Notes under the pieces: model-generated
The model's database searches: none
What the model was told of the DNA's origin: nothing
What the model saw: the letters and a program-made list of their open reading frames with translations, nothing else
Part shown: positions 1-64,000 of the stretch, one piece after another
Position numbering within the stretch: the first letter of the stretch is position 1
How the letters are laid out: each line of letters begins with the position of its first letter
Translations under genes and position numbers: made by a program
Origin: Candidatus Terrybacteria bacterium RIFCSPHIGHO2_01_FULL_48_17
Lineage (GTDB): Bacteria > Patescibacteriota > Minisyncoccia > Terrybacterales > 2-01-FULL-58-14
Direction: 5' to 3'
NCBI GenBank assembly: GCA_001822835.1
Contig: MHSS01000004.1
Span: 7,186 to 71,185, forward strand
DNA: 64,000 nt

Positions 1-103
1 GCCTTGATCTTGTGCTTACGCTGGACGAAATTACATCTTTCGAAAACGCCTCCCAATGGGAGGCGCCACTATTTCCTTCCTTCCGAGCCTTGTTGCCTGT
101 ACC

Positions 104-1615
104 CTATCGTACATAGTACTTCGCCTTAATCTCCGCTTCTTCCTCTTCAAGCACCGCCCTGTATTTTTCTTGGGCTTTTCGTCGAAGCTCGCTAAGCTCC
201 TCATCCGAAAATTTGTTAAGCTCCTGCATCTTATTAATTAGGTATTCTTTTGTGTTACGGCTAGGGTCATCCAACACCTCCTCAAATAATGCATCGATAA
301 TCGCTCCGACACGCGGCCCCGGCTTAATATCGAGAATCTCCATAACTTCGTCGCCGTTTATTGCCATCTGCTTGCGTGAGGTCGGCTCGGTCTGCACCTT
401 CTCAACCAAAAACATAAAGTAGCGTAGGCGGTACGGCCGGGCCTTGGGAACGCCCGATCCTATCCGATCCGCCTCTCGCACTTGCAATAACTCAGTGATA
501 TTTTCCTGCCCCGCACGCGCAACCAGGCGTCGAACACCAGCGGGCGTTACTTTGTCTGGATCGGATTGAAACATGTGATTGCGCACCAAAAGCGCTACCT
601 TCTCTATATCGTCTTTTGAAAAACGCAAGCGCGTAAGCATTTGGGCAGCCATGTTGCCTCCCACTGCTTCATGTCCGTAAAACGTAGAGTCGGGTCCGTC
701 GCCTTGTTTGGTACGCGGTTTGCCCACATCGTGCAAAAGCGAGGCAAGTCGTGCGTGGAACGAATACTTTTGTTCGGCGGCGTATTTGAGTGCCAACACA
801 TTGTGTTCCCACACGGTATAAATGTGGTGGCGGTTTTGCCCCACCCCAAAACCTTCCCCCAGTTCCGGCAATATGTAACGCAAAAGCTCTTGCTTGCGCA
901 AAAGCTCAATTCCCCTATCGGCATGGTCGGTCATGATAATTTTTTTGAGCTCGTCAGCAATACGCTCTTTCGCAATCATCTCCAAAAGACCCGCGTGCTC
1001 ACGTACTGCGGCTTGGGTCCTTTCCTCGATGTCAAACCCAAGGTCTGTGGCAAACCGTACTGCTCGCATGAGCCGCAGGGCATCTTCGGAAAAGCGCTTG
1101 TTTGGCTCTCCCACGGCACGAATCACCTTGTCCTCAAGATCTTTTGCGCCGGCGAACGGATCAACTAAACGGGTACCATCGTGCGCCATTGCGTTTATGG
1201 TAAAGTCCCGGCGGGCAAGATCCTCTTCAATGTTTTTGGCAAATTCAATTCGATCCGGATGCCGTTTGTCAGAATATCCCAGATCGCTGCGAAACGTGGT
1301 AACTTCGATGACGGCAACCCCCGGATCTTTTGATCCGGTTTTCACGCCAACGGTCCCAAACTGATTCTCGTAAAAAGAATCGGGGAAAAGTTTTTGAATC
1401 TCCTCCGGAGAAGCGCTGGTGGTGACATCCCAGTCCTTGGGTGGGCGACCAAGCATTGCATCGCGTAGACACCCTCCAACCACAAACGCTTCAAAGCCGG
1501 CATCTCCCAGCTTTCCAAGTATCTGGTGCGCTTCCTCCGGAAATTTGATATTCTCCTCTTTCATAGCGTCTTGAGATTCTCGCCGCAGTGCTTCGTTGTT
1601 GTGAGTTTCTCCCAT
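104..1615 (-). CDS. cca: CCA-adding tRNA nucleotidyltransferase (Pol-beta NTase head + HD domain)
   Basis: Protein has GGCLRD NTase motif, RxxRFATDLGF and C-terminal HD-like LHDVGK; 503 aa typical of bacterial CCA enzymes. Confidence 0.85.
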   Translation of the reverse strand: MGETHNNEALRRESQDAMKEENIKFPEEAHQILGKLGDAGFEAFVVGGCLRDAMLGRPPKDWDVTTSASPEEIQKLFPDSFYENQFGTVGVKTGSKDPGVAVIEVTTFRSDLGYSDKRHPDRIEFAKNIEEDLARRDFTINAMAHDGTRLVDPFAGAKDLEDKVIRAVGEPNKRFSEDALRLMRAVRFATDLGFDIEERTQAAVREHAGLLEMIAKERIADELKKIIMTDHADRGIELLRKQELLRYILPELGEGFGVGQNRHHIYTVWEHNVLALKYAAEQKYSFHARLASLLHDVGKPRTKQGDGPDSTFYGHEAVGGNMAAQMLTRLRFSKDDIEKVALLVRNHMFQSDPDKVTPAGVRRLVARAGQENITELLQVREADRIGSGVPKARPYRLRYFMFLVEKVQTEPTSRKQMAINGDEVMEILDIKPGPRVGAIIDALFEEVLDDPSRNTKEYLINKMQELNKFSDEELSELRRKAQEKYRAVLEEEEAEIKAKYYVR

Positions 1616-1670
1616 AATATTATCGCACGAATGCCTCTTTCTTTTATACTACTTTTCCTATAATGTAAAC

Positions 1671-2624
1671 GTGATGTATAGGGAAGGAGCGCTTCTTGAG
1701 CGCGCGCCAGAACACCCACAAGAAGAAACCGATTCGAGAATGATCGAACGGCGTTTCAGAGAATTGCCTTCGGAGGGAGTGGAGCTTTTGGCAACCAACC
1801 TTGCGCGACCGGATGGATTTGCAAAAACGCTTATTTTGGGGAGCATTTTGACTTCTGAAGAATTGCGTTTGCGTTTTGGCGCCGACTTTGTGAAAACACA
1901 TCGGGGATTTTATAGGGAGCACCCGAGCGCGCGACAGAACCAAGGGGGATTCGACTACAACACTTACATTTCGCTTGCTGGGGGCTTGCCCCAACGCGCC
2001 TATCAAGAAAGCTATCCGAATCGGTGGACAGATCCCGCGTGGCGCAAAGGCCTTGGTTTTATTACGCAGGCGGAAAAGCTCTTGGCACAAGAAAACGCCA
2101 AGCCGTCGTGGGGTATACCGGCGCTAAACGAGGCGATTGATGCTATTTCAAATACTGCGCGTTTTGAGCAACGCTTCCAAAGATATACGAACCGCACCCC
2201 ACACGAATACCAACAATTACTTGAACAGCCGACCAAAGATGACTTTCTCGACCAGCTGCACATTGCGCGCAAGGCAGAGTTTCTTACGGAACACGGCGAC
2301 CAAGCAGAAGTTAATATCGTGCCCACAGAAGGAATACTCCCGCGTTTACCGCTTGACCAAACCGTTATCCTCGTTCCGGAAAAAAGCGAAGAAGCGCTTC
2401 GGCGATATTTGCAAAGGAAGATCGGCGAGCTCAAGCCATTTGCAGAGGAGCTTAAGAATAGCTACGGAGTAGATATCGCCGAACTTACTCCGGAAGTTAT
2501 CCTTAGCCGTTATCCGAATATTTATTGGTATCCGCAGGATAATATCGGATTGGCCGTAGAATATTTAAGTGCACACAAAGAAAAGCTTGACGAATTGCTA
2601 CCCGAACAAAACTTGCGCCCGTAG
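1671..2624 (+). CDS. hypothetical protein; start 10 nt after a TATAAT (1659-1664), likely leaderless; stop overlaps tRNA-Arg 5' end
   Basis: 317-aa ORF with no recognisable motif; -10 hexamer immediately upstream. Confidence 0.5.
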   Translation: MMYREGALLERAPEHPQEETDSRMIERRFRELPSEGVELLATNLARPDGFAKTLILGSILTSEELRLRFGADFVKTHRGFYREHPSARQNQGGFDYNTYISLAGGLPQRAYQESYPNRWTDPAWRKGLGFITQAEKLLAQENAKPSWGIPALNEAIDAISNTARFEQRFQRYTNRTPHEYQQLLEQPTKDDFLDQLHIARKAEFLTEHGDQAEVNIVPTEGILPRLPLDQTVILVPEKSEEALRRYLQRKIGELKPFAEELKNSYGVDIAELTPEVILSRYPNIYWYPQDNIGLAVEYLSAHKEKLDELLPEQNLRP

Positions 2625-2687
2625 CTCAACGGACAGAGCGCCTGGCTTCGGACCAGGAGGTTGAGGGTTCGAATCCTTCCGGGCGCG
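2615..2687 (+). tRNA. tRNA-Arg (anticodon TCG), no encoded CCA
   Basis: Manual cloverleaf: acceptor GCGCCCG/CGGGCGC, anticodon stem CCTGG/CCAGG with loop CTTCGGA, T-loop GGGTTCGAATCC. Confidence 0.8.
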
Positions 2688-2696
2688 CAAATATAG

Positions 2697-2722
2697 ACGC
2701 CGCGGCATTGCCGCGGCGCTTC
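2697..2722. terminator. GC-rich hairpin (CGCCGCGGC ATT GCCGCGGCG) between tRNA-Arg and the convergent permease gene
   Basis: Near-perfect palindrome read in the sequence; weak T-tract. Confidence 0.4.
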
Positions 2723-2763
2723 TGTGTCCTTATCCCCTATCCCCTTATAACTTACCCTGCTTC

Positions 2764-3537
2764 TTACGCTCTTCTCCACGCAAGCGACAAGGCAAACAGC
2801 CCAACGCTTACTAAAATAATTGGGGGTCCGGGAGGAATCGAAAAGTAAGATCCCAACACAAGGCCCGTGATTGTCGCAATAACGGCAATCCCGGCGCTTA
2901 AGACAAGGAAGCTGCGAAGAGAAGAGCTCATATTTTGCGCAGTAGCCGCGGGAACGATAATTAAGGCACCCATCAACAACGTTCCTGCAAAACGGTAACC
3001 CAAAAGCACTCCTGCGGCAAACGCTAAAAGAAAGAGAAGCTCTGCAACATCTGTTTTTATTTTTGCGGAAGCGGCAAGCTCCGGCGAGACAACCGATAAC
3101 ACCAGACGCCGGGTTGCAAAAACCATAAGAATAATGAGGAGCAGTGCTGCAATAATGGCAACCACCGCCGCAAAGGGCGGAAGCGTTTCAATGCCTCCAA
3201 AAAGGGTCTCGAGCACCTCCTCTTCATGCCCGGCAAAAAGCAACGCGCCGACGGCAAGAGCTGAAACAAAAAATACTCCAATAACCGTTTCTTCGGGAAG
3301 TTTCGTCCGGGTACGTACAGCCCAAATAGCGTATGCCGCGCCGAACAAAAAAAGAGCCGCCCCCAAAGATGGAGAAAACGAAAAAGTTAGCGCAAGCGCA
3401 ACACCAGGAAATGCTACGTGCGACAACACATCCCCTGCAAGCGCCATGCGTTTCATAACGGCAAATACCCCCAAAACCCCGGCCGCTGCCGCAATAGCAG
3501 CGCCTGCCATAAAGGTAAGGATAAGATCAAAATCCAT
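2764..3537 (-). CDS. znuB: ABC-3 family metal (Zn/Mn) transporter permease
   Basis: 257-aa polytopic membrane protein with the ZnuB/MntB-like helix pattern; immediately downstream of the cognate ATPase. Confidence 0.75.
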   Translation of the reverse strand: MDFDLILTFMAGAAIAAAAGVLGVFAVMKRMALAGDVLSHVAFPGVALALTFSFSPSLGAALFLFGAAYAIWAVRTRTKLPEETVIGVFFVSALAVGALLFAGHEEEVLETLFGGIETLPPFAAVVAIIAALLLIILMVFATRRLVLSVVSPELAASAKIKTDVAELLFLLAFAAGVLLGYRFAGTLLMGALIIVPAATAQNMSSSLRSFLVLSAGIAVIATITGLVLGSYFSIPPGPPIILVSVGLFALSLAWRRA

Positions 3538-3543
3538 ATGCTA

Positions 3544-4254
3544 TTAATGTTGGTGCTCGTGATGTAAGTGTTGGTAAAAGCCGCGCTCGCCGCCGTACAC
3601 TTTTTGTAACACCTCTGGCGTTAACGCATCATGAATGCTGCCGTAACATACTTGGCTGCGGTTTACGCATACCACATGTGCGGCGTAACGGTATACGACA
3701 TTAAGGTCATGAGAAATCAACAAAATAGTGAGGTTGTGCTGTTTTTTGAGGCGTTCCAGCATTCGATAAATCTCTTCTGCTCCCGGCATGTCAACAGAGG
3801 TAGTTGCTTCATCAATCAACAATACGTCGGGGCTGCCCACCAAAGCCCAGGCAATTAATACGCGCTGCAATTGTCCTCCGGAGAGCACCCCGAGTTTTTT
3901 GTTCAAAATGTCGGCCTTTAACTCCACATCCTCAAGAACCTTGGCAAGATCCCTTGGACGTTCTCCGGTTTTGAACGAAAAAAATTCCTCCACCGTAAGC
4001 GGGAGATCTCGTTCTACACCAAAACGCTGGGGAACATATCCCAGCTTTATGTGTTTTGCCCACTCAATGCTTCCGGCATACGGTAATAGTCCAAGGAGCG
4101 TACGGAAGAGAACGGTTTTCCCCGCACCATTAGGACCAAGAATCGCAACAATATCACCGCGGTGTACGGCAAACGAGAGCTTGTCCAACACCACGTCATT
4201 GCCAAATGCAACCTGCAGATTTTTGACCTCAAGGACTACTTCTCCTTGTTCCAT
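3544..4254 (-). CDS. znuC: metal ABC transporter ATP-binding protein with His-rich C-terminus
   Basis: Walker A GPNGAGKT, ABC signature LSGGQLQR, Walker B LLIDE, C-terminal HLHHEHQH. Confidence 0.85.
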   Translation of the reverse strand: MEQGEVVLEVKNLQVAFGNDVVLDKLSFAVHRGDIVAILGPNGAGKTVLFRTLLGLLPYAGSIEWAKHIKLGYVPQRFGVERDLPLTVEEFFSFKTGERPRDLAKVLEDVELKADILNKKLGVLSGGQLQRVLIAWALVGSPDVLLIDEATTSVDMPGAEEIYRMLERLKKQHNLTILLISHDLNVVYRYAAHVVCVNRSQVCYGSIHDALTPEVLQKVYGGERGFYQHLHHEHQH

Positions 4255-4263
4255 AAAATCAGT

Positions 4264-4290
4264 ATACAGGGTACAGGGTACAGGGTACAG
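4264..4290. repeat. tandem heptamer (GGGTACA) x3.7 in the znuC 5' leader
   Basis: tacagggtacagggtacagggtacag read directly. Confidence 0.9.
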
Positions 4291-4310
4291 CGTTGGAACG
4301 CAGTATATAA

Positions 4311-4340
4311 AGGTGAAGGCCCCGACCGTTTGGTCGGGGC
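4311..4340. terminator. strong stem-loop GGCCCCGACC-GTTT-GGTCGGGGCC, likely terminator of the minus-strand two-gene module
   Basis: 10-bp perfect GC-rich stem read in the sequence. Confidence 0.6.
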
Positions 4341-4354
4341 CCTCTATTTAGTTA

Positions 4355-4686
4355 TTAGGCCGTTGGCTTCTGCTTGCCGAGGCGCTCGCCCGTCTGGTGG
4401 AGCACGCAGGCGAGAATCGGCAGCGTGCTGACCTCCCGCGCGCCCTTGTGAGGCACAAAGGAGAAGGGCAGCAGAACGTCAACCAGCACTTCGTCGTCCG
4501 GATACGTGTCACGGACAACGACGATCTTGCCGTCCCGCTTCTCCTTTTGGGGGATGACCACGACGGCCTTGCCGTGGTAATCGCGGAGAGGATACGCTGG
4601 GTCGCGTCCGGCAGCCAGACCCTCCGCAGACATCCGCACTTCGCAGACGTCACCGGCGCGGAACGTTGGGCCGAGGTTGGACATGT
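4355..4686 (-). CDS. hypothetical protein (about 110 aa from MSNLGPTF...), second gene of a GC-rich two-gene module
   Basis: Internal Met of track ORF 4355..4813 lies just after the stop of the upstream gene; GC content clearly above flanks. Confidence 0.4.
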
Positions 4687-4689
4687 GCT

Positions 4690-5079
4690 TCACGCCGATC
4701 CCTCCTTCTCGATGTCGATCTCTGCCCCGCACTCGGGACAGGCAATGGGGACATCGCTCTCCGGCGTCCACTCTCCGGCAGCGCACCCGCTTTTGCGGTT
4801 CGCGCACCGCCACCGGGTTAGGGAGCCCCTGCCCTGCCGAACCTTGCCGACGTTGAACTCCGTCGGGAGATGGGCAGTAATGCTCCTCTCCTCCGGCGTG
4901 TGCACGGTGATTTGCACCGCGTTCGCGCCAGCCACGATTGAGGTGACCACCCCATCGACCCTTCGATCCGGAAGCGGCTCCCGCTTCCGTTTCTGGGACT
5001 TGTCGTCCCAGACATGAGCTATGCGGCCGGTCTGGGTGAAATTCACCACGAAACCGACCTCGAGCTGTCCAGCCTTCAT
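4690..5079 (-). CDS. hypothetical protein with C-terminal zinc-ribbon (CxxC...CPEC)
   Basis: 129-aa ORF, GGAGG about 8 nt upstream of ATG, consensus promoter upstream. Confidence 0.5.
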   Translation of the reverse strand: MKAGQLEVGFVVNFTQTGRIAHVWDDKSQKRKREPLPDRRVDGVVTSIVAGANAVQITVHTPEERSITAHLPTEFNVGKVRQGRGSLTRWRCANRKSGCAAGEWTPESDVPIACPECGAEIDIEKEGSA

Positions 5080-5126
5080 CGGATTCCTCCTTTCCTTTAC
5101 GGCTGGTCTGGTAATGTACCTTCTTA

Positions 5127-5155
5127 ATTATAAACCCTTATACAAATATTGTCAA
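5127..5155 (-). promoter_or_regulatory. perfect sigma70 consensus promoter TTGACA-17-TATAAT driving the 5079..4355 module
   Basis: minus-strand reading: TTGACAatatttgtataagggttTATAAT, then GGAGG, then ATG at 5079. Confidence 0.65.
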
Positions 5156-5263
5156 GGTTTGCTGATTTCCCAAAAATACAGTATTTTAAAAGACGGAGCG
5201 CCCCGAACCAGAGCGAAGCACGATTCGGGGCAGCCCTGAACCGAACTTTGTTCTGGTTCATGG

Positions 5264-5336
5264 GCGCCCATAGCTCAATTGGCAGAGCAGCTCCCTCTTA
5301 AGGAGACGGTTTCAGGTTCGACTCCTGATGGGCGCA
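5264..5336 (+). tRNA. tRNA-Lys (anticodon CTT), no encoded CCA
   Basis: acceptor GCGCCCA/TGGGCGC, anticodon loop CTCTTAA, T-arm TCAGGTTCGACTCCTGA. Confidence 0.8.
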
Positions 5337-5350
5337 CATCACTCGTTGCC

Positions 5351-5424
5351 GCCGCGGATTTTCACGCCTTCATTGAATATTTAGACAGCTGGTCCCCACT
5401 GCCAGCCCGATGAAAATCCGCGCC
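5351..5424. other. long-range inverted repeat GCCGCGGATTTTCA / TGAAAATCCGCGCC (46-nt loop) just 3' of tRNA-Lys
   Basis: 13/14 complementary arms read directly. Confidence 0.4.
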
Positions 5425-5483
5425 GGCAACTCACTTAAGAAAGACTTTTTATAGGGCAAGATGGCGGAATCCTCAAAAATTTC

Positions 5484-5669
5484 ATGATCAAAAAACGTAA
5501 AGGCAAATACGTGGTGGTGAGCGAAACTACGGGACGGAAATTTGGCTCGTACCCCACGCTCAAAGAGGCAAAACATCACCTCGCTCAAATTGAATATTTC
5601 AAGCGGCTGAAGCATTCGCCACGACCGCAAAAGCAGCTTCGCAAAAAAGGCCTCGTCAAAAAGAAGTAG
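5484..5669 (+). CDS. small basic protein (61 aa), possibly DUF2188-like
   Basis: ORF followed immediately by hairpin GCCCCGAGA-TTC-TCGGGGCG; motif KYVVVSETTGRKFGSYPT..EA. Confidence 0.5.
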   Translation: MIKKRKGKYVVVSETTGRKFGSYPTLKEAKHHLAQIEYFKRLKHSPRPQKQLRKKGLVKKK

Positions 5670-5695
5670 CGCCCCGAGATTCTCGGGGCGTCGGC
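5670..5695 (+). terminator. intrinsic terminator hairpin GCCCCGAGATTCTCGGGGCG
   Basis: perfect 8-bp GC stem directly after the stop codon. Confidence 0.6.
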
Positions 5696-6123
5696 TTACT
5701 TTGCCTCTGAATCTAGGAACGATTTTACCATCTTTTTGAAAAAATCCATTACTGCCTGCTGTTCTGGCAAAAGTTCGCGAAGGCGGTCTATGCTATAAGG
5801 AACGCGGCTCTGTGCCAGAAGATCAATAGGATCGGCGTAATACCTGTCGTGAAATGCGCGAAAGTTTTCCCACTCTTCCAGCACCAAAGACCCTGGCGCG
5901 GCGCGGTAGAGCACGTGACCGCTTGAGAAAAAAATAGCTCCCGCCCATCGCCATAGGAAAAACGGGCAACGATAGAAGCGCCAGCAGGCAGCCCCTTTCT
6001 CTTGATTGCCTCGATGCGCGCCCACTCTTCGTATCTCTCCAGTTGCTCATTATGTATCCGTTGGCTCGGCGTGAGATCAACGCCGGGGTAGGATAAAATT
6101 TTTGCCGCTGTCTTGTCTGGCAT
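5696..6123 (-). pseudogene. hypothetical gene split by a +/-1 frameshift in an A7/T7 homopolymer (5928-5934); fused product about 143 aa
   Basis: Track ORFs 5788..6123 and 5696..6025 are consecutive frames that meet at the T7 run (RELFF | SSGHVLYR). Confidence 0.5.
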
Positions 6124-6222
6124 TTCTCGCCTCTTTTATTTTGTCTTTTTCTTAATACCACGCTGATCCTTTTTTGTCAAAATCTTGCGCGGCAGGGTTG
6201 GTAGACGTAGAATACTAGAGGA

Positions 6223-6870
6223 ATGCGCCCGCTCGGAAAAACCCCAACCCGATGGTCTCCAAAAGTCGCCTACGCCATTGGACTCATTGCAACCGATGGT
6301 TGTCTCTCCAAAGACGGCCGGCATATAGATTTTACTTCGAAAGATAGGGAGCTCGTCGAAACATTCAAACGCTGTCTTGGCGTTACGGCGAAAACCGGCC
6401 GCAAAACAAGTGGCTATAATGGGAAAAAGTATTTCCGTGTACAATTCGGAGATGTATTGTTCTATAAATGGCTGCTGGAAATCGGGCTTATGGCTAAAAA
6501 GTCTACCGTCCTAGAATCGCTTAAGGTACCAGAAAAGTATTTTCCTGATTTTCTCCGAGGAAATTTCGACGGCGATGGAACAATATACGCTTACTGGGAT
6601 TCTCGATGGCGTAGTAGCTACATGTTTTATATAGCCTTTGCGTCAGCAAGCTTACCGTATCTTGAATGGCTGCGCGCATTAACCAAACGACTGATCGGCA
6701 TAAAGGGACGTATTATACCAATGTCGGGCGTATGGGGGCTTCGCTTTGCGAAGCAGGAATCATTGCAATTAATAAGAGTGATGTATTATACTGGCGAGGT
6801 TCCGCATCTTTTAAGAAAGCGCCGAAAGATAGAAAGAATCCTTACAACAAACGGCGTACGTAGCCGATAA
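6223..6870 (+). CDS. free-standing LAGLIDADG homing endonuclease (two-motif type)
   Basis: Motifs AYAIGLIATDGCL and FLRGNFDGDGTIYA about 100 aa apart; lies between tRNA-Lys and tRNA-Leu. Confidence 0.8.
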   Translation: MRPLGKTPTRWSPKVAYAIGLIATDGCLSKDGRHIDFTSKDRELVETFKRCLGVTAKTGRKTSGYNGKKYFRVQFGDVLFYKWLLEIGLMAKKSTVLESLKVPEKYFPDFLRGNFDGDGTIYAYWDSRWRSSYMFYIAFASASLPYLEWLRALTKRLIGIKGRIIPMSGVWGLRFAKQESLQLIRVMYYTGEVPHLLRKRRKIERILTTNGVRSR

Positions 6871-6872
6871 AT

Positions 6873-6956
6873 GCGCGGGTGGCGGAATTGGTACACGCGC
6901 AGGCTTGAGGGGCCTGTGGGCGAAAGCCCTTGGAGGTTCGAGTCCTCTCCCGCGCA
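6873..6956 (+). tRNA. tRNA-Leu (anticodon GAG) with long variable arm, no encoded CCA
   Basis: GCGCGGG...TGGCGGAATTGGTA D-arm typical of Leu, anticodon loop TTGAGGG, variable arm TGGGCGAAAGCCCTTGG, acceptor CCCGCGC. Confidence 0.75.
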
Positions 6957-6963
6957 CATCAAC

Positions 6964-7031
6964 AAAAATCCAGCAGAAATGCGGGATTTTTAATTATTGA
7001 CATTTAATAAATAATAGGTTAAAATAAGAAG
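6964..7031 (+). promoter_or_regulatory. weak terminator hairpin followed by TTGACA-17-TAAAAT promoter for the surface-protein gene
   Basis: ATCCAGCA-GAAA-TGCGGGAT then TTTTT; ttgacatttaataaataataggttaaaat. Confidence 0.5.
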
Positions 7032-7033
7032 GT

Positions 7034-9235
7034 ATGATTTCGTGGATTTCGCGTGCATGCAAAAGCCATCCTAGCTTTTTTGAGCTTGGCCTACGGCTTG
7101 AGCTTGCCCAACACCATGTGCCGAATATAAAACTAAACCGAAAAAAGTTGCGCCGGGCAGCTGGTGCTGGCATGGTCGTATTTTCCATCATCACCATGAG
7201 CATGACGCCCTTTGCGGATCGCACGGCTTTTTCAGCACCCGAAGGATCATATACTGCAACGGGAGGGAGAAATGCCGACGACACACGAGTATGGAATTAC
7301 ACCATTTCAGAGGTTGGCAATGCAAAAGATATCAGCCACATCAGCATCAAGACATGTTTTACAACCGAAGAACTAAATGGCGGGGTTCTCATCGATACCG
7401 ATCCCGAAGATGCATCGGTCGGATATGATGGCTCAACCGGTTTTAACAACGTCATTAAATGGGACCGCAATTTTGAGGCACCCGCAACTGTATCTATCAC
7501 CCTCGACCAAGCTTATGGAATAGATCCAACAGGGACAACGGTGATCATTAAATACGGTCCCACCTATGTTGCGGTCGCCGTTCCCGGTCCCTCCTGCGGC
7601 CAAGCACCACCTCCCCCTCCGCCGCCACCGCCACCCGCAGAATGTCGTCTTGAAATAGAAAAATCGGTTGACAAAACGAGTGCCCTAGACGACGACATCC
7701 TTACGTATACCCTTGCCTTCCGCAACATAGGCACGCGAAACTGCACCGGCGGCGGCGTTAAGGTAAAAGATGTCGTCCACGACTATCTCGTTTTCCAAAA
7801 TTCAACGCATTCGGACAATATAAGTTCTGGCTACAACGGCCCGCCCTATAACAGCGGTTCACGAACACTCATGTGGAATGCGCATGAATTGACGCCAAAT
7901 GAATCGGGGTCTGCAGTATGGACCGCCAAAGTAAACCTTCCTGACTCCTGCGGCACATACGAGATTCCCAACAAAGGCAGCATTACCTCGCAAGAGTATA
8001 ATCATTTTGCAACCTGGGTTGAAAGCAACACGGTGGTTACATCGGTTACAAAAAACTGCCCTCCCCCTCCTCCCCAAAATGCAACGCTCACTATTACCAA
8101 AACCGTAGTGAATGATAACGGAGGCGATGCCCATATATCTGATTTCGCCCTTTTCATTAACGACACGCCAACAACCAGCGGAGCTTCGGTTGTATTGCCG
8201 GCTGGCACATATATTGCAAGCGAACAAAATCTTTTCGGCTACGAAGCAGGTCCCTGGGGCGGCGATTGTTCTACCAGTGGCACGGTAAGCCTTGAAGCCG
8301 GCGACAACAAAACCTGCACCATCACGAATGACGACATCCCATCACCGCCACCTCCCCCTCCGCCGCAATCTCCGCCCCCACCACAATCATCAACGGTCGC
8401 GCCTCGCCTTACGATCTTGAAAACCGTTTCCGATGCATTTACCACGCCGGGCTCAACGCTTACATACGAAATCGTTGTAACAAATGTTGGAAATGGTGCT
8501 GCAAACAACACCATGCTGCAAGATGTCCTCCCCGCCGATTTCGTTTACACAGATACGGGGCTTACCTCAAAAACCTGGAATTTGGGAGGATTGGCTGCGG
8601 GCGCCTCACGTAGCGTGATGTATTCCGTAAAGGTGGAGAGCGACGCGCAGGAGGGCCTTCATACAAATATCGCGACCGCATCTGCCTCAAACCACGGATC
8701 GGTTTCTGATGCCGCAGATGTTGATATACGAAATCCTGCCGTGTTGGGAGGAGAACCCGAGCTCACCATAGAAAAGACGGCAAACGTTTCATTCACAAAC
8801 CCTGGAGCAATAGTGATTTTTACCATTACCGTAAAAAATAGAGGAATCGGCGTCGCAGAAAACGTAATTGTACGCGACACCCTGCCTCCTGGATTTGTCG
8901 AGACGACTTCAAACGCTTCCACGGTCGAATGGCACCTGGGCGACCTTGCGGCAGAAGAAGAGCGAACAATAACATTTCAGGCGCGCGTTGCTCAAGACCT
9001 TATACCAGCAATCTATCGTAACGTGGCATCAGTAAAGGCGGATAATCACGGATCGATGAAAGATACCGCGGATGTTGAAATTCGAGCGGGGGACGTGCTT
9101 GGTTTTGCGGAACTACCCGCAACGGGAGGGAATCTTTTGGCAAGCCCTTTTATAAGAATTGGACTAACACTTCTTATAATGCTTTTGGGCATTGCCTTGC
9201 TCGTAGACGTAAAACGCCTTGGTTTTATGCGCTAA
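7034..9235 (+). CDS. LPXTG-anchored surface protein with DUF11-type repeats and poly-Pro linkers
   Basis: C-terminal ELPATGG + hydrophobic span + KRLGFMR; three PPPPP linkers; repeated TLTYxIxVxNxG modules. Confidence 0.8.
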   Translation: MISWISRACKSHPSFFELGLRLELAQHHVPNIKLNRKKLRRAAGAGMVVFSIITMSMTPFADRTAFSAPEGSYTATGGRNADDTRVWNYTISEVGNAKDISHISIKTCFTTEELNGGVLIDTDPEDASVGYDGSTGFNNVIKWDRNFEAPATVSITLDQAYGIDPTGTTVIIKYGPTYVAVAVPGPSCGQAPPPPPPPPPPAECRLEIEKSVDKTSALDDDILTYTLAFRNIGTRNCTGGGVKVKDVVHDYLVFQNSTHSDNISSGYNGPPYNSGSRTLMWNAHELTPNESGSAVWTAKVNLPDSCGTYEIPNKGSITSQEYNHFATWVESNTVVTSVTKNCPPPPPQNATLTITKTVVNDNGGDAHISDFALFINDTPTTSGASVVLPAGTYIASEQNLFGYEAGPWGGDCSTSGTVSLEAGDNKTCTITNDDIPSPPPPPPPQSPPPPQSSTVAPRLTILKTVSDAFTTPGSTLTYEIVVTNVGNGAANNTMLQDVLPADFVYTDTGLTSKTWNLGGLAAGASRSVMYSVKVESDAQEGLHTNIATASASNHGSVSDAADVDIRNPAVLGGEPELTIEKTANVSFTNPGAIVIFTITVKNRGIGVAENVIVRDTLPPGFVETTSNASTVEWHLGDLAAEEERTITFQARVAQDLIPAIYRNVASVKADNHGSMKDTADVEIRAGDVLGFAELPATGGNLLASPFIRIGLTLLIMLLGIALLVDVKRLGFMR

Positions 9236-9241
9236 CTACTT

Positions 9242-9907
9242 ATGACCGCAATGATGATTCTGCAAAAAGAAAACCACAAAAAAGCGCCGGCGATCAGGAT
9301 TAACCGCACGTGGCGGAGGTCTTCGATTATTGGTTTGCGCCATGCGTTCGGAATGTTCTTTATTGCAGCGGGTATCGCGCTATTTGGGTTTTGGGCGATA
9401 CAGCCTGGAAGTTTTCTTGCTGCGTCTCTTACGTCGTCACTTCCATCAAGCATCCCCGCGCAGCCAGACGTTCCCGTACCGGAAATAGCCGCGACGCTTA
9501 ACGCAAACAACCAAGATGCGCCACGCCTCGTTATAGAAAAAATCGGTGTAAATATGCCCATCGTTGAAGGAAAAGACGAAAGCGCTCTCCTAAAAGGCGC
9601 CTGGCGCTCACCTTGGTCAAGCACCCCAGATCAGGGGGGTAACACGGTGCTTTTCGGACACCGATGGTACCATAAGCCGCCACATCCGGAAACTTTTTAT
9701 GCGCTGGATAAAATAGCGGTAGGCGATACCTTTAATATCTCCTGGAAAGGCGCGATCTACCATTACCAAGTTATCGAAACCAAAGTAGTTTCTCCGAAAG
9801 AAATTTCGGTACTCAAACCAACGGACGACTCCGTGGTAACGCTCATCACCTGTACTCCGCTTTATAGCACCAAGCAACGCCTCATTGTCCGTGCAAAACT
9901 GCTATAA
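9242..9907 (+). CDS. sortase family transpeptidase
   Basis: N-terminal TM, conserved His (LFGHRW), catalytic TLITC, downstream Arg; directly after its probable LPATG substrate. Confidence 0.8.
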   Translation: MTAMMILQKENHKKAPAIRINRTWRRSSIIGLRHAFGMFFIAAGIALFGFWAIQPGSFLAASLTSSLPSSIPAQPDVPVPEIAATLNANNQDAPRLVIEKIGVNMPIVEGKDESALLKGAWRSPWSSTPDQGGNTVLFGHRWYHKPPHPETFYALDKIAVGDTFNISWKGAIYHYQVIETKVVSPKEISVLKPTDDSVVTLITCTPLYSTKQRLIVRAKLL

Positions 9908-9915
9908 TATATAGT

Positions 9916-10932
9916 ATGTGGAACATGCATAAGCTTTCACCATTACACATAGCTCGGAACTTTTTCCTTCCCGGGCAAGAAAACCGTTTTGTGCCACCGG
10001 CCCTAAGCGCCCGCGCCTTGGTATACTACGGCATCTTAACAATGCTGGTATTGGCATCGCTCTCGCCATTAACCCAAACGGTGTCTTGGAGGATTTTTTT
10101 GGGTGCGCTTTCAGAAGAGGTTATCCTTGCCAAGGTAAACCCGGAGCGAGAGGCGGTTGCCGTAAATCCCTTGCGTGTCGATCCACTCCTTTCTGAAGCG
10201 GCACGCCTGAAAGCAGAAGACATGATTGCGCGCGATTACTTTTCGCACTACGACCCCGATGGTTCAAAACCATGGATTTGGTTTAAAAGGGTGGGATATA
10301 CATATGCGGCAGCCGGAGAAAATCTCGCAATAGATTTTTCGGATCCAGCCGCGCTCATGAATGCCTGGCTTGCTTCACCTTCGCACGCAAAAAACATCCA
10401 TAATGGAGTTTTTGCTGATGTGGGAATTGGAATTGCAAAAGGTAATTTCCAGGACCGCGAAACTGCAGTCGTGGTAATGTTTCTAGGCAACAAAGCGGCA
10501 CCAACCGTTCTGGCAACAACGACGCCACAACCAGCTCCGCCGCCACCCGAAACGCCCCCGCAGCCATCGCCGGAACCCAACCCGCAGCAAGCCCCAGAAC
10601 CGGAACCGGAGCCGACCCAACCCTTACCACAACAGGAGCCGACGCCCACCGAACCGCAAACACCGGCAACCGAACCGCTGATTATTCAAACCGCTCTTCC
10701 CGCTGAAACCCAAATTTTCAACGCGCCAATAGAGGAGCCAAACGCCTTTAGCGTTAACACGCGCGCATTTATTTTTACGAGGGTTCCCGCGTTCCTGCGT
10801 ATCGGTCTCTCGCTTATTATGATGGTTTCCCTTTTGGGAATTCTGATACGGCCACGCATGGCGCTTGTTTCCGCGCGCTCCCTTCTTGTGGCCCTATTTT
10901 TGCTTTCGCTTTGGGCTCCTAATCTAATTTGA
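9916..10932 (+). CDS. CAP/SCP/PR-1-like extracellular domain protein with Pro-rich linker and C-terminal TM
   Basis: N-terminal TM, YFSHYDPDG...NAWLASPSHAKNI (SCP-like), PAPPPPETPPQP linker, terminal hydrophobic anchor. Confidence 0.65.
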   Translation: MWNMHKLSPLHIARNFFLPGQENRFVPPALSARALVYYGILTMLVLASLSPLTQTVSWRIFLGALSEEVILAKVNPEREAVAVNPLRVDPLLSEAARLKAEDMIARDYFSHYDPDGSKPWIWFKRVGYTYAAAGENLAIDFSDPAALMNAWLASPSHAKNIHNGVFADVGIGIAKGNFQDRETAVVVMFLGNKAAPTVLATTTPQPAPPPPETPPQPSPEPNPQQAPEPEPEPTQPLPQQEPTPTEPQTPATEPLIIQTALPAETQIFNAPIEEPNAFSVNTRAFIFTRVPAFLRIGLSLIMMVSLLGILIRPRMALVSARSLLVALFLLSLWAPNLI

Positions 10933-11014
10933 ATAATCAATTCATCCACCGCTTAAACAATACCCCTTTCATTGGGGTATTGTATTTTATGGTCAGACAG
11001 GTACGATAAGAGTA

Positions 11015-12322
11015 ATGCGCTCTTTTCAAAAAGGGGAAAAAGAGATGAATAAACTTGATCGGAAGGCAAGCGCGCTTCTTGCAAAAAATCGAAGAACTGC
11101 AACACATAACGGCCGCACATATATCTATACCGTACCTTCCCCCAAAACCTACCCCTTCCAATGGTTTTGGGATTCCTGTTTCCATGCGATGGTCTATGCA
11201 GCGCTCGGTGAGGTCGAACATGCAAAAAATGAGATGGAAAGCTTGCTTTCGTGGCAGCAAGAAGATGGATCAATCCCCCACGTGATTTTTTGGGATCAGT
11301 CAAAGGTACGGCGATTTCCCCGCCGTTGGCATCTTCTCGAAAGCCACGGTGGCATTTCCTCGTTCTTTCCGTGGGCTCCGAAGCCAAAACACACCGCTCT
11401 TATGCAGCCGCCCGTGCTTGCCGAGGCGCTTGATCGTATTGCGAAAGCAGGGGGCGATCCACGGTGGTTTGCCGAAGTCCTTCCAAAAGCAAATCGCTAT
11501 TACCAACATCTTCTTGACGTACGGGATCCTGATCGCGATGGCTTAATAAGCATTGTGGCGCCTTTTGAATCGGGGCTTGATTATAGCCCCGCATATGATC
11601 CAGTGCTCAACCTTAAACCAAATTCTCCTCTCTTTGTTCTAGCTTTTGCGCCCCGGATTGTAACGCTCTCCAATAAAATTCGTTTTGGAAACGACATCCC
11701 GCGAATTCTTGCCAAAGGGAGATTTCATGTTGAAGACGTTTTCGTCAACGGGCTTTTGGCACATAATCTTCAAATTCTGGCAGAGCTTAATAAACAAGCG
11801 GGGAATCCCTATGAGCATTGGATCGCGTCCGCATTGAAAACGTCAGAATCTCTGCTTGGCAAATGCTACGACAAAGAACGAAGGGCGTTTTTTAATCTCT
11901 CCGGCAGGAACGAAAGGCGCTTTCCCGTGCTTAGCATTCATTGCTTCATTCCGCTTTTGGCGCCATATATGCCGGTTCAAATTGCACGCGATGTTATTGA
12001 AGCGCATCTTCTCAACGACAAAGAATTCTGGCCACCGTATCCGGTTCCGAGCGTTTCTATGTCGGAATCTTCTTTTACTGCGGCGCCACGGTATTTTTTG
12101 CGGGGGGATCTCATTTGGCGCGGAGGGTCATGGGTAAACACAAATCGTTATTGCGCAATTATTTTGGAACGCTACGGTTATAACGGCCAGGCAGATTTTT
12201 TGCGCAGAAAAACGCGCATGGCGTTTCTGCAAAACAATTTCCGGGAATATTGTAATCCCATAACCGGAGAAGGGTATGGCGCAGAGAACTTTGGGTGGTC
12301 AACGCTTGTGGTGGATATGTAA
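11015..12322 (+). CDS. six-hairpin glycoside hydrolase-like protein (GH63/GDE-like fold), uncertain
   Basis: FQWFWDSCFHAMVY-type motif and size; no catalytic residues verified. Confidence 0.4.
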   Translation: MRSFQKGEKEMNKLDRKASALLAKNRRTATHNGRTYIYTVPSPKTYPFQWFWDSCFHAMVYAALGEVEHAKNEMESLLSWQQEDGSIPHVIFWDQSKVRRFPRRWHLLESHGGISSFFPWAPKPKHTALMQPPVLAEALDRIAKAGGDPRWFAEVLPKANRYYQHLLDVRDPDRDGLISIVAPFESGLDYSPAYDPVLNLKPNSPLFVLAFAPRIVTLSNKIRFGNDIPRILAKGRFHVEDVFVNGLLAHNLQILAELNKQAGNPYEHWIASALKTSESLLGKCYDKERRAFFNLSGRNERRFPVLSIHCFIPLLAPYMPVQIARDVIEAHLLNDKEFWPPYPVPSVSMSESSFTAAPRYFLRGDLIWRGGSWVNTNRYCAIILERYGYNGQADFLRRKTRMAFLQNNFREYCNPITGEGYGAENFGWSTLVVDM

Positions 12323-12371
12323 CCCTAGAAGCGGATCCGCACCGACTTATGTTCCGAACAATACTAAAACA

Positions 12372-12395
12372 AGTTACCCCGCCTTATGGCGGGGT
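12372..12395. terminator. bidirectional terminator CCCCGCC-TTAT-GGCGGGG + TTTTAAT between convergent genes
   Basis: perfect 7-bp GC stem. Confidence 0.6.
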
Positions 12396-12396
12396 T

Positions 12397-12825
12397 TTAA
12401 TCAACAAAAGAAATAACTTCTTCGGTTATCTTGATAAGCTTTATAAGTTTTGTGGTCCAGCTTGAGCTTCCGTCCATTTGGGCAAAAACCAGTAGTTTTT
12501 CTCTCGCCTCGGCACGAGCGCCCTCATCCGTTTGCGCACGGAGGTCTTCCGTCCATCTCCGAAGCTCCTGCCCTTTCTTCCAATTGTGGCGCAAGTCGTC
12601 TTCTTTCACATACGACGCAAACTGCGCAACATAACGAAAAGAGAGGTTCTTGAGAGAACACAGGTAAAAATTACACCCAGGATTCTCTACTCCTAACGCA
12701 TCGAGCAGGTCTCCGATTTTACATTCAAGCTCTTCGTTATTGGGAGCATCAATTTCATAGGTATGATTTTCCCACAACCAAGGGGCGGCTTTGGGTTCAT
12801 GCGTAATAATGGCTTCGTACCGCAC
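12397..12825 (-). CDS. hypothetical protein
   Basis: 142-aa ORF, no motif recognised. Confidence 0.45.
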   Translation of the reverse strand: MRYEAIITHEPKAAPWLWENHTYEIDAPNNEELECKIGDLLDALGVENPGCNFYLCSLKNLSFRYVAQFASYVKEDDLRHNWKKGQELRRWTEDLRAQTDEGARAEAREKLLVFAQMDGSSSWTTKLIKLIKITEEVISFVD

Positions 12826-12924
12826 GAATTCCTCCTTATTTTCAAATTGCTATCTTTATATTTCTAACACAAAAAGGTTTCGTTGTCAAAAGTTTCACGT
12901 GAATAATCCCCCTCGTTTTACCTC

Positions 12925-13845
12925 CTACCCTTTGTTGCCTCGACTCAAGTATTTCCTATGCACTTCTTTAAGTTGTGGGTCGGTAACGTGGGTATAAACC
13001 TGCGTGGTTGTGATTGACGCATGCCCCAAAATCGCCTGAACAGAACGAAGGTCGGCGCCGTTTCGTAAAAGATCGGTAGCAAGGGAATGACGCATCGTAT
13101 GAGGGGTCACCTTTTTCCCTACGATTCCGGTTTTTACCGCATAGTGTTGTACCAAACGCTCTATGGAGCGTGGCGTTAAACGAGAGAAAAGATTCCCCTT
13201 CCCTCGTGGAATACGCACAAAAAGCGCCTCTTCCACTATATCTTTCCGCGCATCAAGCCATGTCTTCAACGCTTTTTTGGCGCGGTCAGATAAAAATACA
13301 ACCCGCACCTTTCCACCCTTCCCTCGCACAGAAAATTCTCCTTTCTTAAGATTTGCATCGCCGATATTAAGAGCGCATAGCTCTGAAACCCGTAAGCCGG
13401 TTGAAAAAAGGGTTTCCAAAATTGCCCGATCGCGCATAGCTCGCATACCAACACCCTCTGGCGCTTGAAGCAATCGCTCAAGCTCCTCTGGTTCCAAAAA
13501 CGAAACCTCGCGGTCTGGCTGTTTGGCAAGCTCAATCCGTTCAGCCGCCAACGCCTCAATCCCCTTATGGGCCAAATATTTAAGAAATGCGCGCAATGCA
13601 ATCAGATGATAGTTCTGTGTCTTTTGGTTAAGGGAAGGGCTCTGCCGATTCATCCATAAACGAAACTGTCGTACTCCCTCTTCCGTGAGATCCGAGAGAT
13701 CTAGTTTTTCCGCGTTGCCTTCTTTTGCAATAAATGCGAACAGGCGGCTCAAATAATGGTCGTAATTTTCAACGGTTTTGGGGGATCGTCCCCGCTCGAT
13801 CTCAATATACTCAAGAAATCGTTTTTTGGACTCATCAAGTTTCAT
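12925..13845 (-). CDS. xerC: tyrosine site-specific recombinase XerC/XerD family
   Basis: C-terminal HTMRHSLATDLL...LGHASITTTQVYTHV catalytic motifs (R..HxxR..Y). Confidence 0.85.
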   Translation of the reverse strand: MKLDESKKRFLEYIEIERGRSPKTVENYDHYLSRLFAFIAKEGNAEKLDLSDLTEEGVRQFRLWMNRQSPSLNQKTQNYHLIALRAFLKYLAHKGIEALAAERIELAKQPDREVSFLEPEELERLLQAPEGVGMRAMRDRAILETLFSTGLRVSELCALNIGDANLKKGEFSVRGKGGKVRVVFLSDRAKKALKTWLDARKDIVEEALFVRIPRGKGNLFSRLTPRSIERLVQHYAVKTGIVGKKVTPHTMRHSLATDLLRNGADLRSVQAILGHASITTTQVYTHVTDPQLKEVHRKYLSRGNKG

Positions 13846-13985
13846 ACGTTTTTCGTTTATGCATCCAATCCGTATATATGCGTCTATTTATATTGTACGA
13901 CATTTCATTGCTATTCAAAACGTTGACTTTTGAACATATCTATGCTATCCTAAAATCAGGTTCATCGAAAGAAAAAGAGGACGAT

Positions 13986-14360
13986 ATGAATTTGTTCGTA
14001 TATGGAACCCTCACGAAGCCGAGGGTGCAACAAAAAGTGCTCGGGCATACAGCGCAATCGCAGCCCGCAATACTTAAGAACCACACCTTCATTCGAACGC
14101 CTGCGAATTTCGGAAATTATCTTATGGCAGTTCGTAGCATGGGTAATCGCGTACACGGACTACTCCTCTCTGGCCTCTCAAAAGAGGATTTCGAAAAGCT
14201 CGACGAGTACGAGGAAATAGATCAGGAAGGGTGTCCGTACCATCGAAAGGACCTTTTGGTGGTTCTGGAAAACGGCGCGACGGTCTGGGCCGCTGTGTAT
14301 GTGGGAGGCGCAAAACCAAGGTCGCGCCCCAAACATAGCCCATTCGATATTGGTCTGTAG
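13986..14360 (+). CDS. gamma-glutamyl cyclotransferase / AIG2-like protein
   Basis: N-terminal MNLFVYGTL signature; AAAGAGG RBS; track ORF 13734.. is an upstream extension overlapping xerC. Confidence 0.6.
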   Translation: MNLFVYGTLTKPRVQQKVLGHTAQSQPAILKNHTFIRTPANFGNYLMAVRSMGNRVHGLLLSGLSKEDFEKLDEYEEIDQEGCPYHRKDLLVVLENGATVWAAVYVGGAKPRSRPKHSPFDIGL

Positions 14361-14362
14361 AT

Positions 14363-14390
14363 CCCCCAAACATGGGGGTTCTCTTCTTTT
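14363..14390 (+). terminator. CCCCCAAACATGGGGG + T-tract
   Basis: read directly. Confidence 0.6.
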
Positions 14391-14457
14391 AATAAAACCT
14401 TATCCCCAATTTCCTTGTTGCCACCCCAATATGGTATACTATCTTTGACTTTTATTT

Positions 14458-14721
14458 ATGCTCACTCCCAGACAAAAAGACCGTATCATCAAAAAGCATA
14501 ACCTGCATGATGCCGATACCGGCTCACCCGAAGTGCAGGTTGCTTTATTGTCCGATGAAATCAAACGGCTCACGCTACATCTAAAAAAACATCCGAAAGA
14601 TCATTCGTCCCGCCGCGGACTTTTAAAAATGGTTGCGAAACGCAAGAGTTTACTCGATTATCTCCGCGAAAAAAATGCGCGCCGTTATAACAAACTCGCC
14701 AAAGCCCTTGGCCTTGCTTAA
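14458..14721 (+). CDS. rpsO: 30S ribosomal protein S15
   Basis: 87 aa, [10 protein letters not shown]...[28 protein letters not shown]. Confidence 0.95.
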
Positions 14722-15263
14722 TGGTTATCAAACATCCCTCACAACGCGTAGCTGTCTTAGTGGACGTCCAGAACATGTACCACAGCGCCCGGCACCTTTT
14801 TGGCGCGCGGGTGAATTTTAAGGCCCTGCTTGACGCGGCAGTGGCAAAGCGCCAGCTTATCCGTTCTATTGCATACGTGGTACGCTCAGGAGACCAAGAA
14901 GAAAAAACGTTTTTTGATGCCTTGACGAAGGCATCTTTTGAGATAAGGATGAAGGAGCTACAGATCTTTCAGGGCGGCATGAAAAAGGCCGACTGGGATG
15001 TGGGCCTTACGGTAGACGCCATACGTCTCGCCCCCTCGCTTGATGCGATCGTGATTGTGTCGGGAGACGGAGATTTTGTGCCGTTGGTCGAATACCTCAA
15101 AATGAATAAGGGCCTTCAGGTCGAGGTCATGGCCTTTGCAAAATCTTCCTCGCAACGCCTAAAAGAAGCCGCTGATGAATTCATCGATCTTGGCAGTAAC
15201 AAATATCTTTTAAATATTCCTCCTAGTCGCGCGCGGCGCACGATTCAACGGACGAGCACCTAG
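14721..15263 (+). CDS. NYN-domain (LabA-like) protein, start overlaps rpsO stop (TAATG)
   Basis: VAVLVDVQNMYHSAR ... IVSGDGDFVPLVEYL motifs. Confidence 0.8.
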   Translation: MVIKHPSQRVAVLVDVQNMYHSARHLFGARVNFKALLDAAVAKRQLIRSIAYVVRSGDQEEKTFFDALTKASFEIRMKELQIFQGGMKKADWDVGLTVDAIRLAPSLDAIVIVSGDGDFVPLVEYLKMNKGLQVEVMAFAKSSSQRLKEAADEFIDLGSNKYLLNIPPSRARRTIQRTST

Positions 15264-15388
15264 GAAGCCCTAAGCGCTTCCCAAGGGAAAGAGGGTACAG
15301 TACAAGAGAAATTTCCATTCCTGATTTTCTTGTATTCTTCTCTCTTTCTCTCCTCCTTTGAGCGTGGGCAGCCAACGCGCATTGTGTT

Positions 15389-17608
15389 ATGAGTAATCGG
15401 CTGTATTCATATACGCTCCCGCATGGCGTGGAGCTTCAGATAAGCTTTCCCGGTTACGCCGAACAGGCAAACGCAGAAACGCTTGTCCGGCTTGGCGATA
15501 CCGTTATACTCGTCACCACAGTCATGAAAGATGCCCGCAGTGACGGCGTGGGGTTTTTTCCTTTAACCGTAGAGTTTGAAGAAAAGTTTTATGCAGCAGG
15601 GGAGTTGCGCACGTCCCGGTTCGTAAAAAGAGAAGCCAAGCCATCAGATGAGGCGATTCTTGCTGCCCGCCTTATTGACCGCACCATCCGTCCCCGTTTC
15701 CCAAAGGGCATGCGCAACGAAGTGCAGGTGGTAGCAACGACGCTTTCGTATGACGGCGAGAACGATCCGGATATCCTCGGTATTTTGGGGGCCTCAATTG
15801 CCTTGTCGTGTTCCGATATTCCTTGGCACGGCCCGATTGCGGGCGTGCGAGTAGCAAAGCCCAATGGCACGATTTTGGTAAATCCTACCGTAGCCCAACG
15901 CGCGCAAGCAAAATCAGAAATTGTTATTGCCGGAACGAAAAATCGTATCAATATGATGGAAGCAGGCCTCAACGAACTTTCGCATCAAGAAGCACTTACC
16001 CTTATTGCCGATGGCCACAAAGAGGTACAAAAACTCTGCACATTTATTGAAAACATCGTTAAAGAGCAGGGAAAACCGAAAGTTGCCGCCGATCTCTTTG
16101 AACCACCGCGGGAACTGGTAAAAAACATTAGGGAACGCTTTGGCAAAGAGCTAAAAACAGCGCTTTTTGAAGTACCCGGCAAAGTCGAATCGCAAAGCAA
16201 TTTACGCGAACTTGAAGAACGGGCCATCGAGGAAATAGGGGACGAGCAGACAAGCGCACAACATATCCGCGAAGCATTCGAGAACGAAATCAATCGGGTC
16301 GTACACGAAGAAGCGCTTGAAAATGGACGCCGAGCAGACGGCAGGAAAAAGGATGAGGTGCGCATACTTCGTGCGCAAGCCGGAGTATTGCCGCGCACAC
16401 ACGGATCTTCTGTTTTTGTGCGTGGAACCACGCGCGCACTCGCAACCGTAACGCTTGCTGGGCCGGGTGAGCAGCAGCTTGTAGAAACCATGGAAGGGGA
16501 GTGGAAGAAAAATTTCATGCTTCATTATAATTTCCCGCCGTTTTCAGTAGGGGACATTAAGCCATTTCGCGGCCCGGGACGGCGCGAAATAGGCCATGGC
16601 GCTTTGGCGGAACGCGCTATTTCCCCCCTTATTCCTGACCGCGAGACGTTCCCTTATACTATTCGCGTGGTTTCGGAAATTCTTTCGTCAAACGGATCAT
16701 CATCAATGGCATCGGTCTGCGCCGGAACGCTTTCCCTTATGGACGCCGGCGTGCCTTTGAAAAAACCGGTTGCCGGCATCGCCATGGGGCTGATGATGGA
16801 ACAGGGAACAGGGGACGGGGGACAGGGGACAGGAAAATATCTGGTGTTAACGGATATTCAAGGGCCAGAGGATCATCATGGCGACATGGATTTGAAAGTG
16901 GCCGGCACTAAAGACGGTTTCACGGCTCTACAAATGGACGTAAAAATAGAAGGCGTAACATTGAGCGTAATTGAAGAAACGTTTGCGCAGGCACGAAACG
17001 CAATCGACCACATTTTAAAAACGATTACCGATGTTTTGCCGGCACCCCGGCCGTCGGTTGGACCATATGCGCCGAAGGTCCTTGTGCTTAAAATTAACCC
17101 GGATCGCATCCGAGATGTCATCGGTCCTGGCGGCCGCGTGATCAATACCATCATTGAAGAAACGGGTGCTACGATTGACGTTGAACAAGATGGCACTGTG
17201 TATGTTACGTCAATCGATGAGGCGGCCGCGCAAAAAGCGCTTGCATGGGTCAGAAACCTCACCCGCGAAATTATGCCGGGGGAAGAATTTGAAGGAAAAG
17301 TATCACGCATATTTCCGTTTGGCGTGATGCTGGAAATCATGCCGGACAAAGAAGGCCTTATACACGTTTCTGCCCTTGAGCGGTTTAGCATTAGGCACCC
17401 CGGGGATGCCTTTAAGCCCGGACAGGTCGTTCCTGTAGTAGTAAAGGAGATTGACGATCAAGGAAGAGTAAACCTGGCATTAAAGGAAGGATACCAGCCA
17501 GAGGTACAAAGCAGCGGATTTTCCCGTCCGCCGCTCCCTCCTCGTCCGCACCACGGAGGCCCGCGAAGAGGTTTTGGTGGGAATCGTCAGTCCCGAGATC
17601 GTTATTGA
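15389..17608 (+). CDS. pnp: polynucleotide phosphorylase with Arg/Gly-rich C-terminal tail and a heptamer-encoded loop insertion
   Basis: Two RNase PH domains, KH + S1; DEDHHGDMDLKVAGT motif. Confidence 0.95.
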   Translation: MSNRLYSYTLPHGVELQISFPGYAEQANAETLVRLGDTVILVTTVMKDARSDGVGFFPLTVEFEEKFYAAGELRTSRFVKREAKPSDEAILAARLIDRTIRPRFPKGMRNEVQVVATTLSYDGENDPDILGILGASIALSCSDIPWHGPIAGVRVAKPNGTILVNPTVAQRAQAKSEIVIAGTKNRINMMEAGLNELSHQEALTLIADGHKEVQKLCTFIENIVKEQGKPKVAADLFEPPRELVKNIRERFGKELKTALFEVPGKVESQSNLRELEERAIEEIGDEQTSAQHIREAFENEINRVVHEEALENGRRADGRKKDEVRILRAQAGVLPRTHGSSVFVRGTTRALATVTLAGPGEQQLVETMEGEWKKNFMLHYNFPPFSVGDIKPFRGPGRREIGHGALAERAISPLIPDRETFPYTIRVVSEILSSNGSSSMASVCAGTLSLMDAGVPLKKPVAGIAMGLMMEQGTGDGGQGTGKYLVLTDIQGPEDHHGDMDLKVAGTKDGFTALQMDVKIEGVTLSVIEETFAQARNAIDHILKTITDVLPAPRPSVGPYAPKVLVLKINPDRIRDVIGPGGRVINTIIEETGATIDVEQDGTVYVTSIDEAAAQKALAWVRNLTREIMPGEEFEGKVSRIFPFGVMLEIMPDKEGLIHVSALERFSIRHPGDAFKPGQVVPVVVKEIDDQGRVNLALKEGYQPEVQSSGFSRPPLPPRPHHGGPRRGFGGNRQSRDRY
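16803..16833. repeat. heptamer tandem repeat (GGGGACA-type) inside pnp, in-frame (QGTGDGGQGTG)
   Basis: gggaacaggggacgggggacaggggacagg; the corresponding loop in E. coli PNPase (GLVKEGDNYVV) is about 10 aa shorter. Confidence 0.85.
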
Positions 17609-17671
17609 CAGAGGAACTACGGACTGTTATTCTAACCAAAGATTTACAATAAACAAAAGGGGGAGAGCGCA

Positions 17672-18136
17672 ATGGCGCTGATAGTGATACTTGGCGGCGG
17701 GGTCTTTCTTTTCTTTCTTCTGTGGGCAATTGTAGCAAGGGAGACCGAGTGGCTTCTGGCGGCGCTAATGTTTGGCATTATTGCTGCATTGTTCGGGGTG
17801 GCATTCGCTACAGTTGCAAACCAAATACAGCCGCCGCCATACGAACCCTGTGGCGAAGTACAAATTGAGCTAAAGGACAACAAAGCCGCATATGTGGTGC
17901 GTGGTCGTTACGACAACGTATTTGTACGCTTTTGGACAAAATACGGATATTTTGTCGAACCCCACGAAGTGGTCGCAAGCCACGTCGAGATCCACGAAGA
18001 GAACAGAAACGATGCTGTGGCGGAACGGTATTGCCGTGACCGCATCCGATGGTTTGCGCTAGATTGGTCAGACGACAAATACAAATTGCTCGTACCCGAG
18101 GGCTCGGTGGTTACTTCACCGGACCTTTTACGGTAA
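17672..18136 (+). CDS. hypothetical membrane protein (2 N-terminal TM)
   Basis: AAAGGGGGAG RBS; ORF followed by terminator. Confidence 0.5.
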   Translation: MALIVILGGGVFLFFLLWAIVARETEWLLAALMFGIIAALFGVAFATVANQIQPPPYEPCGEVQIELKDNKAAYVVRGRYDNVFVRFWTKYGYFVEPHEVVASHVEIHEENRNDAVAERYCRDRIRWFALDWSDDKYKLLVPEGSVVTSPDLLR

Positions 18137-18141
18137 ACAAT

Positions 18142-18170
18142 GGGGCTGCATGGCAGCCCTATTTTTCTTG
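18142..18170 (+). terminator. GGGGCTGC-ATG-GCAGCCC + TATTTTTCTT
   Basis: read directly. Confidence 0.65.
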
Positions 18171-18196
18171 CCCCAAAAAAGTGGTATAATAATTCT

Positions 18197-19498
18197 ATGG
18201 CCCAAAATAATCGAAACGACGAAGATATATTGACTGCAGGCCAAGCAAGGCCTGATGAAAAGCGTATTCGCACAATGCAGGAGGACCTGGAGCGTGCCAA
18301 GGAACACGTACTCCCTGATCTGCCCTTAGCCACGCCACCCTTACCCAAACAACCTTCAAGACCTGAAACGCCTGTGATTTCGGAAGAATCCCCAGCACCC
18401 ATAGAGTTGCCCATTGTAGGCGAAGAAACGAAACCGGAGGCCGTGCCTCCCGCACCTCCTGAACCTCCACAAACGCCCCCACTCCCGCAAGCAACCGAAT
18501 CGCTTCCAGAAGAAATTTCAGCAGAAGATATTCTCTCGGCGGTCACCGAACCACCGCAACAAAAAGAAACACCAACAACGGGATTTTCTCCTGAAGAACG
18601 CCTTAGTTACTCGCAGGAAGAAAGCGATAAGAAAACCGTAGCGCCTTCGGTACCAGAACTTCCCGTGTTAACTCCCGAAGAAATGCTCTCATTTGGCGAG
18701 GAGGCATTGCCCCAAGCAAAAACAGGAGGCAGATTTTCTGGTATCGCACAAAAACTCCCCATGAAAATGGTCGCAATCGGCCTTGGTGTTTTATTGGTTA
18801 TGGGGGGCCTCGGTATTGTTGGTTACAGCTTCTTTTTTGCAGGCGGGGAAGAGCCGCCACAGCCAGAGCCAACCGCCCCCACACAACCCCCTATTACCGG
18901 ACCTATCGGCTCTCCAGAAGAACCTCCGGTTCCTGAAGCCGTTCTTACCGTTCAAGACACCACCCCGCTTATCGCAAACGACCAGCGCGCCCTAAGCTCA
19001 ACTGCGCGCCGCGTCTATGGCCTCCAGGTTCCCGACCGCGCCGTACACCGCGCATTGGTAAAGCTTGATACGTCCACCGAAAAGCGATATTTGAGTGTTT
19101 CCGAAATCATGGAACAGCTTGGGGCACCTCTTGCCCCAAATCTTGCACGGTATCTTGTAGAATCTGAATCAACGTTTTTCGTATACAGTGAAAACGGGAC
19201 CGTACGCATCGGCTTTGCGGTCCGCACATCCGATGCCGCGGCCCTTCGTGCCGAACTATCCTCTTGGGAAGCCAATGCCGAACAAGAACTTGCAAGCGCA
19301 TTAGAGGCGCTCGGGAAAACGCAAAGCGCCGCAACGCCCCGCTTTCAGGACAACACCCACAACGGCACCCCTATTCGTTTCCTTAACTTTCCTGATCCCA
19401 ACCTTACGATTGATTATGCGGTAGTAGAAAGCAAAAATCTTTTCATTCTGACGACATCTCGCGGCAGCATGTTTGCAGCAATTGATGCGCTACCATAA
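18197..19498 (+). CDS. Pro-rich bitopic membrane protein, hypothetical; probably leaderless (extended -10 TGgTATAAT at 18182-18190)
   Basis: ATG 7 nt after the -10; the track's 18140 start lies inside the upstream terminator. Confidence 0.55.
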   Translation: MAQNNRNDEDILTAGQARPDEKRIRTMQEDLERAKEHVLPDLPLATPPLPKQPSRPETPVISEESPAPIELPIVGEETKPEAVPPAPPEPPQTPPLPQATESLPEEISAEDILSAVTEPPQQKETPTTGFSPEERLSYSQEESDKKTVAPSVPELPVLTPEEMLSFGEEALPQAKTGGRFSGIAQKLPMKMVAIGLGVLLVMGGLGIVGYSFFFAGGEEPPQPEPTAPTQPPITGPIGSPEEPPVPEAVLTVQDTTPLIANDQRALSSTARRVYGLQVPDRAVHRALVKLDTSTEKRYLSVSEIMEQLGAPLAPNLARYLVESESTFFVYSENGTVRIGFAVRTSDAAALRAELSSWEANAEQELASALEALGKTQSAATPRFQDNTHNGTPIRFLNFPDPNLTIDYAVVESKNLFILTTSRGSMFAAIDALP

Positions 19499-19611
19499 AT
19501 GAAGGATGGGGGATAGAATGCAAACAATGAGTATGAGATCGAACAAAAACGGCATATGCTATTTTTGTTTATAGGTTGTGAATAGCATGGTAAATTCTGT
19601 GGATAAGTTGT

Positions 19612-19640
19612 TATTGACCTCTACGGCGCCTCGCGGGATA
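19612..19640 (+). promoter_or_regulatory. TTGACC-17-GATAAT promoter heading a ~400-nt non-coding leader
   Basis: ttgacctctacggcgcctcgcgggataat. Confidence 0.45.
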
Positions 19641-19647
19641 ATAAAAT

Positions 19648-20040
19648 TAGTCCTTTCAACCAACACCCTTTTTCATGCGCTGGCTAACCCCGCGCTCTGG
19701 GTGTAATCCTTTAGCTGGCACCTTTTAACCAAAAAATCCCAATTTCGGGACCCATACGACGCGGGGCGTCATGATAACCCGACCCACAAGCAGGCCGATT
19801 CGGCCCATTCTATAACAATATAGGGGCGTCTGATCGGCCTCTTTTCTTTTTCTCACAACGAGTATCCGAGCTGATGAGAAAAAAGAACCCTGAACCGCGT
19901 TGAAGGGTTACCTTTTACACTTAGCGACGCCTGGTGTCACTGCATTTGTGCAAACAAGCTTGCGGTTTTTCACAAAATCCGCTATCGTTAACGCACGCAC
20001 TTTTGATTTATAAAGGGCTGATCAACGCTGGAGGTAAATG
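19648..20040 (+). ncRNA. candidate structured leader or small RNA (multiple GC stem-loops, internal stem + U-tract about 19790-19860)
   Basis: Hairpins GGCCGATTCGGCC and GACGCGGGGCGTC; stem GGCCGAT...ATCGGCC followed by TCTTTTCTTTTT; no ORF. Confidence 0.25.
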
Positions 20041-20042
20041 TA

Positions 20043-20402
20043 ATGAAAATATTCTTGATATGTCCGGTACGAGGAATTACGGAAGAAGAAAAAAACGTCA
20101 TCGAACAGTATGTTTTGAATTTGGAAGAGGCCGGCCATACAGTACACTGGCCTCCGCGCGATACCGACCAAAATGATTCTGTGGGATTGCGGATCTGTCA
20201 AGACAACCGCAAGGCGCTTGAAGAAGCGGAGGAAATTCATATTTGGTACAACGAAACATCGCAGGGCTCGCTTTTTGATCTTGGTATGGCGTTCGCCCTA
20301 AGAAAAAAGGTTGTCCTGATTAATCGGAAACGGGCCCGACGAACCCCTCACAAAAGCTTTATCAATGTACTCCTCGCCATCAATAGGACAAAACGCTATT
20401 AA
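20043..20402 (+). CDS. nucleoside 2-deoxyribosyltransferase-like (Rossmann-fold) small protein, uncertain
   Basis: MKIFLICPVRG N-terminus; terminator GCCGCCCCTCGGGCGGC downstream (20405-20430). Confidence 0.35.
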   Translation: MKIFLICPVRGITEEEKNVIEQYVLNLEEAGHTVHWPPRDTDQNDSVGLRICQDNRKALEEAEEIHIWYNETSQGSLFDLGMAFALRKKVVLINRKRARRTPHKSFINVLLAINRTKRY

Positions 20403-20501
20403 ACCGCCGCCCCTCGGGCGGCTTTGCTCTTATTGTGACTGCGAATCAAGAAATTGTTCTCATTGTTGCAAAATAAAGAAACATGTGCTTGAAAGTGTAG
20501 G

Positions 20502-22016
20502 ATGTCGGCAAAACTCTTTTCGTTTGCACCGCGCGGACTTGAAGCGCAACTGGTAACCGTTGAGGTGGATGCGGCCAAGGGGCTTCATCAATTTAAGATC
20601 GTGGGGCTTGCAGACAAAGCGGTTGAAGAGGCAAAAGAGCGGGTGACTGTCGCGCTCCGGCATGCCCACGCCAAACCGCCGCAAACATATAACCAGCGCG
20701 TGGTGGTAAACTTAGCCCCGGCAGACCTTAAAAAACAAGGAACGCATTTTGACCTTCCTATTGCGCTTGCGTTCTTACTCGCATCAGACCAACTTCAACC
20801 AAAAACGAAAAAACCGATTCTTGCTGCAGCAGAGCTTTCGCTCGACGGCGGTCTCCGAGCAGTGCCAGGCATTCTCCCTGCGGCGCTTCTTGCTAAAAAA
20901 CAAGGGGCGCTTTTACTCATCTCGGAAGCCAACCAAAAAGAAGCCGCGCTCGTTGAAGGTATAGAATTTTTGGCCACGCCCAATCTTACCAACATGCTCA
21001 AAGCGCTTGAGGGCGACGTGCCACCAGAGCAAGGATCGGGCATACCGGAAGATCTTCAAAAAACAGAAAGCGATTTTGATTTTTCCTTTATCGCAGGGCA
21101 AGCGCATGCCAAACGCGCTTTGGAAATTGCTGCAGCCGGCGCGCACAATCTGCTTTTATTCGGGCCTCCCGGATCCGGAAAAACGCTTTTGGTGCGAGCC
21201 CTTCCATCTATTTTGCCGCCACTCACCGCAGAGGAAACGCTCGAGATAACGTCGCTGTGGTCTCTTGCGGGACTGTTAAATCATGACCAGCCGCTCATGC
21301 GCGAGCGGCCATTCCGCAGCCCGCACCACTCCGCATCCCGCGCAGCGCTTATCGGCGGGGGATCGGGCACTGCCGGCCCGGGAGAGATTTCGCTTGCCCA
21401 TCGCGGGGTTTTGTTTTTGGACGAGTTCCCGGAGTTCCAGCGGCACGTGCTTGAAGCGCTGCGCCAGCCAATGGAGGACGGCATTGTGTCGGTTGCGCGG
21501 GCAGAAGGAACGTTTACGTATCCGGCGCGCTTCATGCTTATTGCATCTATGAACCCATGCCCCTGCGGGCATTTAGATGATCCCGAAATTGCCTGCAAGT
21601 GCTCGGCAGGGGAGATAGCGCGCTATCAAAAAAGGGTCTCCGGCCCCATGATGGATCGCATTGACCTTTTTGTGTCCATGCCCCGCATTCCCTACGAGGA
21701 GTTTCGCGGAGGAGAGGGGGCGGAACCGTCAGAAAAAGTACGCGAGCGCGTCGTTTGGGCGCGGGCGCGGCAAGAAAAAAGGCAACGCAAAACCAACGCA
21801 GAACTTTCCGCAAAAGATCTCAAAAAGTTTTCCGCGCTTCCGCCGGATGCCGAACAAATGCTTAAAAACGCTCACGACCGCATGCATTTGTCGCCGCGGG
21901 CAATACATCGAATCCTTAAAGTTTCTCGCACAATTGCCGATCTTGCGGGCGATGAAACCATTACCGCAGCTCACATCGCGGAGGCATTACAGTACCGGCA
22001 ACAAGAAAACGAATAA
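20502..22016 (+). CDS. comM: Mg-chelatase-like AAA+ ATPase YifB/ComM
   Basis: Lon-like N-domain, Walker A GPPGSGKT, Walker B LFLDEFPEF, C-terminal Mg_chelatase_C. Confidence 0.9.
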   Translation: MSAKLFSFAPRGLEAQLVTVEVDAAKGLHQFKIVGLADKAVEEAKERVTVALRHAHAKPPQTYNQRVVVNLAPADLKKQGTHFDLPIALAFLLASDQLQPKTKKPILAAAELSLDGGLRAVPGILPAALLAKKQGALLLISEANQKEAALVEGIEFLATPNLTNMLKALEGDVPPEQGSGIPEDLQKTESDFDFSFIAGQAHAKRALEIAAAGAHNLLLFGPPGSGKTLLVRALPSILPPLTAEETLEITSLWSLAGLLNHDQPLMRERPFRSPHHSASRAALIGGGSGTAGPGEISLAHRGVLFLDEFPEFQRHVLEALRQPMEDGIVSVARAEGTFTYPARFMLIASMNPCPCGHLDDPEIACKCSAGEIARYQKRVSGPMMDRIDLFVSMPRIPYEEFRGGEGAEPSEKVRERVVWARARQEKRQRKTNAELSAKDLKKFSALPPDAEQMLKNAHDRMHLSPRAIHRILKVSRTIADLAGDETITAAHIAEALQYRQQENE

Positions 22017-22054
22017 GGGGGATGGGACGCGGAGAAAAACGGGGGTTAGCAAAA

Positions 22055-22077
22055 CTATCGGGGTCGGACCCCGATAG
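22055..22077. other. 23-bp palindrome CTATCGGGGTCGGACCCCGATAG (one central mismatch) followed by a second hairpin GCCAGCGGTGAAACTGGC
   Basis: read directly; terminator and/or protein-binding site. Confidence 0.5.
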
Positions 22078-22138
22078 TAATATAAAAAGCCAGCGGTGAA
22101 ACTGGCGTTAGTTATTGCGAGAGCGTGAGACCTATTGC

Positions 22139-22462
22139 TTATTCTCTGAAAGAATGAACGCTAAGCCGGTCTTGGTCGCGGCGACGCATGCTTTCAATAA
22201 TCTCTTTGCCGCGTATTCCTTCCTGAAGCTGCAGGAACTCGCCATGCGTAATCCAATGACATTTATTGCCAACGCATCGCAAGTAAAGCATCGGCGGCAT
22301 AACGCTTCCCGTAATTTCTTGCATCCGCGCCTGACACAACGGGCATTGCATTTCAATTCTCCTGTCGCGGACTCTTTGACGCTCTAGCGCCGTTTTCAAT
22401 CTTCTAATCCTAGAATAGCACATACCAATAAAAAAGCAATGGTTCGACAAAAAAAGAAACAC
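22139..22462 (-). CDS. small zinc-ribbon protein (CPLC...CVGNKC), start uncertain
   Basis: Cys4 pattern; overlaps an alternative ORF. Confidence 0.3.
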   Translation of the reverse strand: MFLFLSNHCFFIGMCYSRIRRLKTALERQRVRDRRIEMQCPLCQARMQEITGSVMPPMLYLRCVGNKCHWITHGEFLQLQEGIRGKEIIESMRRRDQDRLSVHSFRE

Positions 22463-22499
22463 CGCCCAGAAGAAATCGTGGGGCGGTGTAAAAATGCGA

Positions 22500-22898
22500 T
22501 CATGTTTTGTGAATCGTGTGGTAACCTTCGTGCAACAAAACGAGCCATTTGATATGATCCGGCAATTCCTGCCAAACCAGGGTATTGATACAAATTATGA
22601 ATAGATAAGGAACACCCCAAAAGTACGGGAAATACGTATGCACATGAATGGGCCCCGCGCGAGTTCCATCGATGCCCGCCCCTCCAACCAGAAAGGGAAG
22701 ATAGAGCGCTCTGCCAAGACGGGTTTGGAGTTCGCACGAAAGCGCAGCAAGATCAAAACCCGCCATATGAAAGATTCTCGCAGCATACCAATCCGCTTCC
22801 CATTCAGCAGGATTTTCGGAATGGGGAACGTCTGCAAAATACCGGGGCGAGCAGTCGCCGAGAAATTGAATAGCCAAAGGAAGTTTAGGTAGTATCAA
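22500..22898 (-). CDS. hypothetical protein with C-terminal HExxH (LHEGYH) motif, possible small metallopeptidase
   Basis: motif only. Confidence 0.3.
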   Translation of the reverse strand: MILPKLPLAIQFLGDCSPRYFADVPHSENPAEWEADWYAARIFHMAGFDLAALSCELQTRLGRALYLPFLVGGAGIDGTRAGPIHVHTYFPYFWGVPYLFIICINTLVWQELPDHIKWLVLLHEGYHTIHKT

Positions 22899-23042
22899 CT
22901 CTATTGCCTCATTTCTTAAAGATCAATTACGATAAAAGTAATATACCACATTTGTACCAAAAAGCAATGCCTTAAATTCTTACCACAAATCCCCGTATAG
23001 ACGGGGCTTCTGTACCCTATACCCTAAACTCTGTTACCCGAA

Positions 23043-24260
23043 CTAAAATGGATTTCTGTCTCCGTGTACCTCAAAATGTACGTGGCATCCGGTTGAGCGT
23101 CCGGCTTGCGCCCCTTGTAGCGAGCGCGAACCGCCCATTTGAGCAATAACATTTCCTTTGCCGACCTGTTGGCCTTTGGTCACATAAATCTGCAGCAAAT
23201 GCGCGTACAAGGTCTCTGTGCCGTTGGGGTGGGAAATAACAATCACGTTTCCAAACCCGCCGTTCCATCCATATTCAGCCCTCGTTACGACGCCGTCCGC
23301 TGAAGCGAAAATCGGGGTGCCGCAATTATTCGCCATATCAACCCCAAAGTGATATGAGGTAATGCCGCGGCTGCGCCGATACCCTGGGGACGTCGGGAGT
23401 CCGTAATACCCATTTGATGGGGGAGCGGAAGCAGATAATGCTCCACCAACCACGCGTGGTCGCGCCGCAGCTGGGGGAGCTGGCGGCGGCGGAACCTCAC
23501 CACCCACAAAGAAAATCTCGTCACCCATAGCTAATGTACCATCCGCCGGCAGGCCATTGAATTGAATCACCTTTTCGGAATCCGCATTAAATTTTTTGGC
23601 AAGCGCAGCAAGCGTCTCGCCCTGCTTCACCTGATACAGCACCCCGTCAGCCGGAGGAATGCGCAGCACATCTCCTGGCCGCAAAAAATCAAAATTTTTC
23701 AAATGGGAATTGGCCCACACCACCGAAGACATGCTGACACCATATTGTGAGGCAACTTCAGAAAGCGTGTCTCCTGTTTTCACTACATATTCGCTCGCAG
23801 CCCGGGAGCTTCGACGCCCTGCATCGACGGGTGAGGGAGAAGGGTAGGCATCTAACACGCCGTCAAGAGGCAAAACGACATTTGTCCAATCTTCATCTTG
23901 CGGCTGTACTGGTCCGCCAACTGCCAATACCACCGAAACCGCAGCAGGGGAAATCGTCGGACGTTCCGCAACCACAAAAACTTCGGCATCCTCGTTTTGT
24001 GAAGCAAAAAACGCGTCGAAAGATACAACATCCCCCGCCGCCTGAAACGCCACTCCCAACACCAAAAAGACCACAACCCCAAGGGTGGGGTTTCGCCCAA
24101 ACACGTAACTAAGTTGCCTCAGCCGCCGCCACCGTTTTCTGTCCGGAAGCTCTTCTATTGAGGAGCCCTTTTCCGGGTAAAATCCCATAGCAAAACGCCG
24201 CTTATCACGGCGCACACCAAATCTAGCAAATTTATCCGCCGTGTCAAGCTGGATGTCCAC
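23043..24260 (-). CDS. membrane-anchored LysM(x2)-M23 peptidoglycan endopeptidase
   Basis: two LysM (YVVKTGDTLSEVA; YQVKQGETLAALA), M23 core HFGVDMA...GCHVHFEV; terminator CCCCGT-ATAG-ACGGGG at 22995-23010. Confidence 0.85.
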   Translation of the reverse strand: MDIQLDTADKFARFGVRRDKRRFAMGFYPEKGSSIEELPDRKRWRRLRQLSYVFGRNPTLGVVVFLVLGVAFQAAGDVVSFDAFFASQNEDAEVFVVAERPTISPAAVSVVLAVGGPVQPQDEDWTNVVLPLDGVLDAYPSPSPVDAGRRSSRAASEYVVKTGDTLSEVASQYGVSMSSVVWANSHLKNFDFLRPGDVLRIPPADGVLYQVKQGETLAALAKKFNADSEKVIQFNGLPADGTLAMGDEIFFVGGEVPPPPAPPAAARPRVVGGALSASAPPSNGYYGLPTSPGYRRSRGITSYHFGVDMANNCGTPIFASADGVVTRAEYGWNGGFGNVIVISHPNGTETLYAHLLQIYVTKGQQVGKGNVIAQMGGSRSLQGAQAGRSTGCHVHFEVHGDRNPF

Positions 24261-24343
24261 ACAATAAAAACCCTTATTTTACCTCAAAAACATTGTCCGT
24301 ACCTCGCAAAAAGCCGGTTCCGTGCTAGGGTAACGGGGACGGT

Positions 24344-25252
24344 ATGAAAGAATATATATTTCGAGTCATTCTGCTTGGGACGCTAGTGTGTGCAACTCTG
24401 GTGGTTTCTGGCGTTGCTTCAAGCAAAGAGCCGGGGATCCGCCAGCCTATCGTCACGCTACAGGTTGCGGGCATCTCCTACGTCGTGGACGCGAAGACCT
24501 CAATGCAGGAACTCGGTCTTTCCGACGCTGAGCCGCAATCAGAGATAAAACCAACCAATGGTTTGGTTATCGTATCGCTCCCCAAACGGAATGTAAGCAT
24601 TGTTCACGACGGCACGAAGGAAAGCGTTGCGCTATCAGGAGAGCTTGTTGGCCAGGCGCCCAATGAAGCGGGTCTTGCGCTTGGGCCCCTTGACCGAACC
24701 GTACCTAGCGCCGATACCCCGCTCACTGCAGACATGACTATTGAAATTGTGCGCGTTTCACAGGAGGAACGGACCGAACAAACACCAATCCCGTTTCAAG
24801 TTACGGCTCACAATAATCCCGACATGCTCTGGGGAACAAAAAAAATTGTCCAAAAGGGAGCCAAAGGCGTGCGAGAAGAACGGGTGCTTGTTTTGGCGGA
24901 AAACGGAGAGACCGTCGAACGCACCGTGCTTTCTTCGCAAACCATAACCCCACCCAAAGAACAAATCGAAGAAGTGGGAACAAAAATTATAGTAGGAAAA
25001 ACCGTTGAAGGTATCGGCTCGTGGTATTCTTTCCGAAAAGGAATGTTTGCCGCCTCAACGATTTTTCCGCGCGGGACATTTCTACGCGTCACCAACTTGG
25101 AAAATGGTAAACGGGTTCTTGTCCAGGTCAACGATTATGGCCCCACTACCCCTGGCCGCGTCATCGATCTTGAGGCCGCCGCCTTCATGGCCTTGGGAAA
25201 ACCTTTGTGGCAGGGGTTGATGCGAGTAAGAGTAGAAGAAATCTTACAATGA
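24344..25252 (+). CDS. G5 + 3D/RlpA-like (double-psi beta-barrel) cell-wall protein
   Basis: N-terminal TM; C-terminal GIGSWYS...RVLVQVNDYGP...RVIDLEAAAF. Confidence 0.65.
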   Translation: MKEYIFRVILLGTLVCATLVVSGVASSKEPGIRQPIVTLQVAGISYVVDAKTSMQELGLSDAEPQSEIKPTNGLVIVSLPKRNVSIVHDGTKESVALSGELVGQAPNEAGLALGPLDRTVPSADTPLTADMTIEIVRVSQEERTEQTPIPFQVTAHNNPDMLWGTKKIVQKGAKGVREERVLVLAENGETVERTVLSSQTITPPKEQIEEVGTKIIVGKTVEGIGSWYSFRKGMFAASTIFPRGTFLRVTNLENGKRVLVQVNDYGPTTPGRVIDLEAAAFMALGKPLWQGLMRVRVEEILQ

Positions 25253-25340
25253 ATTTCTGCAAGTTTCTATAAATTTCGCGAAGCAAATTTCTTCACATAA
25301 GAAACACATCGAAGCACGTAGAAATTCATAGAAATTTGTT
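25253..25340. promoter_or_regulatory. AT-rich region with forward and inverted copies of the motif A(A/G)TTTCTAT(A/G)A(A/G)TTTC upstream of ksgA and the T4SS-like cluster
   Basis: aagtttctataaatttcgcgaagcaaat (25261-25288) and inverted copy about 25318-25340; about 85% identical to the element at 38644-38686. Confidence 0.5.
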
Positions 25341-26169
25341 GTGTATGGAGTTAGCCTCAAGAATATCTGTTCAGCGGCTTTTGAAACAATACGGTATAAA
25401 ACCGCGCAAGGCGCTTGGGCAAAATTTTTTGGTATCGGCCGTTACGCGAAATAAACTGGTGGGGGCTGCATATATAAAGGAAAACGACACGGTGATTGAA
25501 ATCGGAGCAGGGCTTGGCGCGGTTACTCAAGAACTTGCCCGTCGCGCCAAAAAAGTCGTTGCGATTGAGCGCGACGAGAACCTCTGTGTTATCCTGGAGA
25601 ACCTTTTTAAGAACACGCCAAACGTCGAAATCGTCTGCGAAGACGCGCTGAAACAGCTACCAGTAATCAGTAATCAGCTACCAGTTTATAAGGTGATCGG
25701 AAACATTCCTTATAAAATCACAGGCCCGCTAGTGCGAACATTGGTAGATTCAACGCAGCCGCCGCAAAAAATCGTTTTTATGGTGCAAAAAGAGGTGGGG
25801 GAGCGCATATGCGCCAAACCGCCCCATATGAGCTTATTGGCTCTTGCGGCCCAGCATGCTGCGCGCACTTCCTATATATACACAGTTGGGAGGCGTAATT
25901 TTTACCCCCATCCAGCAGTTGATAGCGCTATTATTGCCATTACGCCCAAAAAACACGACCAAAACCAAGACGAAGGCCTTTTTATGGTTGCAAAAACGGC
26001 TTTTCGGTCTCCCCGCAAACAAATTTTGGGCGCACTTTCACGGAATCTCGGTAAAAGCCGGATGGAGGTGGAAAAAATTCTCTCCTTGTGCAAGATTTCG
26101 TCTTCCTCGCGCCCGCAAGAACTCTCTGTTGAACAATGGCATTGCCTTGCTGAAAAGCTTATACGATAA
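25336..26169 (+). CDS. rsmA: 16S rRNA (adenine1518/1519-N6)-dimethyltransferase
   Basis: GQNFL, IEIGAGLGAVT SAM motif, GNIPYKIT; contains the heptamer-encoded segment at 25655-25690 (CAGTAAT repeats). Confidence 0.9.
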   Translation: MLCMELASRISVQRLLKQYGIKPRKALGQNFLVSAVTRNKLVGAAYIKENDTVIEIGAGLGAVTQELARRAKKVVAIERDENLCVILENLFKNTPNVEIVCEDALKQLPVISNQLPVYKVIGNIPYKITGPLVRTLVDSTQPPQKIVFMVQKEVGERICAKPPHMSLLALAAQHAARTSYIYTVGRRNFYPHPAVDSAIIAITPKKHDQNQDEGLFMVAKTAFRSPRKQILGALSRNLGKSRMEVEKILSLCKISSSSRPQELSVEQWHCLAEKLIR

Positions 26170-26190
26170 TAGGGATGAGAAAAGAACCGC

Positions 26191-28560
26191 ATGGTATCAT
26201 CACGCACTACGGCTATTGTATTAACAGGGGCGACGCTCGTCGTAGTGGTTTTCTTTTTCTTTTTCTCCCCCCGAACTTACACAGCAACGGCGACCGGAAC
26301 CCCCACGGGCCAATCCTTAACAACCGGAAACCCCTTGCTCGACACGGAACACTTCTTGCGTTCGACAATGTTTTCGGGGCTGCTTCCAAAAATTAACGAG
26401 CCGCATCGTGGCACATTCGGTGTCTCGCTCGGGGTTGAGCTTGGAGAAGATTGCGGCGGTGGAACGGAAACAACAGAAGGTGTTGGTCCTGTGTTTGATG
26501 GCGTTTCAGGCTGTAACGCCTGCCAACAAATTGCGCAATGTATCGGCAGTAAAACAGGCCACCAAGACCCCGCGTATCTATGGGATTCAACCACACAAAT
26601 CTGCGGCGTTGGCATCGAAACAGATGGGAGTACGGCAAATAGCTGTAAAGCGGGCGACGCATGCCTTGGAGTACCTATAATAGGTGGCTTCGACAGAGTA
26701 AAAGACGATGCAATAGCCATGGTGCTGAATGCAGAAACGCTTTTCCCCCGAAGTGCCGCCCCAGCAAAACTCTTACTCGCTTACACCTATGCGGTAAGCA
26801 AATGGAATCCTTTTGAAGGAGAGGGGCTTTATCCAACTGATCTGTGTGCTGCAGATAAAACGGCGTTGGAAGGATCAACTTTGTGCGGAGATCCGTTCGT
26901 AGACGGCGAGACAAAAACAATGGACATAGATGGCGACCTGGTAGCGGACGGCAAAGCGTGTCTTGCAATGCCGATTTCCAAAGATCCTGACGGCGCTGGC
27001 GCCCTATGCGGCGGGCGAATTGGAATTTCGCAAGTGCTTCCCACCATTTACGAAACCAACGGATTTCTTATCGGAACACTTACCGGAGATCCTCACCCAA
27101 ACCCGTGGAGCCAGCGCGACGGCCTCGGCGTTGCCGAATCACTCTTATCACTCAACGCATCGCTTTTTGATGAACCAACGTGTAACGCCGCGTGCGTTGC
27201 CGGGGGAAGGAGTATCGATACGTGCCTTACAGTATGCGCAACCGAAAAGGAGCGTTGTGCCATTCTTGACTCATTTTATGGGCCAGGTACCTGTCTTGCG
27301 CCGACGGCCGAACAAAAAATATTCGCCGATACAGTACAGCAATTTGAACCCGTTATGGAAAGCTTGCTCACCACGGGCGCATGTCCTGGCGCGGGAAGCT
27401 GTCAAGATATTCCCGGCTTCGACCGCTTCAATGAACTACGCGCCCTTGTTGACGAAATGGTACCTAAAGTAAAAACGCTATACGGATATGTAGTACGTCC
27501 CGAATACGTCCTTGCGGTTATGAAAATCGAATCGGGATGGAACCCCACGCTTAACCCCCTCCTGCGGTACTACTATACTCACAGCCCATTTACGGGCGGA
27601 CTGCTCTTAGGACAACTTCCGGCTTTCCAGGAGATATGTTCGGACCCAACCACAAGGGCTGAGGTTGAAGCGCAATACGGGGTTGAATTCGGAAAATGCG
27701 AAGATATGCCGGTATCTTCGGCCGGGGCAATGGGAATTGCCCAAGCCATGCCAACTACTTGGAGGGGCGTATTGCAACAAACCAATAACTTAAAGGATCT
27801 TACGGGAGACAATTATGATAATCCCTGGAACGACAGGCACGCAGTTGCTTTCGCAACATATTTCCTCGGCCAAAAGGTGGACGGCTGCGGCAGCGAAGAA
27901 AAAGCATCAGGCGCTTATTATTCCGTTGGCTGCACCGCACCCAATGAACATTACGAACGGGTAAAAACCGTTCTTCCTCTCATCGAAGACCTGTACGCCC
28001 AGGCGTGTTCTGTGCCCGGAGGAGATGGCTGTCCTCTCGTTATGCCGCCGTTTCCGCCAACGCCACCCACAACCGGCTGCTTACAACTCACCAGCGATTT
28101 CTGTCCCGCTGGCGGCTGTTTCTGTTATGCGGGAATTCACGAAGGCGTGGACATCGTAGGCGTTCGGGGGGAGCAGATCTATGCGCCGTTTGACGGAAGC
28201 GTTATAGATGTGATCGATGGTTGTATAGAAGGCGATGGAACATGCGGCGGAGGATGGGGAAACCACCTTGTGGTCAAACAGGACGCCACAAACTTCCATA
28301 TACTTTACGCGCACCTACAAGATATTCTGGTGCTTCCGGGAGAACACGTTACAAAAGGAAGGGTGCTTGGGCACGTGGACAATACCGGCCGTTCGGGTGG
28401 CGACCACCTCCATTTTGAAGTTAATACGAACGCAAATCCGCGAACTGACGACGTAGGCAAAGACGATCCAAGAAAATACTTTACCTGTATTCCTAAAGAG
28501 CCGACGTGTAAAGATTCCACCAAAGATGAATTTTGTCCGCCGACTGGAGAAACAAAATAA
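26191..28560 (+). CDS. Cys-rich secreted cell-wall hydrolase with lytic-transglycosylase-like (ESGWNP...GIAQAMP) and C-terminal M23 domains; VirB1-like by position
   Basis: N-terminal TM; M23 motif HEGVDIVG...GDHLHFEV; first gene of a 12-gene same-strand cluster. Confidence 0.7.
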   Translation: MVSSRTTAIVLTGATLVVVVFFFFFSPRTYTATATGTPTGQSLTTGNPLLDTEHFLRSTMFSGLLPKINEPHRGTFGVSLGVELGEDCGGGTETTEGVGPVFDGVSGCNACQQIAQCIGSKTGHQDPAYLWDSTTQICGVGIETDGSTANSCKAGDACLGVPIIGGFDRVKDDAIAMVLNAETLFPRSAAPAKLLLAYTYAVSKWNPFEGEGLYPTDLCAADKTALEGSTLCGDPFVDGETKTMDIDGDLVADGKACLAMPISKDPDGAGALCGGRIGISQVLPTIYETNGFLIGTLTGDPHPNPWSQRDGLGVAESLLSLNASLFDEPTCNAACVAGGRSIDTCLTVCATEKERCAILDSFYGPGTCLAPTAEQKIFADTVQQFEPVMESLLTTGACPGAGSCQDIPGFDRFNELRALVDEMVPKVKTLYGYVVRPEYVLAVMKIESGWNPTLNPLLRYYYTHSPFTGGLLLGQLPAFQEICSDPTTRAEVEAQYGVEFGKCEDMPVSSAGAMGIAQAMPTTWRGVLQQTNNLKDLTGDNYDNPWNDRHAVAFATYFLGQKVDGCGSEEKASGAYYSVGCTAPNEHYERVKTVLPLIEDLYAQACSVPGGDGCPLVMPPFPPTPPTTGCLQLTSDFCPAGGCFCYAGIHEGVDIVGVRGEQIYAPFDGSVIDVIDGCIEGDGTCGGGWGNHLVVKQDATNFHILYAHLQDILVLPGEHVTKGRVLGHVDNTGRSGGDHLHFEVNTNANPRTDDVGKDDPRKYFTCIPKEPTCKDSTKDEFCPPTGETK

Positions 28561-28565
28561 AATAT

Positions 28566-30476
28566 ATGGATACTCGTCACGCTCCACGCAATATCTTGCA
28601 ATATTTATTACTCGCCCTCGGCGGTGTAGTATTGCTTTCGGCAATGCTCGCGCTTGCATCACTTAAAGACGCTTCCAAACAAAACGTACGAGCCCTAACT
28701 CCTGAAGACATCTCCACGACGATAAACGGTATATTCAATACCGGCGACGCAAGCGCTATTACGGCTCTCGCGGGACCGGATGGGCAGATACTCGTTGGAG
28801 GCACGGTCCGTAGTGGTGGGTCGTTCGTTCCCAAGCTCGTATCACTCGAAGATGGTTCTGCCTCGAATCTTTCCTTCGGACTCAAAAACTTTTCAAGTGC
28901 TGCAGTAGAGTCGGTCGCATACGATGGCCAAACATGGCTTGTCGGTGGCGGAGATCCCTTTCTTAATCCAACATCATCGCCAAAACTCAATTCCTACGAC
29001 GGAAGCAGCTTTCAGGATTTGTCATCGTTGCTACAGAACTATAAAGGGTCAGCACAAGCGCTTGGAGGCAATGGATCATATTGGCTGATTGGCATCAACG
29101 GACTTCCCCCGTCCCAAGGCGGAGCGCTTGAAGCGGAAGTAGGGACAACAAGCACAGTGTTATTAAAATACGACGGCACAAATATTTCGGAGATCATCTC
29201 GTCTACAACAAAATCGGATCTCACTGGTGCCTGGATACGCGATATTGCGTGGAACGGGGAATATTGGCTCATCGCACTTGAAAGCGTGCCGCTTAGCGAA
29301 TCTTCTAACTTCCGTGGGCCGTACAAGAGCCGGCTTATGCGATATGATGGCACCACTCTTACGGAATTGACTGTTGGCAAATTTATTAACTACGCCGTCT
29401 TTGCGATCGGCTGGGATGGGGAGCGCTGGATTATTCCCGCCTTTGATAACATTACAAACCAAACGAGCTTCTGGTCTTATGACGGAAAAGCAATAGCACG
29501 GCTTTCCCTTGCCCTTCCTGACAACAAGGTTGTGTCTGCCTTAGCGTGGACGCGCGATAAATGGATTATTGCAACCACCAATGCAAATAATCTTCGCGAT
29601 AAAATCAGTCGAGACCTTACACAAGCAACAGACCTCACAAGGGATGCGGGTGAATTGTGGGAATACGATGGCGCGAACCTCAAAAATATTACCGTGCCTA
29701 CCGCGCTCCTTTTTGTGGAAGATATGGTATTCGACAATACTGCACAAAGTGCATATATTGGCGGCGCAAACTCGCAGGGACGCGTGGCGCTCTTATCTTT
29801 CGCAGTTCCCGCGGCACCGGAATTTCCCGATGGTACGCTCTTGCGTGCAGCAAACCGGCCTGAAGTATTCGTTATTTTTAAAAATAAGAAAAAGCACGTT
29901 CCCGACGCAAACATTTTCGGCTCATACGGCTATCGTTTCGAAAGCGTGCAAACGGTTGATGAGACAACGCTCAACCTTATTCCCGACGTGAAACTTATAT
30001 CAGCACCCGGGGATCCGCGGGTCTTCTTCCTTGACCGAGGTCAAAAACGATGGCTTCGGAATGAAACGGTGTTTGCAAGTTATGGTCTCCCGTGGGACGA
30101 GATATTATCGATAAACGCGACGGATCTTAGCGTATATCGCGACGCTCGCCTGCTCAAATCTCCAGGGGATGAACGCGTTTACTTCATCACAGGAAAAGGG
30201 CTCATCCACCACATTCCAAGCCCCGAGGCCTTTGTGTCTTATGGTAACAAATGGGAGGACATCGTTGGAGTAAGCATAGCAGAATTGCAGTCGTACGAGG
30301 TTGCCAATCTTGTCCGAAAGGCAGGCGATTTCCGCGTATATAAAGTACAGGATGGGGTAAAATATTGGGTACGGACATATGAGGCGTTTCAAAAGTTCGG
30401 ACTGGACCCAAGCAAGGTTTTGGAAATAAACGAAGTCGAATTCAACTCATATACCGAGGGCGCGCCCCTCAATTAG
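28566..30476 (+). CDS. secreted protein with WxxGxxWLI-type propeller-like repeats and four C-terminal tandem ~53-aa repeats
   Basis: Start at the MDTRH Met just after the upstream stop; repeats GDxRV(F/Y)...G.K..IP..EAF.SYG. Confidence 0.55.
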   Translation: MDTRHAPRNILQYLLLALGGVVLLSAMLALASLKDASKQNVRALTPEDISTTINGIFNTGDASAITALAGPDGQILVGGTVRSGGSFVPKLVSLEDGSASNLSFGLKNFSSAAVESVAYDGQTWLVGGGDPFLNPTSSPKLNSYDGSSFQDLSSLLQNYKGSAQALGGNGSYWLIGINGLPPSQGGALEAEVGTTSTVLLKYDGTNISEIISSTTKSDLTGAWIRDIAWNGEYWLIALESVPLSESSNFRGPYKSRLMRYDGTTLTELTVGKFINYAVFAIGWDGERWIIPAFDNITNQTSFWSYDGKAIARLSLALPDNKVVSALAWTRDKWIIATTNANNLRDKISRDLTQATDLTRDAGELWEYDGANLKNITVPTALLFVEDMVFDNTAQSAYIGGANSQGRVALLSFAVPAAPEFPDGTLLRAANRPEVFVIFKNKKKHVPDANIFGSYGYRFESVQTVDETTLNLIPDVKLISAPGDPRVFFLDRGQKRWLRNETVFASYGLPWDEILSINATDLSVYRDARLLKSPGDERVYFITGKGLIHHIPSPEAFVSYGNKWEDIVGVSIAELQSYEVANLVRKAGDFRVYKVQDGVKYWVRTYEAFQKFGLDPSKVLEINEVEFNSYTEGAPLN

Positions 30477-30480
30477 AAAC

Positions 30481-31413
30481 ATGAAACGTACGCTTATTAT
30501 TACAATCGGGGTTATTGTGGTCGGAGGGCTTGCGCTTGTCGGCGCATATTCCCTATTTCGCGGACCGACACTGGGAGTGCTTGTAAACGTATTGCGTTTT
30601 TTGGGAACACCGATTGCGCAAGAAGACACGGGAGCAACGGTTGAAGGGCCATCGTTCACAGAAGACCGTGATAGCGACGGCTTATCCGATGCCAAAGAAG
30701 AAATTTACGGCACAAACTCCGACCTCCCAGACACGGACGGCGATAACTTCACCGATGGCGCTGAAGTACGCAAGGGTTTTGACCCGAAAGTCGCCGGGCA
30801 AGGAAAAATTGCGGACAATCCGGAACTGATGCGAAATCTCACTATTGCCTATTTTGAATGGGCAAGGGAAACGTCAAACATCGAAGATCCGCAGCTTGCC
30901 GAACAGGGTATTCAAACATTTTTGATCAGCCGCAAACAAGACCGGCTCATTTTACCAACGGTTGAAGATAACGAGATTGTACGCACCGACGCCTCCGGAC
31001 CAGATGCCGTTAAAGCATACCTCGACGCCTTTGCTCAAGTAACCCTTCCCCCCGTAACCGCCTCGTACCTGGACCTTGCGGAAGGAAGTTTACAAGAAGA
31101 AACGCAAACCATTATTGATACGGTGGTTTTGGGGATCGATGCAACCTACGAGCAAATTCGCCGTATCCCAACGCCCCAAGAGGCAATTGAAGTGCAACGA
31201 GGGCAGCTTGCAACCATGAAAGCATTAAAGGAGCTTTTTTTGGATCTTAAAAGCGTCAGGCGGGATCCGGTAAAACTGATACGCGACATTTCCTGGGGTA
31301 ACGAACTTGTACTCAAATCAGCGGATATTGAGAAAAAACGCCAGGAACTTGGCTTAATTACAAATCCGGCATTTCAAAATAGTAATCAGGGGACAGGGGA
31401 CAGTAATCAGTAA
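30481..31413 (+). CDS. N-terminal TM + TSP3-like Ca-binding motif protein (DRDSDGLSD...DTDGDNFTDGAE)
   Basis: motif read directly; C-terminus encoded by heptamer repeats (QGTGDSNQ). Confidence 0.55.
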   Translation: MKRTLIITIGVIVVGGLALVGAYSLFRGPTLGVLVNVLRFLGTPIAQEDTGATVEGPSFTEDRDSDGLSDAKEEIYGTNSDLPDTDGDNFTDGAEVRKGFDPKVAGQGKIADNPELMRNLTIAYFEWARETSNIEDPQLAEQGIQTFLISRKQDRLILPTVEDNEIVRTDASGPDAVKAYLDAFAQVTLPPVTASYLDLAEGSLQEETQTIIDTVVLGIDATYEQIRRIPTPQEAIEVQRGQLATMKALKELFLDLKSVRRDPVKLIRDISWGNELVLKSADIEKKRQELGLITNPAFQNSNQGTGDSNQ

Positions 31414-31418
31414 AACAC

Positions 31419-32147
31419 ATGAAGCGGCGTATTCCTTTTTTCATAAAAACGATTCTTTTACTTGCGCTTTTTGGCATCGGCGCTGCGTTTGCCTCCCCAC
31501 AAAAAAACCAAGATGCTCTTGACGCGCAAAATGCTACAATAGATAGCGAAGCGGCTTTATTGCAAGAAGAAGAGGCCTTGGGAGCTGCCGCGACTAAATC
31601 GCAACAAGTGCGCGAACCCTTCCTTGCATCAATTCTCAATGCCGTGGGCGCGAAAGGGCAAAATGATACTCTAATCGGAACAAATGATGTTGCTGAATCA
31701 GAAATCACAAGCACTATTGGTTCCGACGCTACGGCGCTACAGCCCACGATTCAAGCACAGGCCATTGCAGAATATATCGTTGCAACGTCAAACCTTGGGG
31801 GCGATCTTGCGCCAAACCGCATGCAATCGGCCCTATCGCTTGCAAGCCAAGGAGATAAAAATATCCTACTGGACGTTGCCGGAGGATACCGAAAGCTCGC
31901 AGAGGCCTTTAACAAAGTTGCCCCTCCACCCGAACTTCAGCAAAACCACGAGGCGACAAAAGTATTGCTTGGGCGGTTCGCCGGATTTTTAGAAAATCTT
32001 TCATCGCTTCCTGCAACAGAAATTGAAGGTGCGTGGAAAAGCGGAGAGCGCAGCGCGATAACACAAGAAGCGGAGCGTTTAAATCAAGAACTGCGGGCAA
32101 TCGTAACACAATACAATGTTCAACTTCCCGTGGGAACGATCCCCTAG
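31419..32147 (+). CDS. secreted alpha-helical (Ala/Gln/Glu-rich) protein; VirB5/TrbJ-like position, speculative
   Basis: signal peptide, 242 aa, composition. Confidence 0.45.
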   Translation: MKRRIPFFIKTILLLALFGIGAAFASPQKNQDALDAQNATIDSEAALLQEEEALGAAATKSQQVREPFLASILNAVGAKGQNDTLIGTNDVAESEITSTIGSDATALQPTIQAQAIAEYIVATSNLGGDLAPNRMQSALSLASQGDKNILLDVAGGYRKLAEAFNKVAPPPELQQNHEATKVLLGRFAGFLENLSSLPATEIEGAWKSGERSAITQEAERLNQELRAIVTQYNVQLPVGTIP

Positions 32148-32159
32148 GACAAAAATTGC

Positions 32160-32300
32160 CCTAATTTCTAATTGCTCTAATTTGTCTAATCAAATCCCAA
32201 TGTCTAATACAAACAAGGTCAAAACATTTAAACATTAGAAATTCGGTTAAATTCTTTAGGTCAATTAGGTTAATTGGGTCAATTAGAAATTTAACATTCC
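32160..32300. promoter_or_regulatory. AT-rich intergenic region with three copies of AATTTCTAATT / AATTAGAAATT and direct repeat GTCAATTAG
   Basis: 32164-32174 forward, 32235-32246 and 32282-32293 reverse; the only sizeable gap inside the cluster. Confidence 0.5.
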
Positions 32301-32304
32301 TCTC

Positions 32305-34449
32305 ATGTTTTTCTGTAAGCAAATGAATGTTCTTGTTTTGCTTTTGCTCGCAATAATAACGGGTTTCTTTGTGGCGCATCCTGCTCATGCCGCTGTTCCT
32401 GTTGCGGTTGTGCAATTTGACGCCGGGACGGATTTTGAAACCAGCATTCTTTCGTTCCTTGGGGATCTTTTCGACAAACTAACCACAAAACAACTCGAAT
32501 CAAGTGCGGCTTTTGAACTCTTGAAAGTTGAAAAAGCGCGCGAGGACGTAAATAAGCTAATGCAAGAAGTGCAGGAAGAGCTTACGGATTATGGAATCGC
32601 CCTTGCTGTGCAGGACTACCGTGTTTCCAAAGATCCTCGCTGTCTTGAAGAACCCTCGACCTGTCCCACCGCAAATGAGCTTTCTATTTCTCCCTACAAA
32701 CAGTCGCGTATTATTAACAATGTATACGATTATATTTTTGAGGAGCCGCGTGAAAAGGCGCGTGTTTATACAATGTGCTATTTTAATCTTTTCATCTGGG
32801 ATCAGGCCGGGATACTTGATGACATGTTCGGTGATGCCGGCCTTATGGGAGCCCCTCAAGACCCTCCAGACGGTCTTTGTGCGATAGGGGGGAAAGATGT
32901 CACGCCAGGGGGGCCCACGAAATGCACGTATGGAAGCAAAAGCACGCGCCAAAGCATCAACAAACTTCGGGAAACCAGAGACGCAATGCTTTTTGGGCTT
33001 CGTCGAGCAAACTATTACCAACTCGATTACCCGCAAATATTCTTGTTTGGCGACTGGATGGGATATCCGGAAACGAGTAACGCCGCCATCCAACAGTATG
33101 GCCTTGCGGGACGGGGGGAATTCGATAGTGCGGAGATGCGCAAAATGTCGCTTGCTAATTGCATCCCGATTCTTGCAGATACATCCACGCCCCTTCTTCC
33201 AGATCCTGCGCTTCGTTTTCACAACGTTTCTTTAGAGCAGGTAATGGCGGTTCTGCCCTCGCTTATAGAGGGCACCGCAGGACGCCCACAATCAACGCTC
33301 ATTGAGCTCAGGGCGGTACAAGAGGATAAAAATAATATTGACGGCGTCGCCCGTATCGCCATCAGTAATATTTCACGGATTATCAATGAAACCCAAAAGG
33401 AGCGTGAGCTTACATATCTTGCCGGCCAAGGCATCAGGCCGGAGCGTTTATATCTTGAGCTCAACAACAAAGACGAAGCCGGCGAACCCATAGATCCTAT
33501 TCGCGGAGGGCCCGGTGATCTTATTCAATACGAATATGATACCGGCTACATTGTTGCCCCCGCAGTGGTGCTTCTACAAAAAATGCAAGCGGCAAACCAA
33601 GCAATGTTTGATCTAGCGCAAAAATCGTTTTTGTATCTTGATCCGGAAAGGACGTCGCTCTCCACGCTTAATCGGTATAATGTGGTCAGTAACGCAGACA
33701 CTTGTTATGACGATGATGGCAATACGTTCCCGTGTGCTTTTATCGGAGGGTTTTTCGAACGGCAAATTTGCAACGTAGTTCCTAATAATCCTTCCGGCAC
33801 TTATTGTTTCCCCGTCGATCCGTGGCTCAAACCACGCACTGCGTTCAGGTCGGCGCCCGACGCAAAACGGGTTGGCCCTAATTTTAAGACAAGCCAGGAT
33901 TCTCCATTGCCGATACTCTCAAGCGAAGGCGGGCTTCCTGCGCCTTGGGAGGATGAAAGCGCGTACGTGGCACTCGGAAACGAAAAAGTGGGGGCTGCGG
34001 CCGAAAGAGGAAGCCAACAATTCGATCTGAAATATAAGATAAGTGATTATAAATTCGATACACCTAAAGTTGCATATCCTGGTATTTTAGAAAGTGCTGG
34101 GTGGAACAAGGGCGACAACATCGGTTTAAAGGCGCTCGGGGCGGATTATGCCATCAACGACTGGTATGATCGTGTGTTTGAAATGTATGAACCATATCGT
34201 AACGAAAATACGCTTACATTTGGGCCAGGGGAGTGGACATGTTACATCGCAACGTGGTTCAGATTCCGACAAGTGGAGGGGAATCTTGTTCCAACTTTTG
34301 CCAGCACGCGCACCGTTATAGATATCGGCGAACGAACATTTAGTATTTTGCCGACCGCAAAAATTATACAAGGCCCGACAGTTGCGGACGCGCTCCAAAA
34401 TCAAATCGACGACTATTGCGGCGAGCGCCTATCCGATACTAGCTACTAA
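32305..34449 (+). CDS. large secreted protein (714 aa), hypothetical
   Basis: signal peptide ...AHPAHA-AVP; no motif. Confidence 0.5.
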   Translation: MFFCKQMNVLVLLLLAIITGFFVAHPAHAAVPVAVVQFDAGTDFETSILSFLGDLFDKLTTKQLESSAAFELLKVEKAREDVNKLMQEVQEELTDYGIALAVQDYRVSKDPRCLEEPSTCPTANELSISPYKQSRIINNVYDYIFEEPREKARVYTMCYFNLFIWDQAGILDDMFGDAGLMGAPQDPPDGLCAIGGKDVTPGGPTKCTYGSKSTRQSINKLRETRDAMLFGLRRANYYQLDYPQIFLFGDWMGYPETSNAAIQQYGLAGRGEFDSAEMRKMSLANCIPILADTSTPLLPDPALRFHNVSLEQVMAVLPSLIEGTAGRPQSTLIELRAVQEDKNNIDGVARIAISNISRIINETQKERELTYLAGQGIRPERLYLELNNKDEAGEPIDPIRGGPGDLIQYEYDTGYIVAPAVVLLQKMQAANQAMFDLAQKSFLYLDPERTSLSTLNRYNVVSNADTCYDDDGNTFPCAFIGGFFERQICNVVPNNPSGTYCFPVDPWLKPRTAFRSAPDAKRVGPNFKTSQDSPLPILSSEGGLPAPWEDESAYVALGNEKVGAAAERGSQQFDLKYKISDYKFDTPKVAYPGILESAGWNKGDNIGLKALGADYAINDWYDRVFEMYEPYRNENTLTFGPGEWTCYIATWFRFRQVEGNLVPTFASTRTVIDIGERTFSILPTAKIIQGPTVADALQNQIDDYCGERLSDTSY

Positions 34450-34458
34450 CGGAGGTTT

Positions 34459-36465
34459 ATGAAGTCCTCGCACAAAACAATCCTGGTTTTCGCGCTAACA
34501 TTGCTGATTCTTTCCATATTCCTTCCGCATCATGCAGACGCGTTTCTTGGCGTAGATTTGCCGGATCCCCGCGAAGTGGCGCTTAAAATGTTCGATGCGA
34601 TACTTACGATTATTCGAAACGCCGCCGCATCCTTACTGCATATTGCAGCACAATTTCTCAAATATGCCTTGGTTGATTTAACGGGCTCAATGCCCTTTTA
34701 CAATAACTTTTTTGTGCAGGCCGGCTGGCAAGCAGTAAGGGACTTCGCGAATCTTGGATTCGTCCTTTTCTTGCTTGTAGCCGCAGTAGCCACCATTTTG
34801 GATCTTCAAAATTATGGCTGGAAACGTATTATACCCCGTCTCATTATCGTGGCTCTTTTGGTAAACTTTAGTTTGCCGCTCGTCGCTTTTGCCATTAATA
34901 TTGCAAACCTCATGATGGGCTTTTTCACAGTGAACGTCGCGTCAGAAGCCGGATATTCGGATATCGGGGCGGCACTCATTGCTGGCTTTCGTGTGGGTGA
35001 TATTACCGCGGACCCGTCGCTGGAAAGCTTAAAAATAGCAAACGGGGGAGGAGATATAAGTACGACCATGACATCAATCATCAATAATATCACCGCCATT
35101 ATTTTCTTTCTCATCGCGGCAGTTATTCTGTTTTGGCTTGCGATGTACCTTATCGTGCGCATTATTGCGCTCTGGGTATTGATAATCCTTTCACCCTTGG
35201 CAATTGTGGCGAGCATCTTTCCGGCAACGCAAAGCATGTTTAGCCGGTGGCTGCACCAGCTCACGCATTGGACGTTTTTTGGAATTGCTGCTGCTTTTTT
35301 CTTATGGCTTGCCACGTTGCTCATCTTTACGGTCAATACGCAAAATTGGGCGGATATCCAGCTCGTTGGAGGGGCAAACTATCTTTCGCTGACATCAAAA
35401 GCCGGCCTCCTCTTTTCCTACGCAACCACCGCGGTTTTCTTGGTCTTGGCGTTACAAACGGCAAAAGGGGCTTCGCAGGGATTTGCACAAATGGTGGTAA
35501 ATACTGCCGGAGGATTGGCAATGGGTGCGGTCGGATTTGCTGCAGGTGCGGCAGGACGGCCGGCATTGCGTCGAGCCAGACGAGCCGTTGCTGAAAGCAA
35601 GACGGTCCGCGGGTTTGCAGAAGGAACGGGGAAGGCCTTGGAACGCATTCGAAACGTACCTATTTTGGGCGGGGCAACACGAGGGGCGCGAGAAGGACTT
35701 ATGGGTCTCGCTGGAGCCGGTCCAATGAAGGACGAAACGGAAAAGGAATACAAACGACTCAAAGCATCAAATCTCTCGCCCATACAAATTGCACGGCTTG
35801 CTTCTAACACCGACAGCCAGGGGCTAAAAGTTGCGACTGGGAGGGCGCTTAGCGAGACGAACGCATATGATAAGGCAACTACCGACGATGAGAGACATAT
35901 GGTACGGCGCCTGCAAAACCAAGCTTATGTTATTGCTGAATCTACCGGCAATACTAAAGAGATTGAAAATCTTGCCTATAACGATAAAGGGTATGCGGAA
36001 CGCGCACGCGAACGAGGGATTGGATATTTCAAAGACCTCAGCGATGAAGAAATCAATAAAAGATTTGTGGGAGAGCATACGTCTTCCGAAATCCTGCAAC
36101 AGCCGGAAACCGCCTTCAACATGTCTGCTGCGAATGTCCGAGGAGTAGCACAGCGTGGTTCGCCCAAACAACGGAAGGCCTTGGCCGAAGCAATTTTGGG
36201 AACGGAACAAAAGCCCGTCACAGAACCGCCCCAAGGTGTCAGCGAAGAGCAATTCCGCTTTATGCAACAACTCGTGCAATTAAATGCCGCCCTTGCAGAA
36301 ACCATTGGGCGCACCAAGGCATTCGGCCGCGCGCAAGCGGAAGTTGCAGCGGCACAAGAAGCAATCGGAGGCGATGTCACCGACATACGTCAGCAATTAC
36401 AAACACCGCCGCAAGAACCGAAGCAGGAACCGGAAGGGACAGACAAAGAAAATAAAAATGTGTAA
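34459..36465 (+). CDS. polytopic membrane protein (6-7 TM) with a hydrophilic C-terminal domain; VirB6/TrbL-like
   Basis: TM topology and size; follows the secreted proteins and precedes VirB3/VirB4-like genes. Confidence 0.45.
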   Translation: MKSSHKTILVFALTLLILSIFLPHHADAFLGVDLPDPREVALKMFDAILTIIRNAAASLLHIAAQFLKYALVDLTGSMPFYNNFFVQAGWQAVRDFANLGFVLFLLVAAVATILDLQNYGWKRIIPRLIIVALLVNFSLPLVAFAINIANLMMGFFTVNVASEAGYSDIGAALIAGFRVGDITADPSLESLKIANGGGDISTTMTSIINNITAIIFFLIAAVILFWLAMYLIVRIIALWVLIILSPLAIVASIFPATQSMFSRWLHQLTHWTFFGIAAAFFLWLATLLIFTVNTQNWADIQLVGGANYLSLTSKAGLLFSYATTAVFLVLALQTAKGASQGFAQMVVNTAGGLAMGAVGFAAGAAGRPALRRARRAVAESKTVRGFAEGTGKALERIRNVPILGGATRGAREGLMGLAGAGPMKDETEKEYKRLKASNLSPIQIARLASNTDSQGLKVATGRALSETNAYDKATTDDERHMVRRLQNQAYVIAESTGNTKEIENLAYNDKGYAERARERGIGYFKDLSDEEINKRFVGEHTSSEILQQPETAFNMSAANVRGVAQRGSPKQRKALAEAILGTEQKPVTEPPQGVSEEQFRFMQQLVQLNAALAETIGRTKAFGRAQAEVAAAQEAIGGDVTDIRQQLQTPPQEPKQEPEGTDKENKNV

Positions 36466-36480
36466 AACGAAACAGAAGTT

Positions 36481-37341
36481 ATGCCGGTTTTAACGCCTCA
36501 ACTATCTCCGCAACTTTTGGAAACCGCAGGGGACGAACGCACAGAAAAAGCCATCGCTTGGATCGCACAACGTTGGAAACTAAAAAGTGCTGACGATTTT
36601 GTGGCACAAGGCGCAAATTTTCAAGAAGCCCTCAGGCAATCACAAGTTTTTGTCCTTTCGCAAACAGTAGGAGAAGTGCTTGCGGGCAAGCTTCACCCCA
36701 ATTTTGTGGTAAAAACCCTTGAAGAACGCCTGAATATTCCACGCGACCGTGCACGCGACATTGCACATGACGTTTCGCGCGAAATTTTCTCGCGCGTACG
36801 AAGGGAGCTCATGGATTATTACCGGATAACGCCCGAACAGAAAGTTGCGCACCCCTCTCGGGACGCGGACCTACGCGGACAGGACGCAGACAAACACGGA
36901 CAACAGGAAGAGCCGATGAAGCCGTCAATGGCGGAGAGCATACAGGGTACAGGGTACAGGGCACAGGAATCAGAAGACGGGGGACAGGGAATAGAAATTG
37001 GGGAACCGGGATTGGCAATCAGTAATCAGAAATCAGAAATCGGGGATCGGGGGATGGAAGTTAAGGAAGAAGCACCGGCGCCGCCGCAAGAATCAGAATT
37101 AAAAGAGATCCCGCAACAACCACCTTTTGATGCGACGTTAGGCAAACCAAGTTTGGTAGAACAAGTGGAAGAAAAGTCGTTTCCCGAAAACATACAGCAA
37201 ACAGGGGACAGGGGACAGGAAACCGGGGCACAGGGGACGGGGGACGGGGGACAGGGGACAGTAAACGGAAAACCCGTTGCCGGACACGATAAACCGGAGC
37301 ACTTTGAGCCAGGACCGGGCCAGGTTATCGATCTAAGATGA
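36481..37341 (+). CDS. hypothetical protein whose C-terminal half is encoded by heptamer tandem repeats (QGTG-rich)
   Basis: repeats at 36941-37055 and 37199-37263. Confidence 0.5.
   Translation: MPVLTPQLSPQLLETAGDERTEKAIAWIAQRWKLKSADDFVAQGANFQEALRQSQVFVLSQTVGEVLAGKLHPNFVVKTLEERLNIPRDRARDIAHDVSREIFSRVRRELMDYYRITPEQKVAHPSRDADLRGQDADKHGQQEEPMKPSMAESIQGTGYRAQESEDGGQGIEIGEPGLAISNQKSEIGDRGMEVKEEAPAPPQESELKEIPQQPPFDATLGKPSLVEQVEEKSFPENIQQTGDRGQETGAQGTGDGGQGTVNGKPVAGHDKPEHFEPGPGQVIDLR
36941..37055. repeat. about 17 consecutive degenerate heptamers (ACAGGGT/ACAGGGC/TCAGAAA/TCGGGGA ...)
   Basis: strict 7-nt periodicity read directly. Confidence 0.9.
37199..37263. repeat. (GGGGACA)-type heptamer array, about 9 units
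   Basis: aacaggggacaggggacaggaaaccggggcacaggggacgggggacgggggacaggggaca. Confidence 0.9.
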
Positions 37342-37354
37342 GTTGAAAATTAAA

Positions 37355-37405
37355 GGTTAAGAGTTAAGAGTTAAATTCTTAATTCTCGATTTTAGATTTT
37401 TAATT
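37355..37405. repeat. AT-rich heptamer-periodic array (GTTAAGA GTTAAGA GTTAAAT TCTTAAT ...) in an intergenic spacer
   Basis: read directly. Confidence 0.8.
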
Positions 37406-37407
37406 TA

Positions 37408-37860
37408 TTGAGTGTGCAAGTCAAAGTTCCCAAATTCATTGATATTGAAGATAAAGTTATTTTTGGCTTAACCTGGCGCCAATTTTTATTCTTGGGCGTA
37501 GGTGGCGGAGTCGGCATTGTTGCGTTCTATGTTTTAGTACAACCCTTAGGAACAGCAATCGGTGTTGTTTCTATGACCATTGGTGCAATCTTTGCGTTAG
37601 TCAAAATAAACAACCGCCCCATGCATATATTTGTATATTCATTGTGGAACTATTTTTTTAACCCACGCCAATACACATGGAAAAAAGAAGCGACCGCGGC
37701 AAGGACAGCGAAAGTGACCAAAATCACAAAAAAGGAGACGCCGGCAACTCCCAAAACCATAACTCCGGAACGACTAAAACGCCTTTCGGTATTGCTAGAT
37801 ATCCAAGGACAAAAACAATCTGATGCCAATGTCAAAGTCCAAAGCTCAAATGCCAAATAA
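37408..37860 (+). CDS. PrgI/VirB3-like small membrane protein
   Basis: N-terminal VPKFIDIEDKVIFGLTWRQFLFLGVGGGV followed by two TM helices, about 150 aa, located before the VirB4 genes. Confidence 0.55.
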   Translation: MSVQVKVPKFIDIEDKVIFGLTWRQFLFLGVGGGVGIVAFYVLVQPLGTAIGVVSMTIGAIFALVKINNRPMHIFVYSLWNYFFNPRQYTWKKEATAARTAKVTKITKKETPATPKTITPERLKRLSVLLDIQGQKQSDANVKVQSSNAK

Positions 37861-37960
37861 AACCCAAAATCCCAAGCTCAAATACCAAAACCCGTGCGTT
37901 TTTATGCTTTGGATTTTCGTCATTGATTTGTCATTTGGATTTTGAAATTTGGATTTAGTA
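37836..37960. repeat. about 125-bp imperfect palindromic element with 7-nt periodicity (CCAAA-rich arm / cgtgcg centre / TTTGG-rich arm); copy 1
   Basis: shares AAATCCCAA and CATTTGGATTT signatures with the copy at 45836-45960. Confidence 0.6.
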
Positions 37961-37964
37961 GCCG

Positions 37965-38633
37965 TTGCTTATGCCTCAAGTATCCACCCAATCGTTTCTT
38001 CAGTTTGAGTTCGTCCGTGAAGGCGCGATTGTCCTTCGGGGCGGAGGACTGCGTGCAATTTTAATGGTGTCGGGATCAAATTTCGGCCTGAAATCCCAGG
38101 AAGAGCAAGAGGCAACGGTATATGCATTTCAGAATTTCCTCAATTCTCTTGATTTTGACATCCAAATAACCATACATTCGCGTAAAATTGATATCGAACC
38201 CTATCTTGCAACGCTTGGAGAACGTCTTGAACGGGCAGAGACCGATCTTTTGCGCGTGCAGACGCGCGAATATATCGAGTTTATCCGTTCTTTTGTTGAA
38301 GGCGCAAACATTATGGCAAAGCAGTTTTTTGTCATAGTGCCATACGACCCGGTAACCGGCACCAAAGAAAGGGGAGTTGTAGCAAAAGCAAGGGCACTGC
38401 TTCCTGTTTCAAAAAAAGAAACGGTTTTAGAGGAAGAAAATTTTGAAACAAATCGCAAACAGCTTATGGAGCGCGTTGAGTTTACGGTTCAGGGCCTGCA
38501 TAAAACCGGTCTTCGCTCAACCGCGCTCTCAACGGAAGAGATTATAGAACTTCTGTGGAAGCTTTATAATCCGGAAAAGGAAGCAAAGGGACAAATGCCA
38601 AATTTTGAAGAACTTGGTGCGGCTTCGGACTAA
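37965..38633 (+). CDS. VirB4/TrbE N-terminal domain (CagE_TrbE_VirB-like) as a separate ORF
   Basis: LRGGGLRAILMVSGSNFGLKSQEEQEATVYAFQNFLNSLDFDIQITIHSRKIDIEPYL matches the VirB4 N-domain pattern; in-frame stop, then 78-nt gap. Confidence 0.6.
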   Translation: MLMPQVSTQSFLQFEFVREGAIVLRGGGLRAILMVSGSNFGLKSQEEQEATVYAFQNFLNSLDFDIQITIHSRKIDIEPYLATLGERLERAETDLLRVQTREYIEFIRSFVEGANIMAKQFFVIVPYDPVTGTKERGVVAKARALLPVSKKETVLEEENFETNRKQLMERVEFTVQGLHKTGLRSTALSTEEIIELLWKLYNPEKEAKGQMPNFEELGAASD

Positions 38634-38643
38634 CCTGCACAAT

Positions 38644-38686
38644 AAGTTTCTATGAGTTTCGCCGAGCAAATATCTATAAATTTCTG
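38644..38686. promoter_or_regulatory. copy of the AAGTTTCTATGAGTTTCGC..GAGCAAAT element in the gap between the two VirB4 ORFs
   Basis: about 27/32 identity to 25261-25292. Confidence 0.5.
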
Positions 38687-38711
38687 AAACTAATGGATTG
38701 AAATTGATTGT

Positions 38712-40493
38712 ATGAACCCCCCTAAAGCTCAACTTTCTCCCGAAGAACTCTTTGAACGAGGCGTTGCAACCTTGAAGGATTTGCTTGCGCCATCAGCCCT
38801 GGAGTTTTCCCAAAACACCATAAAAATAGGCGAGCGCTATACGCGCATTCTTTTTGCGTTTTCCTACCCCCGCTACCTTACAACCAACTGGCTTTCACCT
38901 ATTATTAACCTTGATCAAACCATTGACGTAACCATGTTTGTTCAGCCGGTAGAGACCGCGGAGATGCTAAAAAAAATGGAAAAGAAGGTCGCCGAGGTTG
39001 AATCGCAAATGATGGAACGAGAAGAAAAAGGGCGGGTGCGCGACCCGATGCTGGAGACCGCCTATAAGGATCTTGAGGATTTGCGCGATAAATTACAGCA
39101 GGCCCGTGATAGAATGTTTCAGTTTTCGCTTTATATCACTATCTGGGGAAGATCCGAAGAAGAGCTTGCTTCCATTGAAAATACAATTCGCTCCCAACTT
39201 GAAGGACGGCTTGTATATATGAAGCCGGCAATTTTTCAACAAGAAGAGGCCCTTAAATCCGTGCTGCCGTACGCGGATAATTGGCTTAAGATATCAACAA
39301 ATTTGGACGCGGAAACCATTGCAACGGCCTTCCCGTTTATTTCGCTGGATCTCACCATGAACCACGGGGTGCTTTACGGCATTAACCGGCACAATAATTC
39401 CCTCGTTATTTTTGACCGCTTCTCGTTACCCAACGCAAATTCCGTAATGTTTGGAATTTCCGGAGGGGGAAAATCCTATGCAGCAAAACTTGAGGTGCTG
39501 CGCGCGCTTATGTTTGGCACCGATGTTATAGTGGTTGACCCGGAGAACGAATATGAGCATTTGGCCCGTGCAGCTGGCGGAACTTTCGCCCATATCTCTC
39601 TTACCGCAAAACAGCATATCAACCCTTTCGATTTGCCGCCCATAACGGAAGACGAAAGCCCTAAAGAAATTTTTAGATCCCATCTCCTCGAAGTCGTGGG
39701 GCTACTGAAAGTAATGCTGGGCAAAAATATCACCCCGGATGAGGAAGCGATTGTTGACCGTGCGGTTACGGAAACCTATGCCTCACGCAATATCACATCG
39801 GAAAGCGATTTCTCGATCATCACAGCCCCGCTTTTTTCCGATTTCCTCTCGGTGTTAGGAGATCTTGAGGGAGGAAGAGTTCTTGCGCAACGGCTTGAAA
39901 AATTTACAAAGGGTGCGTATGCGGGTTTCTTGGATCAACCGACGAACGTGGATATTAACCGCCGCTTTATTGTATTTAGCATCCGGGATCTTGAAGAAGA
40001 GTTGCGACCGATTGCGATGTACATTATTTTACATTTTATCTGGAATCGTATACGCGCATCTTTAAAAAAACGGCTTTTGGTTATTGATGAAGCGTGGTGG
40101 CTTATGCAAAAAGAGGATGGCGCCGCGTTCTTGTTTTCCATCGCCAAGCGGGCTCGAAAATATTTCCTTGGCATCGCAACCATCACCCAAGACGTAGCGG
40201 ATTTTATGGGATCCCCCTACGGCCAGCCCATTGTCGCAAACTCATCGCTTCAATTGCTCTTTAAACAGTCGCCCGCAACTATTGATGCCGTGCAGAAAAC
40301 GTTTAACCTTACGGACGAAGAGAGGTATCTGTTGCTGGAAAGCGCGGTAGGAGACGCATTGTTTTTTGCCGGTCTTAAACATGTGGCTATACAGGTTGTG
40401 GCTTCGTACACAGAAGATCAGATTATTACATCGGATCCTTCCCAGCTTTTGGCAATAAAGCGCGCACGAGAAAACCTTACACAAAAACAGTGA
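38712..40493 (+). CDS. VirB4-family conjugative/T4SS ATPase, C-terminal NTPase part
   Basis: Walker A GISGGGKS, Walker B LLVIDEAWWL, ITQDVADF motif; 593 aa. Confidence 0.85.
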   Translation: MNPPKAQLSPEELFERGVATLKDLLAPSALEFSQNTIKIGERYTRILFAFSYPRYLTTNWLSPIINLDQTIDVTMFVQPVETAEMLKKMEKKVAEVESQMMEREEKGRVRDPMLETAYKDLEDLRDKLQQARDRMFQFSLYITIWGRSEEELASIENTIRSQLEGRLVYMKPAIFQQEEALKSVLPYADNWLKISTNLDAETIATAFPFISLDLTMNHGVLYGINRHNNSLVIFDRFSLPNANSVMFGISGGGKSYAAKLEVLRALMFGTDVIVVDPENEYEHLARAAGGTFAHISLTAKQHINPFDLPPITEDESPKEIFRSHLLEVVGLLKVMLGKNITPDEEAIVDRAVTETYASRNITSESDFSIITAPLFSDFLSVLGDLEGGRVLAQRLEKFTKGAYAGFLDQPTNVDINRRFIVFSIRDLEEELRPIAMYIILHFIWNRIRASLKKRLLVIDEAWWLMQKEDGAAFLFSIAKRARKYFLGIATITQDVADFMGSPYGQPIVANSSLQLLFKQSPATIDAVQKTFNLTDEERYLLLESAVGDALFFAGLKHVAIQVVASYTEDQIITSDPSQLLAIKRARENLTQKQ

Positions 40494-40497
40494 CACT

Positions 40498-40824
40498 ATG
40501 AACGAAGAGGAGTATACTGGAAACGAAGAGGAGGAAGAGCTTACACAACGCCAAGCGCTCGCTCAAGAGCGCGGCGACGCACAAACAGCAGGGCACTATT
40601 TAAAACAACAAGCGCAACAACAGGCAGTGCGCGCTGGAATGCAAATGGCAAAACAAGTGGTAAGACGTGTTGTGGTACAAGCGGCAATTCGAGGCATCAT
40701 CATACTGCTTACCAATCCTGTCGCGCTAGTTATAGAAGGCGTTATTTTGCTTATCATTATCGTGGTTCTTATCGTAATATACGGCGGATTCTATATCCAA
40801 GAAGGGGCCTCCCAAATTTTATGA
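40498..40824 (+). CDS. small membrane protein with acidic N-terminus and a 35-aa hydrophobic hairpin
   Basis: starts 5 nt after the VirB4 stop; overlaps the next gene by 4 nt. Confidence 0.45.
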   Translation: MNEEEYTGNEEEEELTQRQALAQERGDAQTAGHYLKQQAQQQAVRAGMQMAKQVVRRVVVQAAIRGIIILLTNPVALVIEGVILLIIIVVLIVIYGGFYIQEGASQIL

Positions 40825-41906
40825 AGAGGAAAATCTCCTATAGTTATCACAGGCTACTGCTTTGGTGTATAGGCGCTTTTATGGCAATGGCGATTCTTCC
40901 CTTTGTCGCCAACGCTATGTTGCCTGCAGACGGCGGTCTTGGTGGCGTGGGAGCCCCGGGTCAAAGTCAAAACATCAGCAGCCCTCGTCCGAAACTCGAA
41001 GAGGGTCTTGAGCTTCCTCTCCCCGGCGCCCCTGATTTTTCAACCGGCGATCCTGCTGACATTATCGGCTGGTTCTTTTTCTTTACGATGGGCATAGTCG
41101 GGATCCTGGCGCTTATTATGTTGGTTGTCGGGGGAGTGCAATTCACCGCTTCTGCCATTGATCCCGAAGCACGAACCCAAGCACGTAATCGGATACGAGC
41201 AGCCCTTACCGGCCTTTTGCTTGCACTCGTTTCATTTGTGCTTCTCTATACGCTCAATCCAGATCTTGTCAATTTGCGTAGCCCCTCGCTTCCGTGTGTT
41301 TCGTGTGCTTGCCTTGATAGCACGCGAGCGGCTCCCGGACTGAATGTAAATAATTGCGTACAATCAGATCAAGCGGCCTATAGTACGGGCATCCGTGAAA
41401 CAGGAGCGTTTAATACCGACCCCTGTTTGACCTCTGCGATCGCAAGTATTGATCCTAATAGATTAAAGCTCTTGGACGACGCCGGACGCACAGCCGAATA
41501 CGCGAGGGCGTCGGCTGCAAAGGGATGCGGATTTGTTTTTATTGCGGACGATGACAAAACCAATACCACGTGTGCGGCCTATTGCATGCAGAAAAAGGCA
41601 GATAGTTGTGACTATCGCAACGAGCCGGGGTGTAGTTGTAAATCAATCTATGAGCAAACAAAAAACTGGGCATGCAAAACCATGGGTCTCAATACCGTAT
41701 GCAATGAAGAAAAAGACAGCCCCGATGATTCCCAACTTTTCGGATGCCCGCTCCTTGGTTCGTATGTCGAATACGCGACAAATCTCGGCGGAGATTACGA
41801 TGCCTGTAAGTGCGCATCTACAGTAACATGTGCGGATGACGAGGTTATCTCGCTCGTGAAGGATACATTTAAGGAATTGCCGGGCTGGGCGGGTGGCTGC
41901 AACTAA
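40821..41906 (+). CDS. VirB2/TrbC-like pilin module (signal peptide + 2 TM) fused to a C-terminal domain of about 210 aa with 20 Cys
   Basis: cleavable signal ...VANA, hydrophobic pair IIGWFFFFTMGIVGILALIMLVVGG / LTGLLLALVSFVLLY separated by a charged loop. Confidence 0.4.
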   Translation: MKRKISYSYHRLLLWCIGAFMAMAILPFVANAMLPADGGLGGVGAPGQSQNISSPRPKLEEGLELPLPGAPDFSTGDPADIIGWFFFFTMGIVGILALIMLVVGGVQFTASAIDPEARTQARNRIRAALTGLLLALVSFVLLYTLNPDLVNLRSPSLPCVSCACLDSTRAAPGLNVNNCVQSDQAAYSTGIRETGAFNTDPCLTSAIASIDPNRLKLLDDAGRTAEYARASAAKGCGFVFIADDDKTNTTCAAYCMQKKADSCDYRNEPGCSCKSIYEQTKNWACKTMGLNTVCNEEKDSPDDSQLFGCPLLGSYVEYATNLGGDYDACKCASTVTCADDEVISLVKDTFKELPGWAGGCN

Positions 41907-43189
41907 GGAATCGTAGCCAGCACGACCACAAAGAGAACGGCTAAGTCGTTTTTAAGAATTGGGGTATCGATAAGGCCGTGGAGAATAATCGCAGCTAGAG
42001 CTGCGAAGGGAATAGGGAATAGGGAATAGGGAATAGACGAGGAATGGCGAAGCGCTAGGAGCGCTTTTTTTGTTATGACAAAAAGGAGCCATAAAAAACC
42101 GGAGAGTCCCAAAAGGCCTGCGGACAACCAGATAGCAAGAAAAATGTTATGTGGTTGCGGCACTGCCCACTCAAGGTATGGAGGAAATTGCGGCTGCACG
42201 CTAAGGAAATAATACTGAAATGCCCCGGGACCAATACCAAAAAACCAATGGTCTTTTAAAATTTCAAGTGCGGCTTGCCATACCATAATGCGTGAAGCAA
42301 AAGAGGAACGAGCGCCGGTATCGAAAACAATAAAGGCCGCAGTTGTTGCGACAACCACCAAGAAAAGTGCGGCAAAAACTGCTTTAAGGGGAATCTTGCG
42401 TGTAAGCAATAAAAGCGTAAGCGCGCCAAGCGCGGCGCTTATGATGCCTCCCGATGATTGTGTAAACAAAAGGGCTATAGCGATAACGCCAAACGCTATA
42501 CCAAAACCAAAGCGTATTTTTTTAGTTGTCTCAAAGAGGAACAATCCAAGCGCAACGGCAAGCGCTGGGGCCAATACCATCGCAAGATGGTTTGGCGACA
42601 AAAAAAATCCGCGCAAGCGCATATCATACGTTACAAAATCGCCACCAAACAGGGCGCCAATAAGCGCACCGCTTGCTTGAAGCGCAGCCCCCACAACAAC
42701 TGCCGCCAAAAACAGTTTTTTGTTTCGGACATCTTGCTGCACAAACGCATACGCCGCAACGCCGAATAAAACAGGTAGGATAAAAATGCTTTTTAACTCT
42801 CCCAGTGCCCGCAACTGCAACCAAAAACCAGCCGTAATCGTAGCGAAGGCGGCGCCCAAAATAATTAAACTAGCCGGGGCTATCCACCATGGCAGGGAAA
42901 GCTCAATTTTTTTGCGCAACCACAAAGCGAAAAACCCCGCAAGGGCCCCCATCACCAAAAGATCAAGAGCGTTTGTACGCAGCGCGCCTTCGCGGATACG
43001 GATAAGATAAAGCGGCGTTAATAAAATAACCACCACAACGGCATCGCGCGGCCTCAACAAAGTAAGCACAAGGAACAACCCCGCTCCTGCTGCAACCACT
43101 ATAAGCTCAAGCGGGGTGGTGGCGATTATTTCCATAAAAAGAGAGTTGTGCCGTGCCAGCCGCAAAACCAGCCAGCACAACAAATACAA
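41903..43189 (-). CDS. O-antigen ligase/Wzy-like polytopic membrane protein; contains heptamer-encoded segment SSIPYSLFPIPF (42007-42037)
   Basis: 10+ TM helices; GGGAATA x3 on the opposite strand. Confidence 0.55.
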   Translation of the reverse strand: MYLLCWLVLRLARHNSLFMEIIATTPLELIVVAAGAGLFLVLTLLRPRDAVVVVILLTPLYLIRIREGALRTNALDLLVMGALAGFFALWLRKKIELSLPWWIAPASLIILGAAFATITAGFWLQLRALGELKSIFILPVLFGVAAYAFVQQDVRNKKLFLAAVVVGAALQASGALIGALFGGDFVTYDMRLRGFFLSPNHLAMVLAPALAVALGLFLFETTKKIRFGFGIAFGVIAIALLFTQSSGGIISAALGALTLLLLTRKIPLKAVFAALFLVVVATTAAFIVFDTGARSSFASRIMVWQAALEILKDHWFFGIGPGAFQYYFLSVQPQFPPYLEWAVPQPHNIFLAIWLSAGLLGLSGFLWLLFVITKKALLALRHSSSIPYSLFPIPFAALAAIILHGLIDTPILKNDLAVLFVVVLATIP

Positions 43190-44420
43190 ACAACACCTGT
43201 GGCGAGTAGAGCGTTGTTTCTACTAAAGATTGGGCGGCAAACACGGCGATTGATGCGGCAAAGCCATGTGCCAAAAGCGTTTTTTGTTTAACAAACGCCA
43301 AAAAAGCAGCGTAAAGCATACCGACCCAGAACATAAGGCCAAATATGCCAAGCTCGGATGCCATCTCAAGATAGGTATTGTGCGCATTGGTAGGAATACG
43401 AAAAGCAAGTTGGGGCCCAAGAGTCGCCGCAAGCCCTCCGAGCCCAACGCCCAATAACGGATGTTTAAAGAAAATGGTTGTGGTATCCTGCCACAACAAA
43501 AGCCGCGCGGCAAACGACCCTTCGTTCACATCGAAACTCGCGGCGAAACGATCCCGAAAGGGTGCAATAAACAAAAACAGAACAAAAAGGAGAAGCGCTA
43601 CAGAAAATACCATAGCGCGCATGTGACCAGAAAAATTCCGCCATCGTAACACCGCAAACACGAAAAATCCGACAAGCACCGCCGCGTACCCGCCGCGGGA
43701 AAACGATAGGATAATTGCAGCCACCATTAGTATCATTGCAAAAATTGCGAAGGGGCGCGCGGTGCGCGACATGCTGCCTAAAAGACCGGCGGTGCAAAAA
43801 AAAGCTATGCCCAAAAAAAGCGAAAGCGTGTGAGGATCGGAAAAAGGGAAAAAGGCGCGCAGTATCGGGCCTCCCACATCAACAAAAAAACTTGGAAATT
43901 GAAAAACGGCTTCTGCGGTGGTGTTTCCCCACAAAAAAGGGGCTACGTTTTTTATTGCAGCCACCACCGTTTCCCCTCCAAACAAAAACCCAAGCCCTGC
44001 TTGAAAAACCGCAAGGAGCGCCGCCATAAAACCCCCAAACGCAATACCCGCAGCAAAAAAACGTGCGCGCGCCGCCCAAACCGCCGCAAGCCATAAAACC
44101 GGGAAAAATCCTGCTAAAAAAATAAATTTTCGAACTGCAAATGCCGGTGCTTCCGCCCAAAATAGCGACAATCCAGCAACTGCCAAAAATCCCGTAGCTG
44201 TCCAAAATACGGGGTGTACGGGCACGGGAAACGTCCGTTTCCATAAGAAAAGAACCGCGGTGCATCCATAAATCCCCACAACAAGGATTCGAATAGTTGC
44301 AAGATCCCATGAGCCGATATTGGCTGCCGGCAATATAGGGACAGTCGCCAAAAGCGCAAAAAAGGAAAACTGCAGAAATTTCATATTTTTAGCGCACTGC
44401 ATGCGCTCGCAAAAGATCAA
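43107..44420 (-). CDS. O-antigen ligase/Wzy-like polytopic membrane protein
   Basis: topology; overlaps the neighbour by 83 nt, so start may be downstream. Confidence 0.55.
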   Translation of the reverse strand: MIFCERMQCAKNMKFLQFSFFALLATVPILPAANIGSWDLATIRILVVGIYGCTAVLFLWKRTFPVPVHPVFWTATGFLAVAGLSLFWAEAPAFAVRKFIFLAGFFPVLWLAAVWAARARFFAAGIAFGGFMAALLAVFQAGLGFLFGGETVVAAIKNVAPFLWGNTTAEAVFQFPSFFVDVGGPILRAFFPFSDPHTLSLFLGIAFFCTAGLLGSMSRTARPFAIFAMILMVAAIILSFSRGGYAAVLVGFFVFAVLRWRNFSGHMRAMVFSVALLLFVLFLFIAPFRDRFAASFDVNEGSFAARLLLWQDTTTIFFKHPLLGVGLGGLAATLGPQLAFRIPTNAHNTYLEMASELGIFGLMFWVGMLYAAFLAFVKQKTLLAHGFAASIAVFAAQSLVETTLYSPQVLFVFVVLAGFAAGTAQLSFYGNNRHHPA

Positions 44421-45858
44421 TGTGCTCCTGTGTTATGCCCCGAAACATGCGAAGCGAAAGAATGTAGAGGGCTGGACAGATAATGAGATAGGGGATTAAC
44501 GCGAAAATGCCAAGTTTGTGGCTAATGTCGCCCAAAAACATAAATGGAATCGCCATAACGATCGATGCTGCCAAAGCATACAGAACCCGCATCGTGCGTA
44601 TATATCCGCCAGAGGCCCTCGCGCAAATACACATAAGACCAAACGTTACTACAAATTCTGTAAGGACCGTACTCGTTGCGGCGGCAACATACGAAAAACG
44701 AGGAATAAATATCAGATTTAAACCGAAATTAAGCACCATGCCGATTCCATATGCCCATACCGCCCTTCGTTGCTGGCCAAGCGCAATAACCGCACTTCCA
44801 AAAACATTTCCCAAAAAAATGAGCGCTGCCGCAACCAAGAGAATGCGCAGGGGGGACACCGCCTGCAAAAAATCTTTCCCGCCAAGCGCCTCCACCAAAA
44901 GGGGTGCCAAGAAAAACCCGCCAATCATCAAGGGCATTGCCGCAAACATAATGACTTCAAACAAACGCTGGAGCGTTACTCGAAATGCTTTTAAGTTTTC
45001 TACTGCCTCCAAAGAAAGCCGGGGCATAATAAGTCCCACAAACATTGCAGGAAAGAAAATAAGATACTCAAGCATTTTATAAGCAAGGTTATAAAGGCCT
45101 ACGTCTTCCGGCGGACGCAAAAAAGAAAGCATAACCGTATCCATCCGAAAATAAACAAGGGTAAACAAAAGCCCTATGGCAATAGGGAGGGACTCTCGAA
45201 TAATTCCTTTGGCAACGGGCAATGAAAAAGAGAGCCGGAAGGGAAGATATTGACGCACCGCCCTATAATGCACGGCAAATTGCAGAAACGAGCTTGCCAC
45301 TAACGCAACCAAAAAAAGAACTACCGAGCCCCCCAGTACCGCAATAATGACCGATAAACCAAGCTGTAACACCCTTCCCGCAATTTCGGCTAAGGCAGCC
45401 CAATACGCCTTGAGCCGTTTTTGCAAAGGCGCCATGGAAAGCTGCACTAATGACTGTAGCCAAAACGCAACCGCAGCTAACGGGATACCTATACGTGAAG
45501 CAGGGGATAGGGGAACAAAAACAAGCGCCGCGACAACGCCGATACTCAAAATTACACTAAGCGCCGCAAGGCGAATACTAAACGTTACTGAAAAAAGAGA
45601 CCGCTCGTTTGCGCCAGGACGCGAACTCTCGCGCAAAACATATTGGTAAAGGCCGAGGTCGGCAGCAATACTAAAAAGATACAAAAAAGCTAAAATAGCC
45701 GAATACTCGCCAAAAAACCCAGGCCCCAATGAACGGGTAACGATTCCAATAGAAACTAATGCTAAAACGCCGCCAAAAAGTCGTGCGGCGGCGGATATCA
45801 ACGTATTTGCGGCAACGGTCTGAAACATCATTAAAAAAATCCAAATAACAAAATCCAA
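44389..45858 (-). CDS. polysaccharide biosynthesis flippase (Wzx / MOP superfamily)
   Basis: 489 aa, about 14 TM. Confidence 0.6.
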   Translation of the reverse strand: MDFVIWIFLMMFQTVAANTLISAAARLFGGVLALVSIGIVTRSLGPGFFGEYSAILAFLYLFSIAADLGLYQYVLRESSRPGANERSLFSVTFSIRLAALSVILSIGVVAALVFVPLSPASRIGIPLAAVAFWLQSLVQLSMAPLQKRLKAYWAALAEIAGRVLQLGLSVIIAVLGGSVVLFLVALVASSFLQFAVHYRAVRQYLPFRLSFSLPVAKGIIRESLPIAIGLLFTLVYFRMDTVMLSFLRPPEDVGLYNLAYKMLEYLIFFPAMFVGLIMPRLSLEAVENLKAFRVTLQRLFEVIMFAAMPLMIGGFFLAPLLVEALGGKDFLQAVSPLRILLVAAALIFLGNVFGSAVIALGQQRRAVWAYGIGMVLNFGLNLIFIPRFSYVAAATSTVLTEFVVTFGLMCICARASGGYIRTMRVLYALAASIVMAIPFMFLGDISHKLGIFALIPYLIICPALYILSLRMFRGITQEHIDLLRAHAVR

Positions 45859-45960
45859 ATATCAAATAAAATCCCAAACCCCAATGCCAAAAACCGAACG
45901 TGCGGGTCTTGGACATTACGTCGTTGGACATTTATTTGGCATTTGGATTTGTCTTCATGG
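45836..45960. repeat. about 125-bp imperfect palindromic heptamer-periodic element; copy 2
   Basis: aaatccaaataacaaaatccaaatatcaaataaaatccc ... cgtgcgg ... ggacatttatttggcatttggatttg. Confidence 0.6.
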
Positions 45961-46419
45961 GTATGGTCGTATCACAACCCTCCGGTCGCGCCCTTCGCCT
46001 TGTGATTCCGTGACTACGTCCCCTCGGGCTGCAAGCTCTAAGTGTATAAGACGTCGTTCAAAGGCAGACATTGGTTCAAAAATGTATTGGCTTTTAGAAT
46101 AGCGTACCTCGTCAGCCGCGTCCCGCGCGCGTTGCCGCACAATTTTAGCTCGCTCGGCCCGGTAACCATTGACGTCAAGCGTTAACCGAGGCGCTTGTTC
46201 TCCGGCATCCCGTAATACAATGCGCCGCAACATATACTCAAGCGCAGCCAATCCTTGCCCCTGTTCGCCAATAAGAGCGCCCGCGCCTTCGGATGCTTGA
46301 ATCTTTACTTCAATGCCGCCGGTTGGCCCTTCGCTGATATCGGCAATCGCTTCTGGAAAGCCAAGGAAAGACAAAAGGCGCTCTGTTGTTTCCTTTGTTT
46401 TACTAAGAAGTTGTTCCAT
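45955..46419 (-). CDS. jag: Jag/KhpB-like KH + R3H RNA-binding protein
   Basis: KH GxxG-like IGEQGQGLAAL; R3H FEPMSAFERRLIHLELA; sits downstream of yidC. Confidence 0.8.
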   Translation of the reverse strand: MEQLLSKTKETTERLLSFLGFPEAIADISEGPTGGIEVKIQASEGAGALIGEQGQGLAALEYMLRRIVLRDAGEQAPRLTLDVNGYRAERAKIVRQRARDAADEVRYSKSQYIFEPMSAFERRLIHLELAARGDVVTESQGEGRDRRVVIRPYP

Positions 46420-47158
46420 GGTTATCCTTATTGTCTACCATTTTTTGCGCAATACGATATTGGGCGGCAGAAATCACGGTAGTGACAAACCAATAAAGTG
46501 CTAGTGCCGCTGGGAATTTCCACGCGATAACCACCGTAATTGCGGGGAAAACAAACAGGGTTTGCTTTGAGAGCATTTTCGCAAAATCTCCTCCGCCCTG
46601 TCCCGTATCTTTTATGCTCATTCGCGATTGCACCAACTGGGCTAATCCCGCCGCAACTGCAAGATAAGGCGAGGGGACGCTTAAGTCAAGAAATCCAAAT
46701 GCTAATAGGGAAACGTTGCCGGGATCGGGAATAAAACCATAAAGATTCTCAAACGCTCCCGCGTGTACATCGCGCAAAAGAATCCGCCACAACGCAAAAA
46801 GAATTGGAAGCTGCGCCAAAACCGGCATAAGCGATACGAAAGGGTTTATGTTGTGTTCCCGGTATAAACTCATGATTTCGCGCCCCTGCGCTTCCCGATC
46901 GTGCTTAAAACGTTTCTGCAGTTCCTGAATTTTTGGTTGTAATTTTGTGAGTGCTCGTTGTCCGGCAAGCGCTTTAACAGTGAGCGGGAAGAGTGCTAGC
47001 CGAACAATAATGGTGAAAATAATAATCGCAAGTCCAAGATCTTGCCAGGGCAATACGGCATATACGCCCGCCAGAAGATTCTCAAGCGGTTGGCTCACAA
47101 AAACATGGAACGCATTACCGATAACGTTCATAAGATAAATGCATAAGTAGACGGCCAA
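46403..47158 (-). CDS. yidC: membrane protein insertase YidC (short form)
   Basis: 5-TM 60 kDa_IMP core; synteny rpmH-rnpA-yidC-jag. Confidence 0.85.
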   Translation of the reverse strand: MAVYLCIYLMNVIGNAFHVFVSQPLENLLAGVYAVLPWQDLGLAIIIFTIIVRLALFPLTVKALAGQRALTKLQPKIQELQKRFKHDREAQGREIMSLYREHNINPFVSLMPVLAQLPILFALWRILLRDVHAGAFENLYGFIPDPGNVSLLAFGFLDLSVPSPYLAVAAGLAQLVQSRMSIKDTGQGGGDFAKMLSKQTLFVFPAITVVIAWKFPAALALYWFVTTVISAAQYRIAQKMVDNKDNHGTTS

Positions 47159-47468
47159 GGTCTTCCCGCAGGCGTTCGCTTATCTTGGAAGTCGGAACGG
47201 TATTTATAAAAACAATGAGGTCGTATGGGCGGGGGAGAGAGGGAAGTTTCGAAGCCAGTGCTTGTACAATAATCCTTCGTATCCGATTGCGCATAGTTGC
47301 CTTTTTTACAATGCTTTGTGGGATGACAACTGCGGCGCGTGATATTTTGCGGCGGCTTGCCGAATATGCTCGTAGCCGGATAAAGCGTCCGGTAAAGTTG
47401 CGCGCACGCAATCGAAAGAGTGACCGAAGTTCCTTCCTCGAAATTCTATAGAGAACAGGTAACGCCAC
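47115..47468 (-). CDS. rnpA: RNase P protein component
   Basis: 117 aa basic, ...RNRIRRIIVQ... RNR motif; downstream of rpmH. Confidence 0.85.
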   Translation of the reverse strand: MALPVLYRISRKELRSLFRLRARNFTGRFIRLRAYSASRRKISRAAVVIPQSIVKKATMRNRIRRIIVQALASKLPSLPRPYDLIVFINTVPTSKISERLREDLGRLLMHLSYERYR

Positions 47469-47471
47469 ACC

Positions 47472-47606
47472 CTAAACATTAACAATATTCCATCTTCCTT
47501 TCCGCCGGCGCCGTGCAAGAGTCCTGCGCCCGCTCGTGCGCGATTGTCTTTGACGAAATCCGTGCGTACGCTTCCGTTTTCGTTTTTTCGGACGAGGAAT
47601 GCGCAT
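47472..47606 (-). CDS. rpmH: 50S ribosomal protein L34 (not in the ORF track because <60 aa)
   Basis: Manual translation: [44 protein letters not shown]. Confidence 0.85.
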
Positions 47607-47837
47607 ATGTTCCTATTTGATGCCTCGTTTTTCATCTTTGCGCGTAGTTGCGCGTTCAGGCATAACGGGCTACACTGTAGCATGCTCCGGGAAATGAAGC
47701 AATAAAATGTTTCCCACTGGTTTTCCCCAGCGTCTCCACAGTTCCGGTTGTTTTCTGATTTTACAACAACGTCTCCGTTGATATACTAATCGATGTTTTT
47801 CCTTAATACAAAATAGCGCTCTTGTATAGTTCAACGT

Positions 47838-49232
47838 ATGCCAAGCATAGATACAATGAATACTCAAAACGTGTGGAAAAACGTATTGGAAGAAGCGGAA
47901 CAAGCATTATCCCGCGCAAGTTTTCACACCTGGTTTAGAAAAACTGAACTGGCTTCATTGTCAGATGGCATCGCAACAATACATGTACCAAATGAATTCT
48001 CAAAAGAATGGATGGAAACAAAATATCGGCACCTCTTACTTAAACTGCTTCGCAACGCTGCCGAAGATATCCGTGATGTGGTTTTTGTTATACATAGCGG
48101 CGAGAGTAAACAAAAAACAAGCCATCGTACCGCTTCGTTGCCCGACACCCACACCATTCCGCTTCCGCTCACAACGCCTCGCATCAATCGGGAAACGAAT
48201 CTTAATCCGCGCTATACCCTTGAGTCGTTTGTGGTCGGTCCTTCCAATGAACTCGTGCACGCCGCAGCTACTGCGGTAACAAAACAGCTTGCAACGCTCT
48301 ACAATCCGTTTTTTGTTTGGGGAGGCGTGGGTTTAGGGAAAACCCACCTTTTGCATGCAATCGGCAACGCGATTGCAAAAGAAAAAAATCTTAAAGTTCG
48401 TTATATCACCTCAGAAAAATTTACCTCGGATTTTGTTTCTGCGTTACGCACGCGTACCGTCGAAACTTTCCGCGAACGCTACCGTTCCTATGATGTTCTC
48501 CTCATTGACGATGTTCAGTTTATGGGGGGCAAAGAAAAATCGCAGGAAGAGCTTTTCCATACATTCAACGAACTCTACAGCCAAGAGCGACAAATCGTAT
48601 TTGCCTCTGACAGACCGCCCCGCTCTATCCCGGAGCTGGAAGAACGGCTGCGCTCTCGCTTTGAGGGAGGCATGATTGCGGATATTCAGCCGCCGGATTT
48701 TGAAACCCGCCTTGCGATTATTCACAACAAGGCCAAAGAACGAGGATGTTCACTGGACGAAGAAACGGCACGATCGATCGCAGAAAATGTCCACCGCAAC
48801 ATTCGGGAGCTTGAGGGAGCGCTCAACCGAGTTCTCGCTGAGGCAAAAGACAGCGCTATACGTCTGTCTTCCCGTCAGGTACGACGCATGCTTGCCAACA
48901 ACAATAACGATAGCCAGCACAAAGTCACCTTTAAGGACATTGTGCACTGCGTCTCCCGCTATTACGATCTTGAAGAAAAAGCGCTGTTTGACAAAACGCG
49001 GCGACAGGAAGTGGTACGGCCCCGACAGGTGGCTATGTATCTTGCGCGCGAGGTGCTTAAGCTGTCGTTTCCCTCTATTGGTGTTAAGTTTTCTGGGCGC
49101 GATCATACTACGGTCATGCACGCATGCACCCGCATTCAGGAAGAAATAAATTCCTCCGGCCCTATTACAGAAGAACTCCAAACATTACACAATACGCTCC
49201 GTGAATATGAAGAAGGTGGGGAAGACGTGTAG
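47838..49232 (+). CDS. dnaA: chromosomal replication initiator DnaA
   Basis: Walker A GGVGLGKTHL, Walker B LLIDDVQF, C-terminal DnaA-box binding domain. Confidence 0.95.
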   Translation: MPSIDTMNTQNVWKNVLEEAEQALSRASFHTWFRKTELASLSDGIATIHVPNEFSKEWMETKYRHLLLKLLRNAAEDIRDVVFVIHSGESKQKTSHRTASLPDTHTIPLPLTTPRINRETNLNPRYTLESFVVGPSNELVHAAATAVTKQLATLYNPFFVWGGVGLGKTHLLHAIGNAIAKEKNLKVRYITSEKFTSDFVSALRTRTVETFRERYRSYDVLLIDDVQFMGGKEKSQEELFHTFNELYSQERQIVFASDRPPRSIPELEERLRSRFEGGMIADIQPPDFETRLAIIHNKAKERGCSLDEETARSIAENVHRNIRELEGALNRVLAEAKDSAIRLSSRQVRRMLANNNNDSQHKVTFKDIVHCVSRYYDLEEKALFDKTRRQEVVRPRQVAMYLAREVLKLSFPSIGVKFSGRDHTTVMHACTRIQEEINSSGPITEELQTLHNTLREYEEGGEDV

Positions 49233-49435
49233 AGAAGCCGTGTGGATTAACGGGATAAATAAAACACAGATAAAAATAACGCCTTTCCCTTCAACAATTC
49301 TTCCCTCTGTTTTCCACACATAATTCCCATGGTTTTTTATTTTGTTTTCAACAATTTTTTCCTAAATTACATAATTTTCCACACCCCTAATAACAATAAC
49401 AAATAAAATAGTATTTATTATATTTTATTATAGTC
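49233..49435. promoter_or_regulatory. probable oriC segment: three DnaA-box-like 9-mers (TGTGGATTA, TTTTCCACA x2) plus AT-rich unwinding region
   Basis: boxes at 49241-49249, 49310-49318, 49375-49383; AT-run 49386-49432. Confidence 0.55.
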
Positions 49436-50548
49436 ATGCTGATTTCTGTCGAACGCAATCAATTTCTTAAGGGGCTTTCAATTATTGAACACGCTATTGG
49501 GCGTTCTCCAACGCTTCCCGTGTTAGGATACGTTCTTTTAAAAACCGTAGATAATATTCTTGAACTTACCGCAACAAATCTTGAACTTTCTATTACCACG
49601 CGCATTTCCGCAAAAATTCAAACCCCCGGCGTTATAAGCGTTCCTTATCGAACACTTGGAGGACTTCTACACAATTTATCTCATGCAATAATTGAGTTAA
49701 AAGGAGTTCGTGAAACACTGGAAATTAATACACCTGCACAAAAGGCAAAAATTCAAGGAGGAGCAGTTAATGAATTTCCACTTATTCCGGACGTCAAAAC
49801 AAAAAACATTATTCGCTTCCAAAATCCGCATACTTTAACAGAAGACCTTGATTCGGTATTGCCTGCGGTGGCAGCAAGTGATGTACGGCCTGAACTTAAC
49901 GGAGTGCTTTTGGAGGTAGGGGAGGAGGAAACGGTTTTTGCAGCAACCGATACCTTTCGTTTAGCCGTAAGATCCACGAAAGACGTAGAGGCAAAAGAGC
50001 CAAAAGTTGCAATTCTACCAAAACGAACCGCGGAGGTTCTTTCAAAACTTATGCGGGATGCTAAACACGTAGACGGACACCTTTCTCTAACCCAAGCTCT
50101 CTTTACGGACGGCACCACCAGCATAGTGTCACGTTTAATTGAAGGGTCCTTCCCTGATTTTTCCGCAATCCTTCCGAAACAAGAAAGCGCAGCAATTCGT
50201 CTTTCACGCGAGGAATTCTTACAGGAATTAAATGCCGCTTCGCTTTTTACCAGTCGCCTCAACGATGTTTCGCTTACAATTCAACCACAAAAAGCAAATC
50301 TTTTGATTTCCGCACACAACCCCGACATAGGAGAATATGAAACGGCAGTAAAAGGGGCTGCACATGGGCAAAAAATAACCCTTGCATTTAATTATCGTTA
50401 TCTCATTGATGGCCTTGCCGGATTCAGCGGCGACCAACAGATTGATTTTGTGTTTGTAGGAGAAGGCAAGCCCGGCCTTATGCGGCCGGCCAACACAAAA
50501 GACGAGCGGAATGTATATCTTGTAATGCCCATCCGTACAAACGCGTAG
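49436..50548 (+). CDS. dnaN: DNA polymerase III beta sliding clamp
   Basis: 370 aa, three-domain clamp pattern. Confidence 0.95.
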   Translation: MLISVERNQFLKGLSIIEHAIGRSPTLPVLGYVLLKTVDNILELTATNLELSITTRISAKIQTPGVISVPYRTLGGLLHNLSHAIIELKGVRETLEINTPAQKAKIQGGAVNEFPLIPDVKTKNIIRFQNPHTLTEDLDSVLPAVAASDVRPELNGVLLEVGEEETVFAATDTFRLAVRSTKDVEAKEPKVAILPKRTAEVLSKLMRDAKHVDGHLSLTQALFTDGTTSIVSRLIEGSFPDFSAILPKQESAAIRLSREEFLQELNAASLFTSRLNDVSLTIQPQKANLLISAHNPDIGEYETAVKGAAHGQKITLAFNYRYLIDGLAGFSGDQQIDFVFVGEGKPGLMRPANTKDERNVYLVMPIRTNA

Positions 50549-50549
50549 C

Positions 50550-50861
50550 ATGCCCTATTCATTTCGGAAGGCGCTCGAGGAACGGAAAACCCATTCTGCG
50601 GCTCTCCGTCAGGCAGAAGAGTGGCGCGACATAAAACACGCGTGGCAGATGGCCACGCGTGTTGTGTTTGGGAAAAAGCACAACATTTTTCGGACTCTTC
50701 GTATCGTTCGTTTCTCTAACGGCACTCTTGAAGTTGCTTGCGGCCATGCGGCAGAATGCGCCTCTGCTCGTTTACAGGAGCGAGAACTTCTTTCGGCGCT
50801 TAACCGGATTCTTGGGGAAACACTAACGGTGCATTCATTGCGCTTCCACCTTGAAGGTTAA
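50550..50861 (+). CDS. DUF721/DciA-like small protein
   Basis: position right after dnaN and C-terminal ...LGETLTVHSLRF pattern; convergently overlaps the PBP1A 3' end by 62 nt. Confidence 0.5.
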   Translation: MPYSFRKALEERKTHSAALRQAEEWRDIKHAWQMATRVVFGKKHNIFRTLRIVRFSNGTLEVACGHAAECASARLQERELLSALNRILGETLTVHSLRFHLEG

Positions 50862-53307
50862 GCGTGGTTGTGGTTTCCCCGCGGTTTCCCCAGGGGTCAA
50901 AGGCCCGAACAGTAAGAGTGACCGCGTCTTGTGATGAGGGCGCAGAAATCTTAACGCTCCCGGAATAGTAATCGGTTTGGCCTTGTCGTAAAAGGGTTGT
51001 CGCAAAAATCCCATCAATAAAAACAATTACCTGTGATATTCCCAATGGCGCTTGTGCAGAAACACGCACGGTAACGTTCGATTTGTTTTTGATGCTCGAT
51101 TCGGAAAACGGTTCGAGAATAAAGACATTCGGCTCGTTTTTTGGAACGTGGATGTCGTCATAGTCCTCGGGTGGGTGTTCTTGCGCGGATTGGGCAAGCG
51201 TAGGATCCGAAGAGATCCATTTTTGAACTGCCTGTTCCCAATTAGCAAACTGAGGATCCTGATATGGATTGTCGGGCGGATCGCCCCGTGGATCGCTCCG
51301 ATTTATCCAAAAAAGCGTGTCGTGCACAACTCGATATACGCGCTTTTCGGTCCATTCGGGAGGCGTGCGCTCCGTTGCTTTTTTTCCGGATGCCCGATCA
51401 ACAAACACGGTTTCTTCAATTGCCCATTGACCATTAAGAATTGGCTTGTCGGTTGAGACGGGTTTGGGCGGGATAAATTTTTCAGAGGGAATCTCGGCAA
51501 GCGCTGTTTTCATAAATTGATTCCAGATTGGTGCCGCAACCACGACTCCGTCAGCGCCACGTTTCATTGGAGAGTTATCGTTATTGCCAACCCATACGCC
51601 CGTAACAAGTGAGGGGGTATAACCAACAGTCCAAGCGTCCCGAAAATCTTGGTGTGTTCCCGTTTTTGCGGCAACCGGTCGGGAGCCAAGCGTGAGGGGA
51701 GAATTTGTACCAAATATGGGTGCGCGGGCATTGTTGTCGGAGAGTATGTTGGTGATCTGTCGCGCAATCTCTTTGTCCAACGCTTCTTTCTCTTCGGCTT
51801 TTCTTTCATATAATATCTTGCCCTGCGCATCTTCAATCTTTAAAATAGCGCCCGATGGTACCCGTATTCCATCATTGGCAAATACGCCAAACGCTCCGGT
51901 CTCTTCCAGGAGCGTTACCGCTCCTCCTCCTAAAACCAAGGCAAGGCCATACTCGTCTGGGCGGGTGAGCGTGGTTACGCCCAGGCGTTCTGCAAGTTTT
52001 ATGGCATTTTCTACACCTGCAAGATAAAGCATTTTGACAGACGGAACATTTAAAGAATTTGCAAGCGCTTGGCGTGCGGTTATTGGTCCCATGAAGGAGC
52101 CGTTGTAATTTTGCGGACGGTAGGATTTGGCGCCGCCTGTGGCAAATTCGGTTGGAACATCAAACAAAACAGTTTCAGTAGTAAACCCGCGTTCGAGCGC
52201 AGCAGCATAGACAACGGGCTTGAATGAAGATCCTGGTTGGCGTTGTCGTATCGCAACATTTACCTTGCCATCAATGGCGTCATCGAAGTAGTCGACCGAT
52301 CCTACAAGAGCGAGGATTTCTCCAGATTTTGGGTCAATTGCCACGAGTGCCGCATTGGTTGCACCCCATCGTTCAATGCGCGGCCTTAAGTCGGTAATAT
52401 TTTTTTCTGCGATTTCTTGTAGCTTCCAATCAAGTGAGGTGGTAATCCGTAAACCACCCCGCTCAAGGAGTTCAGTACCCACAAGCCGTTCTGCTTCTTC
52501 GCGCGCGAAAAAGACAAAATGGGGTGCTTTAATGTTGGTGCGCAGTGGTGCAAACATGGTTTCCTGTTCTCGCGCTTTTGTGCCCTCGTCATGGGAGATA
52601 TACCCAAGCTCTTCCATGCGGTCTAGGATATGGTTTCGGCGCGCGATCAGTTCCTCTGCATGGGAACCATACGGGGAATAAAACGAGGGGGCTTTGGGAA
52701 GCGCTGCCAAGGCGGCCGCTTCATCGAGCGTTAAGTCAGAGACGGGTTTATTAAAAAACATTCGCGAAGCCGCTTCGGATCCATAGATGTTGGAACCATA
52801 AGGAATTTGGTTAAGATATGCTTCCAGAATTTCTTCTTTGGAGTAACGCAATTCAAGTTCCAGCGAAAGGACGATTTCTCGGATTTTTCGTGCAGGGGTT
52901 TTCTCTGGAGTAAGCACGGCGTTGCGCACAAGCTGTTGTGTAATAGTGGAGCCCCCCTCGGCGAATTCGCCTTTAAAAATATCGCGCAAGGTTGAGCGGA
53001 TAACGCCGGGGATATCGATACCAATATGGTGAAAGAACTGATCGTCTTCGGCCGCAAGGGTTGCGTTTACTAGATACGGCGAAATTTCATCAAGCGCTAC
53101 AACGCGCCGACGCTGTTCATTAAAGAATTCAAACAGTAATACATTCCCTGTACGATCGAACACCTGAGTTGTTTGTTCAATATGACGTTCGGCAAATGCG
53201 GCGGGTGTCGGGAGATCGCGAATACTCCAGAGCACAAAGACAATAGCCGCAAGCAGAAGGATTCCTGTTGCAAGGGCTATGCGTTTAATGAGTTTCTTAG
53301 GTATCAT
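50800..53307 (-). CDS. class A penicillin-binding protein (GT51 + transpeptidase) with C-terminal Ig-like extension
   Basis: N-terminal TM, GT51 motifs EDxxFxxHxG/GGSTITQQ, SxxK (SSFK), SxN, KTG. Confidence 0.9.
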   Translation of the reverse strand: MIPKKLIKRIALATGILLLAAIVFVLWSIRDLPTPAAFAERHIEQTTQVFDRTGNVLLFEFFNEQRRRVVALDEISPYLVNATLAAEDDQFFHHIGIDIPGVIRSTLRDIFKGEFAEGGSTITQQLVRNAVLTPEKTPARKIREIVLSLELELRYSKEEILEAYLNQIPYGSNIYGSEAASRMFFNKPVSDLTLDEAAALAALPKAPSFYSPYGSHAEELIARRNHILDRMEELGYISHDEGTKAREQETMFAPLRTNIKAPHFVFFAREEAERLVGTELLERGGLRITTSLDWKLQEIAEKNITDLRPRIERWGATNAALVAIDPKSGEILALVGSVDYFDDAIDGKVNVAIRQRQPGSSFKPVVYAAALERGFTTETVLFDVPTEFATGGAKSYRPQNYNGSFMGPITARQALANSLNVPSVKMLYLAGVENAIKLAERLGVTTLTRPDEYGLALVLGGGAVTLLEETGAFGVFANDGIRVPSGAILKIEDAQGKILYERKAEEKEALDKEIARQITNILSDNNARAPIFGTNSPLTLGSRPVAAKTGTHQDFRDAWTVGYTPSLVTGVWVGNNDNSPMKRGADGVVVAAPIWNQFMKTALAEIPSEKFIPPKPVSTDKPILNGQWAIEETVFVDRASGKKATERTPPEWTEKRVYRVVHDTLFWINRSDPRGDPPDNPYQDPQFANWEQAVQKWISSDPTLAQSAQEHPPEDYDDIHVPKNEPNVFILEPFSESSIKNKSNVTVRVSAQAPLGISQVIVFIDGIFATTLLRQGQTDYYSGSVKISAPSSQDAVTLTVRAFDPWGNRGETTTTLNLQGGSAMNAPLVFPQESG

Positions 53308-53374
53308 CTAAATTCTACTTTCTCATAGCTTTTGGTTGGTTGCAACGTAAGCATTTCTTGCGCACAATAGAGAG

Positions 53375-54559
53375 ATGAGGCCTTTTCCCCATGGCGAACT
53401 TGCGTCTTTCCTTTCTCGGGGGGTTGACGATATTGTTTCGCGAGACGAAGTTAATCAAATCCTAAAGAGCACAAAGCCGGTGATCGTGAAATACGGCATT
53501 GACCCAACAACCGCCCAGCTGCATCTTGGATATTGGGTTATTTTCCGGCGCCTTAAGAAGCTACAGGCCCTTGGGCATACCGTGGTTGTGGTGTTGGGCA
53601 CGTTTACCGGACGCTTCGGCGATCCTACCGGAAAAACCAAGGCACGTACTCTTCGGGAGAAGCGCGAAGTAGAAGGCGTTGCCCGATCCCTTTCTATTAT
53701 GGTCAAAAAAATATTGGCGCCATCTCGTACCAAGATAACGCAAAACGCGCGATGGCTTGACGCAATGTCTCTTGATACGTTTTTTCACCTTCTTAGTCAT
53801 TTCACGGTGGGACAGATGCGCGAGCGAGATCTTTTTCAAAAGCGTGAGCATGCAGGTAAAGAAGTATATCTTTATGAGTTTTTGTATCCAATATTGCAGG
53901 CATATGATTCTGTAGCAATTAATGCCGATCTTACTATTGTGGGATCCGATCAATTATTTAACGAACTTCAGGCGCGGAAGCTCCAGCACAGTTTAGGACG
54001 GAAAGCACAGGGCATCATTACGCTCAAACTCTTACCAGGCACTGACGGCAAAGAAAAAATGTCACAATCGCTTGGCAATGCCATTAACGTGTTTGATTCT
54101 GCGGAGGAACAGTTCGGTGCGCTAATGTCTATTCCCGATGCTGCTGTGCCAATATACGCGGAACTTCTTTCGGATTTTGAGCTCGCACCTCTTGTGCGCG
54201 CAAGCGCAAAAGGCGGTATTGCCGCACGCGATGCTAAAATGAGGGTTGCCGAAACTGTTGTTGCTGAAATCCATGGCACGCATGATGCGGCTCGCGCGAA
54301 AGAACGGTTTGTGGGGCGTTTCCGAAAACATGAGGTTACGAGTCATCCGTCAGCAAAAATGGGTGCGCATACCATCGTTGATGTTTTGGTGGAAATAAAA
54401 ATGGCTTCGTCGAAAAACGAAGCGCGACGGCTTCTTAAACAGCGGGGCGTGAAGATTAACGGAAATATAATTACAGACGAACGTCACGCCGTTTCGCATC
54501 AAGACGTTATTGCGGTTGGCAAACGAAGAACCGTAAAAGTTATACGTAAGACCGGATAA
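53375..54559 (+). CDS. tyrS: tyrosine--tRNA ligase
   Basis: HIGH-type LHLGY, KMSQS, C-terminal S4 domain. Confidence 0.95.
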   Translation: MRPFPHGELASFLSRGVDDIVSRDEVNQILKSTKPVIVKYGIDPTTAQLHLGYWVIFRRLKKLQALGHTVVVVLGTFTGRFGDPTGKTKARTLREKREVEGVARSLSIMVKKILAPSRTKITQNARWLDAMSLDTFFHLLSHFTVGQMRERDLFQKREHAGKEVYLYEFLYPILQAYDSVAINADLTIVGSDQLFNELQARKLQHSLGRKAQGIITLKLLPGTDGKEKMSQSLGNAINVFDSAEEQFGALMSIPDAAVPIYAELLSDFELAPLVRASAKGGIAARDAKMRVAETVVAEIHGTHDAARAKERFVGRFRKHEVTSHPSAKMGAHTIVDVLVEIKMASSKNEARRLLKQRGVKINGNIITDERHAVSHQDVIAVGKRRTVKVIRKTG

Positions 54560-54605
54560 GCCACGGTGGTTCACGTACGATGCGGCTTCATTTAATGCAA
54601 ACAGG

Positions 54606-54631
54606 ACACAAAACCCCGGCACGTTCTTTCG
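54606..54631. terminator. bidirectional terminator CCCCGGCACG-TTCTTT-CGTGCCGGGG
   Basis: 10-bp perfect stem between convergent tyrS and a small ORF. Confidence 0.7.
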
Positions 54632-54645
54632 TGCCGGGGTCAGTG

Positions 54646-54777
54646 TTATTCCTCGTTTCCGAAATCTTCTTCCTCTTCCTCGTCGTCGACATCTTCTTCA
54701 GGCACATCAGCGGTTTCGCTTTGGTCGTCTTTTTGTGACGTGACCACAAATCGTTTAAGTAAAGCATCTGAGGCCAT
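54646..54777 (-). CDS. 43-aa highly acidic small protein (MASDALLKRFVVTSQKDDQSETADVPEEDVDDEEEEEDFGNEE)
   Basis: perfect SD GGAGGTG 8 nt upstream of ATG; terminator directly downstream; absent from the track (<60 aa). Confidence 0.4.
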   Translation of the reverse strand: MASDALLKRFVVTSQKDDQSETADVPEEDVDDEEEEEDFGNEE

Positions 54778-54956
54778 AAAATTCACCTCCTTTTCAAAAG
54801 TTCCCCCATATGGATCGCGGGGGCACCTAGATTAGATAAATGATATTTTCTACTACCTATTATTGCCGTGCTTCTATATTGCCAAACAAAAAGGCGTGGT
54901 CAAAGGATAGATCTGGGGATAAGCCCAAATTGTTTATTGGGAGCACACGGATCGTT

Positions 54957-55433
54957 TTAGGGGGTATATGTATAAAGACGCGAAGACCCCACAATAGCAA
55001 TGGCTAAAGCGTCTGCGGCATCTGGGGGGCTTGGAGGTTGCGAAAGATCCAGCAGCTTCGCTACAGTTTCTTGAATTTGGCGTTTTGAGGCAGAACCGGT
55101 TCCGCAAATCGCCTTTTTTACGGATGCTGGCGATAATTCCACAACGGGAAGTTTTCGGTCGGCTGCAGCAAGCAGCACAATACCCCTTACGTAAAGCGTT
55201 TTGAACGCGTCCCCACGCGCCTGTCCCCAAAACACCTTTTCCAAAACCACTCGGTCTGGACGCGTTTTCGTAAGGAGACCGTTAATTTCGTGGCTAAAAA
55301 ACTGTAATCGCTCACCAAGCTCCCCGCCTTTTGGTGCGATAACCCCAAACGTTATTGCCTCGGGTCGTGCGCTGCCAGTCACTACGCCAAAGCCGGTGCG
55401 GGAAAAACCAGGATCGATACCAAGGACCATCAT
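54957..55433 (-). CDS. ruvC: Holliday junction resolvase RuvC
   Basis: MMVLGIDPGFSRTGFGVV... catalytic D/E pattern. Confidence 0.9.
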   Translation of the reverse strand: MMVLGIDPGFSRTGFGVVTGSARPEAITFGVIAPKGGELGERLQFFSHEINGLLTKTRPDRVVLEKVFWGQARGDAFKTLYVRGIVLLAAADRKLPVVELSPASVKKAICGTGSASKRQIQETVAKLLDLSQPPSPPDAADALAIAIVGSSRLYTYTP

Positions 55434-55471
55434 AAGGGATAGTGAATATGGGGTAGAGAGTAGAGAATGGC

Positions 55472-56194
55472 TTATATTATGTTGGACCAGATTTGTTGAA
55501 TATCGTCATGATTGTCAAGCGCTTCAACCAGCTTCCCGAAAACATGTTCGTCGGCACCTGACAAGGTAATCGGCTGGGTTGGTTTCCAGCCAAGGGTTAT
55601 ATCTTCTACGGCGACTCCGCGATCTTCACACGCGCGACGTACGAGATCAAGCTTTTGCGGGTCTTGAACTACCACCTCAATCGTATCGTCTTTTTCAATG
55701 TCATCCGCCCCGGCATCCATCAAAACAAGTTCAAGCTCGTCGTTCTTCTTGTCCTGTTTTGTAGGGTCAATAGTTATAAATCCCACACGCCGAAACGCCC
55801 ACCCAACGCCTCCCTCTGCCGCTGTTTTGGCACCACTTATTTCCAAAAGATGCTTTATCTCGCTCACCGTGCGGTTTTTATTATCGGTTATGCCCTCAAT
55901 GAGCAGGAGCGATCCAGCGGGTCCCACGGCCTCGAGCAAAAACGGTTCAAGCGCTCCTCCCTCTAGGGTTCCGCTGCCGCGCGCTATTGCGCGTTCTATA
56001 TTCTCTTTTGGCATATTGAGCGTTCGTGCCCGATCAATCTCCATGCGTAGTTTTGCATTCGCATTTGGGTCATTTCCGCCTTCACGAGCCGCAATAGAAA
56101 TTGCGCGGGAAAGCTTACCAAACATTTTCCCGCGTTTTTTATCGGCAGTTTCTTTTTGATTTTTGATATTTGACCATTTGGAGTGGCCGGACAT
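55472..56194 (-). CDS. yebC: YebC/PmpR family DNA-binding transcriptional regulator
   Basis: MSGHSKWSNIKNQK N-terminus. Confidence 0.9.
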   Translation of the reverse strand: MSGHSKWSNIKNQKETADKKRGKMFGKLSRAISIAAREGGNDPNANAKLRMEIDRARTLNMPKENIERAIARGSGTLEGGALEPFLLEAVGPAGSLLLIEGITDNKNRTVSEIKHLLEISGAKTAAEGGVGWAFRRVGFITIDPTKQDKKNDELELVLMDAGADDIEKDDTIEVVVQDPQKLDLVRRACEDRGVAVEDITLGWKPTQPITLSGADEHVFGKLVEALDNHDDIQQIWSNII

Positions 56195-56198
56195 AGGA

Positions 56199-56248
56199 CA
56201 GGGATTGGGGGGTTAGGGAATAGGGAACAGAAATCGGGGAATGGGATT
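56199..56248. repeat. GGGAATA/GGGAACA/GGGGAAT heptamer cluster in the yebC leader
   Basis: ggattggggggttagggaatagggaacagaaatcggggaatggg. Confidence 0.8.
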
Positions 56249-57602
56249 ATAATTTAATGCGATAGAAAACGACGCCGGCGCCAGCAAGGAGCGCAAGGGC
56301 TACAGCTCCAATAAGGGGAAGGTTTGCGCCGAGAGGCGAGGATGGGTTTGAAGCAGCGGCTTGAAGCGCTAATGCCTCGCTTTCATTATCATCTGTAGTT
56401 GAGGGTTTAGCATCGGAAGGCAAAGAAGGAGCCGTGGTTTGTGAAGTTTTTGGCGATGCGCTTTTTGAAATTGTGCCTGTGTTTTGCGCGGGAATTGTAG
56501 GAGCTTGAGCCGGTGGGGTCTGTGCAGACGCCGTTTCTCCGCCCGACGCTGTTTGCTGATTGCCAGTTGCCTTTTTCTGATTGGCCGCATTTGGTGTGGG
56601 CTTGCTCGTCCATTCCCAGGTGTCGCCGAAACGCGCAAGCGCCAACCCTTCAGCGCTCTCATTATAGCGTATTGCGTCGTGTTGTTGGCCAGACGGATCA
56701 ATGAGCCGTACCGTGTCGCCGTCTGTGTTATTGAGCGTCAGTTTTGTTTGCGAGTAATAAAAAGCGCGGTATTCTCCCGAAACGAGAGAGGTTCCTTCGG
56801 GAATAGTCCAAGGGCCGGTTGTGTTGCCGTCTTGATCATCAAGTCGCCATCCCGATACGTCAACTTGGGCTGTGCCAGTGTTTACGATTTCAATAAACTC
56901 GTTTTCGACATCCCGGCCATCAGGATCCGGGAGGAGTTCGGAGAGAAAAACCTGCGTGGTGTCATAATCTGGAGGCGGTTCCGGATCTGTTGTGGGTGCC
57001 GGATCCGGCGATGACGGATCCGGTATCGGTGGTTCTTGCTCCTGGGGCGGGGGAGGAGTTTGTTCTTGCGGCGGCTCTTCCTGTTGAACGGAGGAATTTG
57101 GCGCTTTTGGCGTTCCTCCGGCGCTCATGCTTGTTTGCCAGTTGTCTGAAGCGGTGCGCTCCATGGTTTGTTTGGTTGTATTGTCGCCCGCAGGCCATCC
57201 AGAAAAAGCGTCAATCGTTTGTACGGTATTGTTATCAGCGTCTTTCAGTAAAAGCACTTCTCCGCTATTTGAAAGCGCGCCGGTATAGATTTGGTCGGCG
57301 GTAATCGTGGGAATGGTTTCGTCATCCGTACGTTCGAGCAAAAAATACCCCCTGGCCGAAATAGTTCCGGAAAGCAATATAGTTGGTGTCCCGTCAGCGG
57401 CCTCAATAGTCCAGCCGGAAAGATCCACTGATTCACTTCCAAAATTTGCAAGCTCAATCCATTCATCCGCCGTACTCGTTGTTGTCCCCATCCATGCAAT
57501 TTCGTTTATCACCACGTTGGAATTTGCAACAGCCGAAACCGGCACCATCATTCCTGTTGCCATCCCCATTGCTGCTATTGTTATGACGGCCGATTTTTTC
57601 AT
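56247..57602 (-). CDS. lamin-tail-domain (LTD x2) secreted protein with Pro/Thr-rich linker and C-terminal TM anchor
   Basis: VVINEIAWMGT...EWIELAN and VFLSELLPDP...EFIEIVN. Confidence 0.7.
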   Translation of the reverse strand: MKKSAVITIAAMGMATGMMVPVSAVANSNVVINEIAWMGTTTSTADEWIELANFGSESVDLSGWTIEAADGTPTILLSGTISARGYFLLERTDDETIPTITADQIYTGALSNSGEVLLLKDADNNTVQTIDAFSGWPAGDNTTKQTMERTASDNWQTSMSAGGTPKAPNSSVQQEEPPQEQTPPPPQEQEPPIPDPSSPDPAPTTDPEPPPDYDTTQVFLSELLPDPDGRDVENEFIEIVNTGTAQVDVSGWRLDDQDGNTTGPWTIPEGTSLVSGEYRAFYYSQTKLTLNNTDGDTVRLIDPSGQQHDAIRYNESAEGLALARFGDTWEWTSKPTPNAANQKKATGNQQTASGGETASAQTPPAQAPTIPAQNTGTISKSASPKTSQTTAPSLPSDAKPSTTDDNESEALALQAAASNPSSPLGANLPLIGAVALALLAGAGVVFYRIKL

Positions 57603-57724
57603 ACGTAGCTTCTTTAACGGATGTTTCCGTGTTAGTCAAGTTGTTAATAGTAGTAGCGGTGTTTTCTTATCTGAAATATAATTCCGCCCTCCCGGGCGGC
57701 TTCGTTTTTTTATCTTTGTTTTCC

Positions 57725-57960
57725 TCACGCGAGCACGAGCGGCGGGGCTGCGAGCGCTCTTTATTATTTTATCACCCTGGAAGCAGATGGGGTGCGTTAA
57801 GAAAAGTGTCGCGCAGCTCGAGCGGGCATGGATGGGCGCGTTCGTGGTTCGTAAGCTGAAAGCTTCGCGCCCAGAGCGAGCGCGAGCGCCAAGCCGCAGA
57901 CGCCTCGCTGGGGCGGCTGACGGCGTCTTTTCGAAACGCGCCCCATCTGCCCCACCTCTC
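57725..57960. other. GC-rich non-coding segment with nested long-range stems (GGAAGCAGATGGGGTGCGTT ... AACGCGCCCCATCTGCC; GGCGCG...AAGCTGAAAGCTT...CGCGCC)
   Basis: no convincing ORF; stems read directly; preceded by terminator CCGCCCTCCCGGGCGG + T8 at 57690-57720. Confidence 0.25.
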
Positions 57961-58485
57961 TCATGGCCAGGGACGGTTCCCTTTTAACGCGATCCGCTGC
58001 GCGCGCGCGATAATCTCTTTTACTACTTCCGGCCGGTCTACCTGCTCAAACGTAAACACGTTTAACTCGCCTGCAGTTTGCGCGCGAATAGTTCCAAAAT
58101 GAAGTAGGGTTTCCACAAGACCTCGTTGTTCTATCGTAACATCCTGCAGTCGTGAGAGATTTAACTCCGCAACCGTGCGGTTAAACATGCCCTTTTGTTC
58201 AATATGTACAATCCGTTCGTTGGTAATAATAAAGACGTCGTAATAATAGTTAATCATGCCGGCAAAGAGCCATAGCCATACCGTCCATTCAAAAAACCCG
58301 GAAAGAAACACATACGGCGTGATAAGCGCGCCACGAAGGATTTCAAGTTTGGGAGCCGCAAGAATTGCTGCGCCAAAAAGCGGCCCAAGCAGCAAAAGAA
58401 GCGCGGCTGCCCAAGTTGCGGCAAATACAAACCACGTTTTTCTTCGAACGGCTAAAATATCTTCATTCTTGTGGAGTTCAATCAT
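57961..58485 (-). CDS. bacterial PH domain (YdbS/YdbT-like) membrane protein
   Basis: two TM then PH-like domain. Confidence 0.65.
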   Translation of the reverse strand: MIELHKNEDILAVRRKTWFVFAATWAAALLLLLGPLFGAAILAAPKLEILRGALITPYVFLSGFFEWTVWLWLFAGMINYYYDVFIITNERIVHIEQKGMFNRTVAELNLSRLQDVTIEQRGLVETLLHFGTIRAQTAGELNVFTFEQVDRPEVVKEIIARAQRIALKGNRPWP

Positions 58486-58523
58486 TGGTTAGCAAATAGG
58501 GATTAGAGAATAGAGAATAGGGG

Positions 58524-58745
58524 CTATTGTTGGAGGAGTTCGGGCAGGGAGCTCCAGGGAGTGGCAAGAAATGATGCAAGAATCAGAATAGCCCAAACAA
58601 TGGTGCCGACAAGAAATAAAACAAGCAATTGCCTCGAACGGTCGCCCTGGACCGCATATTTTTTAATATGGTATACGATGGCTGCAGAAACTGCGCCAAA
58701 AAATAAAAGACCCAAAAGCAGAAAAGCGGCGGCGAGGAAAAACAT
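58524..58745 (-). CDS. small two-TM membrane protein
   Basis: 73 aa hydrophobic; flanked on both sides by GGGAATA-type repeats (58493-58524, 58753-58786). Confidence 0.4.
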   Translation of the reverse strand: MFFLAAAFLLLGLLFFGAVSAAIVYHIKKYAVQGDRSRQLLVLFLVGTIVWAILILASFLATPWSSLPELLQQ

Positions 58746-58785
58746 ATTCTATAAGGGAATAGGGAGTAGGGAATAGGGAATAAAA

Positions 58786-59814
58786 CTAGAAGAGCTTCGT
58801 ATTTCTGTTGTCAGGGGGTTTGAGACCCAGGTGTTCCCAGGCCTCGGCCGCTGCTACGCGTCCTCTCGGGGTGCGCAGCACGTATCCGATTTGCATAAGA
58901 TATGGCTCGACAAAATCAAGGAGCGTATCCTCTTCTTCAGAAAGCGAGGCGGCGAGCGCCTGGATGCCGGCTGGCCCACCCTTAAATTTTTCTATAAGAA
59001 TACGCAGGTATTCCCGATCGAGCTTATCGAGCCCTTTTTCGTCTATTTCCAGCATCGAAAGCGTCCGTTCGGTAGTGACGTCGTCGATGTTTGGCGATTT
59101 CGTGCCACCTTCAACTTGCGCCACATCCCGTGCGCGTTTTAAAAGCCGGTTGGCAATGCGAGGCGTTTGGCGCGCGGCTTTTGCGATGCGTTTTTTCGCT
59201 TGCGCGTCCAAAGATACCCCAAGCAATCGGGCGGATCGCCCAAGGATTTCTTCAATTTCGTCATCCGTATAAAAATCTAAACGAAATGCCTGACCGAATC
59301 GTGATCGGAGGGGGGAAGACAAAAGCCCTACGCGCGTGGTCGCGGCGATTAATGTGAACGGCGGAAGATTCAATTGCAGTGTACGCGCAGCTGTGCCTTT
59401 GCCAAGAATAATATCTAGCGTCCGCGCTTCCATCGCGGGGTACAGCACCTCCTCCACCATGCGGGGAAGTCGGTGGGCCTCATCGATGAAAAGCACCTCG
59501 CCTGGTTCAAGATTTGTAAGTATGGACGCAAGATCACCAACGCGTTCGATGGCGGGGCCGGAAGTTACGCGCATGGTTGCTGTCATATGTTTTGCAATAA
59601 GATGTGCGAGCGTTGTTTTCCCAATACCCGCGGGACCGTGCAGTAATATATGGTCAAGCGTACCTTCTCGTAAGCGAGCGGCTTGTATGGCGATAAGCAA
59701 ATTTTCTTTTGCCTGTTTTTGGCCCACATATTCCTCGAATACTTCTGGGCGAAGCGTTAATTCAAGGGTCGGATCTTGCGCTAAAGGGGCGCGAGGGCGT
59801 TCGCTTTTTGGCAT
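58786..59814 (-). CDS. ruvB: Holliday junction branch-migration helicase RuvB (start chosen at MPKSERPRAP; the track's 59979 start reads through a structured RNA region)
   Basis: ...LRPEVFEEYVGQ, Walker A GPAGIGKTTLA, Walker B LFIDEAHRL. Confidence 0.9.
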   Translation of the reverse strand: MPKSERPRAPLAQDPTLELTLRPEVFEEYVGQKQAKENLLIAIQAARLREGTLDHILLHGPAGIGKTTLAHLIAKHMTATMRVTSGPAIERVGDLASILTNLEPGEVLFIDEAHRLPRMVEEVLYPAMEARTLDIILGKGTAARTLQLNLPPFTLIAATTRVGLLSSPLRSRFGQAFRLDFYTDDEIEEILGRSARLLGVSLDAQAKKRIAKAARQTPRIANRLLKRARDVAQVEGGTKSPNIDDVTTERTLSMLEIDEKGLDKLDREYLRILIEKFKGGPAGIQALAASLSEEEDTLLDFVEPYLMQIGYVLRTPRGRVAAAEAWEHLGLKPPDNRNTKLF

Positions 59815-59823
59815 ATGGGATAG

Positions 59824-59852
59824 TTGACAAAAATATAGAAATCTGCTATAAT
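59824..59852 (+). promoter_or_regulatory. perfect consensus promoter TTGACA-17-TATAAT on the plus strand
   Basis: ttgacaaaaatatagaaatctgctataat. Confidence 0.6.
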
Positions 59853-59859
59853 TCTTTAC

Positions 59860-60058
59860 AGAGGAGCGTTTGGCGAGTTGCCGGCCCCGGCTCCGGTCGG
59901 GGAGGGGATATCCTGGCGGATGGGCCATCAGGCCTTGGCTCGATGGTTCCTCGAGGATATCCTTCCTCGTGGTTCCCAAGCCAAGAGATTTTCCGGCAAC
60001 TCGCCGAGCGTTTCTTTCGATTCGTCCCTCTTTGAGGGGCGATCTTTATTTTATTTTG
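59860..60058 (+). ncRNA. candidate structured small RNA of about 190 nt (6S-like architecture: about 20-bp terminal helix closing a structured core), ending in an intrinsic terminator
   Basis: 5' AGCGTTTGGCGAGTTGCCGG pairs with 3' CCGGCAACTCGCCGAGCGTT; internal GGATATCC palindromes; terminator CCCTC-TTTG-AGGGG + TTTATTTTATTTT. Confidence 0.4.
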
Positions 60059-61746
60059 AAAAGCTCCTCCATATCTTCAAGTGGTCCGGTGACGCGTTCA
60101 AGTTCTGCCGTATCGGTAGTGCCATCCAAGACGCGCAGCAGGCCATCCTGTTGCATGGTTACCATTCCACGTTCGGCTGCGGTCTTGCGAACCTCAAAAG
60201 TGGATGGCTTTTTAAGTGTAAGCGATTCCATTGCAGAGTCCATGGGGAATAATTCAAAGATGCCTACGCGGCCGCGATAACCGGTATTGTGGCATGCGGC
60301 ACATCCTTTTGCGTAAAAGAGCTCAAGCCCCTTTGAAAAGGTCGGCATAAGTGGCGCGGGAAGGCCCGCAAGAGCTTTTTTGATTCGACTCGTCATTTCC
60401 TCATTTAGGGTGGCGCTCGTTGCGCATTCTTTACAAAGACGGCGCAACAGCCGTTGTCCTATAATAAGCGAGAGTGCGGGCGCGATGGTTTCTGGTTTTG
60501 CGCCAAGCTCAATAAGTCGCGGTATGGCTCCTGGGGCATCGTTGGTATGGAGCGTTGAGAAAACGAGATGCCCGGTAAGTGCTGCTTGTAACGCGATGTT
60601 TGCGGTTTCTATATCACGCACCTCTCCTACCAAAACATAGTCCGGATCCTGCCGTACGATCGAGCGCAGCCCAACCGCAAATGTGTATTTAGCTTCTGTA
60701 TCCACTTGCGTCTGTTCAATTCCCCGAATGCGGTACTCGATAGGATCTTCGATCGTAATGATTTTTACTTTTGGCGTGGTGACGTGGCGTACCAAGGCAT
60801 ACAGCAGAGTAGTTTTTCCGGATCCGGTGGGACCGGTGGTAAGAATCATTCCATTTGGTTGTTTTAACCCTTCCCGAATTTTTTCCAAAAGATCTTGCCG
60901 CAGCCCAAGCTCCTCCAGGCTTAACAGGTTTCGCGGGTTTAGAATCCGAAGCGTTACAAACTCCCCGTATTTTCCCGGAAGGGAAGATGCGCGGATTTCA
61001 ATATCTTGTTGTTCTACATGGATGGTGAAGCGGCCATCTTGCGCGCGATCTCGTACATTAAGTTTTAATCCCGCAAGAAGTTTAAGGCGTTCCAGCACCA
61101 GGTTATACATTTCTTGTTCAAGCTCGGCGATGTCTTGCAAAATACCATCTATACGGAGACGAACAAGCGATTTTTTTTCTTGGGGTTCGATATGGATATC
61201 TGAGGCATCGGCAAAAAGCCCTCCTGCCAAAACAAGATTCACCGCAACTCCAAAATCTCGCGGTTCGATCTGTTGCAACAGTTTACGCAGCTCATCAAGC
61301 GCATTCAGTTGTTTTTTAAACGCTGCGATATCCGCGCTTGAGATGCTTACTTCTCCAGAAATGCGTTGGCCCCCACGAGCATATTTTTCATATTCTGAAA
61401 GAAGTTCCAAAAAACCACTTTGCGAGATAACGGAAAGTTTTGGTTTAAGGCCCTGTTGTTCAAGCTCCTCCAAAAACTCTTTTGTTTCTTTACGTTCGGG
61501 ATTGGGGGTTATGATACCAATGCCATGGTCTTCTTGGCTATACGGGAAAGCCAGGGCTTGCGTAAGCTTCTCTTTTGGATAACGGGACAACACCATGCTG
61601 TCGATAGAGACGCTTTCGTGTTGTGTAAAGGGAAGCTTGAGGCGTTGGGCAAGCTCTCGACCCCGTTCTTCCTCTTCGCGCCTGTGTAAAGCCGAGATTT
61701 TTTTTGCAACTGCATTTCGATCGTTCGTGCCGAATGTGTCTGGCAT
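60046..61746 (-). CDS. pilB: GspE/PilB-family secretion or type IV pilus assembly ATPase
   Basis: Walker A GPTGSGKTTL, Asp box, Walker B, His box, tetracysteine CxxC...CxxC. Confidence 0.9.
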   Translation of the reverse strand: MPDTFGTNDRNAVAKKISALHRREEEERGRELAQRLKLPFTQHESVSIDSMVLSRYPKEKLTQALAFPYSQEDHGIGIITPNPERKETKEFLEELEQQGLKPKLSVISQSGFLELLSEYEKYARGGQRISGEVSISSADIAAFKKQLNALDELRKLLQQIEPRDFGVAVNLVLAGGLFADASDIHIEPQEKKSLVRLRIDGILQDIAELEQEMYNLVLERLKLLAGLKLNVRDRAQDGRFTIHVEQQDIEIRASSLPGKYGEFVTLRILNPRNLLSLEELGLRQDLLEKIREGLKQPNGMILTTGPTGSGKTTLLYALVRHVTTPKVKIITIEDPIEYRIRGIEQTQVDTEAKYTFAVGLRSIVRQDPDYVLVGEVRDIETANIALQAALTGHLVFSTLHTNDAPGAIPRLIELGAKPETIAPALSLIIGQRLLRRLCKECATSATLNEEMTSRIKKALAGLPAPLMPTFSKGLELFYAKGCAACHNTGYRGRVGIFELFPMDSAMESLTLKKPSTFEVRKTAAERGMVTMQQDGLLRVLDGTTDTAELERVTGPLEDMEELFKIK

Positions 61747-61936
61747 TAGTTCTATTGTACCATATTAGACGCGGACGTACGCTGACTAAACGCTGACTTA
61801 CGCGGAATCTCACACCCACACATGATAGTAGTTTACCGTAGCGCAGGATGTGGTGAGCGTCAATCGTTTCTTGACGAATTAACCGGTTTTTGTTATCCTC
61901 ATCGTGGCAGTTTGACAATAGGAAAAGGAAAAAAAG

Positions 61937-62290
61937 ATGACGCTTTTTGAGTTGATCGAAAAGAAGTTGAGGTTTGCTTCTGTTAATACCGAGTCATGGG
62001 CGGATGTAGAAAGAGTTATCATCTGGTCTGTGCCGCATAAGCCCCGATTGGATTTTTATCACCATATGGCTCCGCGTGCCGTTACGCCCGGAGAAGCAAA
62101 GCACTTATTTAAAAACGTAACCATTAATGGGGCCTCCTCGGGAGATGACACCCTCCCTGATTTTACGGTTATCACGAAACGATTCGTGGTCTTTGTTGAT
62201 CATCGTCAGCATTCTGCGCCGAGCACATATATCGGTCCGCGCCGTACGCATGACGTACTCACAGCAGCTCCGCGTCAGCCAATACTATAA
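61937..62290 (+). CDS. hypothetical protein
   Basis: TTGACG-17-TATCCT upstream; terminator CCGCC-CCCAAAA-GGCGG + T7 at 62292-62322. Confidence 0.45.
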   Translation: MTLFELIEKKLRFASVNTESWADVERVIIWSVPHKPRLDFYHHMAPRAVTPGEAKHLFKNVTINGASSGDDTLPDFTVITKRFVVFVDHRQHSAPSTYIGPRRTHDVLTAAPRQPIL

Positions 62291-62340
62291 TCCGCCCCCA
62301 AAAGGCGGCATTTTTTTGGATCTAAGATACAATAGAGGCA

Positions 62341-62835
62341 ATGGTGACGAAAAACGATAACGAATTGGTTGCGCTTGGAAAAAAGACAGGAGAAGCCCTG
62401 CGCCAACAAAAAAACGGTCCCCTGGTTCTTGCTTTGGTAGGGGAGCTGGGTTCCGGCAAAACCACATTTGTGCGCGGGCTTGCGAAGGGCCTTGGTATTC
62501 GTGCGCGCATTACCTCGCCAACGTTTGTGCTGGCGAAACGGTATCGTGTGCCCGCGATAAGAAACAAGAAACAAGAAACAAGAAACAAACAAGATACAAG
62601 ATACAAAAAACAAGAAACAAACCGGCAATACTTTTGGCACATGGACGCGTATCGGCTAAAAGATGGGCGTGACCTTGCGGGCATTGATTTTGAGGAAATA
62701 GTAAGCGACTCCGCAAATATTGTTGCCATTGAATGGGCAAACAAAATAAAACGCGCGATTCCGAAAGGCGCGCGCTGGATTCGTTTTTTCCATTTACCCG
62801 GCAATCGCCGCAAAATAATTTTTTCGATGGAATAA
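62341..62835 (+). CDS. tsaE: tRNA t6A37 biosynthesis ATPase TsaE, with about 20-aa insertion encoded by AGAAACA heptamer repeats
   Basis: GELGSGKTTFVRGL P-loop, ITSPTF, HMDAYRL. Confidence 0.8.
   Translation: MVTKNDNELVALGKKTGEALRQQKNGPLVLALVGELGSGKTTFVRGLAKGLGIRARITSPTFVLAKRYRVPAIRNKKQETRNKQDTRYKKQETNRQYFWHMDAYRLKDGRDLAGIDFEEIVSDSANIVAIEWANKIKRAIPKGARWIRFFHLPGNRRKIIFSME
62558..62623. repeat. (AGAAACA)n / (AGATACA)n heptamer array inside tsaE
   Basis: gataagaaacaagaaacaagaaacaagaaacaaacaagatacaagatacaaaaaacaagaaacaaacc. Confidence 0.9.
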
Positions 62836-62941
62836 AAAAGAGGGAATATGAAATAAGGAGTAAGGATTCCGCGGCTGTCAGCGGAGAATTCACGAAACTT
62901 GCTTTTTCGGAGATGGGGTGATAAGCTCTGAATGAAGGAAA

Positions 62942-63556
62942 TTGAAAAAAGAAGAGAGAGGAAGAAATATGGCCCATTCTGTTTCTGCAGCACTTTGCTT
63001 TCCAGAATACGTAGCCTTATTTCAGGATGCTTTGCAGGCTGGCGAGAAAGATCGGGTTGCGACCGTAATAACCATTTACGCGCGTCATATTGCCGATGCG
63101 GTGCGCAATGACCGCGCAGAAAACCCCGTGAAGGCGTGGGAAGAACTCATGCAATTAAGCAAGGATTTGTTTGAAATGCACACGATTGCCAATCGGCTCA
63201 TTCTGTCCCGCAAGAACGTGCCCGATAGCGCGTTGGTCCATGAAGCAAGCGGTAGCATGCGAGCATTGCGCATGCTTTGTGGAGAATATATGCTGACCGT
63301 GATTCCTTCCGCCGTTCTTGATGAAGCAAGAAAGTACCGTACGATCCTCCTTGGTCTTCAAGGCGTCAATGATAAATGGTTAGATGAACTGCCGTCATTG
63401 TCCGGGTTTTCATCTGCGGAAACAAAATCCGCAGTTCATGCATTGAACCGTTACGGGTTTATTCAGATGACTAATTTTGGGAAAAAGCGCGGCAAGAGCC
63501 GTTTCGCAGTATCGCTTCTTCCCTTAGGGGAGGATGCCATAAAGTACACGCAATAG
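62942..63556 (+). CDS. hypothetical protein
   Basis: 204-aa ORF, terminator AAACCGCCC-TCGT-GGGCGGTTT + T-tract at 63568-63595. Confidence 0.45.
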   Translation: MKKEERGRNMAHSVSAALCFPEYVALFQDALQAGEKDRVATVITIYARHIADAVRNDRAENPVKAWEELMQLSKDLFEMHTIANRLILSRKNVPDSALVHEASGSMRALRMLCGEYMLTVIPSAVLDEARKYRTILLGLQGVNDKWLDELPSLSGFSSAETKSAVHALNRYGFIQMTNFGKKRGKSRFAVSLLPLGEDAIKYTQ

Positions 63557-63847
63557 TTTCCGTAATCAAACCGCCCTCGTGGGCGGTTTCCTTTTTCTTT
63601 CCCTCTTCCTCCATTTTTGCTCAAAGCGAAGAACGCAAGAATATGTCATGATGAAAAATAAGCAGCACGAGGGATGCGACGAGAAAAGTTCAATCTCTTT
63701 TCTTTTTCCTTTCCTCTCTCTGTCAGCAAGATATGTCATAATAAGAAGCGAGCAGCAGGAAAGAGCGCGAGGGGCGGGACGCCGAGCGGCCTTAAGGAAC
63801 GGAAGGATCCCTTGCAGACGCGAGGCGGCCTGCCCGAGCGCTTTGCT

Positions 63848-64000
63848 ATGCCAACGCATCTCCTCATCCTCGACACCTCTTCGCTTTTCTTTCGCGCATT
63901 CCATGCGCTTCCTTCGCTTACCTCCGCATCTGGAGAACCAGCGGGGGCCGTCTACGGTTTTTTAAGTTTGCTGTTTAAAGCAGTTGAACAACTTAAGCCA
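63848..64000 (+). CDS. polA: DNA polymerase I, N-terminal 5'-3' exonuclease domain (truncated by the window end)
   Basis: Manual translation MPTHLLILDTSSLFFRAFHALPSLTSASGEPAGAVYGFLSLLFKAVEQLKP matches the Pol I N-terminus. Confidence 0.7.
   Translation, partial: MPTHLLILDTSSLFFRAFHALPSLTSASGEPAGAVYGFLSLLFKAVEQLKP

What the first reader, a model, noticed from the sequence alone, without database searches (positions are those of the whole stretch)
4264..62623. Family of tandem heptanucleotide repeats scattered across the window, including in-frame insertions in conserved enzymes
Arrays with strict 7-nt periodicity occur at 4264-4290, 16803-16833, 23012-23030, 25655-25690, 31381-31413, 36941-37055, 37199-37263, 37355-37405, 42007-42037, 56199-56248, 58493-58524, 58753-58786 and 62558-62623. 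The units are GGGTACA, GGGGACA, GGGAATA, CAGTAAT, AGAAACA and GTTAAGA. Many lie in 5' leaders of minus-strand genes, where they read as C-rich CCCUGUA repeats in the mRNA. Others sit inside ORFs and stay translatable because three units make 21 nt. They produce a QGTGDGGQGTG loop insertion in PNPase, an insertion of about 20 aa (KKQETRNKQDTRYKKQET) in TsaE, a QLPVISNQLPV linker in KsgA, SSIPYSLFPIPF in a Wzy-like protein, and most of the C-terminal half of the 36481 protein. Each of these loops is longer than the corresponding E. coli segment. This points to an active, lineage-specific repeat-expansion process tolerated in surface loops of essential proteins. I do not recognise it as a described repeat class.
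Basis: seen in the sequence. Interest (0 to 1): 0.75.

Follow-up and report, generated by a model that had tools for sequence, protein, structure and literature searches.

The report
Heptanucleotide tandem repeats in a Terrybacteria genome
The window, from an uncultured groundwater bacterium (Candidatus Terrybacteria), really is peppered with 7-base tandem repeats, some translated inside housekeeping proteins, but these belong to a repeat class already described in cyanobacteria and Xanthomonas.

Summary
There are 12 exact period-7 arrays against 0.1 expected, and no other period from 4 to 12 is enriched. The units phase into one degenerate G-rich family, GGGNAYA, with GTAATCA and GAAATCA variants.

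The organism is a CPR/Patescibacteria bacterium, Candidatus Terrybacteria, from Rifle groundwater.

The class is already described: heptanucleotide long simple sequence repeats (Mrazek 2007), cyanobacterial heptamers, and G-rich GGGAATC/GGGGAYT repeats of Xanthomonas and Nostoc (Rehm 2015). Those repeats include intragenic copies and have the same orientation rule seen here.

The coding claims hold only in part:
- PNPase has a real 8-aa insertion and TsaE a real insertion of about 23 aa. Both lie in disordered loops and are lineage-specific.
- One protein gains a 12-aa C-terminal tail.
- The KsgA and Wzy-like arrays add no net length.

"Active expansion" is weakly supported. No copy-number change appears in independent assemblies at any array they cover. 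The PNPase array has kept its length in a 78%-identical orthologue. One intergenic hairpin built from inverted heptamer arrays is wholly swapped between 99.96%-identical strains.

Most likely these are slippage-generated repeats filtered by selection.

Verdict: a new lineage for a known kind, of moderate interest.

The parts
2731..2745 (-). GGGGATA x2.1 in the 3' UTR of minus-strand gene 2764-3537. It is G-rich on the sense strand and is followed by a GC-rich terminator-like hairpin.
   Evidence: TRF; fold
4262..4290 (+). Perfect GGGTACA x3.7, 11 nt upstream of the start of the ABC ATPase gene (3544-4254, minus). It reads CCCUGUA in the mRNA and is unstructured.
16797..16836 (+). GGGAACA/GGGGACA x5 inside PNPase. 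It encodes EQGTGDGGQGTG, an 8-aa insertion in a beta-hairpin loop, and contains a canonical G4 motif.
23011..23031 (-). Weak array GAGTTTA GGGTATA GGGTACA in the 3' UTR of the M23 peptidase gene, before a terminator-like hairpin.
25654..25688 (+). CAGCTAC CAGTAAT CAGTAAT CAGCTAC CAGTTTA inside KsgA (QLPVISNQLPV). It occupies a variable linker with no net insertion.
31382..31413 (+). GTAATCA GGGGACA GGGGACA GTAATCA at the 3' end of gene 30481-31413. It encodes a 12-aa C-terminal tail, and the unit CAGTAAT supplies the stop codon.
36938..37063 (+). Seventeen or more in-phase degenerate heptamers in the C-terminal linker of protein 36481-37341.
37197..37274 (+). GGGGACA-type array of about 10 units with one 1-nt phase shift, in the same protein. 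It contains a G4 motif.
37340..37410 (+). RNA hairpin of about 30 bp with 9 G.U pairs. The 5' arm is GTTAAGA x2.7. It lies between gene 36481 and the PrgI-family gene.
   Evidence: The + strand folds at -22.9 kcal/mol (z -6.9) and the - strand at -6.3 kcal/mol.
37813..37970 (+). Hairpin built from inverted heptamer arrays (CAAAGYC-type arm and TTTGGAT arm) that covers the PrgI C-terminus and 3' spacer. The population is polymorphic: the alternative 77-nt allele is built from GGGATAA/CCCTATW units.
42008..42036 (+). Perfect GGGAATA x4.3, antisense to the Wzy_C-family gene (41903-43135, minus). It is read as TATTCCC, giving SIPYSLFPIPF, adds no net length, and contains a G4 motif.
55434..55468 (+). 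Degenerate array GGGATAG TGAATAT GGGGTAG AGAGTAG AGAATGG that fills the YebC-RuvC spacer of minus-strand genes.
56201..56248 (+). Degenerate GGGAATA-type array that fills the whole spacer between the LTD-domain gene stop and the YebC start (minus-strand genes). It contains a G4 motif.
58495..58522 (+). GGGATTA GAGAATA GAGAATA GGGG, between the stop of a 73-aa small ORF and the start of the bPH-domain gene (minus-strand genes).
58751..58784 (+). GGGAATA x4.1, between the RuvB stop and the start of the 73-aa ORF (minus-strand genes). It contains a G4 motif.
62556..62621 (+). AAGAAAC x9.3 with a 5-nt partial unit, inside TsaE. It encodes IRNKKQETRNKQDTRYKKQETNR, which makes the loop about 23 aa longer than in B. 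subtilis TsaE.

Best explanation
These are heptanucleotide long simple sequence repeats (microsatellite-like arrays) of a lineage-specific G-rich family, GGGNAYA. They sit in a Candidatus Terrybacteria (CPR/Patescibacteria) genome.

Inferred mechanism. Arrays arise and change by strand slippage or template switching during replication or repair. Seven bases is the generally favoured long-unit size in prokaryotes, and G3N4 units may be favoured by non-B or G-quadruplex intermediates. Purifying selection then decides where arrays persist.

Shown. Arrays fill short intergenic spacers at about 11 times the per-base density of coding DNA. There they are G-rich on the antisense strand when just upstream of a start codon and on the sense strand when just after a stop.

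Inside genes they survive only under three conditions:
- the unit has no stop codon in any frame in that orientation;
- the frame is restored, by 21-nt multiples or partial units;
- the peptide falls in a tolerant place, such as a disordered beta-hairpin loop (PNPase, TsaE), a variable linker (KsgA, Wzy-like, protein 36481) or a C-terminal tail (30481, PrgI).

Once fixed in genes they are length-stable. Intergenic arrays, often paired in inverted orientation as RNA hairpins, turn over as whole cassettes between close relatives.
For: Enrichment and family:
- Enrichment is specific to period 7.
- The units phase into one family.
- That family is at chance level in 1.41 Mb of other loci, mostly Patescibacteria.
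- Period-7 arrays of other sequence are common in that background: 1.8 per 64 kb against 0.14 for period 8. They also occur in another Terrybacteria genome.

Literature:
- Heptanucleotide repeats are the most abundant LSSR class in most genomes and are attributed to polymerase slippage (Mrazek 2007, as summarised in PMC4679880).
- G-rich GGGAATC and GGGGAYT repeats occur in Xanthomonas and Nostoc. They prefer about 4 units, 32% are intragenic in Nostoc, and they follow the same orientation rule (PMC4692102).

Position and orientation:
- All 7 G-type intergenic arrays here obey that orientation rule.
- Intergenic DNA is 10.5% of the window and holds 9 of 16 arrays.

Selection filter:
- The stop-codon filter fits every coding array. 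GGGAATA occurs in a gene only in antisense orientation. GTAATCA never exceeds 2.4 units in an ORF, or else supplies the stop codon. GTTAAGA is intergenic only.
- Frame-restoring irregularities are present in the TsaE array and the 37197 array.
- The inserted peptides are coil loops of low pLDDT between strands. The same loops vary in length across Patescibacteria.

Stability and turnover:
- Coding arrays are stable.
- Intergenic cassettes turn over.
Against: - Slippage itself is not observed. No plus-or-minus one-unit polymorphism was seen at any array.
- The same few units recur at unlinked loci, which simple local slippage does not predict.
- The KsgA and Wzy-like arrays add no net length. 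This needs extra deletions or a templated replacement.
- The one polymorphic site is a complete cassette swap, not a copy-number change.
- Some arrays belong to strand-specific RNA hairpins with G.U pairs, which implies function rather than neutrality.
- Only 64 kb of this genome plus about 50 kb of relatives were examined.
Confidence: 0.68

Rival explanations
1. The arrays are mainly functional cis-elements kept by selection. Three forms are possible:
- C-rich unstructured tracts (CCCUAUU, CCCUGUA) immediately upstream of start codons, acting as S1- or Csp-type protein-binding or translation-initiation sites in an organism that largely lacks Shine-Dalgarno sequences;
- G-quadruplexes on the non-coding DNA strand that modulate transcription;
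- inverted arrays acting as mRNA stem-loops (terminators, stabilisers or RNase III sites).

On this view the coding copies are by-products.
For: - Five arrays end 1-11 nt upstream of start codons, and every spacer in two minus-strand gene strings carries one.
- Only 7 of 50 genes have an SD-like core.
- Five canonical G4 motifs lie in arrays, against 0.45 expected.
- Hairpins at 37340-37410 and 15264-15388 are stable only as + strand RNA.
- The spacer upstream of pnp holds a long hairpin in both species despite different repeat arms.
- Similar proposals were made for TAACTGA and GGGAATC repeats.
Against: - Units differ between close relatives: AT-rich heptamers in L086 and decamers in L084.
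- A cassette can be present or absent at the S15|NYN junction.
- Arrays also lie in coding loops, where no such role applies.
- No binding protein, G4 formation or transcript end was tested.
- This explanation is compatible with a slippage origin, so it is a rival only on why the arrays are maintained.
Confidence: 0.3
2. The arrays spread by a sequence-directed, non-slippage process. Candidates are gene conversion between arrays at different loci, a very small mobile element, or templated addition at DNA breaks. Such a process would copy ready-made GGGNAYA cassettes into new sites, including genes.
For: - Identical units occur at unlinked loci: GGGGACA at three, GGGAATA at four, GGGTACA at two.
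- Mixed GTAATCA and GGGGACA arrays occur at two loci.
- The KsgA and Wzy-like arrays overwrite their segments without changing length.
- A whole cassette is swapped between 99.96%-identical strains, with SNPs hugging both breakpoints.
- An 87-nt cassette is precisely present or absent at the S15|NYN junction.
Against: - By inspection, there are no conserved flanks, terminal inverted repeats or target-site duplications.
- Copy number and unit mix differ at every site.
- No candidate transposase or reverse transcriptase lies next to the arrays.
- Unit recurrence can also come from sequence-dependent slippage propensity combined with the stop-codon filter.
Confidence: 0.12
3. The arrays are contingency loci. 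Changes in heptamer copy number would switch surface-structure genes (Wzy-like, T4SS or pilus proteins) on and off, or grade their expression.
For: - A period of 7 is not a multiple of 3.
- Several affected genes are surface-related: Wzy_C, PrgI, and the TSP3-repeat protein.
- From my own recall, not checked here: 7-bp promoter repeats are reported to grade hmw adhesin expression in Haemophilus influenzae.
Against: - No copy-number variant was found in any protein cluster or in any of up to 18 contigs from different samples.
- Arrays also lie in PNPase, TsaE and KsgA.
- All coding arrays are in frame and mostly imperfect.
Confidence: 0.04
4. The arrays are assembly or chimerism artefacts, or a chance pattern.
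For: The source is a metagenome-assembled genome. One contig (L092) breaks exactly at a repeat cassette.
Against: - The covered arrays are identical in independent assemblies and samples.
- The PNPase array is conserved in a different species.
- Observed 12 arrays against 0.1 expected.
Confidence: 0.01

Closest known systems
G-rich heptameric repeats GGGAATC (Xanthomonas) and GGGGA(C/T)T (Nostoc PCC 7120), Rehm et al. 2015 (PMC4692102)
   Same: - The unit is a G3-4 tract plus a 3-4 nt spacer, with a strict 7-nt period.
- Arrays are typically about 4 units and are scattered across the genome.
- They are enriched in non-coding DNA but also occur inside genes (32% in Nostoc).
- They are G-rich on the antisense strand within 50 bp upstream of ORFs, or on the sense strand just after stop codons.
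- Some form inverted pairs.
- They match the canonical G4 motif.
   Different: - The unit sequences differ: GGGGACA, GGGTACA and GGGAATA, plus non-G variants GTAATCA, GAAATCA and AAGAAAC.
- The host is a small-genome CPR bacterium.
- Arrays are documented here inside PNPase, TsaE and KsgA.
- G4 formation was not tested.
Heptanucleotide long simple sequence repeats (LSSR) of prokaryotes, Mrazek et al. 2007 (as summarised in PMC4679880)
   Same: - Tandem units fall in the 5-11 nt range, and 7 nt is by far the dominant period.
- Arrays are longer than chance predicts.
- The phylogenetic distribution is sporadic.
- Slippage is the proposed origin.
- Period-7 arrays of other sequence were also seen here in many unrelated genomes.
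   Different: That survey reported that coding-region repeats are mostly multiples of 3. Here 7 of 16 arrays are coding despite the 7-nt unit. No CPR genomes existed at the time of that survey.
Cyanobacterial tandem heptanucleotides (STRR) of Calothrix and Nostoc, cited in PMC4692102 ref. 39
   Same: A small set of specific heptamers is tandemly repeated at many loci of one genome. By my recollection STRR1 is CCCCAGT, the reverse complement of GGGGACT, which is one base away from GGGGACA here.
   Different: The units and the phylum differ. STRR were defined in heterocystous cyanobacteria, with about 100 copies per genome.
TAACTGA direct repeats of marine Beggiatoaceae, cyanobacteria and Bacteroidetes, MacGregor 2015 (PMC4679880)
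   Same: - Heptamer arrays of 2-6 units lie within a few nucleotides upstream of start codons.
- Occasional copies lie inside ORFs and are translated as 7-aa repeats.
- A stop-codon argument explains which orientation is tolerated.
   Different: The unit is a single, non-G-rich sequence. CAGTAAT here is one base from CAGTTAT, a rotation of the reverse complement of TAACTGA. The authors propose horizontal spread, and there is no evidence for that here.

Membership tests
Prokaryotic heptanucleotide LSSR (Mrazek 2007) | Head-to-tail tandem copies of a 5-11 nt unit, longer than expected for the genome's composition | tested here: met
   There are 12 exact period-7 arrays against 0.1 in shuffles. 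Only period 7 is enriched.
Prokaryotic heptanucleotide LSSR (Mrazek 2007) | Preferentially intergenic | tested here: met
   Nine of 16 arrays lie in the 10.5% of the window that is intergenic.
G-rich G4-type heptamer repeats (Rehm 2015) | The unit is a G3-4 tract plus spacer with a 7-nt period, and the consensus is GGGNAYN | tested here: met
   Phased units are GGGGACA, GGGTACA, GGGAATA, GGGATTA and GGGAACA. The family regex gives 10 hits on + and 1 on -, against 0.3 expected. The AAGAAAC and GTTAAGA arrays do not fit.
G-rich G4-type heptamer repeats (Rehm 2015) | Orientation rule: antisense within 50 bp upstream of an ORF, sense within 50 bp after a stop codon | tested here: met
   Arrays at 4262, 55434, 56201, 58495 and 58751 are antisense, 1-11 nt upstream of starts. 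Arrays at 2731 and 23011 are sense, 12-19 nt after stops.
G-rich G4-type heptamer repeats (Rehm 2015) | Bias toward four units, i.e. four G-tracts | tested here: inconclusive
   Perfect or near-perfect G-type arrays have 3.7, 4.1, 4.3 and 5 units. The sample is too small for a distribution.
G-rich G4-type heptamer repeats (Rehm 2015) | The oligonucleotides fold into G-quadruplexes | not testable with these tools
   Only motif-level evidence is available: 5 G3+N1-7 x4 motifs, all in arrays, against 0.45 expected.
Cyanobacterial STRR | Specific STRR unit sequences in heterocystous cyanobacteria | tested here: not met
   The organism is Candidatus Terrybacteria. The units differ from GGGGAYT by at least one base.
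TAACTGA repeats (MacGregor 2015) | The unit is exactly TAACTGA | tested here: not met
   No TAACTGA array is present. The nearest unit, CAGTAAT, differs by one base from the reverse complement.
Phase-variable contingency SSR | Copy-number polymorphism between closely related strains that switches the reading frame or promoter strength | tested here: not met
   No length variants appear in protein clusters or in DNA of up to 18 contigs from different samples, at the arrays those contigs cover.
MITE / small dispersed mobile repeat | Conserved ends (terminal inverted repeats), target-site duplication, and the same element at many sites | tested here: not met
   By inspection, array flanks share no sequence. 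Copy number and unit mix differ at each site. No formal genome-wide test was possible.

The most novel reading that the evidence does not exclude
In this CPR lineage, ready-made GGGNAYA cassettes may be written into new sites by a templated, non-slippage process. Candidates are array-to-array gene conversion or break-healing synthesis. This would explain three things:
- recurrence of identical units at unlinked loci;
- length-neutral overwriting of segments of KsgA and a Wzy-like protein;
- whole-cassette swaps between 99.96%-identical strains.

If true, this would be a repeat-driven way of remodelling protein loops, protein C-termini and mRNA hairpins in ultra-small genomes.
Probability: 0.1. 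Interest if true: 0.65.

Novelty: new member of a known kind. Interest (0 to 1): 0.35.

Why it matters
It extends the unexplained prokaryotic preference for 7-nt tandem repeats, and specifically G3N4 units, to the Candidate Phyla Radiation. My two full-text searches found no paper describing such repeats there.

CPR genomes are small and streamlined, so repeat-rich spacers and repeat-encoded loops in PNPase, TsaE and a T4SS-cluster protein are mildly unexpected. They give clean natural examples of how non-triplet microsatellites can be fixed inside essential genes. The conditions are the stop-codon filter, frame restoration and loop tolerance.

The finding also points to practical issues. Repeat cassettes are sites of strain polymorphism and of contig breaks in metagenome assemblies. 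Repeat-derived peptides inflate apparent sequence novelty in CPR proteins.

It does not reveal a new kind of system.

Tried and rejected
- **Cyanobacterial origin.** This was my first guess from the heptamers. It was rejected because the PNPase, KsgA and TsaE proteins are 100% identical to Candidatus Terrybacteria MAG proteins from Rifle groundwater.
- **Genome-contig scan with the PNPase alignment.** I used the loci only as a 1.3-1.4 Mb background set.
- **Two metagenome-contig scans with exact anchors next to arrays.** Both gave 0 hits, so no wider allele survey was possible.
- **Copy-number variants in 90% protein clusters.** None were found. The variants differ only in start-codon calls or single substitutions.
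- **Replication-strand explanation for the + strand bias of the G-rich strand.** Not supported. dnaA/dnaN and a sign change in skew place the origin near 48-52 kb, and arrays have the same orientation on both sides. Counted as independent loci, 9 against 2 is not significant.
- **Arrays replacing Shine-Dalgarno sites.** Rejected. The organism barely uses SD sequences anywhere (7 of 50 genes).
- **Rfam.** Only three tRNAs were found.
- **Literature on simple sequence repeats in CPR/Patescibacteria.** Nothing relevant was found.

Full report

Yes. Tandem Repeats Finder lists period-7 arrays at essentially all the coordinates given, and the raw sequence shows them directly.

- I counted exact self-matches at lag p, requiring at least two copies plus 3 nt. 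The window has 12 such arrays at period 7. Fifty dinucleotide-preserving shuffles give a mean of 0.1 and a maximum of 1. Periods 2-6 and 8-15 give 0-1, at chance.
- A tolerant test (at least 18 of 21 matches at lag p) finds 8 arrays at p=7 and none at any other period from 4 to 12.

Details to correct:
- 23012-23030 is a weak array of 2.5 units, G-rich on the minus strand.
- At 37355-37405 only the first 20 nt are tandem. The remainder is the pairing partner of a hairpin.
- 36938-37056 is 17 consecutive in-phase units.

The peptides quoted (QGTGDGGQGTG, KKQETRNKQDTRYKKQET, QLPVISNQLPV, SSIPYSLFPIPF) are all correct. Gene identities are confirmed by Pfam: PNPase, RrnaAD/KsgA, TsaE and Wzy_C.

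**2. What organism is it?**

It is not a cyanobacterium, which the heptamers first suggested to me. The PNPase, KsgA, TsaE and neighbouring proteins are identical to proteins of Candidatus Terrybacteria MAGs (CPR/Patescibacteria) from the Rifle aquifer. The same DNA occurs in ENA, JGI, NCBI and Logan assemblies of different samples.

The window holds a T4SS-like cluster, dnaA-dnaN and type IV pilus genes. This is typical CPR content, by my own knowledge.

**3. Anatomy of the family**

Cut in a common phase, the units form one degenerate family, G[G/A/T][G/A]N[A/T][C/T]N. Members are GGGGACA, GGGTACA, GGGAATA, GGGAACA, GGGATTA, GAGAATA, GTAATCA and GAAATCA. GTAATCA and GGGGACA units alternate in phase within single arrays at 31382 and 36938-37063, so they belong together. 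AAGAAAC (TsaE) and GTTAAGA are outliers.

- Three or more consecutive in-phase family units occur 10 times on the + strand and once on the - strand. About 0.3 per strand is expected.
- All five canonical G4 motifs of the window lie in arrays, against 0.45 expected.
- Intergenic DNA is 10.5% of the window and holds 9 of 16 arrays, roughly 11 times the coding density.
- All seven G-type intergenic arrays follow one rule. When 1-11 nt upstream of a start codon, the G-rich strand is antisense, so the mRNA carries unstructured CCCUAUU or CCCUGUA tracts (arrays at 4262, 55434, 56201, 58495, 58751). When 12-19 nt after a stop codon, the G-rich strand is sense and precedes a terminator-like hairpin (arrays at 2731, 23011).

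**4. The coding arrays, one by one**

*PNPase.* An 8-aa insertion relative to 20 relatives and to the 5yjj structure. It is shared only with a 78%-identical orthologue. An AlphaFold model places residues 471-483 as coil between strands 462-470 and 484-488, with pLDDT below 50. In the relative, the DNA array has the same length and 4 substitutions in 35 nt, about the divergence of the flanks. It is therefore old and length-stable.

*TsaE.* The loop between the strand ending at residue 70 and the one starting at residue 96 is about 23 aa longer than in B. subtilis TsaE. The nearest relative (P0133, 56% identity by BLASTP, 60% in the alignment) has a loop 13 aa shorter and lacks KKQET. The model shows coil with pLDDT 61-66. 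This loop is hypervariable across Patescibacteria.

*KsgA.* Not an insertion. The segment is one residue shorter than in another Terrybacteria orthologue and 5 aa shorter than in B. subtilis KsgA.

*Wzy-like protein.* The perfect 4.3-unit array adds no length against 16 relatives and runs into the last transmembrane helix.

*Protein 30481.* A 12-aa C-terminal tail that a relative lacks. The stop codon is supplied by a CAGTAAT unit.

*Protein 36481.* The N-terminal 125 aa are conserved. The C-terminal half is a variable low-complexity linker in relatives, and here 204 of its roughly 480 nt are written in heptamers.

A simple filter explains which units appear in ORFs and in which orientation:
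- GGGGACA, GGGTACA and AAGAAAC are open in all three frames.
- GGGAATA is open only as its complement, and it is antisense in the Wzy-like gene.
- GTAATCA has stops in both orientations. It never exceeds 2.4 units in an ORF, or it ends the ORF.
- GTTAAGA has stops in both orientations and is intergenic only.

Partial units in the TsaE array and the 37197 array restore the reading frame.

**5. Is the process active?**

Mostly there is no sign of it.
- Protein clusters at 90% identity contain no length variants attributable to repeats.
- DNA from a second MAG (99.96% identical over 20 kb), a JGI contig and ten further contigs shows no unit gain or loss at any array they cover (16797, 31382, 36938-37405, 42008, 55434-58784, 62556). 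The arrays at 2731, 4262, 23011 and 25654 were not covered.

There is one striking exception.
- Window 37813-37970 (158 nt) is replaced in four independent assemblies by an unrelated 77-nt sequence. SNPs lie within 8 nt of both breakpoints. A fifth contig ends exactly at the right breakpoint.
- Both alleles are inverted pairs of heptamer arrays that can form a hairpin and encode the last residues of the PrgI-family protein. The window allele folds significantly better than shuffled sequence (z -4.1); the alternative allele does not (z -1.3).

Between species, cassettes also come and go.
- The 78% relative has an 87-nt hairpin of decamer arrays inserted precisely at the S15|NYN junction, where the window has none.
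- The spacer upstream of pnp carries a long hairpin in both species, with a conserved outer stem and different repeat-built inner arms.

So coding arrays are frozen, and intergenic repeat-armed hairpins turn over quickly.

**6. How widespread is it?**

- In 1.34 Mb around PNPase genes of 80 other genomes, mostly Patescibacteria, period-7 arrays of diverse sequence occur at 1.8 per 64 kb. Periods 8-12 give 0 to 0.5.
- Another Terrybacteria genome has five AT-rich period-7 arrays in 22 kb, again in spacers, and one forms an inverted hairpin pair.
- The GGGNAYA family itself is at chance level outside this lineage.

The period is therefore general and the unit family is lineage-specific.

**7. 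Comparison with what is known**

- As summarised by MacGregor (PMC4679880), Mrazek et al. 2007 found that heptanucleotide repeats are the most abundant long SSR class in most prokaryotic genomes. They proposed polymerase slippage, with 7 nt as the footprint.
- Rehm et al. 2015 (PMC4692102) describe G-rich heptamers: GGGAATC in Xanthomonas and GGGGA(C/T)T in Nostoc. These prefer four units, form G4 structures in vitro, are over-represented in non-coding DNA, and are 32% intragenic in Nostoc. They show the same two preferred placements seen here. The paper also cites the earlier Calothrix tandem heptanucleotides.
- MacGregor 2015 describes TAACTGA arrays a few nucleotides upstream of start codons. 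These are occasionally translated as 7-aa repeats, and the paper makes the same stop-codon argument.

The finding is a member of this kind. It is not a member of the STRR or TAACTGA families in the strict sense, because unit and taxon differ. I found no paper on such repeats in CPR.

**8. Mechanism**

- Shown: period-specific enrichment, the family consensus, the positional and orientation rules, the stop-codon and frame filters, loop location, stability in genes, and cassette turnover in spacers.
- Inferred: an origin by slippage or template switching, favoured for G3N4 units, with selection deciding where arrays persist.
- Not excluded: maintenance for RNA-level or G4 function. Two hairpins are stable only as + strand RNA because of G.U pairs. 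A templated copying process is also not excluded. It would better explain identical units at unlinked loci, the length-neutral arrays in KsgA and the Wzy-like protein, and the cassette swap.
- Effectively excluded: phase variation and assembly artefact.

**9. Verdict**

It is partly wrong on three points: KsgA and the Wzy-like protein have no insertions, there is little evidence of ongoing expansion, and the class is already described. This is a new lineage (CPR) for a known kind, of moderate interest.

Noticed in passing
window 37813-37970; L087 11333-11409; L089, L091 and L093 at 683-759; L092 position 1: Strains of one species (99.96% identical) carry two unrelated alleles of a hairpin built from inverted heptamer arrays, at the PrgI 3' end. 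SNPs hug both breakpoints. One metagenome contig breaks exactly at the boundary.
   Followed up: partly
window 37340-37410: A 30-bp hairpin lies between gene 36481 and the PrgI-family gene. It is stable only as + strand RNA (-22.9 against -6.3 kcal/mol) because of 9 G.U pairs. This points to a functional mRNA structure such as a terminator, processing site or stabiliser.
   Followed up: partly
window 15264-15388; L084 8255-8404: A long strand-specific hairpin lies in the spacer just upstream of pnp in both species. The outer stem is conserved and the inner arms are built from different repeats (heptamer-like against decamers). From memory, this resembles the RNase III-cleaved autoregulatory hairpin of the E. 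coli pnp leader.
   Followed up: partly
window 61769-61806 and 36861-36902; L084 5431-5473, 7626-7712 and 8275-8352: There is a second tandem family with a 10-11 nt unit (ACGCKGACNN / CGCAGACNTAA). It often forms inverted pairs that fold as hairpins. An 87-nt cassette of it sits precisely at the S15|NYN junction in L084 and is absent from the window.
   Followed up: partly
L099 10229-10310 (TsaE of another Patescibacteria MAG); proteins P0147, P0156, P0168 and P0176; PNPase P0096: Other lineages carry peptides RQAQDK, FDKLRT and STGSGQA in the same TsaE and PNPase loops. In L099 the insert is a 38-nt tandem duplication containing TTCGACAAGCTCAGGACAAG. Its two copies are read in two different frames.
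   Followed up: partly
window, 50 gene starts: Only 7 of 50 genes have a Shine-Dalgarno-like core. Many have a TAnAAT-like box 7-12 nt before the ATG (for example at 1615, 9916, 11015, 61746 and 62344). This suggests leaderless or very short-leader mRNAs.
   Followed up: no
window 47158-49436: The order yidC/jag (minus), then dnaA and dnaN (plus), together with a sign change of AT and GC skew near 48-52 kb, suggests the replication origin is here. An AT-rich repeat, TTTATTATAT, lies at 49414-49432 between dnaA and dnaN.
   Followed up: no
window 4262-58784: The G-rich strand of family arrays is the + strand in 10 of 11 cases, and all 5 G4 motifs are on +. This holds on both sides of the putative origin and regardless of gene direction. 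Counted as independent loci (9 against 2) it is not significant, and it remains unexplained.
   Followed up: partly
L086 18905-18960: The spacer upstream of KsgA in another Terrybacteria genome holds GGTTAGGG / CCCTAAA-type heptamers as an inverted hairpin pair. By my own recall, the unit equals the plant-type telomere repeat. This is probably coincidence.
   Followed up: no
window 32323-41906: A T4SS-like cluster is present: TrbL/VirB6-like, PrgI-family, TraC-like, VirB4/TraG-like ATPase and T4SS_pilin genes. It contains three of the repeat sites.
   Followed up: no

Follow-up and report, generated by a model that had tools for sequence, protein, structure and literature searches.

Which machine is encoded by a run of twelve same-strand genes in a Terrybacteria-like Paceibacteria genome, and does it serve conjugation or some other exchange? 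The genes lie in a stretch of 64,000 nucleotides, hereafter the window, in which a first-pass annotation had proposed a minimal type IV secretion system (T4SS). All twelve open reading frames (g1 to g12 in the following) are present on the + strand at positions 26191-41906, as claimed. The distances between them, from g1 to g12, are 5, 4, 5, 175, 9, 15, 66, 110, 78, 4 and -4 nt. The description of mostly overlapping genes or gaps of at most 10 nt is roughly right, since 6 of the 11 junctions are at most 9 nt and one is 15 nt, but four gaps measure 66-175 nt. Upstream, a gap of just 21 nt separates ksgA from g1, and the left border of the cluster is therefore not defined by spacing alone. On the other side follow jag-yidC-rnpA-dnaA-dnaN, with dnaA about 6 kb away and oriC presumably near dnaA, hence close to the locus. 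Two Wzy-type genes and a flippase are inserted between g12 and yidC, a feature that sets the Terrybacteria locus apart from other Paceibacteria. Promoter and terminator scans of the cluster gave nothing above chance, so an operon structure is not established. Regarding start codons, ATG 28566 is likelier than TTG 28533 for g2, 32323 is likelier for g5 and ATG 37971 is likelier than TTG 37965 for g9; public gene callers set the starts of g8 and g12 slightly later.

The answer begins with g10 (38712-40493), which encodes a VirB4 ATPase belonging to the MPF_FATA / CD1110 type. The protein carries both Walker motifs, GISGGGKS (A, 39453-39476) and LLVIDEAW (B, 40074-40097), and scores 388.7 bits against the CD1110-type VirB4 model NF045971, whose cut-off is 325. 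Additionally, Pfam matches to P-loop_TraG (84.7 bits) and AAA_10 were found, as well as structure matches in the PDB to the VirB4 entry 4AG5 (E=3e-40) and to TrwK (E=7e-9). An unrelated ATPase of the FtsK/HerA clade was ruled out by the NF045971 score together with the 4AG5 match, and g10 is a genuine VirB4.

Next to it, g9 (37971-38633) is a TrsD/TraC-like protein, equivalent to a detached extreme N-terminal domain of VirB4 (about 120 residues). Its earlier naming as the VirB4 N-domain is borne out by alignments with four separate full-length VirB4/TrsD models, each at the N-terminus, with NCBIfam matches to VirB4_plasma (E=3.5e-11), TrsD (E=2.5e-3), the CD1110 VirB4 profile (positions 13-118, E=2.7e-4) and TIGR00929 (positions 17-151, E=4.5e-3). 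TraC_F_IV is matched by 14 of 28 g9 orthologs, and a precomputed PF26593 TraC-like match is on record. On the same 752-position CD1110 model, g10 covers positions 176-733. Both genes share one reading frame, and because several stop codons separate them, the split is real and not due to a single error. Preceding this pair, g8 (37408-37860) has two transmembrane (TM) segments at aa 26-44 and 49-67 and is PrgI/VirB3-like, as proposed, with a Pfam PrgI match of 46.8 bits over a cut-off of 27. In other systems VirB3 and VirB4 are known as fusions, and the order PrgI-g9-g10 runs collinear with these.

The membrane channel and the pilin show similar correspondences. In the case of g6 (34459-36465), a 668-aa extended polytopic protein, about six TM segments fall within aa 8-333, followed by a hydrophilic C-terminal region of about 330 aa. 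Its own TrbL score of 22.8 bits is slightly under the Pfam cut-off of 25.9; the VirB6/TrbL-like assignment holds through its orthologs, of which 4 of 26 match TrbL (best E=1.9e-7) and one matches TrbL_4, while the counterpart in one related locus (L088) gives a weak TrbL_3 match. The pilin g12 (40821-41906) has 361 aa and consists of a signal peptide, a linker of about 45 aa, a two-helix hydrophobic hairpin (aa 78-145) and, at the C-terminus, a domain of 211 aa that contains 18 Cys. Matches to Pfam T4SS_pilin (33 bits, cut-off 26.6) and to NF045849, a Mycoplasma ICE pilin-like family (E=7e-7), confirm the proposed VirB2-type pilin fused to a Cys-rich domain. The loop between the helices is positively charged; together with the signal peptide this would, by the positive-inside rule, place the C-terminus outside the cell. 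In the AF2 model, pLDDT is 74-91 in the hairpin and below 50 in the C-domain. Between VirB4 and the pilin, g11 (40498-40824) encodes a protein of 108 aa whose N-terminus is acidic/Gln-rich and whose C-terminus has a predicted TM anchor. No known family was matched in Pfam or NCBIfam. In most relatives virB4 is likewise followed by a small protein with 1-3 TM segments, to which g11 corresponds by position; it is 41% identical to the one in a related locus (L089). Altogether, the HMM matches of the components other than VirB4 are significant, and the T4SS reading stands on PrgI, T4SS_pilin, g9 and the TrbL matches of g6 orthologs as well as on VirB4.

To place these genes in a wider context, 80 other species-level Paceibacteria genomes were compared by tblastn, and family counts were taken over 82 related loci. 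VirB4 was found in 80/80 genomes, g9 in 78/80 (never fused to VirB4), g8 orthologs in 72/80, g6 orthologs in 55/80 and the pilin in 45/80; in the flanks, YidC was found in 57/80, DnaA in 53/80 and KsgA in 35/80. The core gene order recurs in these 80 species, which indicates that the arrangement is not due to chance, and 12 near-identical contigs drawn from several metagenomes all show an unchanged gene order. The C-domain of the pilin behaves differently from the housekeeping genes: only 3 matches were found among 1.84 billion representative proteins, and identity to the closest relative is 28%, where housekeeping genes and the fragment of VirB4 reach 71-90% (90% for the VirB4 fragment, 83% for DnaA). 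This domain is lineage-restricted and the fastest-evolving part of the locus. Across this class, such a fusion of the pilin with a Cys-rich C-terminal domain is usual.

Two conserved accessory families, g3/g4 and g7, accompany the core genes and are added here. The 310-aa bitopic protein g3 (30481-31413) has a TM segment at its N-terminus and a helical domain at its C-terminus, and carries Ca-binding motifs of the TSP3 type (DRDSDG, DTDGD). The TSP3 motifs had been noted before and score 28.8 bits against TSP3_bac (Pfam cut-off 25); a PDB profile search returned the Ca-motif only. Following it, g4 (31419-32147) is a 242-aa exported or anchored helical protein with a signal/TM-like N-terminus. 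A homolog occupies the equivalent position in L088 (33% identity, E=2e-19), and an hhalign comparison with the g3 family (E=1e-4, 57% probability) suggests that g4 and the C-terminal domain of g3 are probably divergent paralogs. The 286-aa protein g7 (36481-37341) has neither TM segment nor Cys and combines a conserved N-terminal domain of about 120 aa with a low-complexity repeat tail; the gene contains tandem repeats of 7/21 nt (37194-37268). Searches of Pfam, NCBIfam and PDB with g7 gave no match. Its family of 67 proteins in 59/82 loci is always on the + strand, between VirB6 and PrgI, 1.1-4.4 kb upstream of virB4.

How far upstream the machine extends is less clear. The 789-aa protein g1 (26191-28560) is a secreted or membrane-anchored cell-wall hydrolase with a Cys-rich N-terminal region and 34 Cys in total. 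The SLT and M23 domains named in the first-pass annotation are upheld by Pfam (Peptidase_M23 72.4 bits, SLT 29.6 bits), by M23 structures up to E=2e-9 and by intact catalytic motifs (IESGWNP, aa 446-452; HEGVD, 650-654; HLH, 739-741); the VirB1-like role that it had also been given is weaker, a candidate wall-opening role suggested by adjacency. The same applies to membership of g2 (28566-30476), whose 636-aa product has a single TM segment at the N-terminus. The repeat description holds, since six propeller-like repeats of YDG type are visible along with four C-terminal ones of about 52 aa, but DUF5122 (E=0.076) was the only HMM hint in searches of Pfam, NCBIfam and PDB. Homologs of g2 were found in none of the 82 related loci, making it lineage-specific. 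Since g1 and g2 are missing from most related loci, both may belong to general cell-wall metabolism. Two further wall hydrolases, LysM-M23 (23043-24260, - strand) and G5-DPBB (24344-25252), are contiguous with g1 along with ksgA and would fit such a role.

It is therefore a possibility of some weight, if clearly the lesser one, that the secretion apparatus comprises only g6-g12 and that g1-g5 are unrelated envelope genes upstream in the same orientation; the 175-nt gap between g4 and g5 agrees with it, as does the lack of counterparts of g1 and g2 in the 80 related loci. However, the g3 family (50 proteins) heads the cluster in 42/82 loci, the median distance to virB4 downstream being 7.5 kb, and homologs of g5 (32323-34449; secreted, 708 aa, 12-13 Cys, no fold assignable) always lie directly upstream of the VirB6-like gene in their sub-lineage. 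M23 proteins stand at the g1 position in L088, whereas L087 and most other Paceibacteria have none there. Moreover, PMC12102498 ties M23-bearing VirB1 homologs to virB4 specifically in Paceibacteria, and the virB4-adjacent hydrolases of Southlakia are essential by Tn-seq (PMC10633639). We thus favor the longer cluster.

Does this machine conjugate? Pfam searches of nearly all non-overlapping ORFs of at least 80 aa detected no VirD4/T4CP, relaxase or VirB11 in the window, as the first-pass annotation had stated. The locus might still be a T4SS for conjugation or mobilisation, or what is left of an integrated conjugative element, with its coupling protein and relaxase encoded elsewhere in the genome. 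Such a reading would agree with the CD1110/ICE type of VirB4 and with the best matches of the pilin and the VirB4 N-domain, which are to Mycoplasma ICE families. The scan covered 64 kb, and most Patescibacteria genomes are reported to have VirD4-like genes, as a rule at a distance from virB4 (PMC12102498), so that a coupling protein could lie elsewhere. Nevertheless, relaxases are reported in only 103/3,035 Patescibacteria genomes (PMC12102498). At the cluster there is no adjacent integrase, and its GC content (0.485 versus 0.494 in the remainder of the window) indicates no compositional anomaly; the sole tyrosine recombinase in the window (12925-13845) is XerC/D-like and 12 kb away. The locus is fixed beside ksgA and dnaA across 80 species, pointing to vertical inheritance rather than mobility. 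We regard a conjugative system or its remnant as highly improbable.

A T4SS can also take up DNA. The Helicobacter pylori ComB system works without coupling protein, relaxase and VirB11, using homologs of VirB2/3/4/6. The present locus is built on the same four components and resembles ComB minus its outer-membrane parts, whereas ComB has a diderm core (B7-B10); no homology to ComB beyond the common T4SS families was found. A machine of this kind, or like archaeal Ced, would import host or environmental DNA for nucleotides or genes and feed ComM and recombination. ComM was indeed located nearby as annotated (20502-22016), on the strand of the cluster and 4 kb ahead of it, but separated from it by five unrelated genes (three on the opposite strand, two on the same). 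The PilB-like ATPase was likewise confirmed, as a PilB-type T2SSE ATPase (60046-61746, - strand). A weak local match of g10 to CedB (E=2.8e-11) is far under the CedB cut-off, and none of the cluster's components was recognised as DNA-binding. Nucleotide biosynthesis is absent in Patescibacteria (PMC10633639), and ABY1-class T4SS loci co-localise with comF, recG and radA (PMC12102498). Saccharibacteria genetic data, however, argue against ComB-like, ComEC-linked uptake as the essential role: competence of Southlakia needs type IV pili and ComEC, and deletion of comEC ends transformation in viable cells, whereas the T4SS is essential (PMC10633639; PMC12857230). Because comEC can be deleted and the T4SS cannot, the essential role in Southlakia is not ComEC-linked DNA uptake. 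For the present locus, we consider DNA uptake unlikely.

We therefore read the locus, with a probability of roughly 0.8, as a vertically inherited, chromosomal, non-conjugative T4SS of the Patescibacteria clade, derived from monoderm MPF_FATA conjugation machinery. In the working model that we infer, g8, g9 and a g10 hexamer would dock on the g6 channel to form an ATP-driven translocon in the cytoplasmic membrane, while the hydrolase g1 would open the cell wall locally. The pilin g12 would be pulled from the membrane by VirB4 into an extracellular pilus or stalk, whose surface would bear the variable, disulfide-rich C-terminal domain; exported or anchored g2-g5 and cytoplasmic g7 may complete the envelope-spanning part. 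Because no coupling protein or relaxase was found in the window, the machine would operate without relaxase-dependent conjugation, most likely in contact-dependent exchange with a host cell, possibly protein export or uptake of host molecules. A counter-point to this model is that the pilus would have to polymerise with a low-pLDDT 211-aa domain on every subunit. A non-conjugative, host-interaction role in a CPR bacterium, as initially suggested, agrees with the published view (PMC10633639, PMC12102498, PMC12857230). Additionally, T4SS pilins are among the top-expressed secreted genes without assigned function in Paceibacteria-methanogen cultures (PMC10936435).

This kind of system was already described in 2023-2025 and is not new. 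According to PMC12102498 (Quiñonero-Coronel 2025), VirB4 of Patescibacteria forms a clade inside MPF_FATA, with TrsD, PrgI, VirB6, VirB1+M23 and VirB2 pilins near virB4, and with ksgA/dnaA nearby in Paceibacteria. The present locus corresponds to this arrangement: its VirB4 has only CPR proteins as closest relatives, virB4 is accompanied by a separate TrsD-like gene, PrgI/VirB3 and VirB6, an M23 hydrolase (VirB1-like) and a VirB2-like pilin are near, and it lies beside ksgA, rnpA, dnaA and dnaN without a relaxase or T4CP nearby. The g3 and g7 families and the Cys-rich C-domain of the pilin were not found in the sections of that paper that were searched. Unlike most Paceibacteria, the Terrybacteria lineage adds g1, g2, g4 and g5, and is without the single-TM genes of about 335 and 420 aa after virB4.

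Compared with MPF_FATA systems of ICEs and plasmids in Firmicutes/Tenericutes (C. difficile CTn2 of the CD1110 type, pGO1 TrsD/TrsE, pCF10 Prg and the Mycoplasma ICE Mbov_0395/0397), g10 passes the CD1110 VirB4 model, g9 is the counterpart of TrsD, the VirB4 N-terminus, PrgI is present, and the g12 hairpin matches the pilin-like family of the Mycoplasma ICE. The architecture is equally monoderm, with no VirB7/9/10. In contrast to these systems, the Terrybacteria locus is chromosomal and vertically inherited, has no relaxase, T4CP, oriT or mobile-element context and no detected VirB8-like (PrgL/TraM) component in the cluster, and its pilin carries a large extra domain.

The orthologous cluster SEML1_0006-0019 of Southlakia epibionticum ML1 is essential for epibiotic growth by Tn-seq and has no recognisable coupling or relaxase proteins (PMC10633639, Wang 2023). 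Essentiality is established for Southlakia only. Both share VirB4, PrgI, a large VirB6-like protein, peptidoglycan hydrolases, VirB2-type pilins, the lack of a recognisable coupling protein or relaxase, and a location close to the chromosome start. SEML1_0009, a protein of about 290 aa without assigned function, takes the TrsD position beside VirB4 that g9 occupies here. The hydrolases of Southlakia are lysozyme-like, whereas SLT and M23 domains are found in ours, and in place of its six short pilins (103-185 aa) the present locus encodes one pilin of 361 aa with a Cys-rich C-domain.

The twelve same-strand genes that the first-pass annotation had placed at 26191-41906 were recovered in the ORF listing as twelve co-directional ORFs on the forward strand, numbered here g1 to g12 in order. 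Likelier starts lie at 28566 (g2), 32323 (g5) and 37971 (g9), and the intergenic distances from g1 to g12 are, in order, 5, 4, 5, 175, 9, 15, 66, 110, 78, 4 and -4 nt. The end of ksgA lies only 21 nt from g1, so the left border of the cluster is functional and not structural. GC content is equal in the cluster (0.485) and in the rest of the window (0.494). Promoter and terminator scans gave counts no higher than the shuffled expectation and so did not define operon boundaries for the cluster. Rfam gave no match inside the cluster and just three tRNAs in the window, distant from it. All three stop codons are in use at the ends of long ORFs, which indicates the standard bacterial code; an alternative code with UGA as a sense codon was rejected on the same grounds.

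The product of g10 is a FATA-type (monoderm conjugation class) VirB4 ATPase with intact motifs, Walker A reading GISGGGKS and Walker B LLVIDEAW. It scored 388.7 bits (cut-off 325) against NF045971, the curated equivalog of CD1110-type VirB4, over profile positions 176-733 of 752, and matched P-loop_TraG (84.7 bits), AAA_10 and DUF87 in Pfam. Among solved structures it matched VirB4 (PDB 4AG5, E=3e-40) and TrwK (E=7e-9). In the best 120 of 8000 homologs, at 61-93% identity, all those with a named source were CPR/Parcubacteria or unclassified-bacterium entries, this being a match list and not a tree. In the case of g9, the alignment covers positions 13-118 of the CD1110 VirB4 model (NCBIfam), and g9 also matched VirB4_plasma (E=3.5e-11), TIGR00929 and TrsD-family models in their N-terminal parts, making four VirB4/TrsD models in all. 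Because g9 and g10 cover successive parts of the same model, VirB4 is split here after its first domain, with g9 as the counterpart of the segment absent from g10 and as a separate TrsD-like gene adjoining virB4. A frameshift, an in-frame stop, recoding or a pseudogene were rejected as explanations of this split, since several stops separate g9 from g10 and the two are separate in 78 of 80 related loci and fused in none. The possibility that g9 is a duplicate of the N-terminal region of g10 was also rejected, as hhalign detected no similarity. A search of the PDB with the g9 family profile gave no match.

Next to this split ATPase, g8 is a PrgI/VirB3 homolog with two TM segments (Pfam PrgI 46.8 bits, cut-off 27). 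At 37812-37970, comprising the 3' end of g8 and the spacer between prgI and trsD, the window carries 159 nt where six contigs of other assemblies, otherwise 99.7-100% identical, carry a different 78-nt sequence. It is the one segment that differs in all six, if a few small indels in the near-identical contigs L003 and L004 and some short unaligned stretches around 44.0-44.1 kb are set aside. As an RNA, the window's version forms a long imperfect hairpin (-35 kcal/mol, z=-4.1); the other version folds weakly, and the swap alters the disordered C-terminal tail of PrgI. The product of g6, with about six TM segments, scored 22.8 bits against Pfam TrbL, just below the cut-off of 25.9. Of 26 orthologs, four hit TrbL (best E=1.9e-7) and one TrbL_4, and the related locus L088 gives a weak TrbL_3 match; it is through these orthologs that the g6 family is tied, at the sequence level, to TrbL/VirB6. 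A search of the PDB with the g6 family profile returned low-complexity matches only. The very same g6 protein is encoded on 12 contigs that also share the gene order, one of them from GCA_001822935.1 (Rifle groundwater). A bitopic VirB8-like protein (PrgL/TraM/TcpC) with an NTF2-like domain was not found, g3, g4 and the other products being without such a match in Pfam, NCBIfam and PDB profiles.

The first gene of the cluster, g1, encodes a protein with SLT (29.6 bits) and Peptidase_M23 (72.4 bits) domains, with the catalytic E-S motif of SLT and the HxxxD and HxH zinc motifs of M23 in place. It is a putative VirB1-like hydrolase whose link with the T4SS (type IV secretion system) is uncertain and derives from adjacency here and in L088, where M23 proteins occupy the g1 position; the 80 related loci gave a single M23-domain match by tblastn, on the opposite strand. 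Just before ksgA, at 23043-25252, lie a minus-strand LysM-LysM-M23 hydrolase and an Rpf/RlpA-like lytic transglycosylase of DUF348-G5-DPBB make-up, so that, counting g1, a stretch of 5.5 kb holds three hydrolases of the cell wall.

It is uncertain whether every gene from g1 to g5 is part of the apparatus, above all for g1 and g2. No relatives of g2, g4 or g11 (a small TM protein) were detected by tblastn in the 80 loci, and the profile of the repeat protein g2 gave no match in the PDB. The secreted protein g5 recurs only in L087 and L088, the two closest lineages, and its model (pLDDT 60) gave no fold match. In closer relatives, homologs of g5 and g4 are found at unchanged positions. Iterated local HMM searches of 82 loci recovered a g3 family of 50 proteins in 42 loci and a g7 family of 67 proteins in 59 loci, the latter always between VirB6 and PrgI. 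Judged by these profile matches, g3 and g7 are genuine members of two conserved positional families. The g3 product matches Pfam TSP3_bac (28.8 bits), and its family profile found only the TSP3 Ca-motif in the PDB; that of g7 had no match there. A tentative profile-level link suggests that g4 is a paralog of the C-terminal domain of g3, with BLASTP between the two not significant. The predicted cytoplasmic protein g7 might stand in, as a replacement specific to Patescibacteria, for the coupling protein or substrate receptor that is missing.

Within g7, at 37194-37268, a degenerate 7-nt (ACAGGGG)/21-nt tandem repeat encodes a Gly/Gln-rich tail. L004 lacks one 7-nt unit, and the resulting frameshift leaves a product of 258 instead of 286 aa; either slipped-strand variation or a fault in assembly could account for the difference. 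In the metagenome contig L003, at its positions 4171-6023 and 7870-9991, small indels break g2 and g5 into two ORFs each, probably through errors of assembly or, less likely, through pseudogenisation in that population.

The cluster lies on the chromosome between ksgA and the dnaA region. On its 5' side ksgA is preceded by the G5-DPBB and LysM-M23 hydrolases, and on its 3' side two minus-strand genes of Wzy type and a minus-strand flippase gene are followed by jag, yidC, a probable rnpA, dnaA and dnaN. The latter block, at 45955-50548 with jag (R3H) and the probable rnpA at 47306-47683 (no Pfam match), has the classical arrangement found beside a replication origin. The cluster is about 6 kb from dnaA (47838-49232), and the replication origin is presumed to adjoin that gene. 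In most related Paceibacteria the T4SS adjoins yidC directly; the two tandem Wzy_C genes and the polysaccharide flippase (41903-45858, minus strand) stand between the pilin gene and jag/yidC in this sub-lineage only. They are 53-65% identical to those of the closest relative, L089, against 71-83% for neighbouring housekeeping genes, indicating faster divergence. A perfect AGGGAAT heptamer repeat of four copies lies at 42007-42034, in the 3' end of the first Wzy gene, with the same copy number in related contigs.

Elsewhere in the window, the ComM and the PilB-type ATPase reported nearby are both present. A free-standing LAGLIDADG_3 homing-endonuclease-like ORF of 215 aa (6223-6870) sits between tRNA-Lys (5264-5337) and tRNA-Leu (6873-6957), with a 27-nt inverted repeat at 5205-5259 just before tRNA-Lys. 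At 7034-10932 lies a Gram-positive-type surface module, in which a repeat protein of 733 aa (DUF11/SpaA-like/CARDB) is accompanied by a sortase and a secreted CAP-domain protein. Two ORFs of 154 and 452 aa after pnp (17672-19498) have no Pfam or NCBIfam match, and at the same position L087 has a 422-aa ORF without Pfam match. At 56247-57602 (minus strand) a 451-aa protein carries two Lamin Tail Domains, a common surface or secreted domain in CPR genomes.

To compare loci, one genome per species was scanned, giving 80 Paceibacteria loci with VirB4 57-62% identical. By tblastn, g10 was found in 80/80, g9 in 78/80, g8 in 72/80, g6 in 55/80 and the pilin g12 in 45/80 of these loci, and YidC, DnaA and KsgA in 57/80, 53/80 and 35/80, respectively. 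The gene order is stereotyped: ksgA, a TM protein of about 300 aa, a secreted Cys-containing protein of 500-850 aa, VirB6, a soluble protein of 190-390 aa, PrgI, the TrsD-like protein, VirB4, a small TM protein, a TM protein of about 335 aa, the pilin, a TM protein of about 420 aa, yidC, rnpA, dnaA and dnaN. Pfam searches of nearly all ORFs of at least 80 aa revealed no coupling protein (VirD4), relaxase or VirB11 in the window, in line with the first-pass annotation. The core families are those of conjugative MPF_FATA elements, but an ICE or plasmid of this class would differ in three respects: the relaxase (MOB) domain is absent from the 64-kb window; the coupling protein domain (T4CP, VirD4/TcpA) is absent as well, though it could sit elsewhere in the genome; and there is no mobile-element context, the site being fixed by dnaA and ksgA over 80 species and GC being uniform. 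With a position fixed on the chromosome and no relaxase in the window, conjugation is unlikely.

The pilin g12 is a VirB2-like protein encoded near virB4 (Pfam T4SS_pilin 33 bits, cut-off 26.6), with Candidatus Terrybacteria as its database label. Its hairpin (aa 78-145) was modelled by AF2 with pLDDT 74-91 and matches NF045849, a Mycoplasma ICE pilin-like family. The C-terminal domain comprises 211 aa with 18 Cys and has just three relatives among 1.84 billion representative proteins; AF2 gave no confident model of it, and Foldseek of the g12 model against the PDB found no significant match. Among 64 pilin ORFs in 82 loci, a C-terminal extension of at least 50 aa is present in 51, with a median of 158 aa over all 64; at least 4 Cys occur in 38 of the 51 extended pilins and an even number of Cys in 45. 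Identity to L089 declines from 90% for the VirB4 fragment to 83% for DnaA, 78% for YidC, 71% for DnaN, 62% for the pilin N-part (hairpin) and 28% for the pilin C-domain. Judging from the signal peptide and from the positive charge of the inter-helix loop, the C-domain would lie outside the cell. It is conceivable, though we hold it rather doubtful, that the Paceibacteria T4SS pilin is a pilin-adhesin fusion, in which an orphan, disulfide-rich and fast-evolving C-domain is shown along a VirB2-type pilus or stalk and sets host specificity. In Saccharibacteria, short pilins come in arrays instead (Southlakia has six, of 103-185 aa), whereas the window has one pilin; a fusion of this kind might, with as little confidence, be regarded as an alternative to such arrays.

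Altogether, the initial reading of the cluster as a T4SS with a non-conjugative role is supported, and the most likely interpretation is a vertically inherited T4SS for host-cell interaction. PrgI, g9, VirB4 and VirB6 would form the translocon, g1 may open the wall, and the pilin would build an external structure with the variable domain exposed. A weaker rival is DNA uptake of the ComB/Ced type: ComB-type systems have the same core families and, as here, neither T4CP nor relaxase, but published genetics speaks against it, because the Southlakia T4SS stays essential once ComEC-dependent competence is removed. The host-interaction system is of a kind already described in 2023-2025, and the locus is thus an added member and no novel system type. 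Few machines have been shown to be essential for the epibiotic CPR lifestyle, and the Patescibacteria T4SS is among them. The present locus is a clean Paceibacteria case in which VirB4 is split, two accessory families are conserved and one pilin has a fast-evolving Cys-rich domain; these features supply concrete candidates for the parts in host recognition and substrate handling left unassigned in published surveys.

With regard to known systems, Wang et al. 2023 (PMC10633639) showed that epibiotic growth of Southlakia depends on its T4SS cluster as an essential locus; the cluster resembles Gram-positive conjugative systems, with pilins and without recognisable coupling or relaxase proteins. 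In their survey of 3,035 genomes, Quiñonero-Coronel et al. 2025 (PMC12102498) described a monophyletic Patescibacteria VirB4 clade nested in MPF_FATA, with TrsD as the commonest partner, PrgI, VirB6 and pilins of VirB2 type near virB4, M23-bearing VirB1 homologs tied to virB4 in Paceibacteria, almost no relaxases, and ksgA, rnpA, dnaA and dnaN nearby. A 2025 review (PMC12857230) lists these systems as the newest superfamily members, and T4SS pilins are described as highly expressed in Paceibacteria-methanogen cultures (PMC10936435). The fusion of the pilin with its extra domain, the rapid divergence seen there, and both accessory families, g3 and g7, did not appear in the sections of the literature considered and are modest additions. 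As a whole, including a cluster free of relaxase and T4CP at a chromosomal site near dnaA and ksgA, the window agrees point by point with the published description of the Patescibacteria T4SS, its VirB4 being a probable member of that clade and g6 and g1 the putative VirB6 and VirB1 counterparts.

Follow-up and report, generated by a model that had tools for sequence, protein, structure and literature searches.

Two members of a dispersed family of intergenic palindromes with heptad-array arms in a Candidatus Terrybacteria genome

Two intergenic palindromes (E1 and E2) in the 64-kb stretch of Candidatus Terrybacteria DNA analysed here (the window) belong to a sequence family that is dispersed in unrelated hosts, occupies junctions that are empty or differently filled in related genomes and, in the case of E1, is subject to allelic replacement within one population. 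With a probability of roughly 0.55, we consider both to be copies of a non-autonomous dispersed repeat of the ERIC/REP/MITE kind, with arms composed of heptad arrays. CPR (Patescibacteria) genomes are small, dense and usually thought to be poor in repeats; nevertheless, a conserved palindrome of about 130 bp was present here at many junctions, crossing large phylogenetic and GC distances and being swapped between strains with 99.99% identity elsewhere. No description of the family was found in the catalogues and literature searched. The features of both loci are given in Table 1.

Table 1. Elements, flanking genes and polymorphic segment, in window coordinates.
Feature	Position	Strand	Basis
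PrgI-family (VirB3-like) T4SS gene	37429..37860	+	Pfam PF12666, translation
Polymorphic segment enclosing E1, 158 nt	37813..37970		Population contig comparison
E1, full-length family copy	37820..37959	+ (family-profile orientation)	nhmmer, inverted repeats, period, fold
E1, A/C-rich arm	~37823-37892		
E1, centre CCCGTGCG	~37890-37897		
E1, T/G-rich arm	~37898-37957		
TraC-like gene, N-terminal part of split VirB4	37971..38633	+	PF26593 on identical protein
Wzx-type polysaccharide flippase gene	44389..45831	-	Pfam PF01943/PF13440; gene calls in L001-L010
E2, further family copy, more diverged	45834..45950	- (profile orientation)	nhmmer, fold
E2, A-rich arm (+ strand)	45834-45895		
E2, centre GAACGTGCGGG (+ strand)	45896-45906		
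E2, T/G-rich arm (+ strand)	45907-45952		
jag/KhpB (R3H domain) gene	45955..46419	-	Pfam PF01424, sequence

E1 is laid out as ATGCCAATGTCAAAGTCCAAAGCTCAAATGCCAAATAAAACCCAAAATCCCAAGCTCAAATACCAAAA-CCCGTGCG-TTTTTATGCTTTGGATTTTCGTCATTGATTTGTCATTTGGATTTTGAAATTTGGATTT, and the layout of E2, arranged around GAACGTGCGGG, matches it. Both are imperfect palindromes, in which an A/C-rich arm of YCAAA heptads is followed by the short centre CGTGCG and a T/G-rich arm of TTTGR heptads; the arms are complementary to each other at 76–88% and their base autocorrelation reaches maxima at lags 7, 14 and 21. An initial sequence-only reading, which had claimed the same architecture for both regions, arms that are approximate reverse complements and a location at gene ends, was borne out on all of these points, with both copies spanning the distance from stop to start codon of co-directional genes. 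The two signatures that it had reported as shared were likewise found in both elements, AAATCCCAA at 37867 and 45869 and CATTTGGATTT at 37932 and 45940. The best-scoring alignment was obtained between E1(+) and E2(-), which have CAAATGCCAAATAAA and ATTTGGATTTTGNNATTTGGATTT in common, and stretches dense in CCAA/TTGG occurred in the 64 kb exclusively at these two sites. As expected of MITEs, the elements are small and non-coding and the inverted repeat of their arms reaches the element ends; a conserved ORF is absent, the PrgI stop codon being located elsewhere in the orthologue.

For a test of homology, 29 copies on other metagenome contigs, but neither E1 nor E2, were used to build an nhmmer profile. 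In the window this profile matched solely 37820-37959 (100 bits, E = 2.4e-30) and 45834-45950 (58 bits, E = 1.8e-17), giving a copy count of two, and no significant match was returned from the reversed window used as control. Since a profile derived from unrelated contigs recognised E1 and E2 only, their likeness reflects homology rather than A/T composition, and on this sequence evidence we regard both as true copies of one sequence-conserved family. E1 was nearer to copies from other hosts than to E2, a finding as compatible with several old lineages, or with constraint on the sequence, as with recent transposition.

The family was sampled from metagenome contigs with one exact 20-base pattern, and its composition is therefore biased. 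The scan yielded at least 120 loci; among those listed, 58 held full elements (≥ 45 bits). Together with the profile result, this excludes the possibility, entertained in the sequence-only reading, that just two copies exist and resemble each other through composition. The matches listed comprised 72 non-redundant copies, several per contig and beside unrelated genes, i.e. at many non-orthologous sites. Several loci contained 2–4 copies within a few kb, and local densities reached 3 copies in 11 kb and up to 3–4 copies per 6–14 kb (L309, L335, L271). Forty-four of these copies lay between co-directional genes, nine between convergent and four between divergent ones; the median distance to the flanking ORFs was ~0, and orientation relative to the genes was the same in 19 and opposite in 25 cases. 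Elements measured 110–160 bp (mean 137), each arm consisting of 7–8 heptads with an invariant core, YCAAA in the 5' arm and TTTGR in the 3' arm. The alignment further demonstrated that the series of non-identical heptads keeps its order across hosts, well beyond the search pattern, with E-values as low as 1e-33 for CCAAA-family copies in unrelated hosts. These hosts were Paceibacteria, Andersenbacteria-like CPR (L309) and one GC-rich contig that did not resemble CPR (L332, 63% GC), for whose protein the closest among the few named relatives were labelled Verrucomicrobiae. The GC content of host contigs ranged from 31 to 63%, and the element remained AT-rich even in the latter. Housekeeping genes, such as LigA, GatA, TilS and RpoA, flanked the copies, and the C-terminus of LigA, like that of PrgI, was read into an element. 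Copies in L335, L298 and L285 had their nearest relatives within their own genomes, a 40-nt loop was common to the two copies of L151, and nested GC hairpins followed by T runs were present in some copies (L141, L269, L309).

These data bear on the possibility that neither a family nor mobility is involved, i.e. that the palindromes arose on the spot by 7-nt slippage and fold-back copying and are alike through low-complexity convergence. Tandem arrays of 7-nt units are unusually abundant in the source genome (11 of 28 arrays, ~170 per Mb vs. ~37 per Mb in other Paceibacteria loci), some hairpins of other genomes consist of near-perfect tandem heptads (L221, L155, L179), and heptad gain or loss distinguishes E1 from its orthologue, all of which would agree with slippage. 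The profile search, however, already contradicts this possibility in the case of E1 and E2, and the ordered series of different heptads recurring in unrelated hosts, the AT-richness kept in the 63% GC contig and the loop shared by the L151 copies speak against it as well, so we rate this explanation as very improbable. Local slippage can account for the growth and decay of arms, not for the family. It should be added that the 7-nt arrays of the source genome are built from many different units; some of them run in frame within genes, and elsewhere in the window single-arm heptad arrays lie directly upstream of start codons. The abundance of such arrays, the conservation across distant hosts and the polymorphism of E1 had all been missed by the sequence-only reading.

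In the E1 locus, the last ~16 codons of the PrgI gene (...QSDANVKVQSSNAK*) with the stop codon are located within the left arm, and the start codon of the TraC-like gene, whose protein has 1149 homologues in Paceibacteria and other Parcubacteria, follows 11 nt past the end of the profile match. Most contigs from the same population carried a 77-nt hairpin in place of the 158-nt segment with E1, composed of GGGATAG/GAGATAA heptads, the centre GATGCGTTTT and then CCCTATT/CCCTATA, with the PrgI protein ending in ...QAHQKGIGDKR*. This alternative was found in L001-L003, L131-L134, L136-L138 and L140, and the E1 allele in L139 and the window. The flanks of the two alleles were > 99.9% identical, with only 2–3 mismatches over ~20 kb, and the closest SNPs were situated 7 nt before and 6 nt after the allele junction; because they hug the junction, the allele change resembles homologous recombination rather than transposition. 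A relative with 80% identity possesses an orthologous E1 that differs by an indel of heptad length and by a GC hairpin nested inside it, and in which the PrgI stop codon precedes the arm.

E2 was identical in ten independent assemblies. At its locus, in the direction of transcription, the jag/KhpB stop codon is 6 nt upstream of the element and the wzx ATG directly follows the T-rich arm (GGATTTTTTTAATGATG), the profile orientation coinciding with the direction of the flanking genes. The jag-wzx gap of a relative with 60% identity (L146) comprised 16 nt and lacked the element. Similarly, the LigA-GatC gap was occupied by a family element in L309 and by another kind of heptad palindrome in L353 (95% amino acid identity), and measured 44 nt in L354 (86% amino acid identity); empty and filled sites were too diverged for the junctions to be defined. 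The TraC-VirB4 gap was ≤ 30 nt in 47 of 65 Paceibacteria. Overall, the same junctions in related genomes were either empty (5–44 nt) or occupied by another 7-periodic palindrome; the comparison of syntenic loci thus revealed element-less as well as differently filled sites, and the element is gained, lost or replaced at gene junctions much faster than the flanking genes change.

The position of both copies, from stop to start codon between co-directional genes, is also what one would anticipate from a functional intercistronic RNA hairpin acting as partial terminator or attenuator, barrier to 3'-exonucleases, RNase III site or translational coupling device; in the last variant, the downstream start would be hidden until the upstream ribosome arrives. 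The predicted folds are indeed more stable than those of dinucleotide shuffles (z from -2.0 to -4.0), with -36 kcal/mol (z = -2.55) for E1 and -45.1 kcal/mol (z = -4.0) for E2 on the - strand. Furthermore, the arm rich in A invariably comes first and the one rich in T second, as in bidirectional terminators, a polarity prevailing by 26 to 6 among 7-periodic intergenic hairpins, and the GC hairpins with T runs nested within some copies point in the same direction. Against this, orientation relative to genes was random, stability of sense and antisense folds was equal (p = 0.24), RNAalifold returned no consensus structure, covariation was marginal and barely above that of shuffles, most copies left the variable positions of each heptad unpaired in the consensus hairpin, and most related genomes lack the element at the same junctions. 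A GC-rich stem with a U tract was found neither at E1 nor at E2; terminator scans detected no intrinsic terminator at either, and only 15% of element ends were followed by at least four T in 6 nt. No canonical promoter signal was detected. The Rfam search of the window at gathering threshold returned three tRNAs only and no family match for the elements, the best weak matches of E1 being generic plant miRNA hairpins (E ≥ 0.45). Taken together, the lack of an Rfam match and of canonical terminator or promoter signals, the unbiased orientation and the slight covariation leave an RNA function unsupported, and the roles as terminator or RNA stability element suggested in the sequence-only reading could not be sustained; we hold the functional hairpin to be unlikely.

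A further explanation, to which we give somewhat less credence still, takes the elements for DNA arrays of protein-binding sites, in which direct and then inverted heptads would allow cooperative binding of a small oligomeric protein similar to omega; each heptad 'flavour' would then have a protein of its own. Such a role is in line with the strict period of 7, the 5-nt core conserved in every heptad, the variation of the other 2 nt with no compensating change in the opposite arm, and the single-arm arrays right before start codons. The sequence is, however, unrelated to the omega heptads, WATCACW; no ribbon-helix-helix (RHH) or similar gene was seen among window ORFs of at least ~70 aa, heptad arrays occur also in frame within genes, and copies amid varied housekeeping genes of very different hosts, at convergent ends too, do not resemble an operator. 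Binding of omega, a ribbon-helix-helix protein of plasmid pSM19035, to arrays of 7-bp repeats serving as operators and centromere is documented (PMC9499535). Family elements share with these arrays the contiguous 7-bp units in direct and inverted order, whereas omega arrays are plasmid-borne and few and the family has many chromosomal copies of a different sequence.

Considering E1 and E2 as dispersed repeats, their copying would be performed by an enzyme recognising either the hairpin form or the heptad arrays, the latter by analogy with transposases that recognise repeated subterminal sites. The upstream gene can take its final codons and its stop from a family element, and nested GC-rich hairpins are accommodated. 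In operon transcripts the element may fold back and bring the upstream stop codon beside the downstream start codon, so that insertions would be tolerated between coupled genes; effects on mRNA stability or read-through would then be incidental rather than selected for. More speculatively, and with a low likelihood in our estimation, the elements could represent the palindromic, mobile form of a 7-nt-specific process shaping non-coding DNA in CPR and some other bacteria. This process might be a new mobile element with ends made of heptad binding-site arrays for an oligomeric recombinase, flavours being its specificities, or else an enzyme-driven addition of heptads with fold-back copying at gene junctions. 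Either form would give rise to unrelated flavours at the same junctions in close relatives and to single-arm arrays before start codons, as well as to in-frame heptad arrays in essential genes and to one flavour conserved across phyla.

If the dispersed-repeat reading holds, the family could be used to track variation between strains, would be one cause of altered protein C-termini, and would explain some breaks in metagenome assemblies, as some population contigs terminate inside E1. Moreover, the strict 7-nt periodicity would offer a handle for finding the responsible enzyme or binding protein, and annotators should be warned, since ORFs run into heptad arrays.

REP/BIME sequences are extragenic palindromes at high density at gene ends, thought to be non-autonomous (PMC2817692, PMC3733652, PMC8266576), and one end of a REP carries a conserved GTAG or CGTC tetranucleotide (PMC3733652). 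The family is similarly extragenic, palindromic and located at gene ends; REPs, in contrast, are 20–40 bp long, tagged and linked to a RAYT (TnpA-REP) gene. REP identity was rejected on the length of 110–160 bp and on the consensus ends, AAATCCAAA.../...TTTGGATTT, which carry no GTAG/CGTC tag; the GTAG that follows E1 (37958-37961) is not a conserved trait of the family. Among the ~60 window ORFs there was no RAYT gene or Y1 transposase domain, nor any transposase or other candidate mobilising gene. The flanks of aligned copies showed no common target-site duplication, and none is definable because the element ends are fuzzy and A/T-rich. Thus, the earlier label 'MITE- or REP-like' stands as regards a dispersed palindromic intergenic repeat; its REP part fails, and membership among MITEs is unproven. 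Correia/NEMIS elements of Neisseria and Rickettsia palindromic elements are small, non-coding and dispersed, with inverted-repeat ends, and the Rickettsia elements can extend into reading frames, as family copies do at the C-termini of PrgI and LigA. No target-site duplication and, in the loci covered, no parent insertion sequence or autonomous element with the same ends was found for the family. Unlike in those elements, its inverted repeat covers the whole element and is internally periodic.

Borg elements carry fast-evolving A-rich tandem repeats, both intergenic and in frame within genes (PMC9879509), resembling the other heptad arrays of the window; the Borg repeats are in direct orientation, vary widely in unit length and lie on archaeal extrachromosomal elements, whereas those described here have units of specifically 7 nt and are often palindromic. 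TIGR arrays (TIGR-Tas) consist of ~36-nt tandem units with two spacers and box C/D-like motifs adjoining a Tas gene (PMC12045711). An assignment to them was dismissed given the period of 7, the single palindrome per site and no Tas-like gene nearby.

With many copies per genome, either orientation and tight gene gaps, the family behaves like ERIC/IRU, REP/BIME and Correia-type MITEs. ERIC/IRU is an imperfect, non-coding palindrome of ~125–127 bp that lies in transcribed intergenic DNA in both orientations; its copy number varies, internal insertions produce longer variants, and how it spreads is unknown, traits that it has in common with the family (~110–160 bp). The ERIC consensus is GC-richer and probably unrelated in sequence to the heptad family, which is therefore not classed as ERIC. 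The likeness is one of behaviour only: unlike ERIC, the family has arms built from successive 7-nt units that share a conserved core, inhabits uncultured bacteria, CPR among them, that differ widely in GC content, and turns over fast at each junction.

The window comes from the chromosome of a CPR bacterium of Parcubacteria/Paceibacteria type and Rifle aquifer origin. Among its genes are dnaA-dnaN, yidC and jag, together with a type IV secretion cluster and genes for the cell envelope; one of its proteins recurs unchanged on contig MHSY01000008.1 of GCA_001822935.1 and on many metagenome contigs. Only two places in the 64 kb were dense in CCAA or TTGG, and these are the two copies of a heptad-armed palindromic repeat, E1 and E2. 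Their common architecture was as described in the sequence-only reading: an arm of A/C-rich units (TGCCAAA, GTCCAAA, GCTCAAA among others), a short centre containing CGTGCG, and a T/G-rich arm with units such as CATTTGG and ATTTTGA. Autocorrelation within the arms peaked at lags 7, 14 and 21. The arms, noted from sequence as approximate reverse complements, were 76-88% complementary, and the long hairpin then envisaged was recovered by RNA folding from either strand, imperfect, at -36 to -45 kcal/mol (z -2.0 to -4.0). The best alignment was that of E1(+) with E2(-), each read in the direction of its flanking genes, and both CAAATGCCAAATAAA and ATTTGGATTTTGNNATTTGGATTT were common to the two by alignment and direct reading. 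The location of both copies at gene ends was borne out, as the stop and the last 16 codons of PrgI lie within the left arm of E1, and E2 begins 6 nt past the jag stop and finishes directly before the wzx ATG. Coordinates of these and other features are collected in the table.

Table. Repeat copies and other features of the window (contig named where the feature lies elsewhere)
Feature	Position	Strand	Setting and description
E1	37820-37959	+	between the PrgI-family gene and the TraC-like gene (N-terminal part of split VirB4)
E2	45834-45950	-	between jag/KhpB and the Wzx flippase gene
Sole other weak family-profile match (E=0.14)	32148-32304		157-nt gap upstream of 714-aa T4SS-cluster ORF; imperfect palindrome, CTAAT/ATTAG-type units, period ~9
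Split VirB4	37971-38633; 38712-40493		TraC-like N-terminal gene (220 aa); P-loop ATPase gene (593 aa); split conserved in fetched Paceibacteria loci
Small 7-periodic palindrome	37342-37407		286-aa ORF/PrgI junction, one upstream of E1; GTTAAGA x2.7, then TCTTAAT-type units
Heptad hairpin, same junction, 60%-identity relative	L146 1191-1272		GGAATCT/AGATTCY
Two heptad-plus-hairpin stretches	2690-2763 and 22960-23042 (-)		past two stop codons; GGGATAG/GGGTATA-type heptads (flavour of the alternative E1 allele), AGAAG, then GC-rich hairpin; both with junction 'gcttctgt' (+ strand)
Third junction at E1 site	L135 1-95		unrelated upstream sequence joined to last 26 nt of alternative E1 allele and TraC-like gene
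In-frame heptads in tsaE (62341-62835 +)	62559-62620	+	~nine AAGAAAC units encoding roughly IRNKKQETRNKQDTRYKKQETNRQ, between conserved protein parts; Pfam match split in two
Purine-rich heptad arrays (ACAGGGG, TACAGGG, AATCAGA, AGGGAAT)	16801-16833; 36941-37268; 42007-42036; 31387-31403		inside or at 3' end of ORFs: PNPase, 286-aa ORF before PrgI, Wzy-type C-terminus, TSP3-repeat ORF
Single-arm heptad arrays	4265-4290; 56195-56246; 58495-58520; 58754-58782		directly upstream of ATG of - strand genes; pyrimidine-rich on sense strand (GTACCCT, CCCTATT, TTCCCTA), no Shine-Dalgarno-like sequence between array and ATG
Period-~10 stretches	25253-25335; 38634-38711		intergenic, one of them in the TraC-VirB4 gap; mutually similar (AAGTTTCTAT.A.TTTCGC.GAGCAAAT)
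Period-~10 stretch, 80%-identity relative	L141 2094-2187		conserved in TraC-VirB4 gap
GC-rich short palindrome CCTGCCTGCCGG..CAGGCAGG	L141 1358; L269 2405; L222 1758, 2619; L341 4376; L170 18074		unrelated contigs; variants at L309 ~3600 and L353 ~8190
Apparent replication origin	47684-47837; 49233-49435		dnaA-flanking gaps; two TTTTCCACA boxes and long AT-rich runs in dnaA-dnaN gap; cumulative GC skew minimum near 50 kb
LAGLIDADG-domain ORF	6223-6870		stops 2 nt ahead of tRNA-Leu (6873-6957); not adjoining E1/E2
XerC/D-type tyrosine recombinase gene	12925-13845		not adjoining E1/E2

Scanning of public metagenome contigs with the exact 20-base word TTTGGATTTTNNNATTTGGATTT returned at least 120 loci, a sample ascertained through this one word only. 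The complete architecture was present in about half of the 120 loci listed, conservation extended well beyond the searched word, and the consensus reads AATGTCAAATGTCAAAGCTCAAATGTCAAATCAAATCCAAAGTTCAAATGTCAAAAA, a variable centre and TTTTGGATTTTGACATTCATTTGACATTTGGATTTTGACATTTGGATTT. An nhmmer profile made from 29 of these copies, with E1 and E2 left out, had just two significant matches in the window, E1 at 100 bits (E=2.4e-30) and E2 at 58 bits (E=1.8e-17), and none in the reversed window, so that the similarity is neither confined to two copies nor explained by A/T composition alone. Elements scoring at least 45 bits were found in 58 of the 120 loci listed, some contigs carrying 2-4 copies inside 6-14 kb, next to ordinary housekeeping genes (LigA, GatA, TilS, RpoA and others). 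Host-contig GC among the loci listed ranged from 0.31 to 0.63, and on L332, a contig of 63% GC, the element was still AT-rich. Taxonomic labels of such contigs are indirect: the host of contig L309 appears Andersenbacteria-like, and the inositol monophosphatase of L332 was closest to proteins without an organism name and, among the few named, to Verrucomicrobiae, a weak label since other close proteins bear different ones. No description of the family was found among the open-access papers searched, the literal sequence included.

Placement and orientation were examined in 72 non-redundant copies, of which 44 lay between co-directional genes, 9 between convergent and 4 between divergent genes, the other 15 being at contig ends. 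The ORFs behind these figures were crudely called as the longest ones, so that distances are approximate; the median to the flanking ORFs was ~0, as copies take up the whole gap and in many cases run into the ends of ORFs. The asymmetric profile ran in the direction of the genes in 19 cases and opposite in 25, and RNA stability did not differ between sense and antisense (p=0.24). No target-site duplications were resolved in the flanks of the family copies.

Turnover was evident at orthologous junctions. Ten independent assemblies from the population agreed exactly in E2; the 60%-identity relative lacks it, and its jag-wzx spacing is 16 nt. The E1 site was polymorphic: contigs 99.9-99.99% identical to the window over ~20 kb have 37813-37970 exchanged for a hairpin of 77 nt, of the same plan with other heptads (GGGATAGGAGATAAGAGATAAGGGGA, TGCGTTTT, then CCCTATTCCCTATACCCCATACCCTAACCCC). 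This alternative allele was present in 8 of the 10 contigs looked up, one had E1 and was broken within it, and one had a third junction, which is either another arrangement of the site or an assembly chimera through a repeated arm. The SNPs closest to the replaced segment are 7 nt away on its left and 6 nt on its right, which suggests a short tract imported by homologous recombination. No homologues of the alternative allele (GGGATAG/CCCTAT) were detected in the 3.5 Mb searched. In the 80%-identity relative, E1 has an orthologue shorter by one heptad, and the site has therefore long been occupied; a GC hairpin, CCTGCCTGCC...GGCAGGCAGG, is nested in the right arm of that orthologue. PrgI of this relative stops ahead of the arm, hence the arm-encoded PrgI tail is incidental. 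PrgI and a possible mini-ORF after jag (MKTNPNAK*) have the ending NAK* in common; coding of the arms or of a mini-ORF was not conserved in this relative and was rejected.

Similar dynamics were seen between LigA and GatC, where L309 carries a family element, L353 (LigA 95% identical) a different A-rich/T-rich heptad palindrome, and L354 (LigA 86% identical) 44 nt with no element; the two neighbouring gaps differ in every one of these genomes. In L309 the LigA stop and last two codons are replaced by the element. The TraC-VirB4 gap was at most 30 nt in 47 of 65 Paceibacteria (median 5), and long gaps usually contain a hairpin, 7-periodic in 8 of 10 such cases.

The 1.39 Mb surveyed for hairpins consisted of the window, two loci from the 60%-identity relative and 80 Paceibacteria loci surrounding the TraC-like gene. 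Period 7 dominated intergenic hairpins (39 of 102, and 27 of the 40 strongly periodic ones) vs 7 of 106 in coding DNA. The heptads vary by genome (ACGTAGT, TACGAAT, CTAGAAG, ATACGAA, AGAGACC, GGAATCT and others), some being shared by several genomes or by several junctions of one genome, and the A- or purine-rich arm came first in 26 of the 7-periodic intergenic hairpins and second in 6. Tandem arrays of period 7 made up 11 of 28 in the window (~170 per Mb vs ~37 per Mb in other Paceibacteria loci) and were located past stop codons, directly ahead of start codons and in frame within genes, e.g. TsaE. ORFs appear to read into the purine-rich arrays. The period-~10 stretches seem to form another small family of repeats, and the GC-rich palindrome, often nested in the T-rich arm or centre of heptad elements, could be a REP-like mini-element in its own right or a terminator module.

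Roles in RNA had been put forward from sequence, and these were not supported. RNAalifold on 36 aligned copies gave no consensus structure. With the hairpin of the consensus sequence imposed on the family alignment, 78.6% of cells pair vs 52-59% with the partner slid by one column, and the invariant CAAA and TTTG cores pair with each other; in over half of the copies the 2-3 variable positions of each heptad stay unpaired, and covariation barely exceeds that of shuffled alignments (13 of 500 reach it). Because the cores pair, the variable positions mostly do not and covariation is marginal, the element resembles a pair of inverted arrays in which a conserved 5-nt core recurs every 7 nt, rather than a stem kept by compensatory change. 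The profile strand folds 2.6 kcal/mol better than its complement (p=0.002), probably an artefact of picking copies through an exact T/G-rich pattern; RNA-level selection was rejected, as orientation showed no bias and sense and antisense did not differ. Rfam returned no match to a known RNA family. A terminator role had also been suggested; no canonical terminator was present at E1 or E2, and T runs were not in excess at element ends across the family. Outward hybrid promoters (TTGACA in the arm with a -10 in the flank) numbered 3 vs 5.5 expected in the family, and promoter-like sites at E1 and E2 did not exceed chance.

Other identities were likewise rejected. Blastn of the consensus against phage and plasmid collections was blank, but matches could have been masked there by the low-complexity filter; 2.9 million viral contigs gave only 3 short matches, and the first loose pattern used on them, TTTGGATTTN{3,9}TTTGGATTT, was swamped by unrelated tandem repeats and serves as a rough control only. 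E2 lies 1.9 kb from dnaA, and an origin role was considered; the gaps on either side of dnaA have TTTTCCACA boxes and lack the family motif. Core motifs of integron attC sites and TIGR arrays were absent on reading of the elements.

Taken together, homologous copies occur in unrelated hosts, at many non-orthologous sites and in either orientation, close relatives have an empty orthologous junction and different elements at one junction, and allelic replacement, nested GC hairpins and overlap with gene ends are all observed. The heptad family thus fits a non-autonomous dispersed palindromic repeat. We infer a copy-making route for its elements; fold-back of the transcript would keep stop and start codons adjacent, which could render insertion harmless in operons. 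Unusually, the family keeps strictly to a 7-nt period, its cores conserved and compensating changes absent, which points to a protein reading repeated sites or to unit-specific generation of the repeats; no such protein was found among the ~60 window ORFs scanned. From the initial proposal of a MITE- or REP-like mobile element, the dispersed palindromic repeat with such behaviour stands, and membership of either class is not supported: closest in behaviour are ERIC/IRU, REP/BIME and bacterial MITEs, and the family is assigned to none of them.
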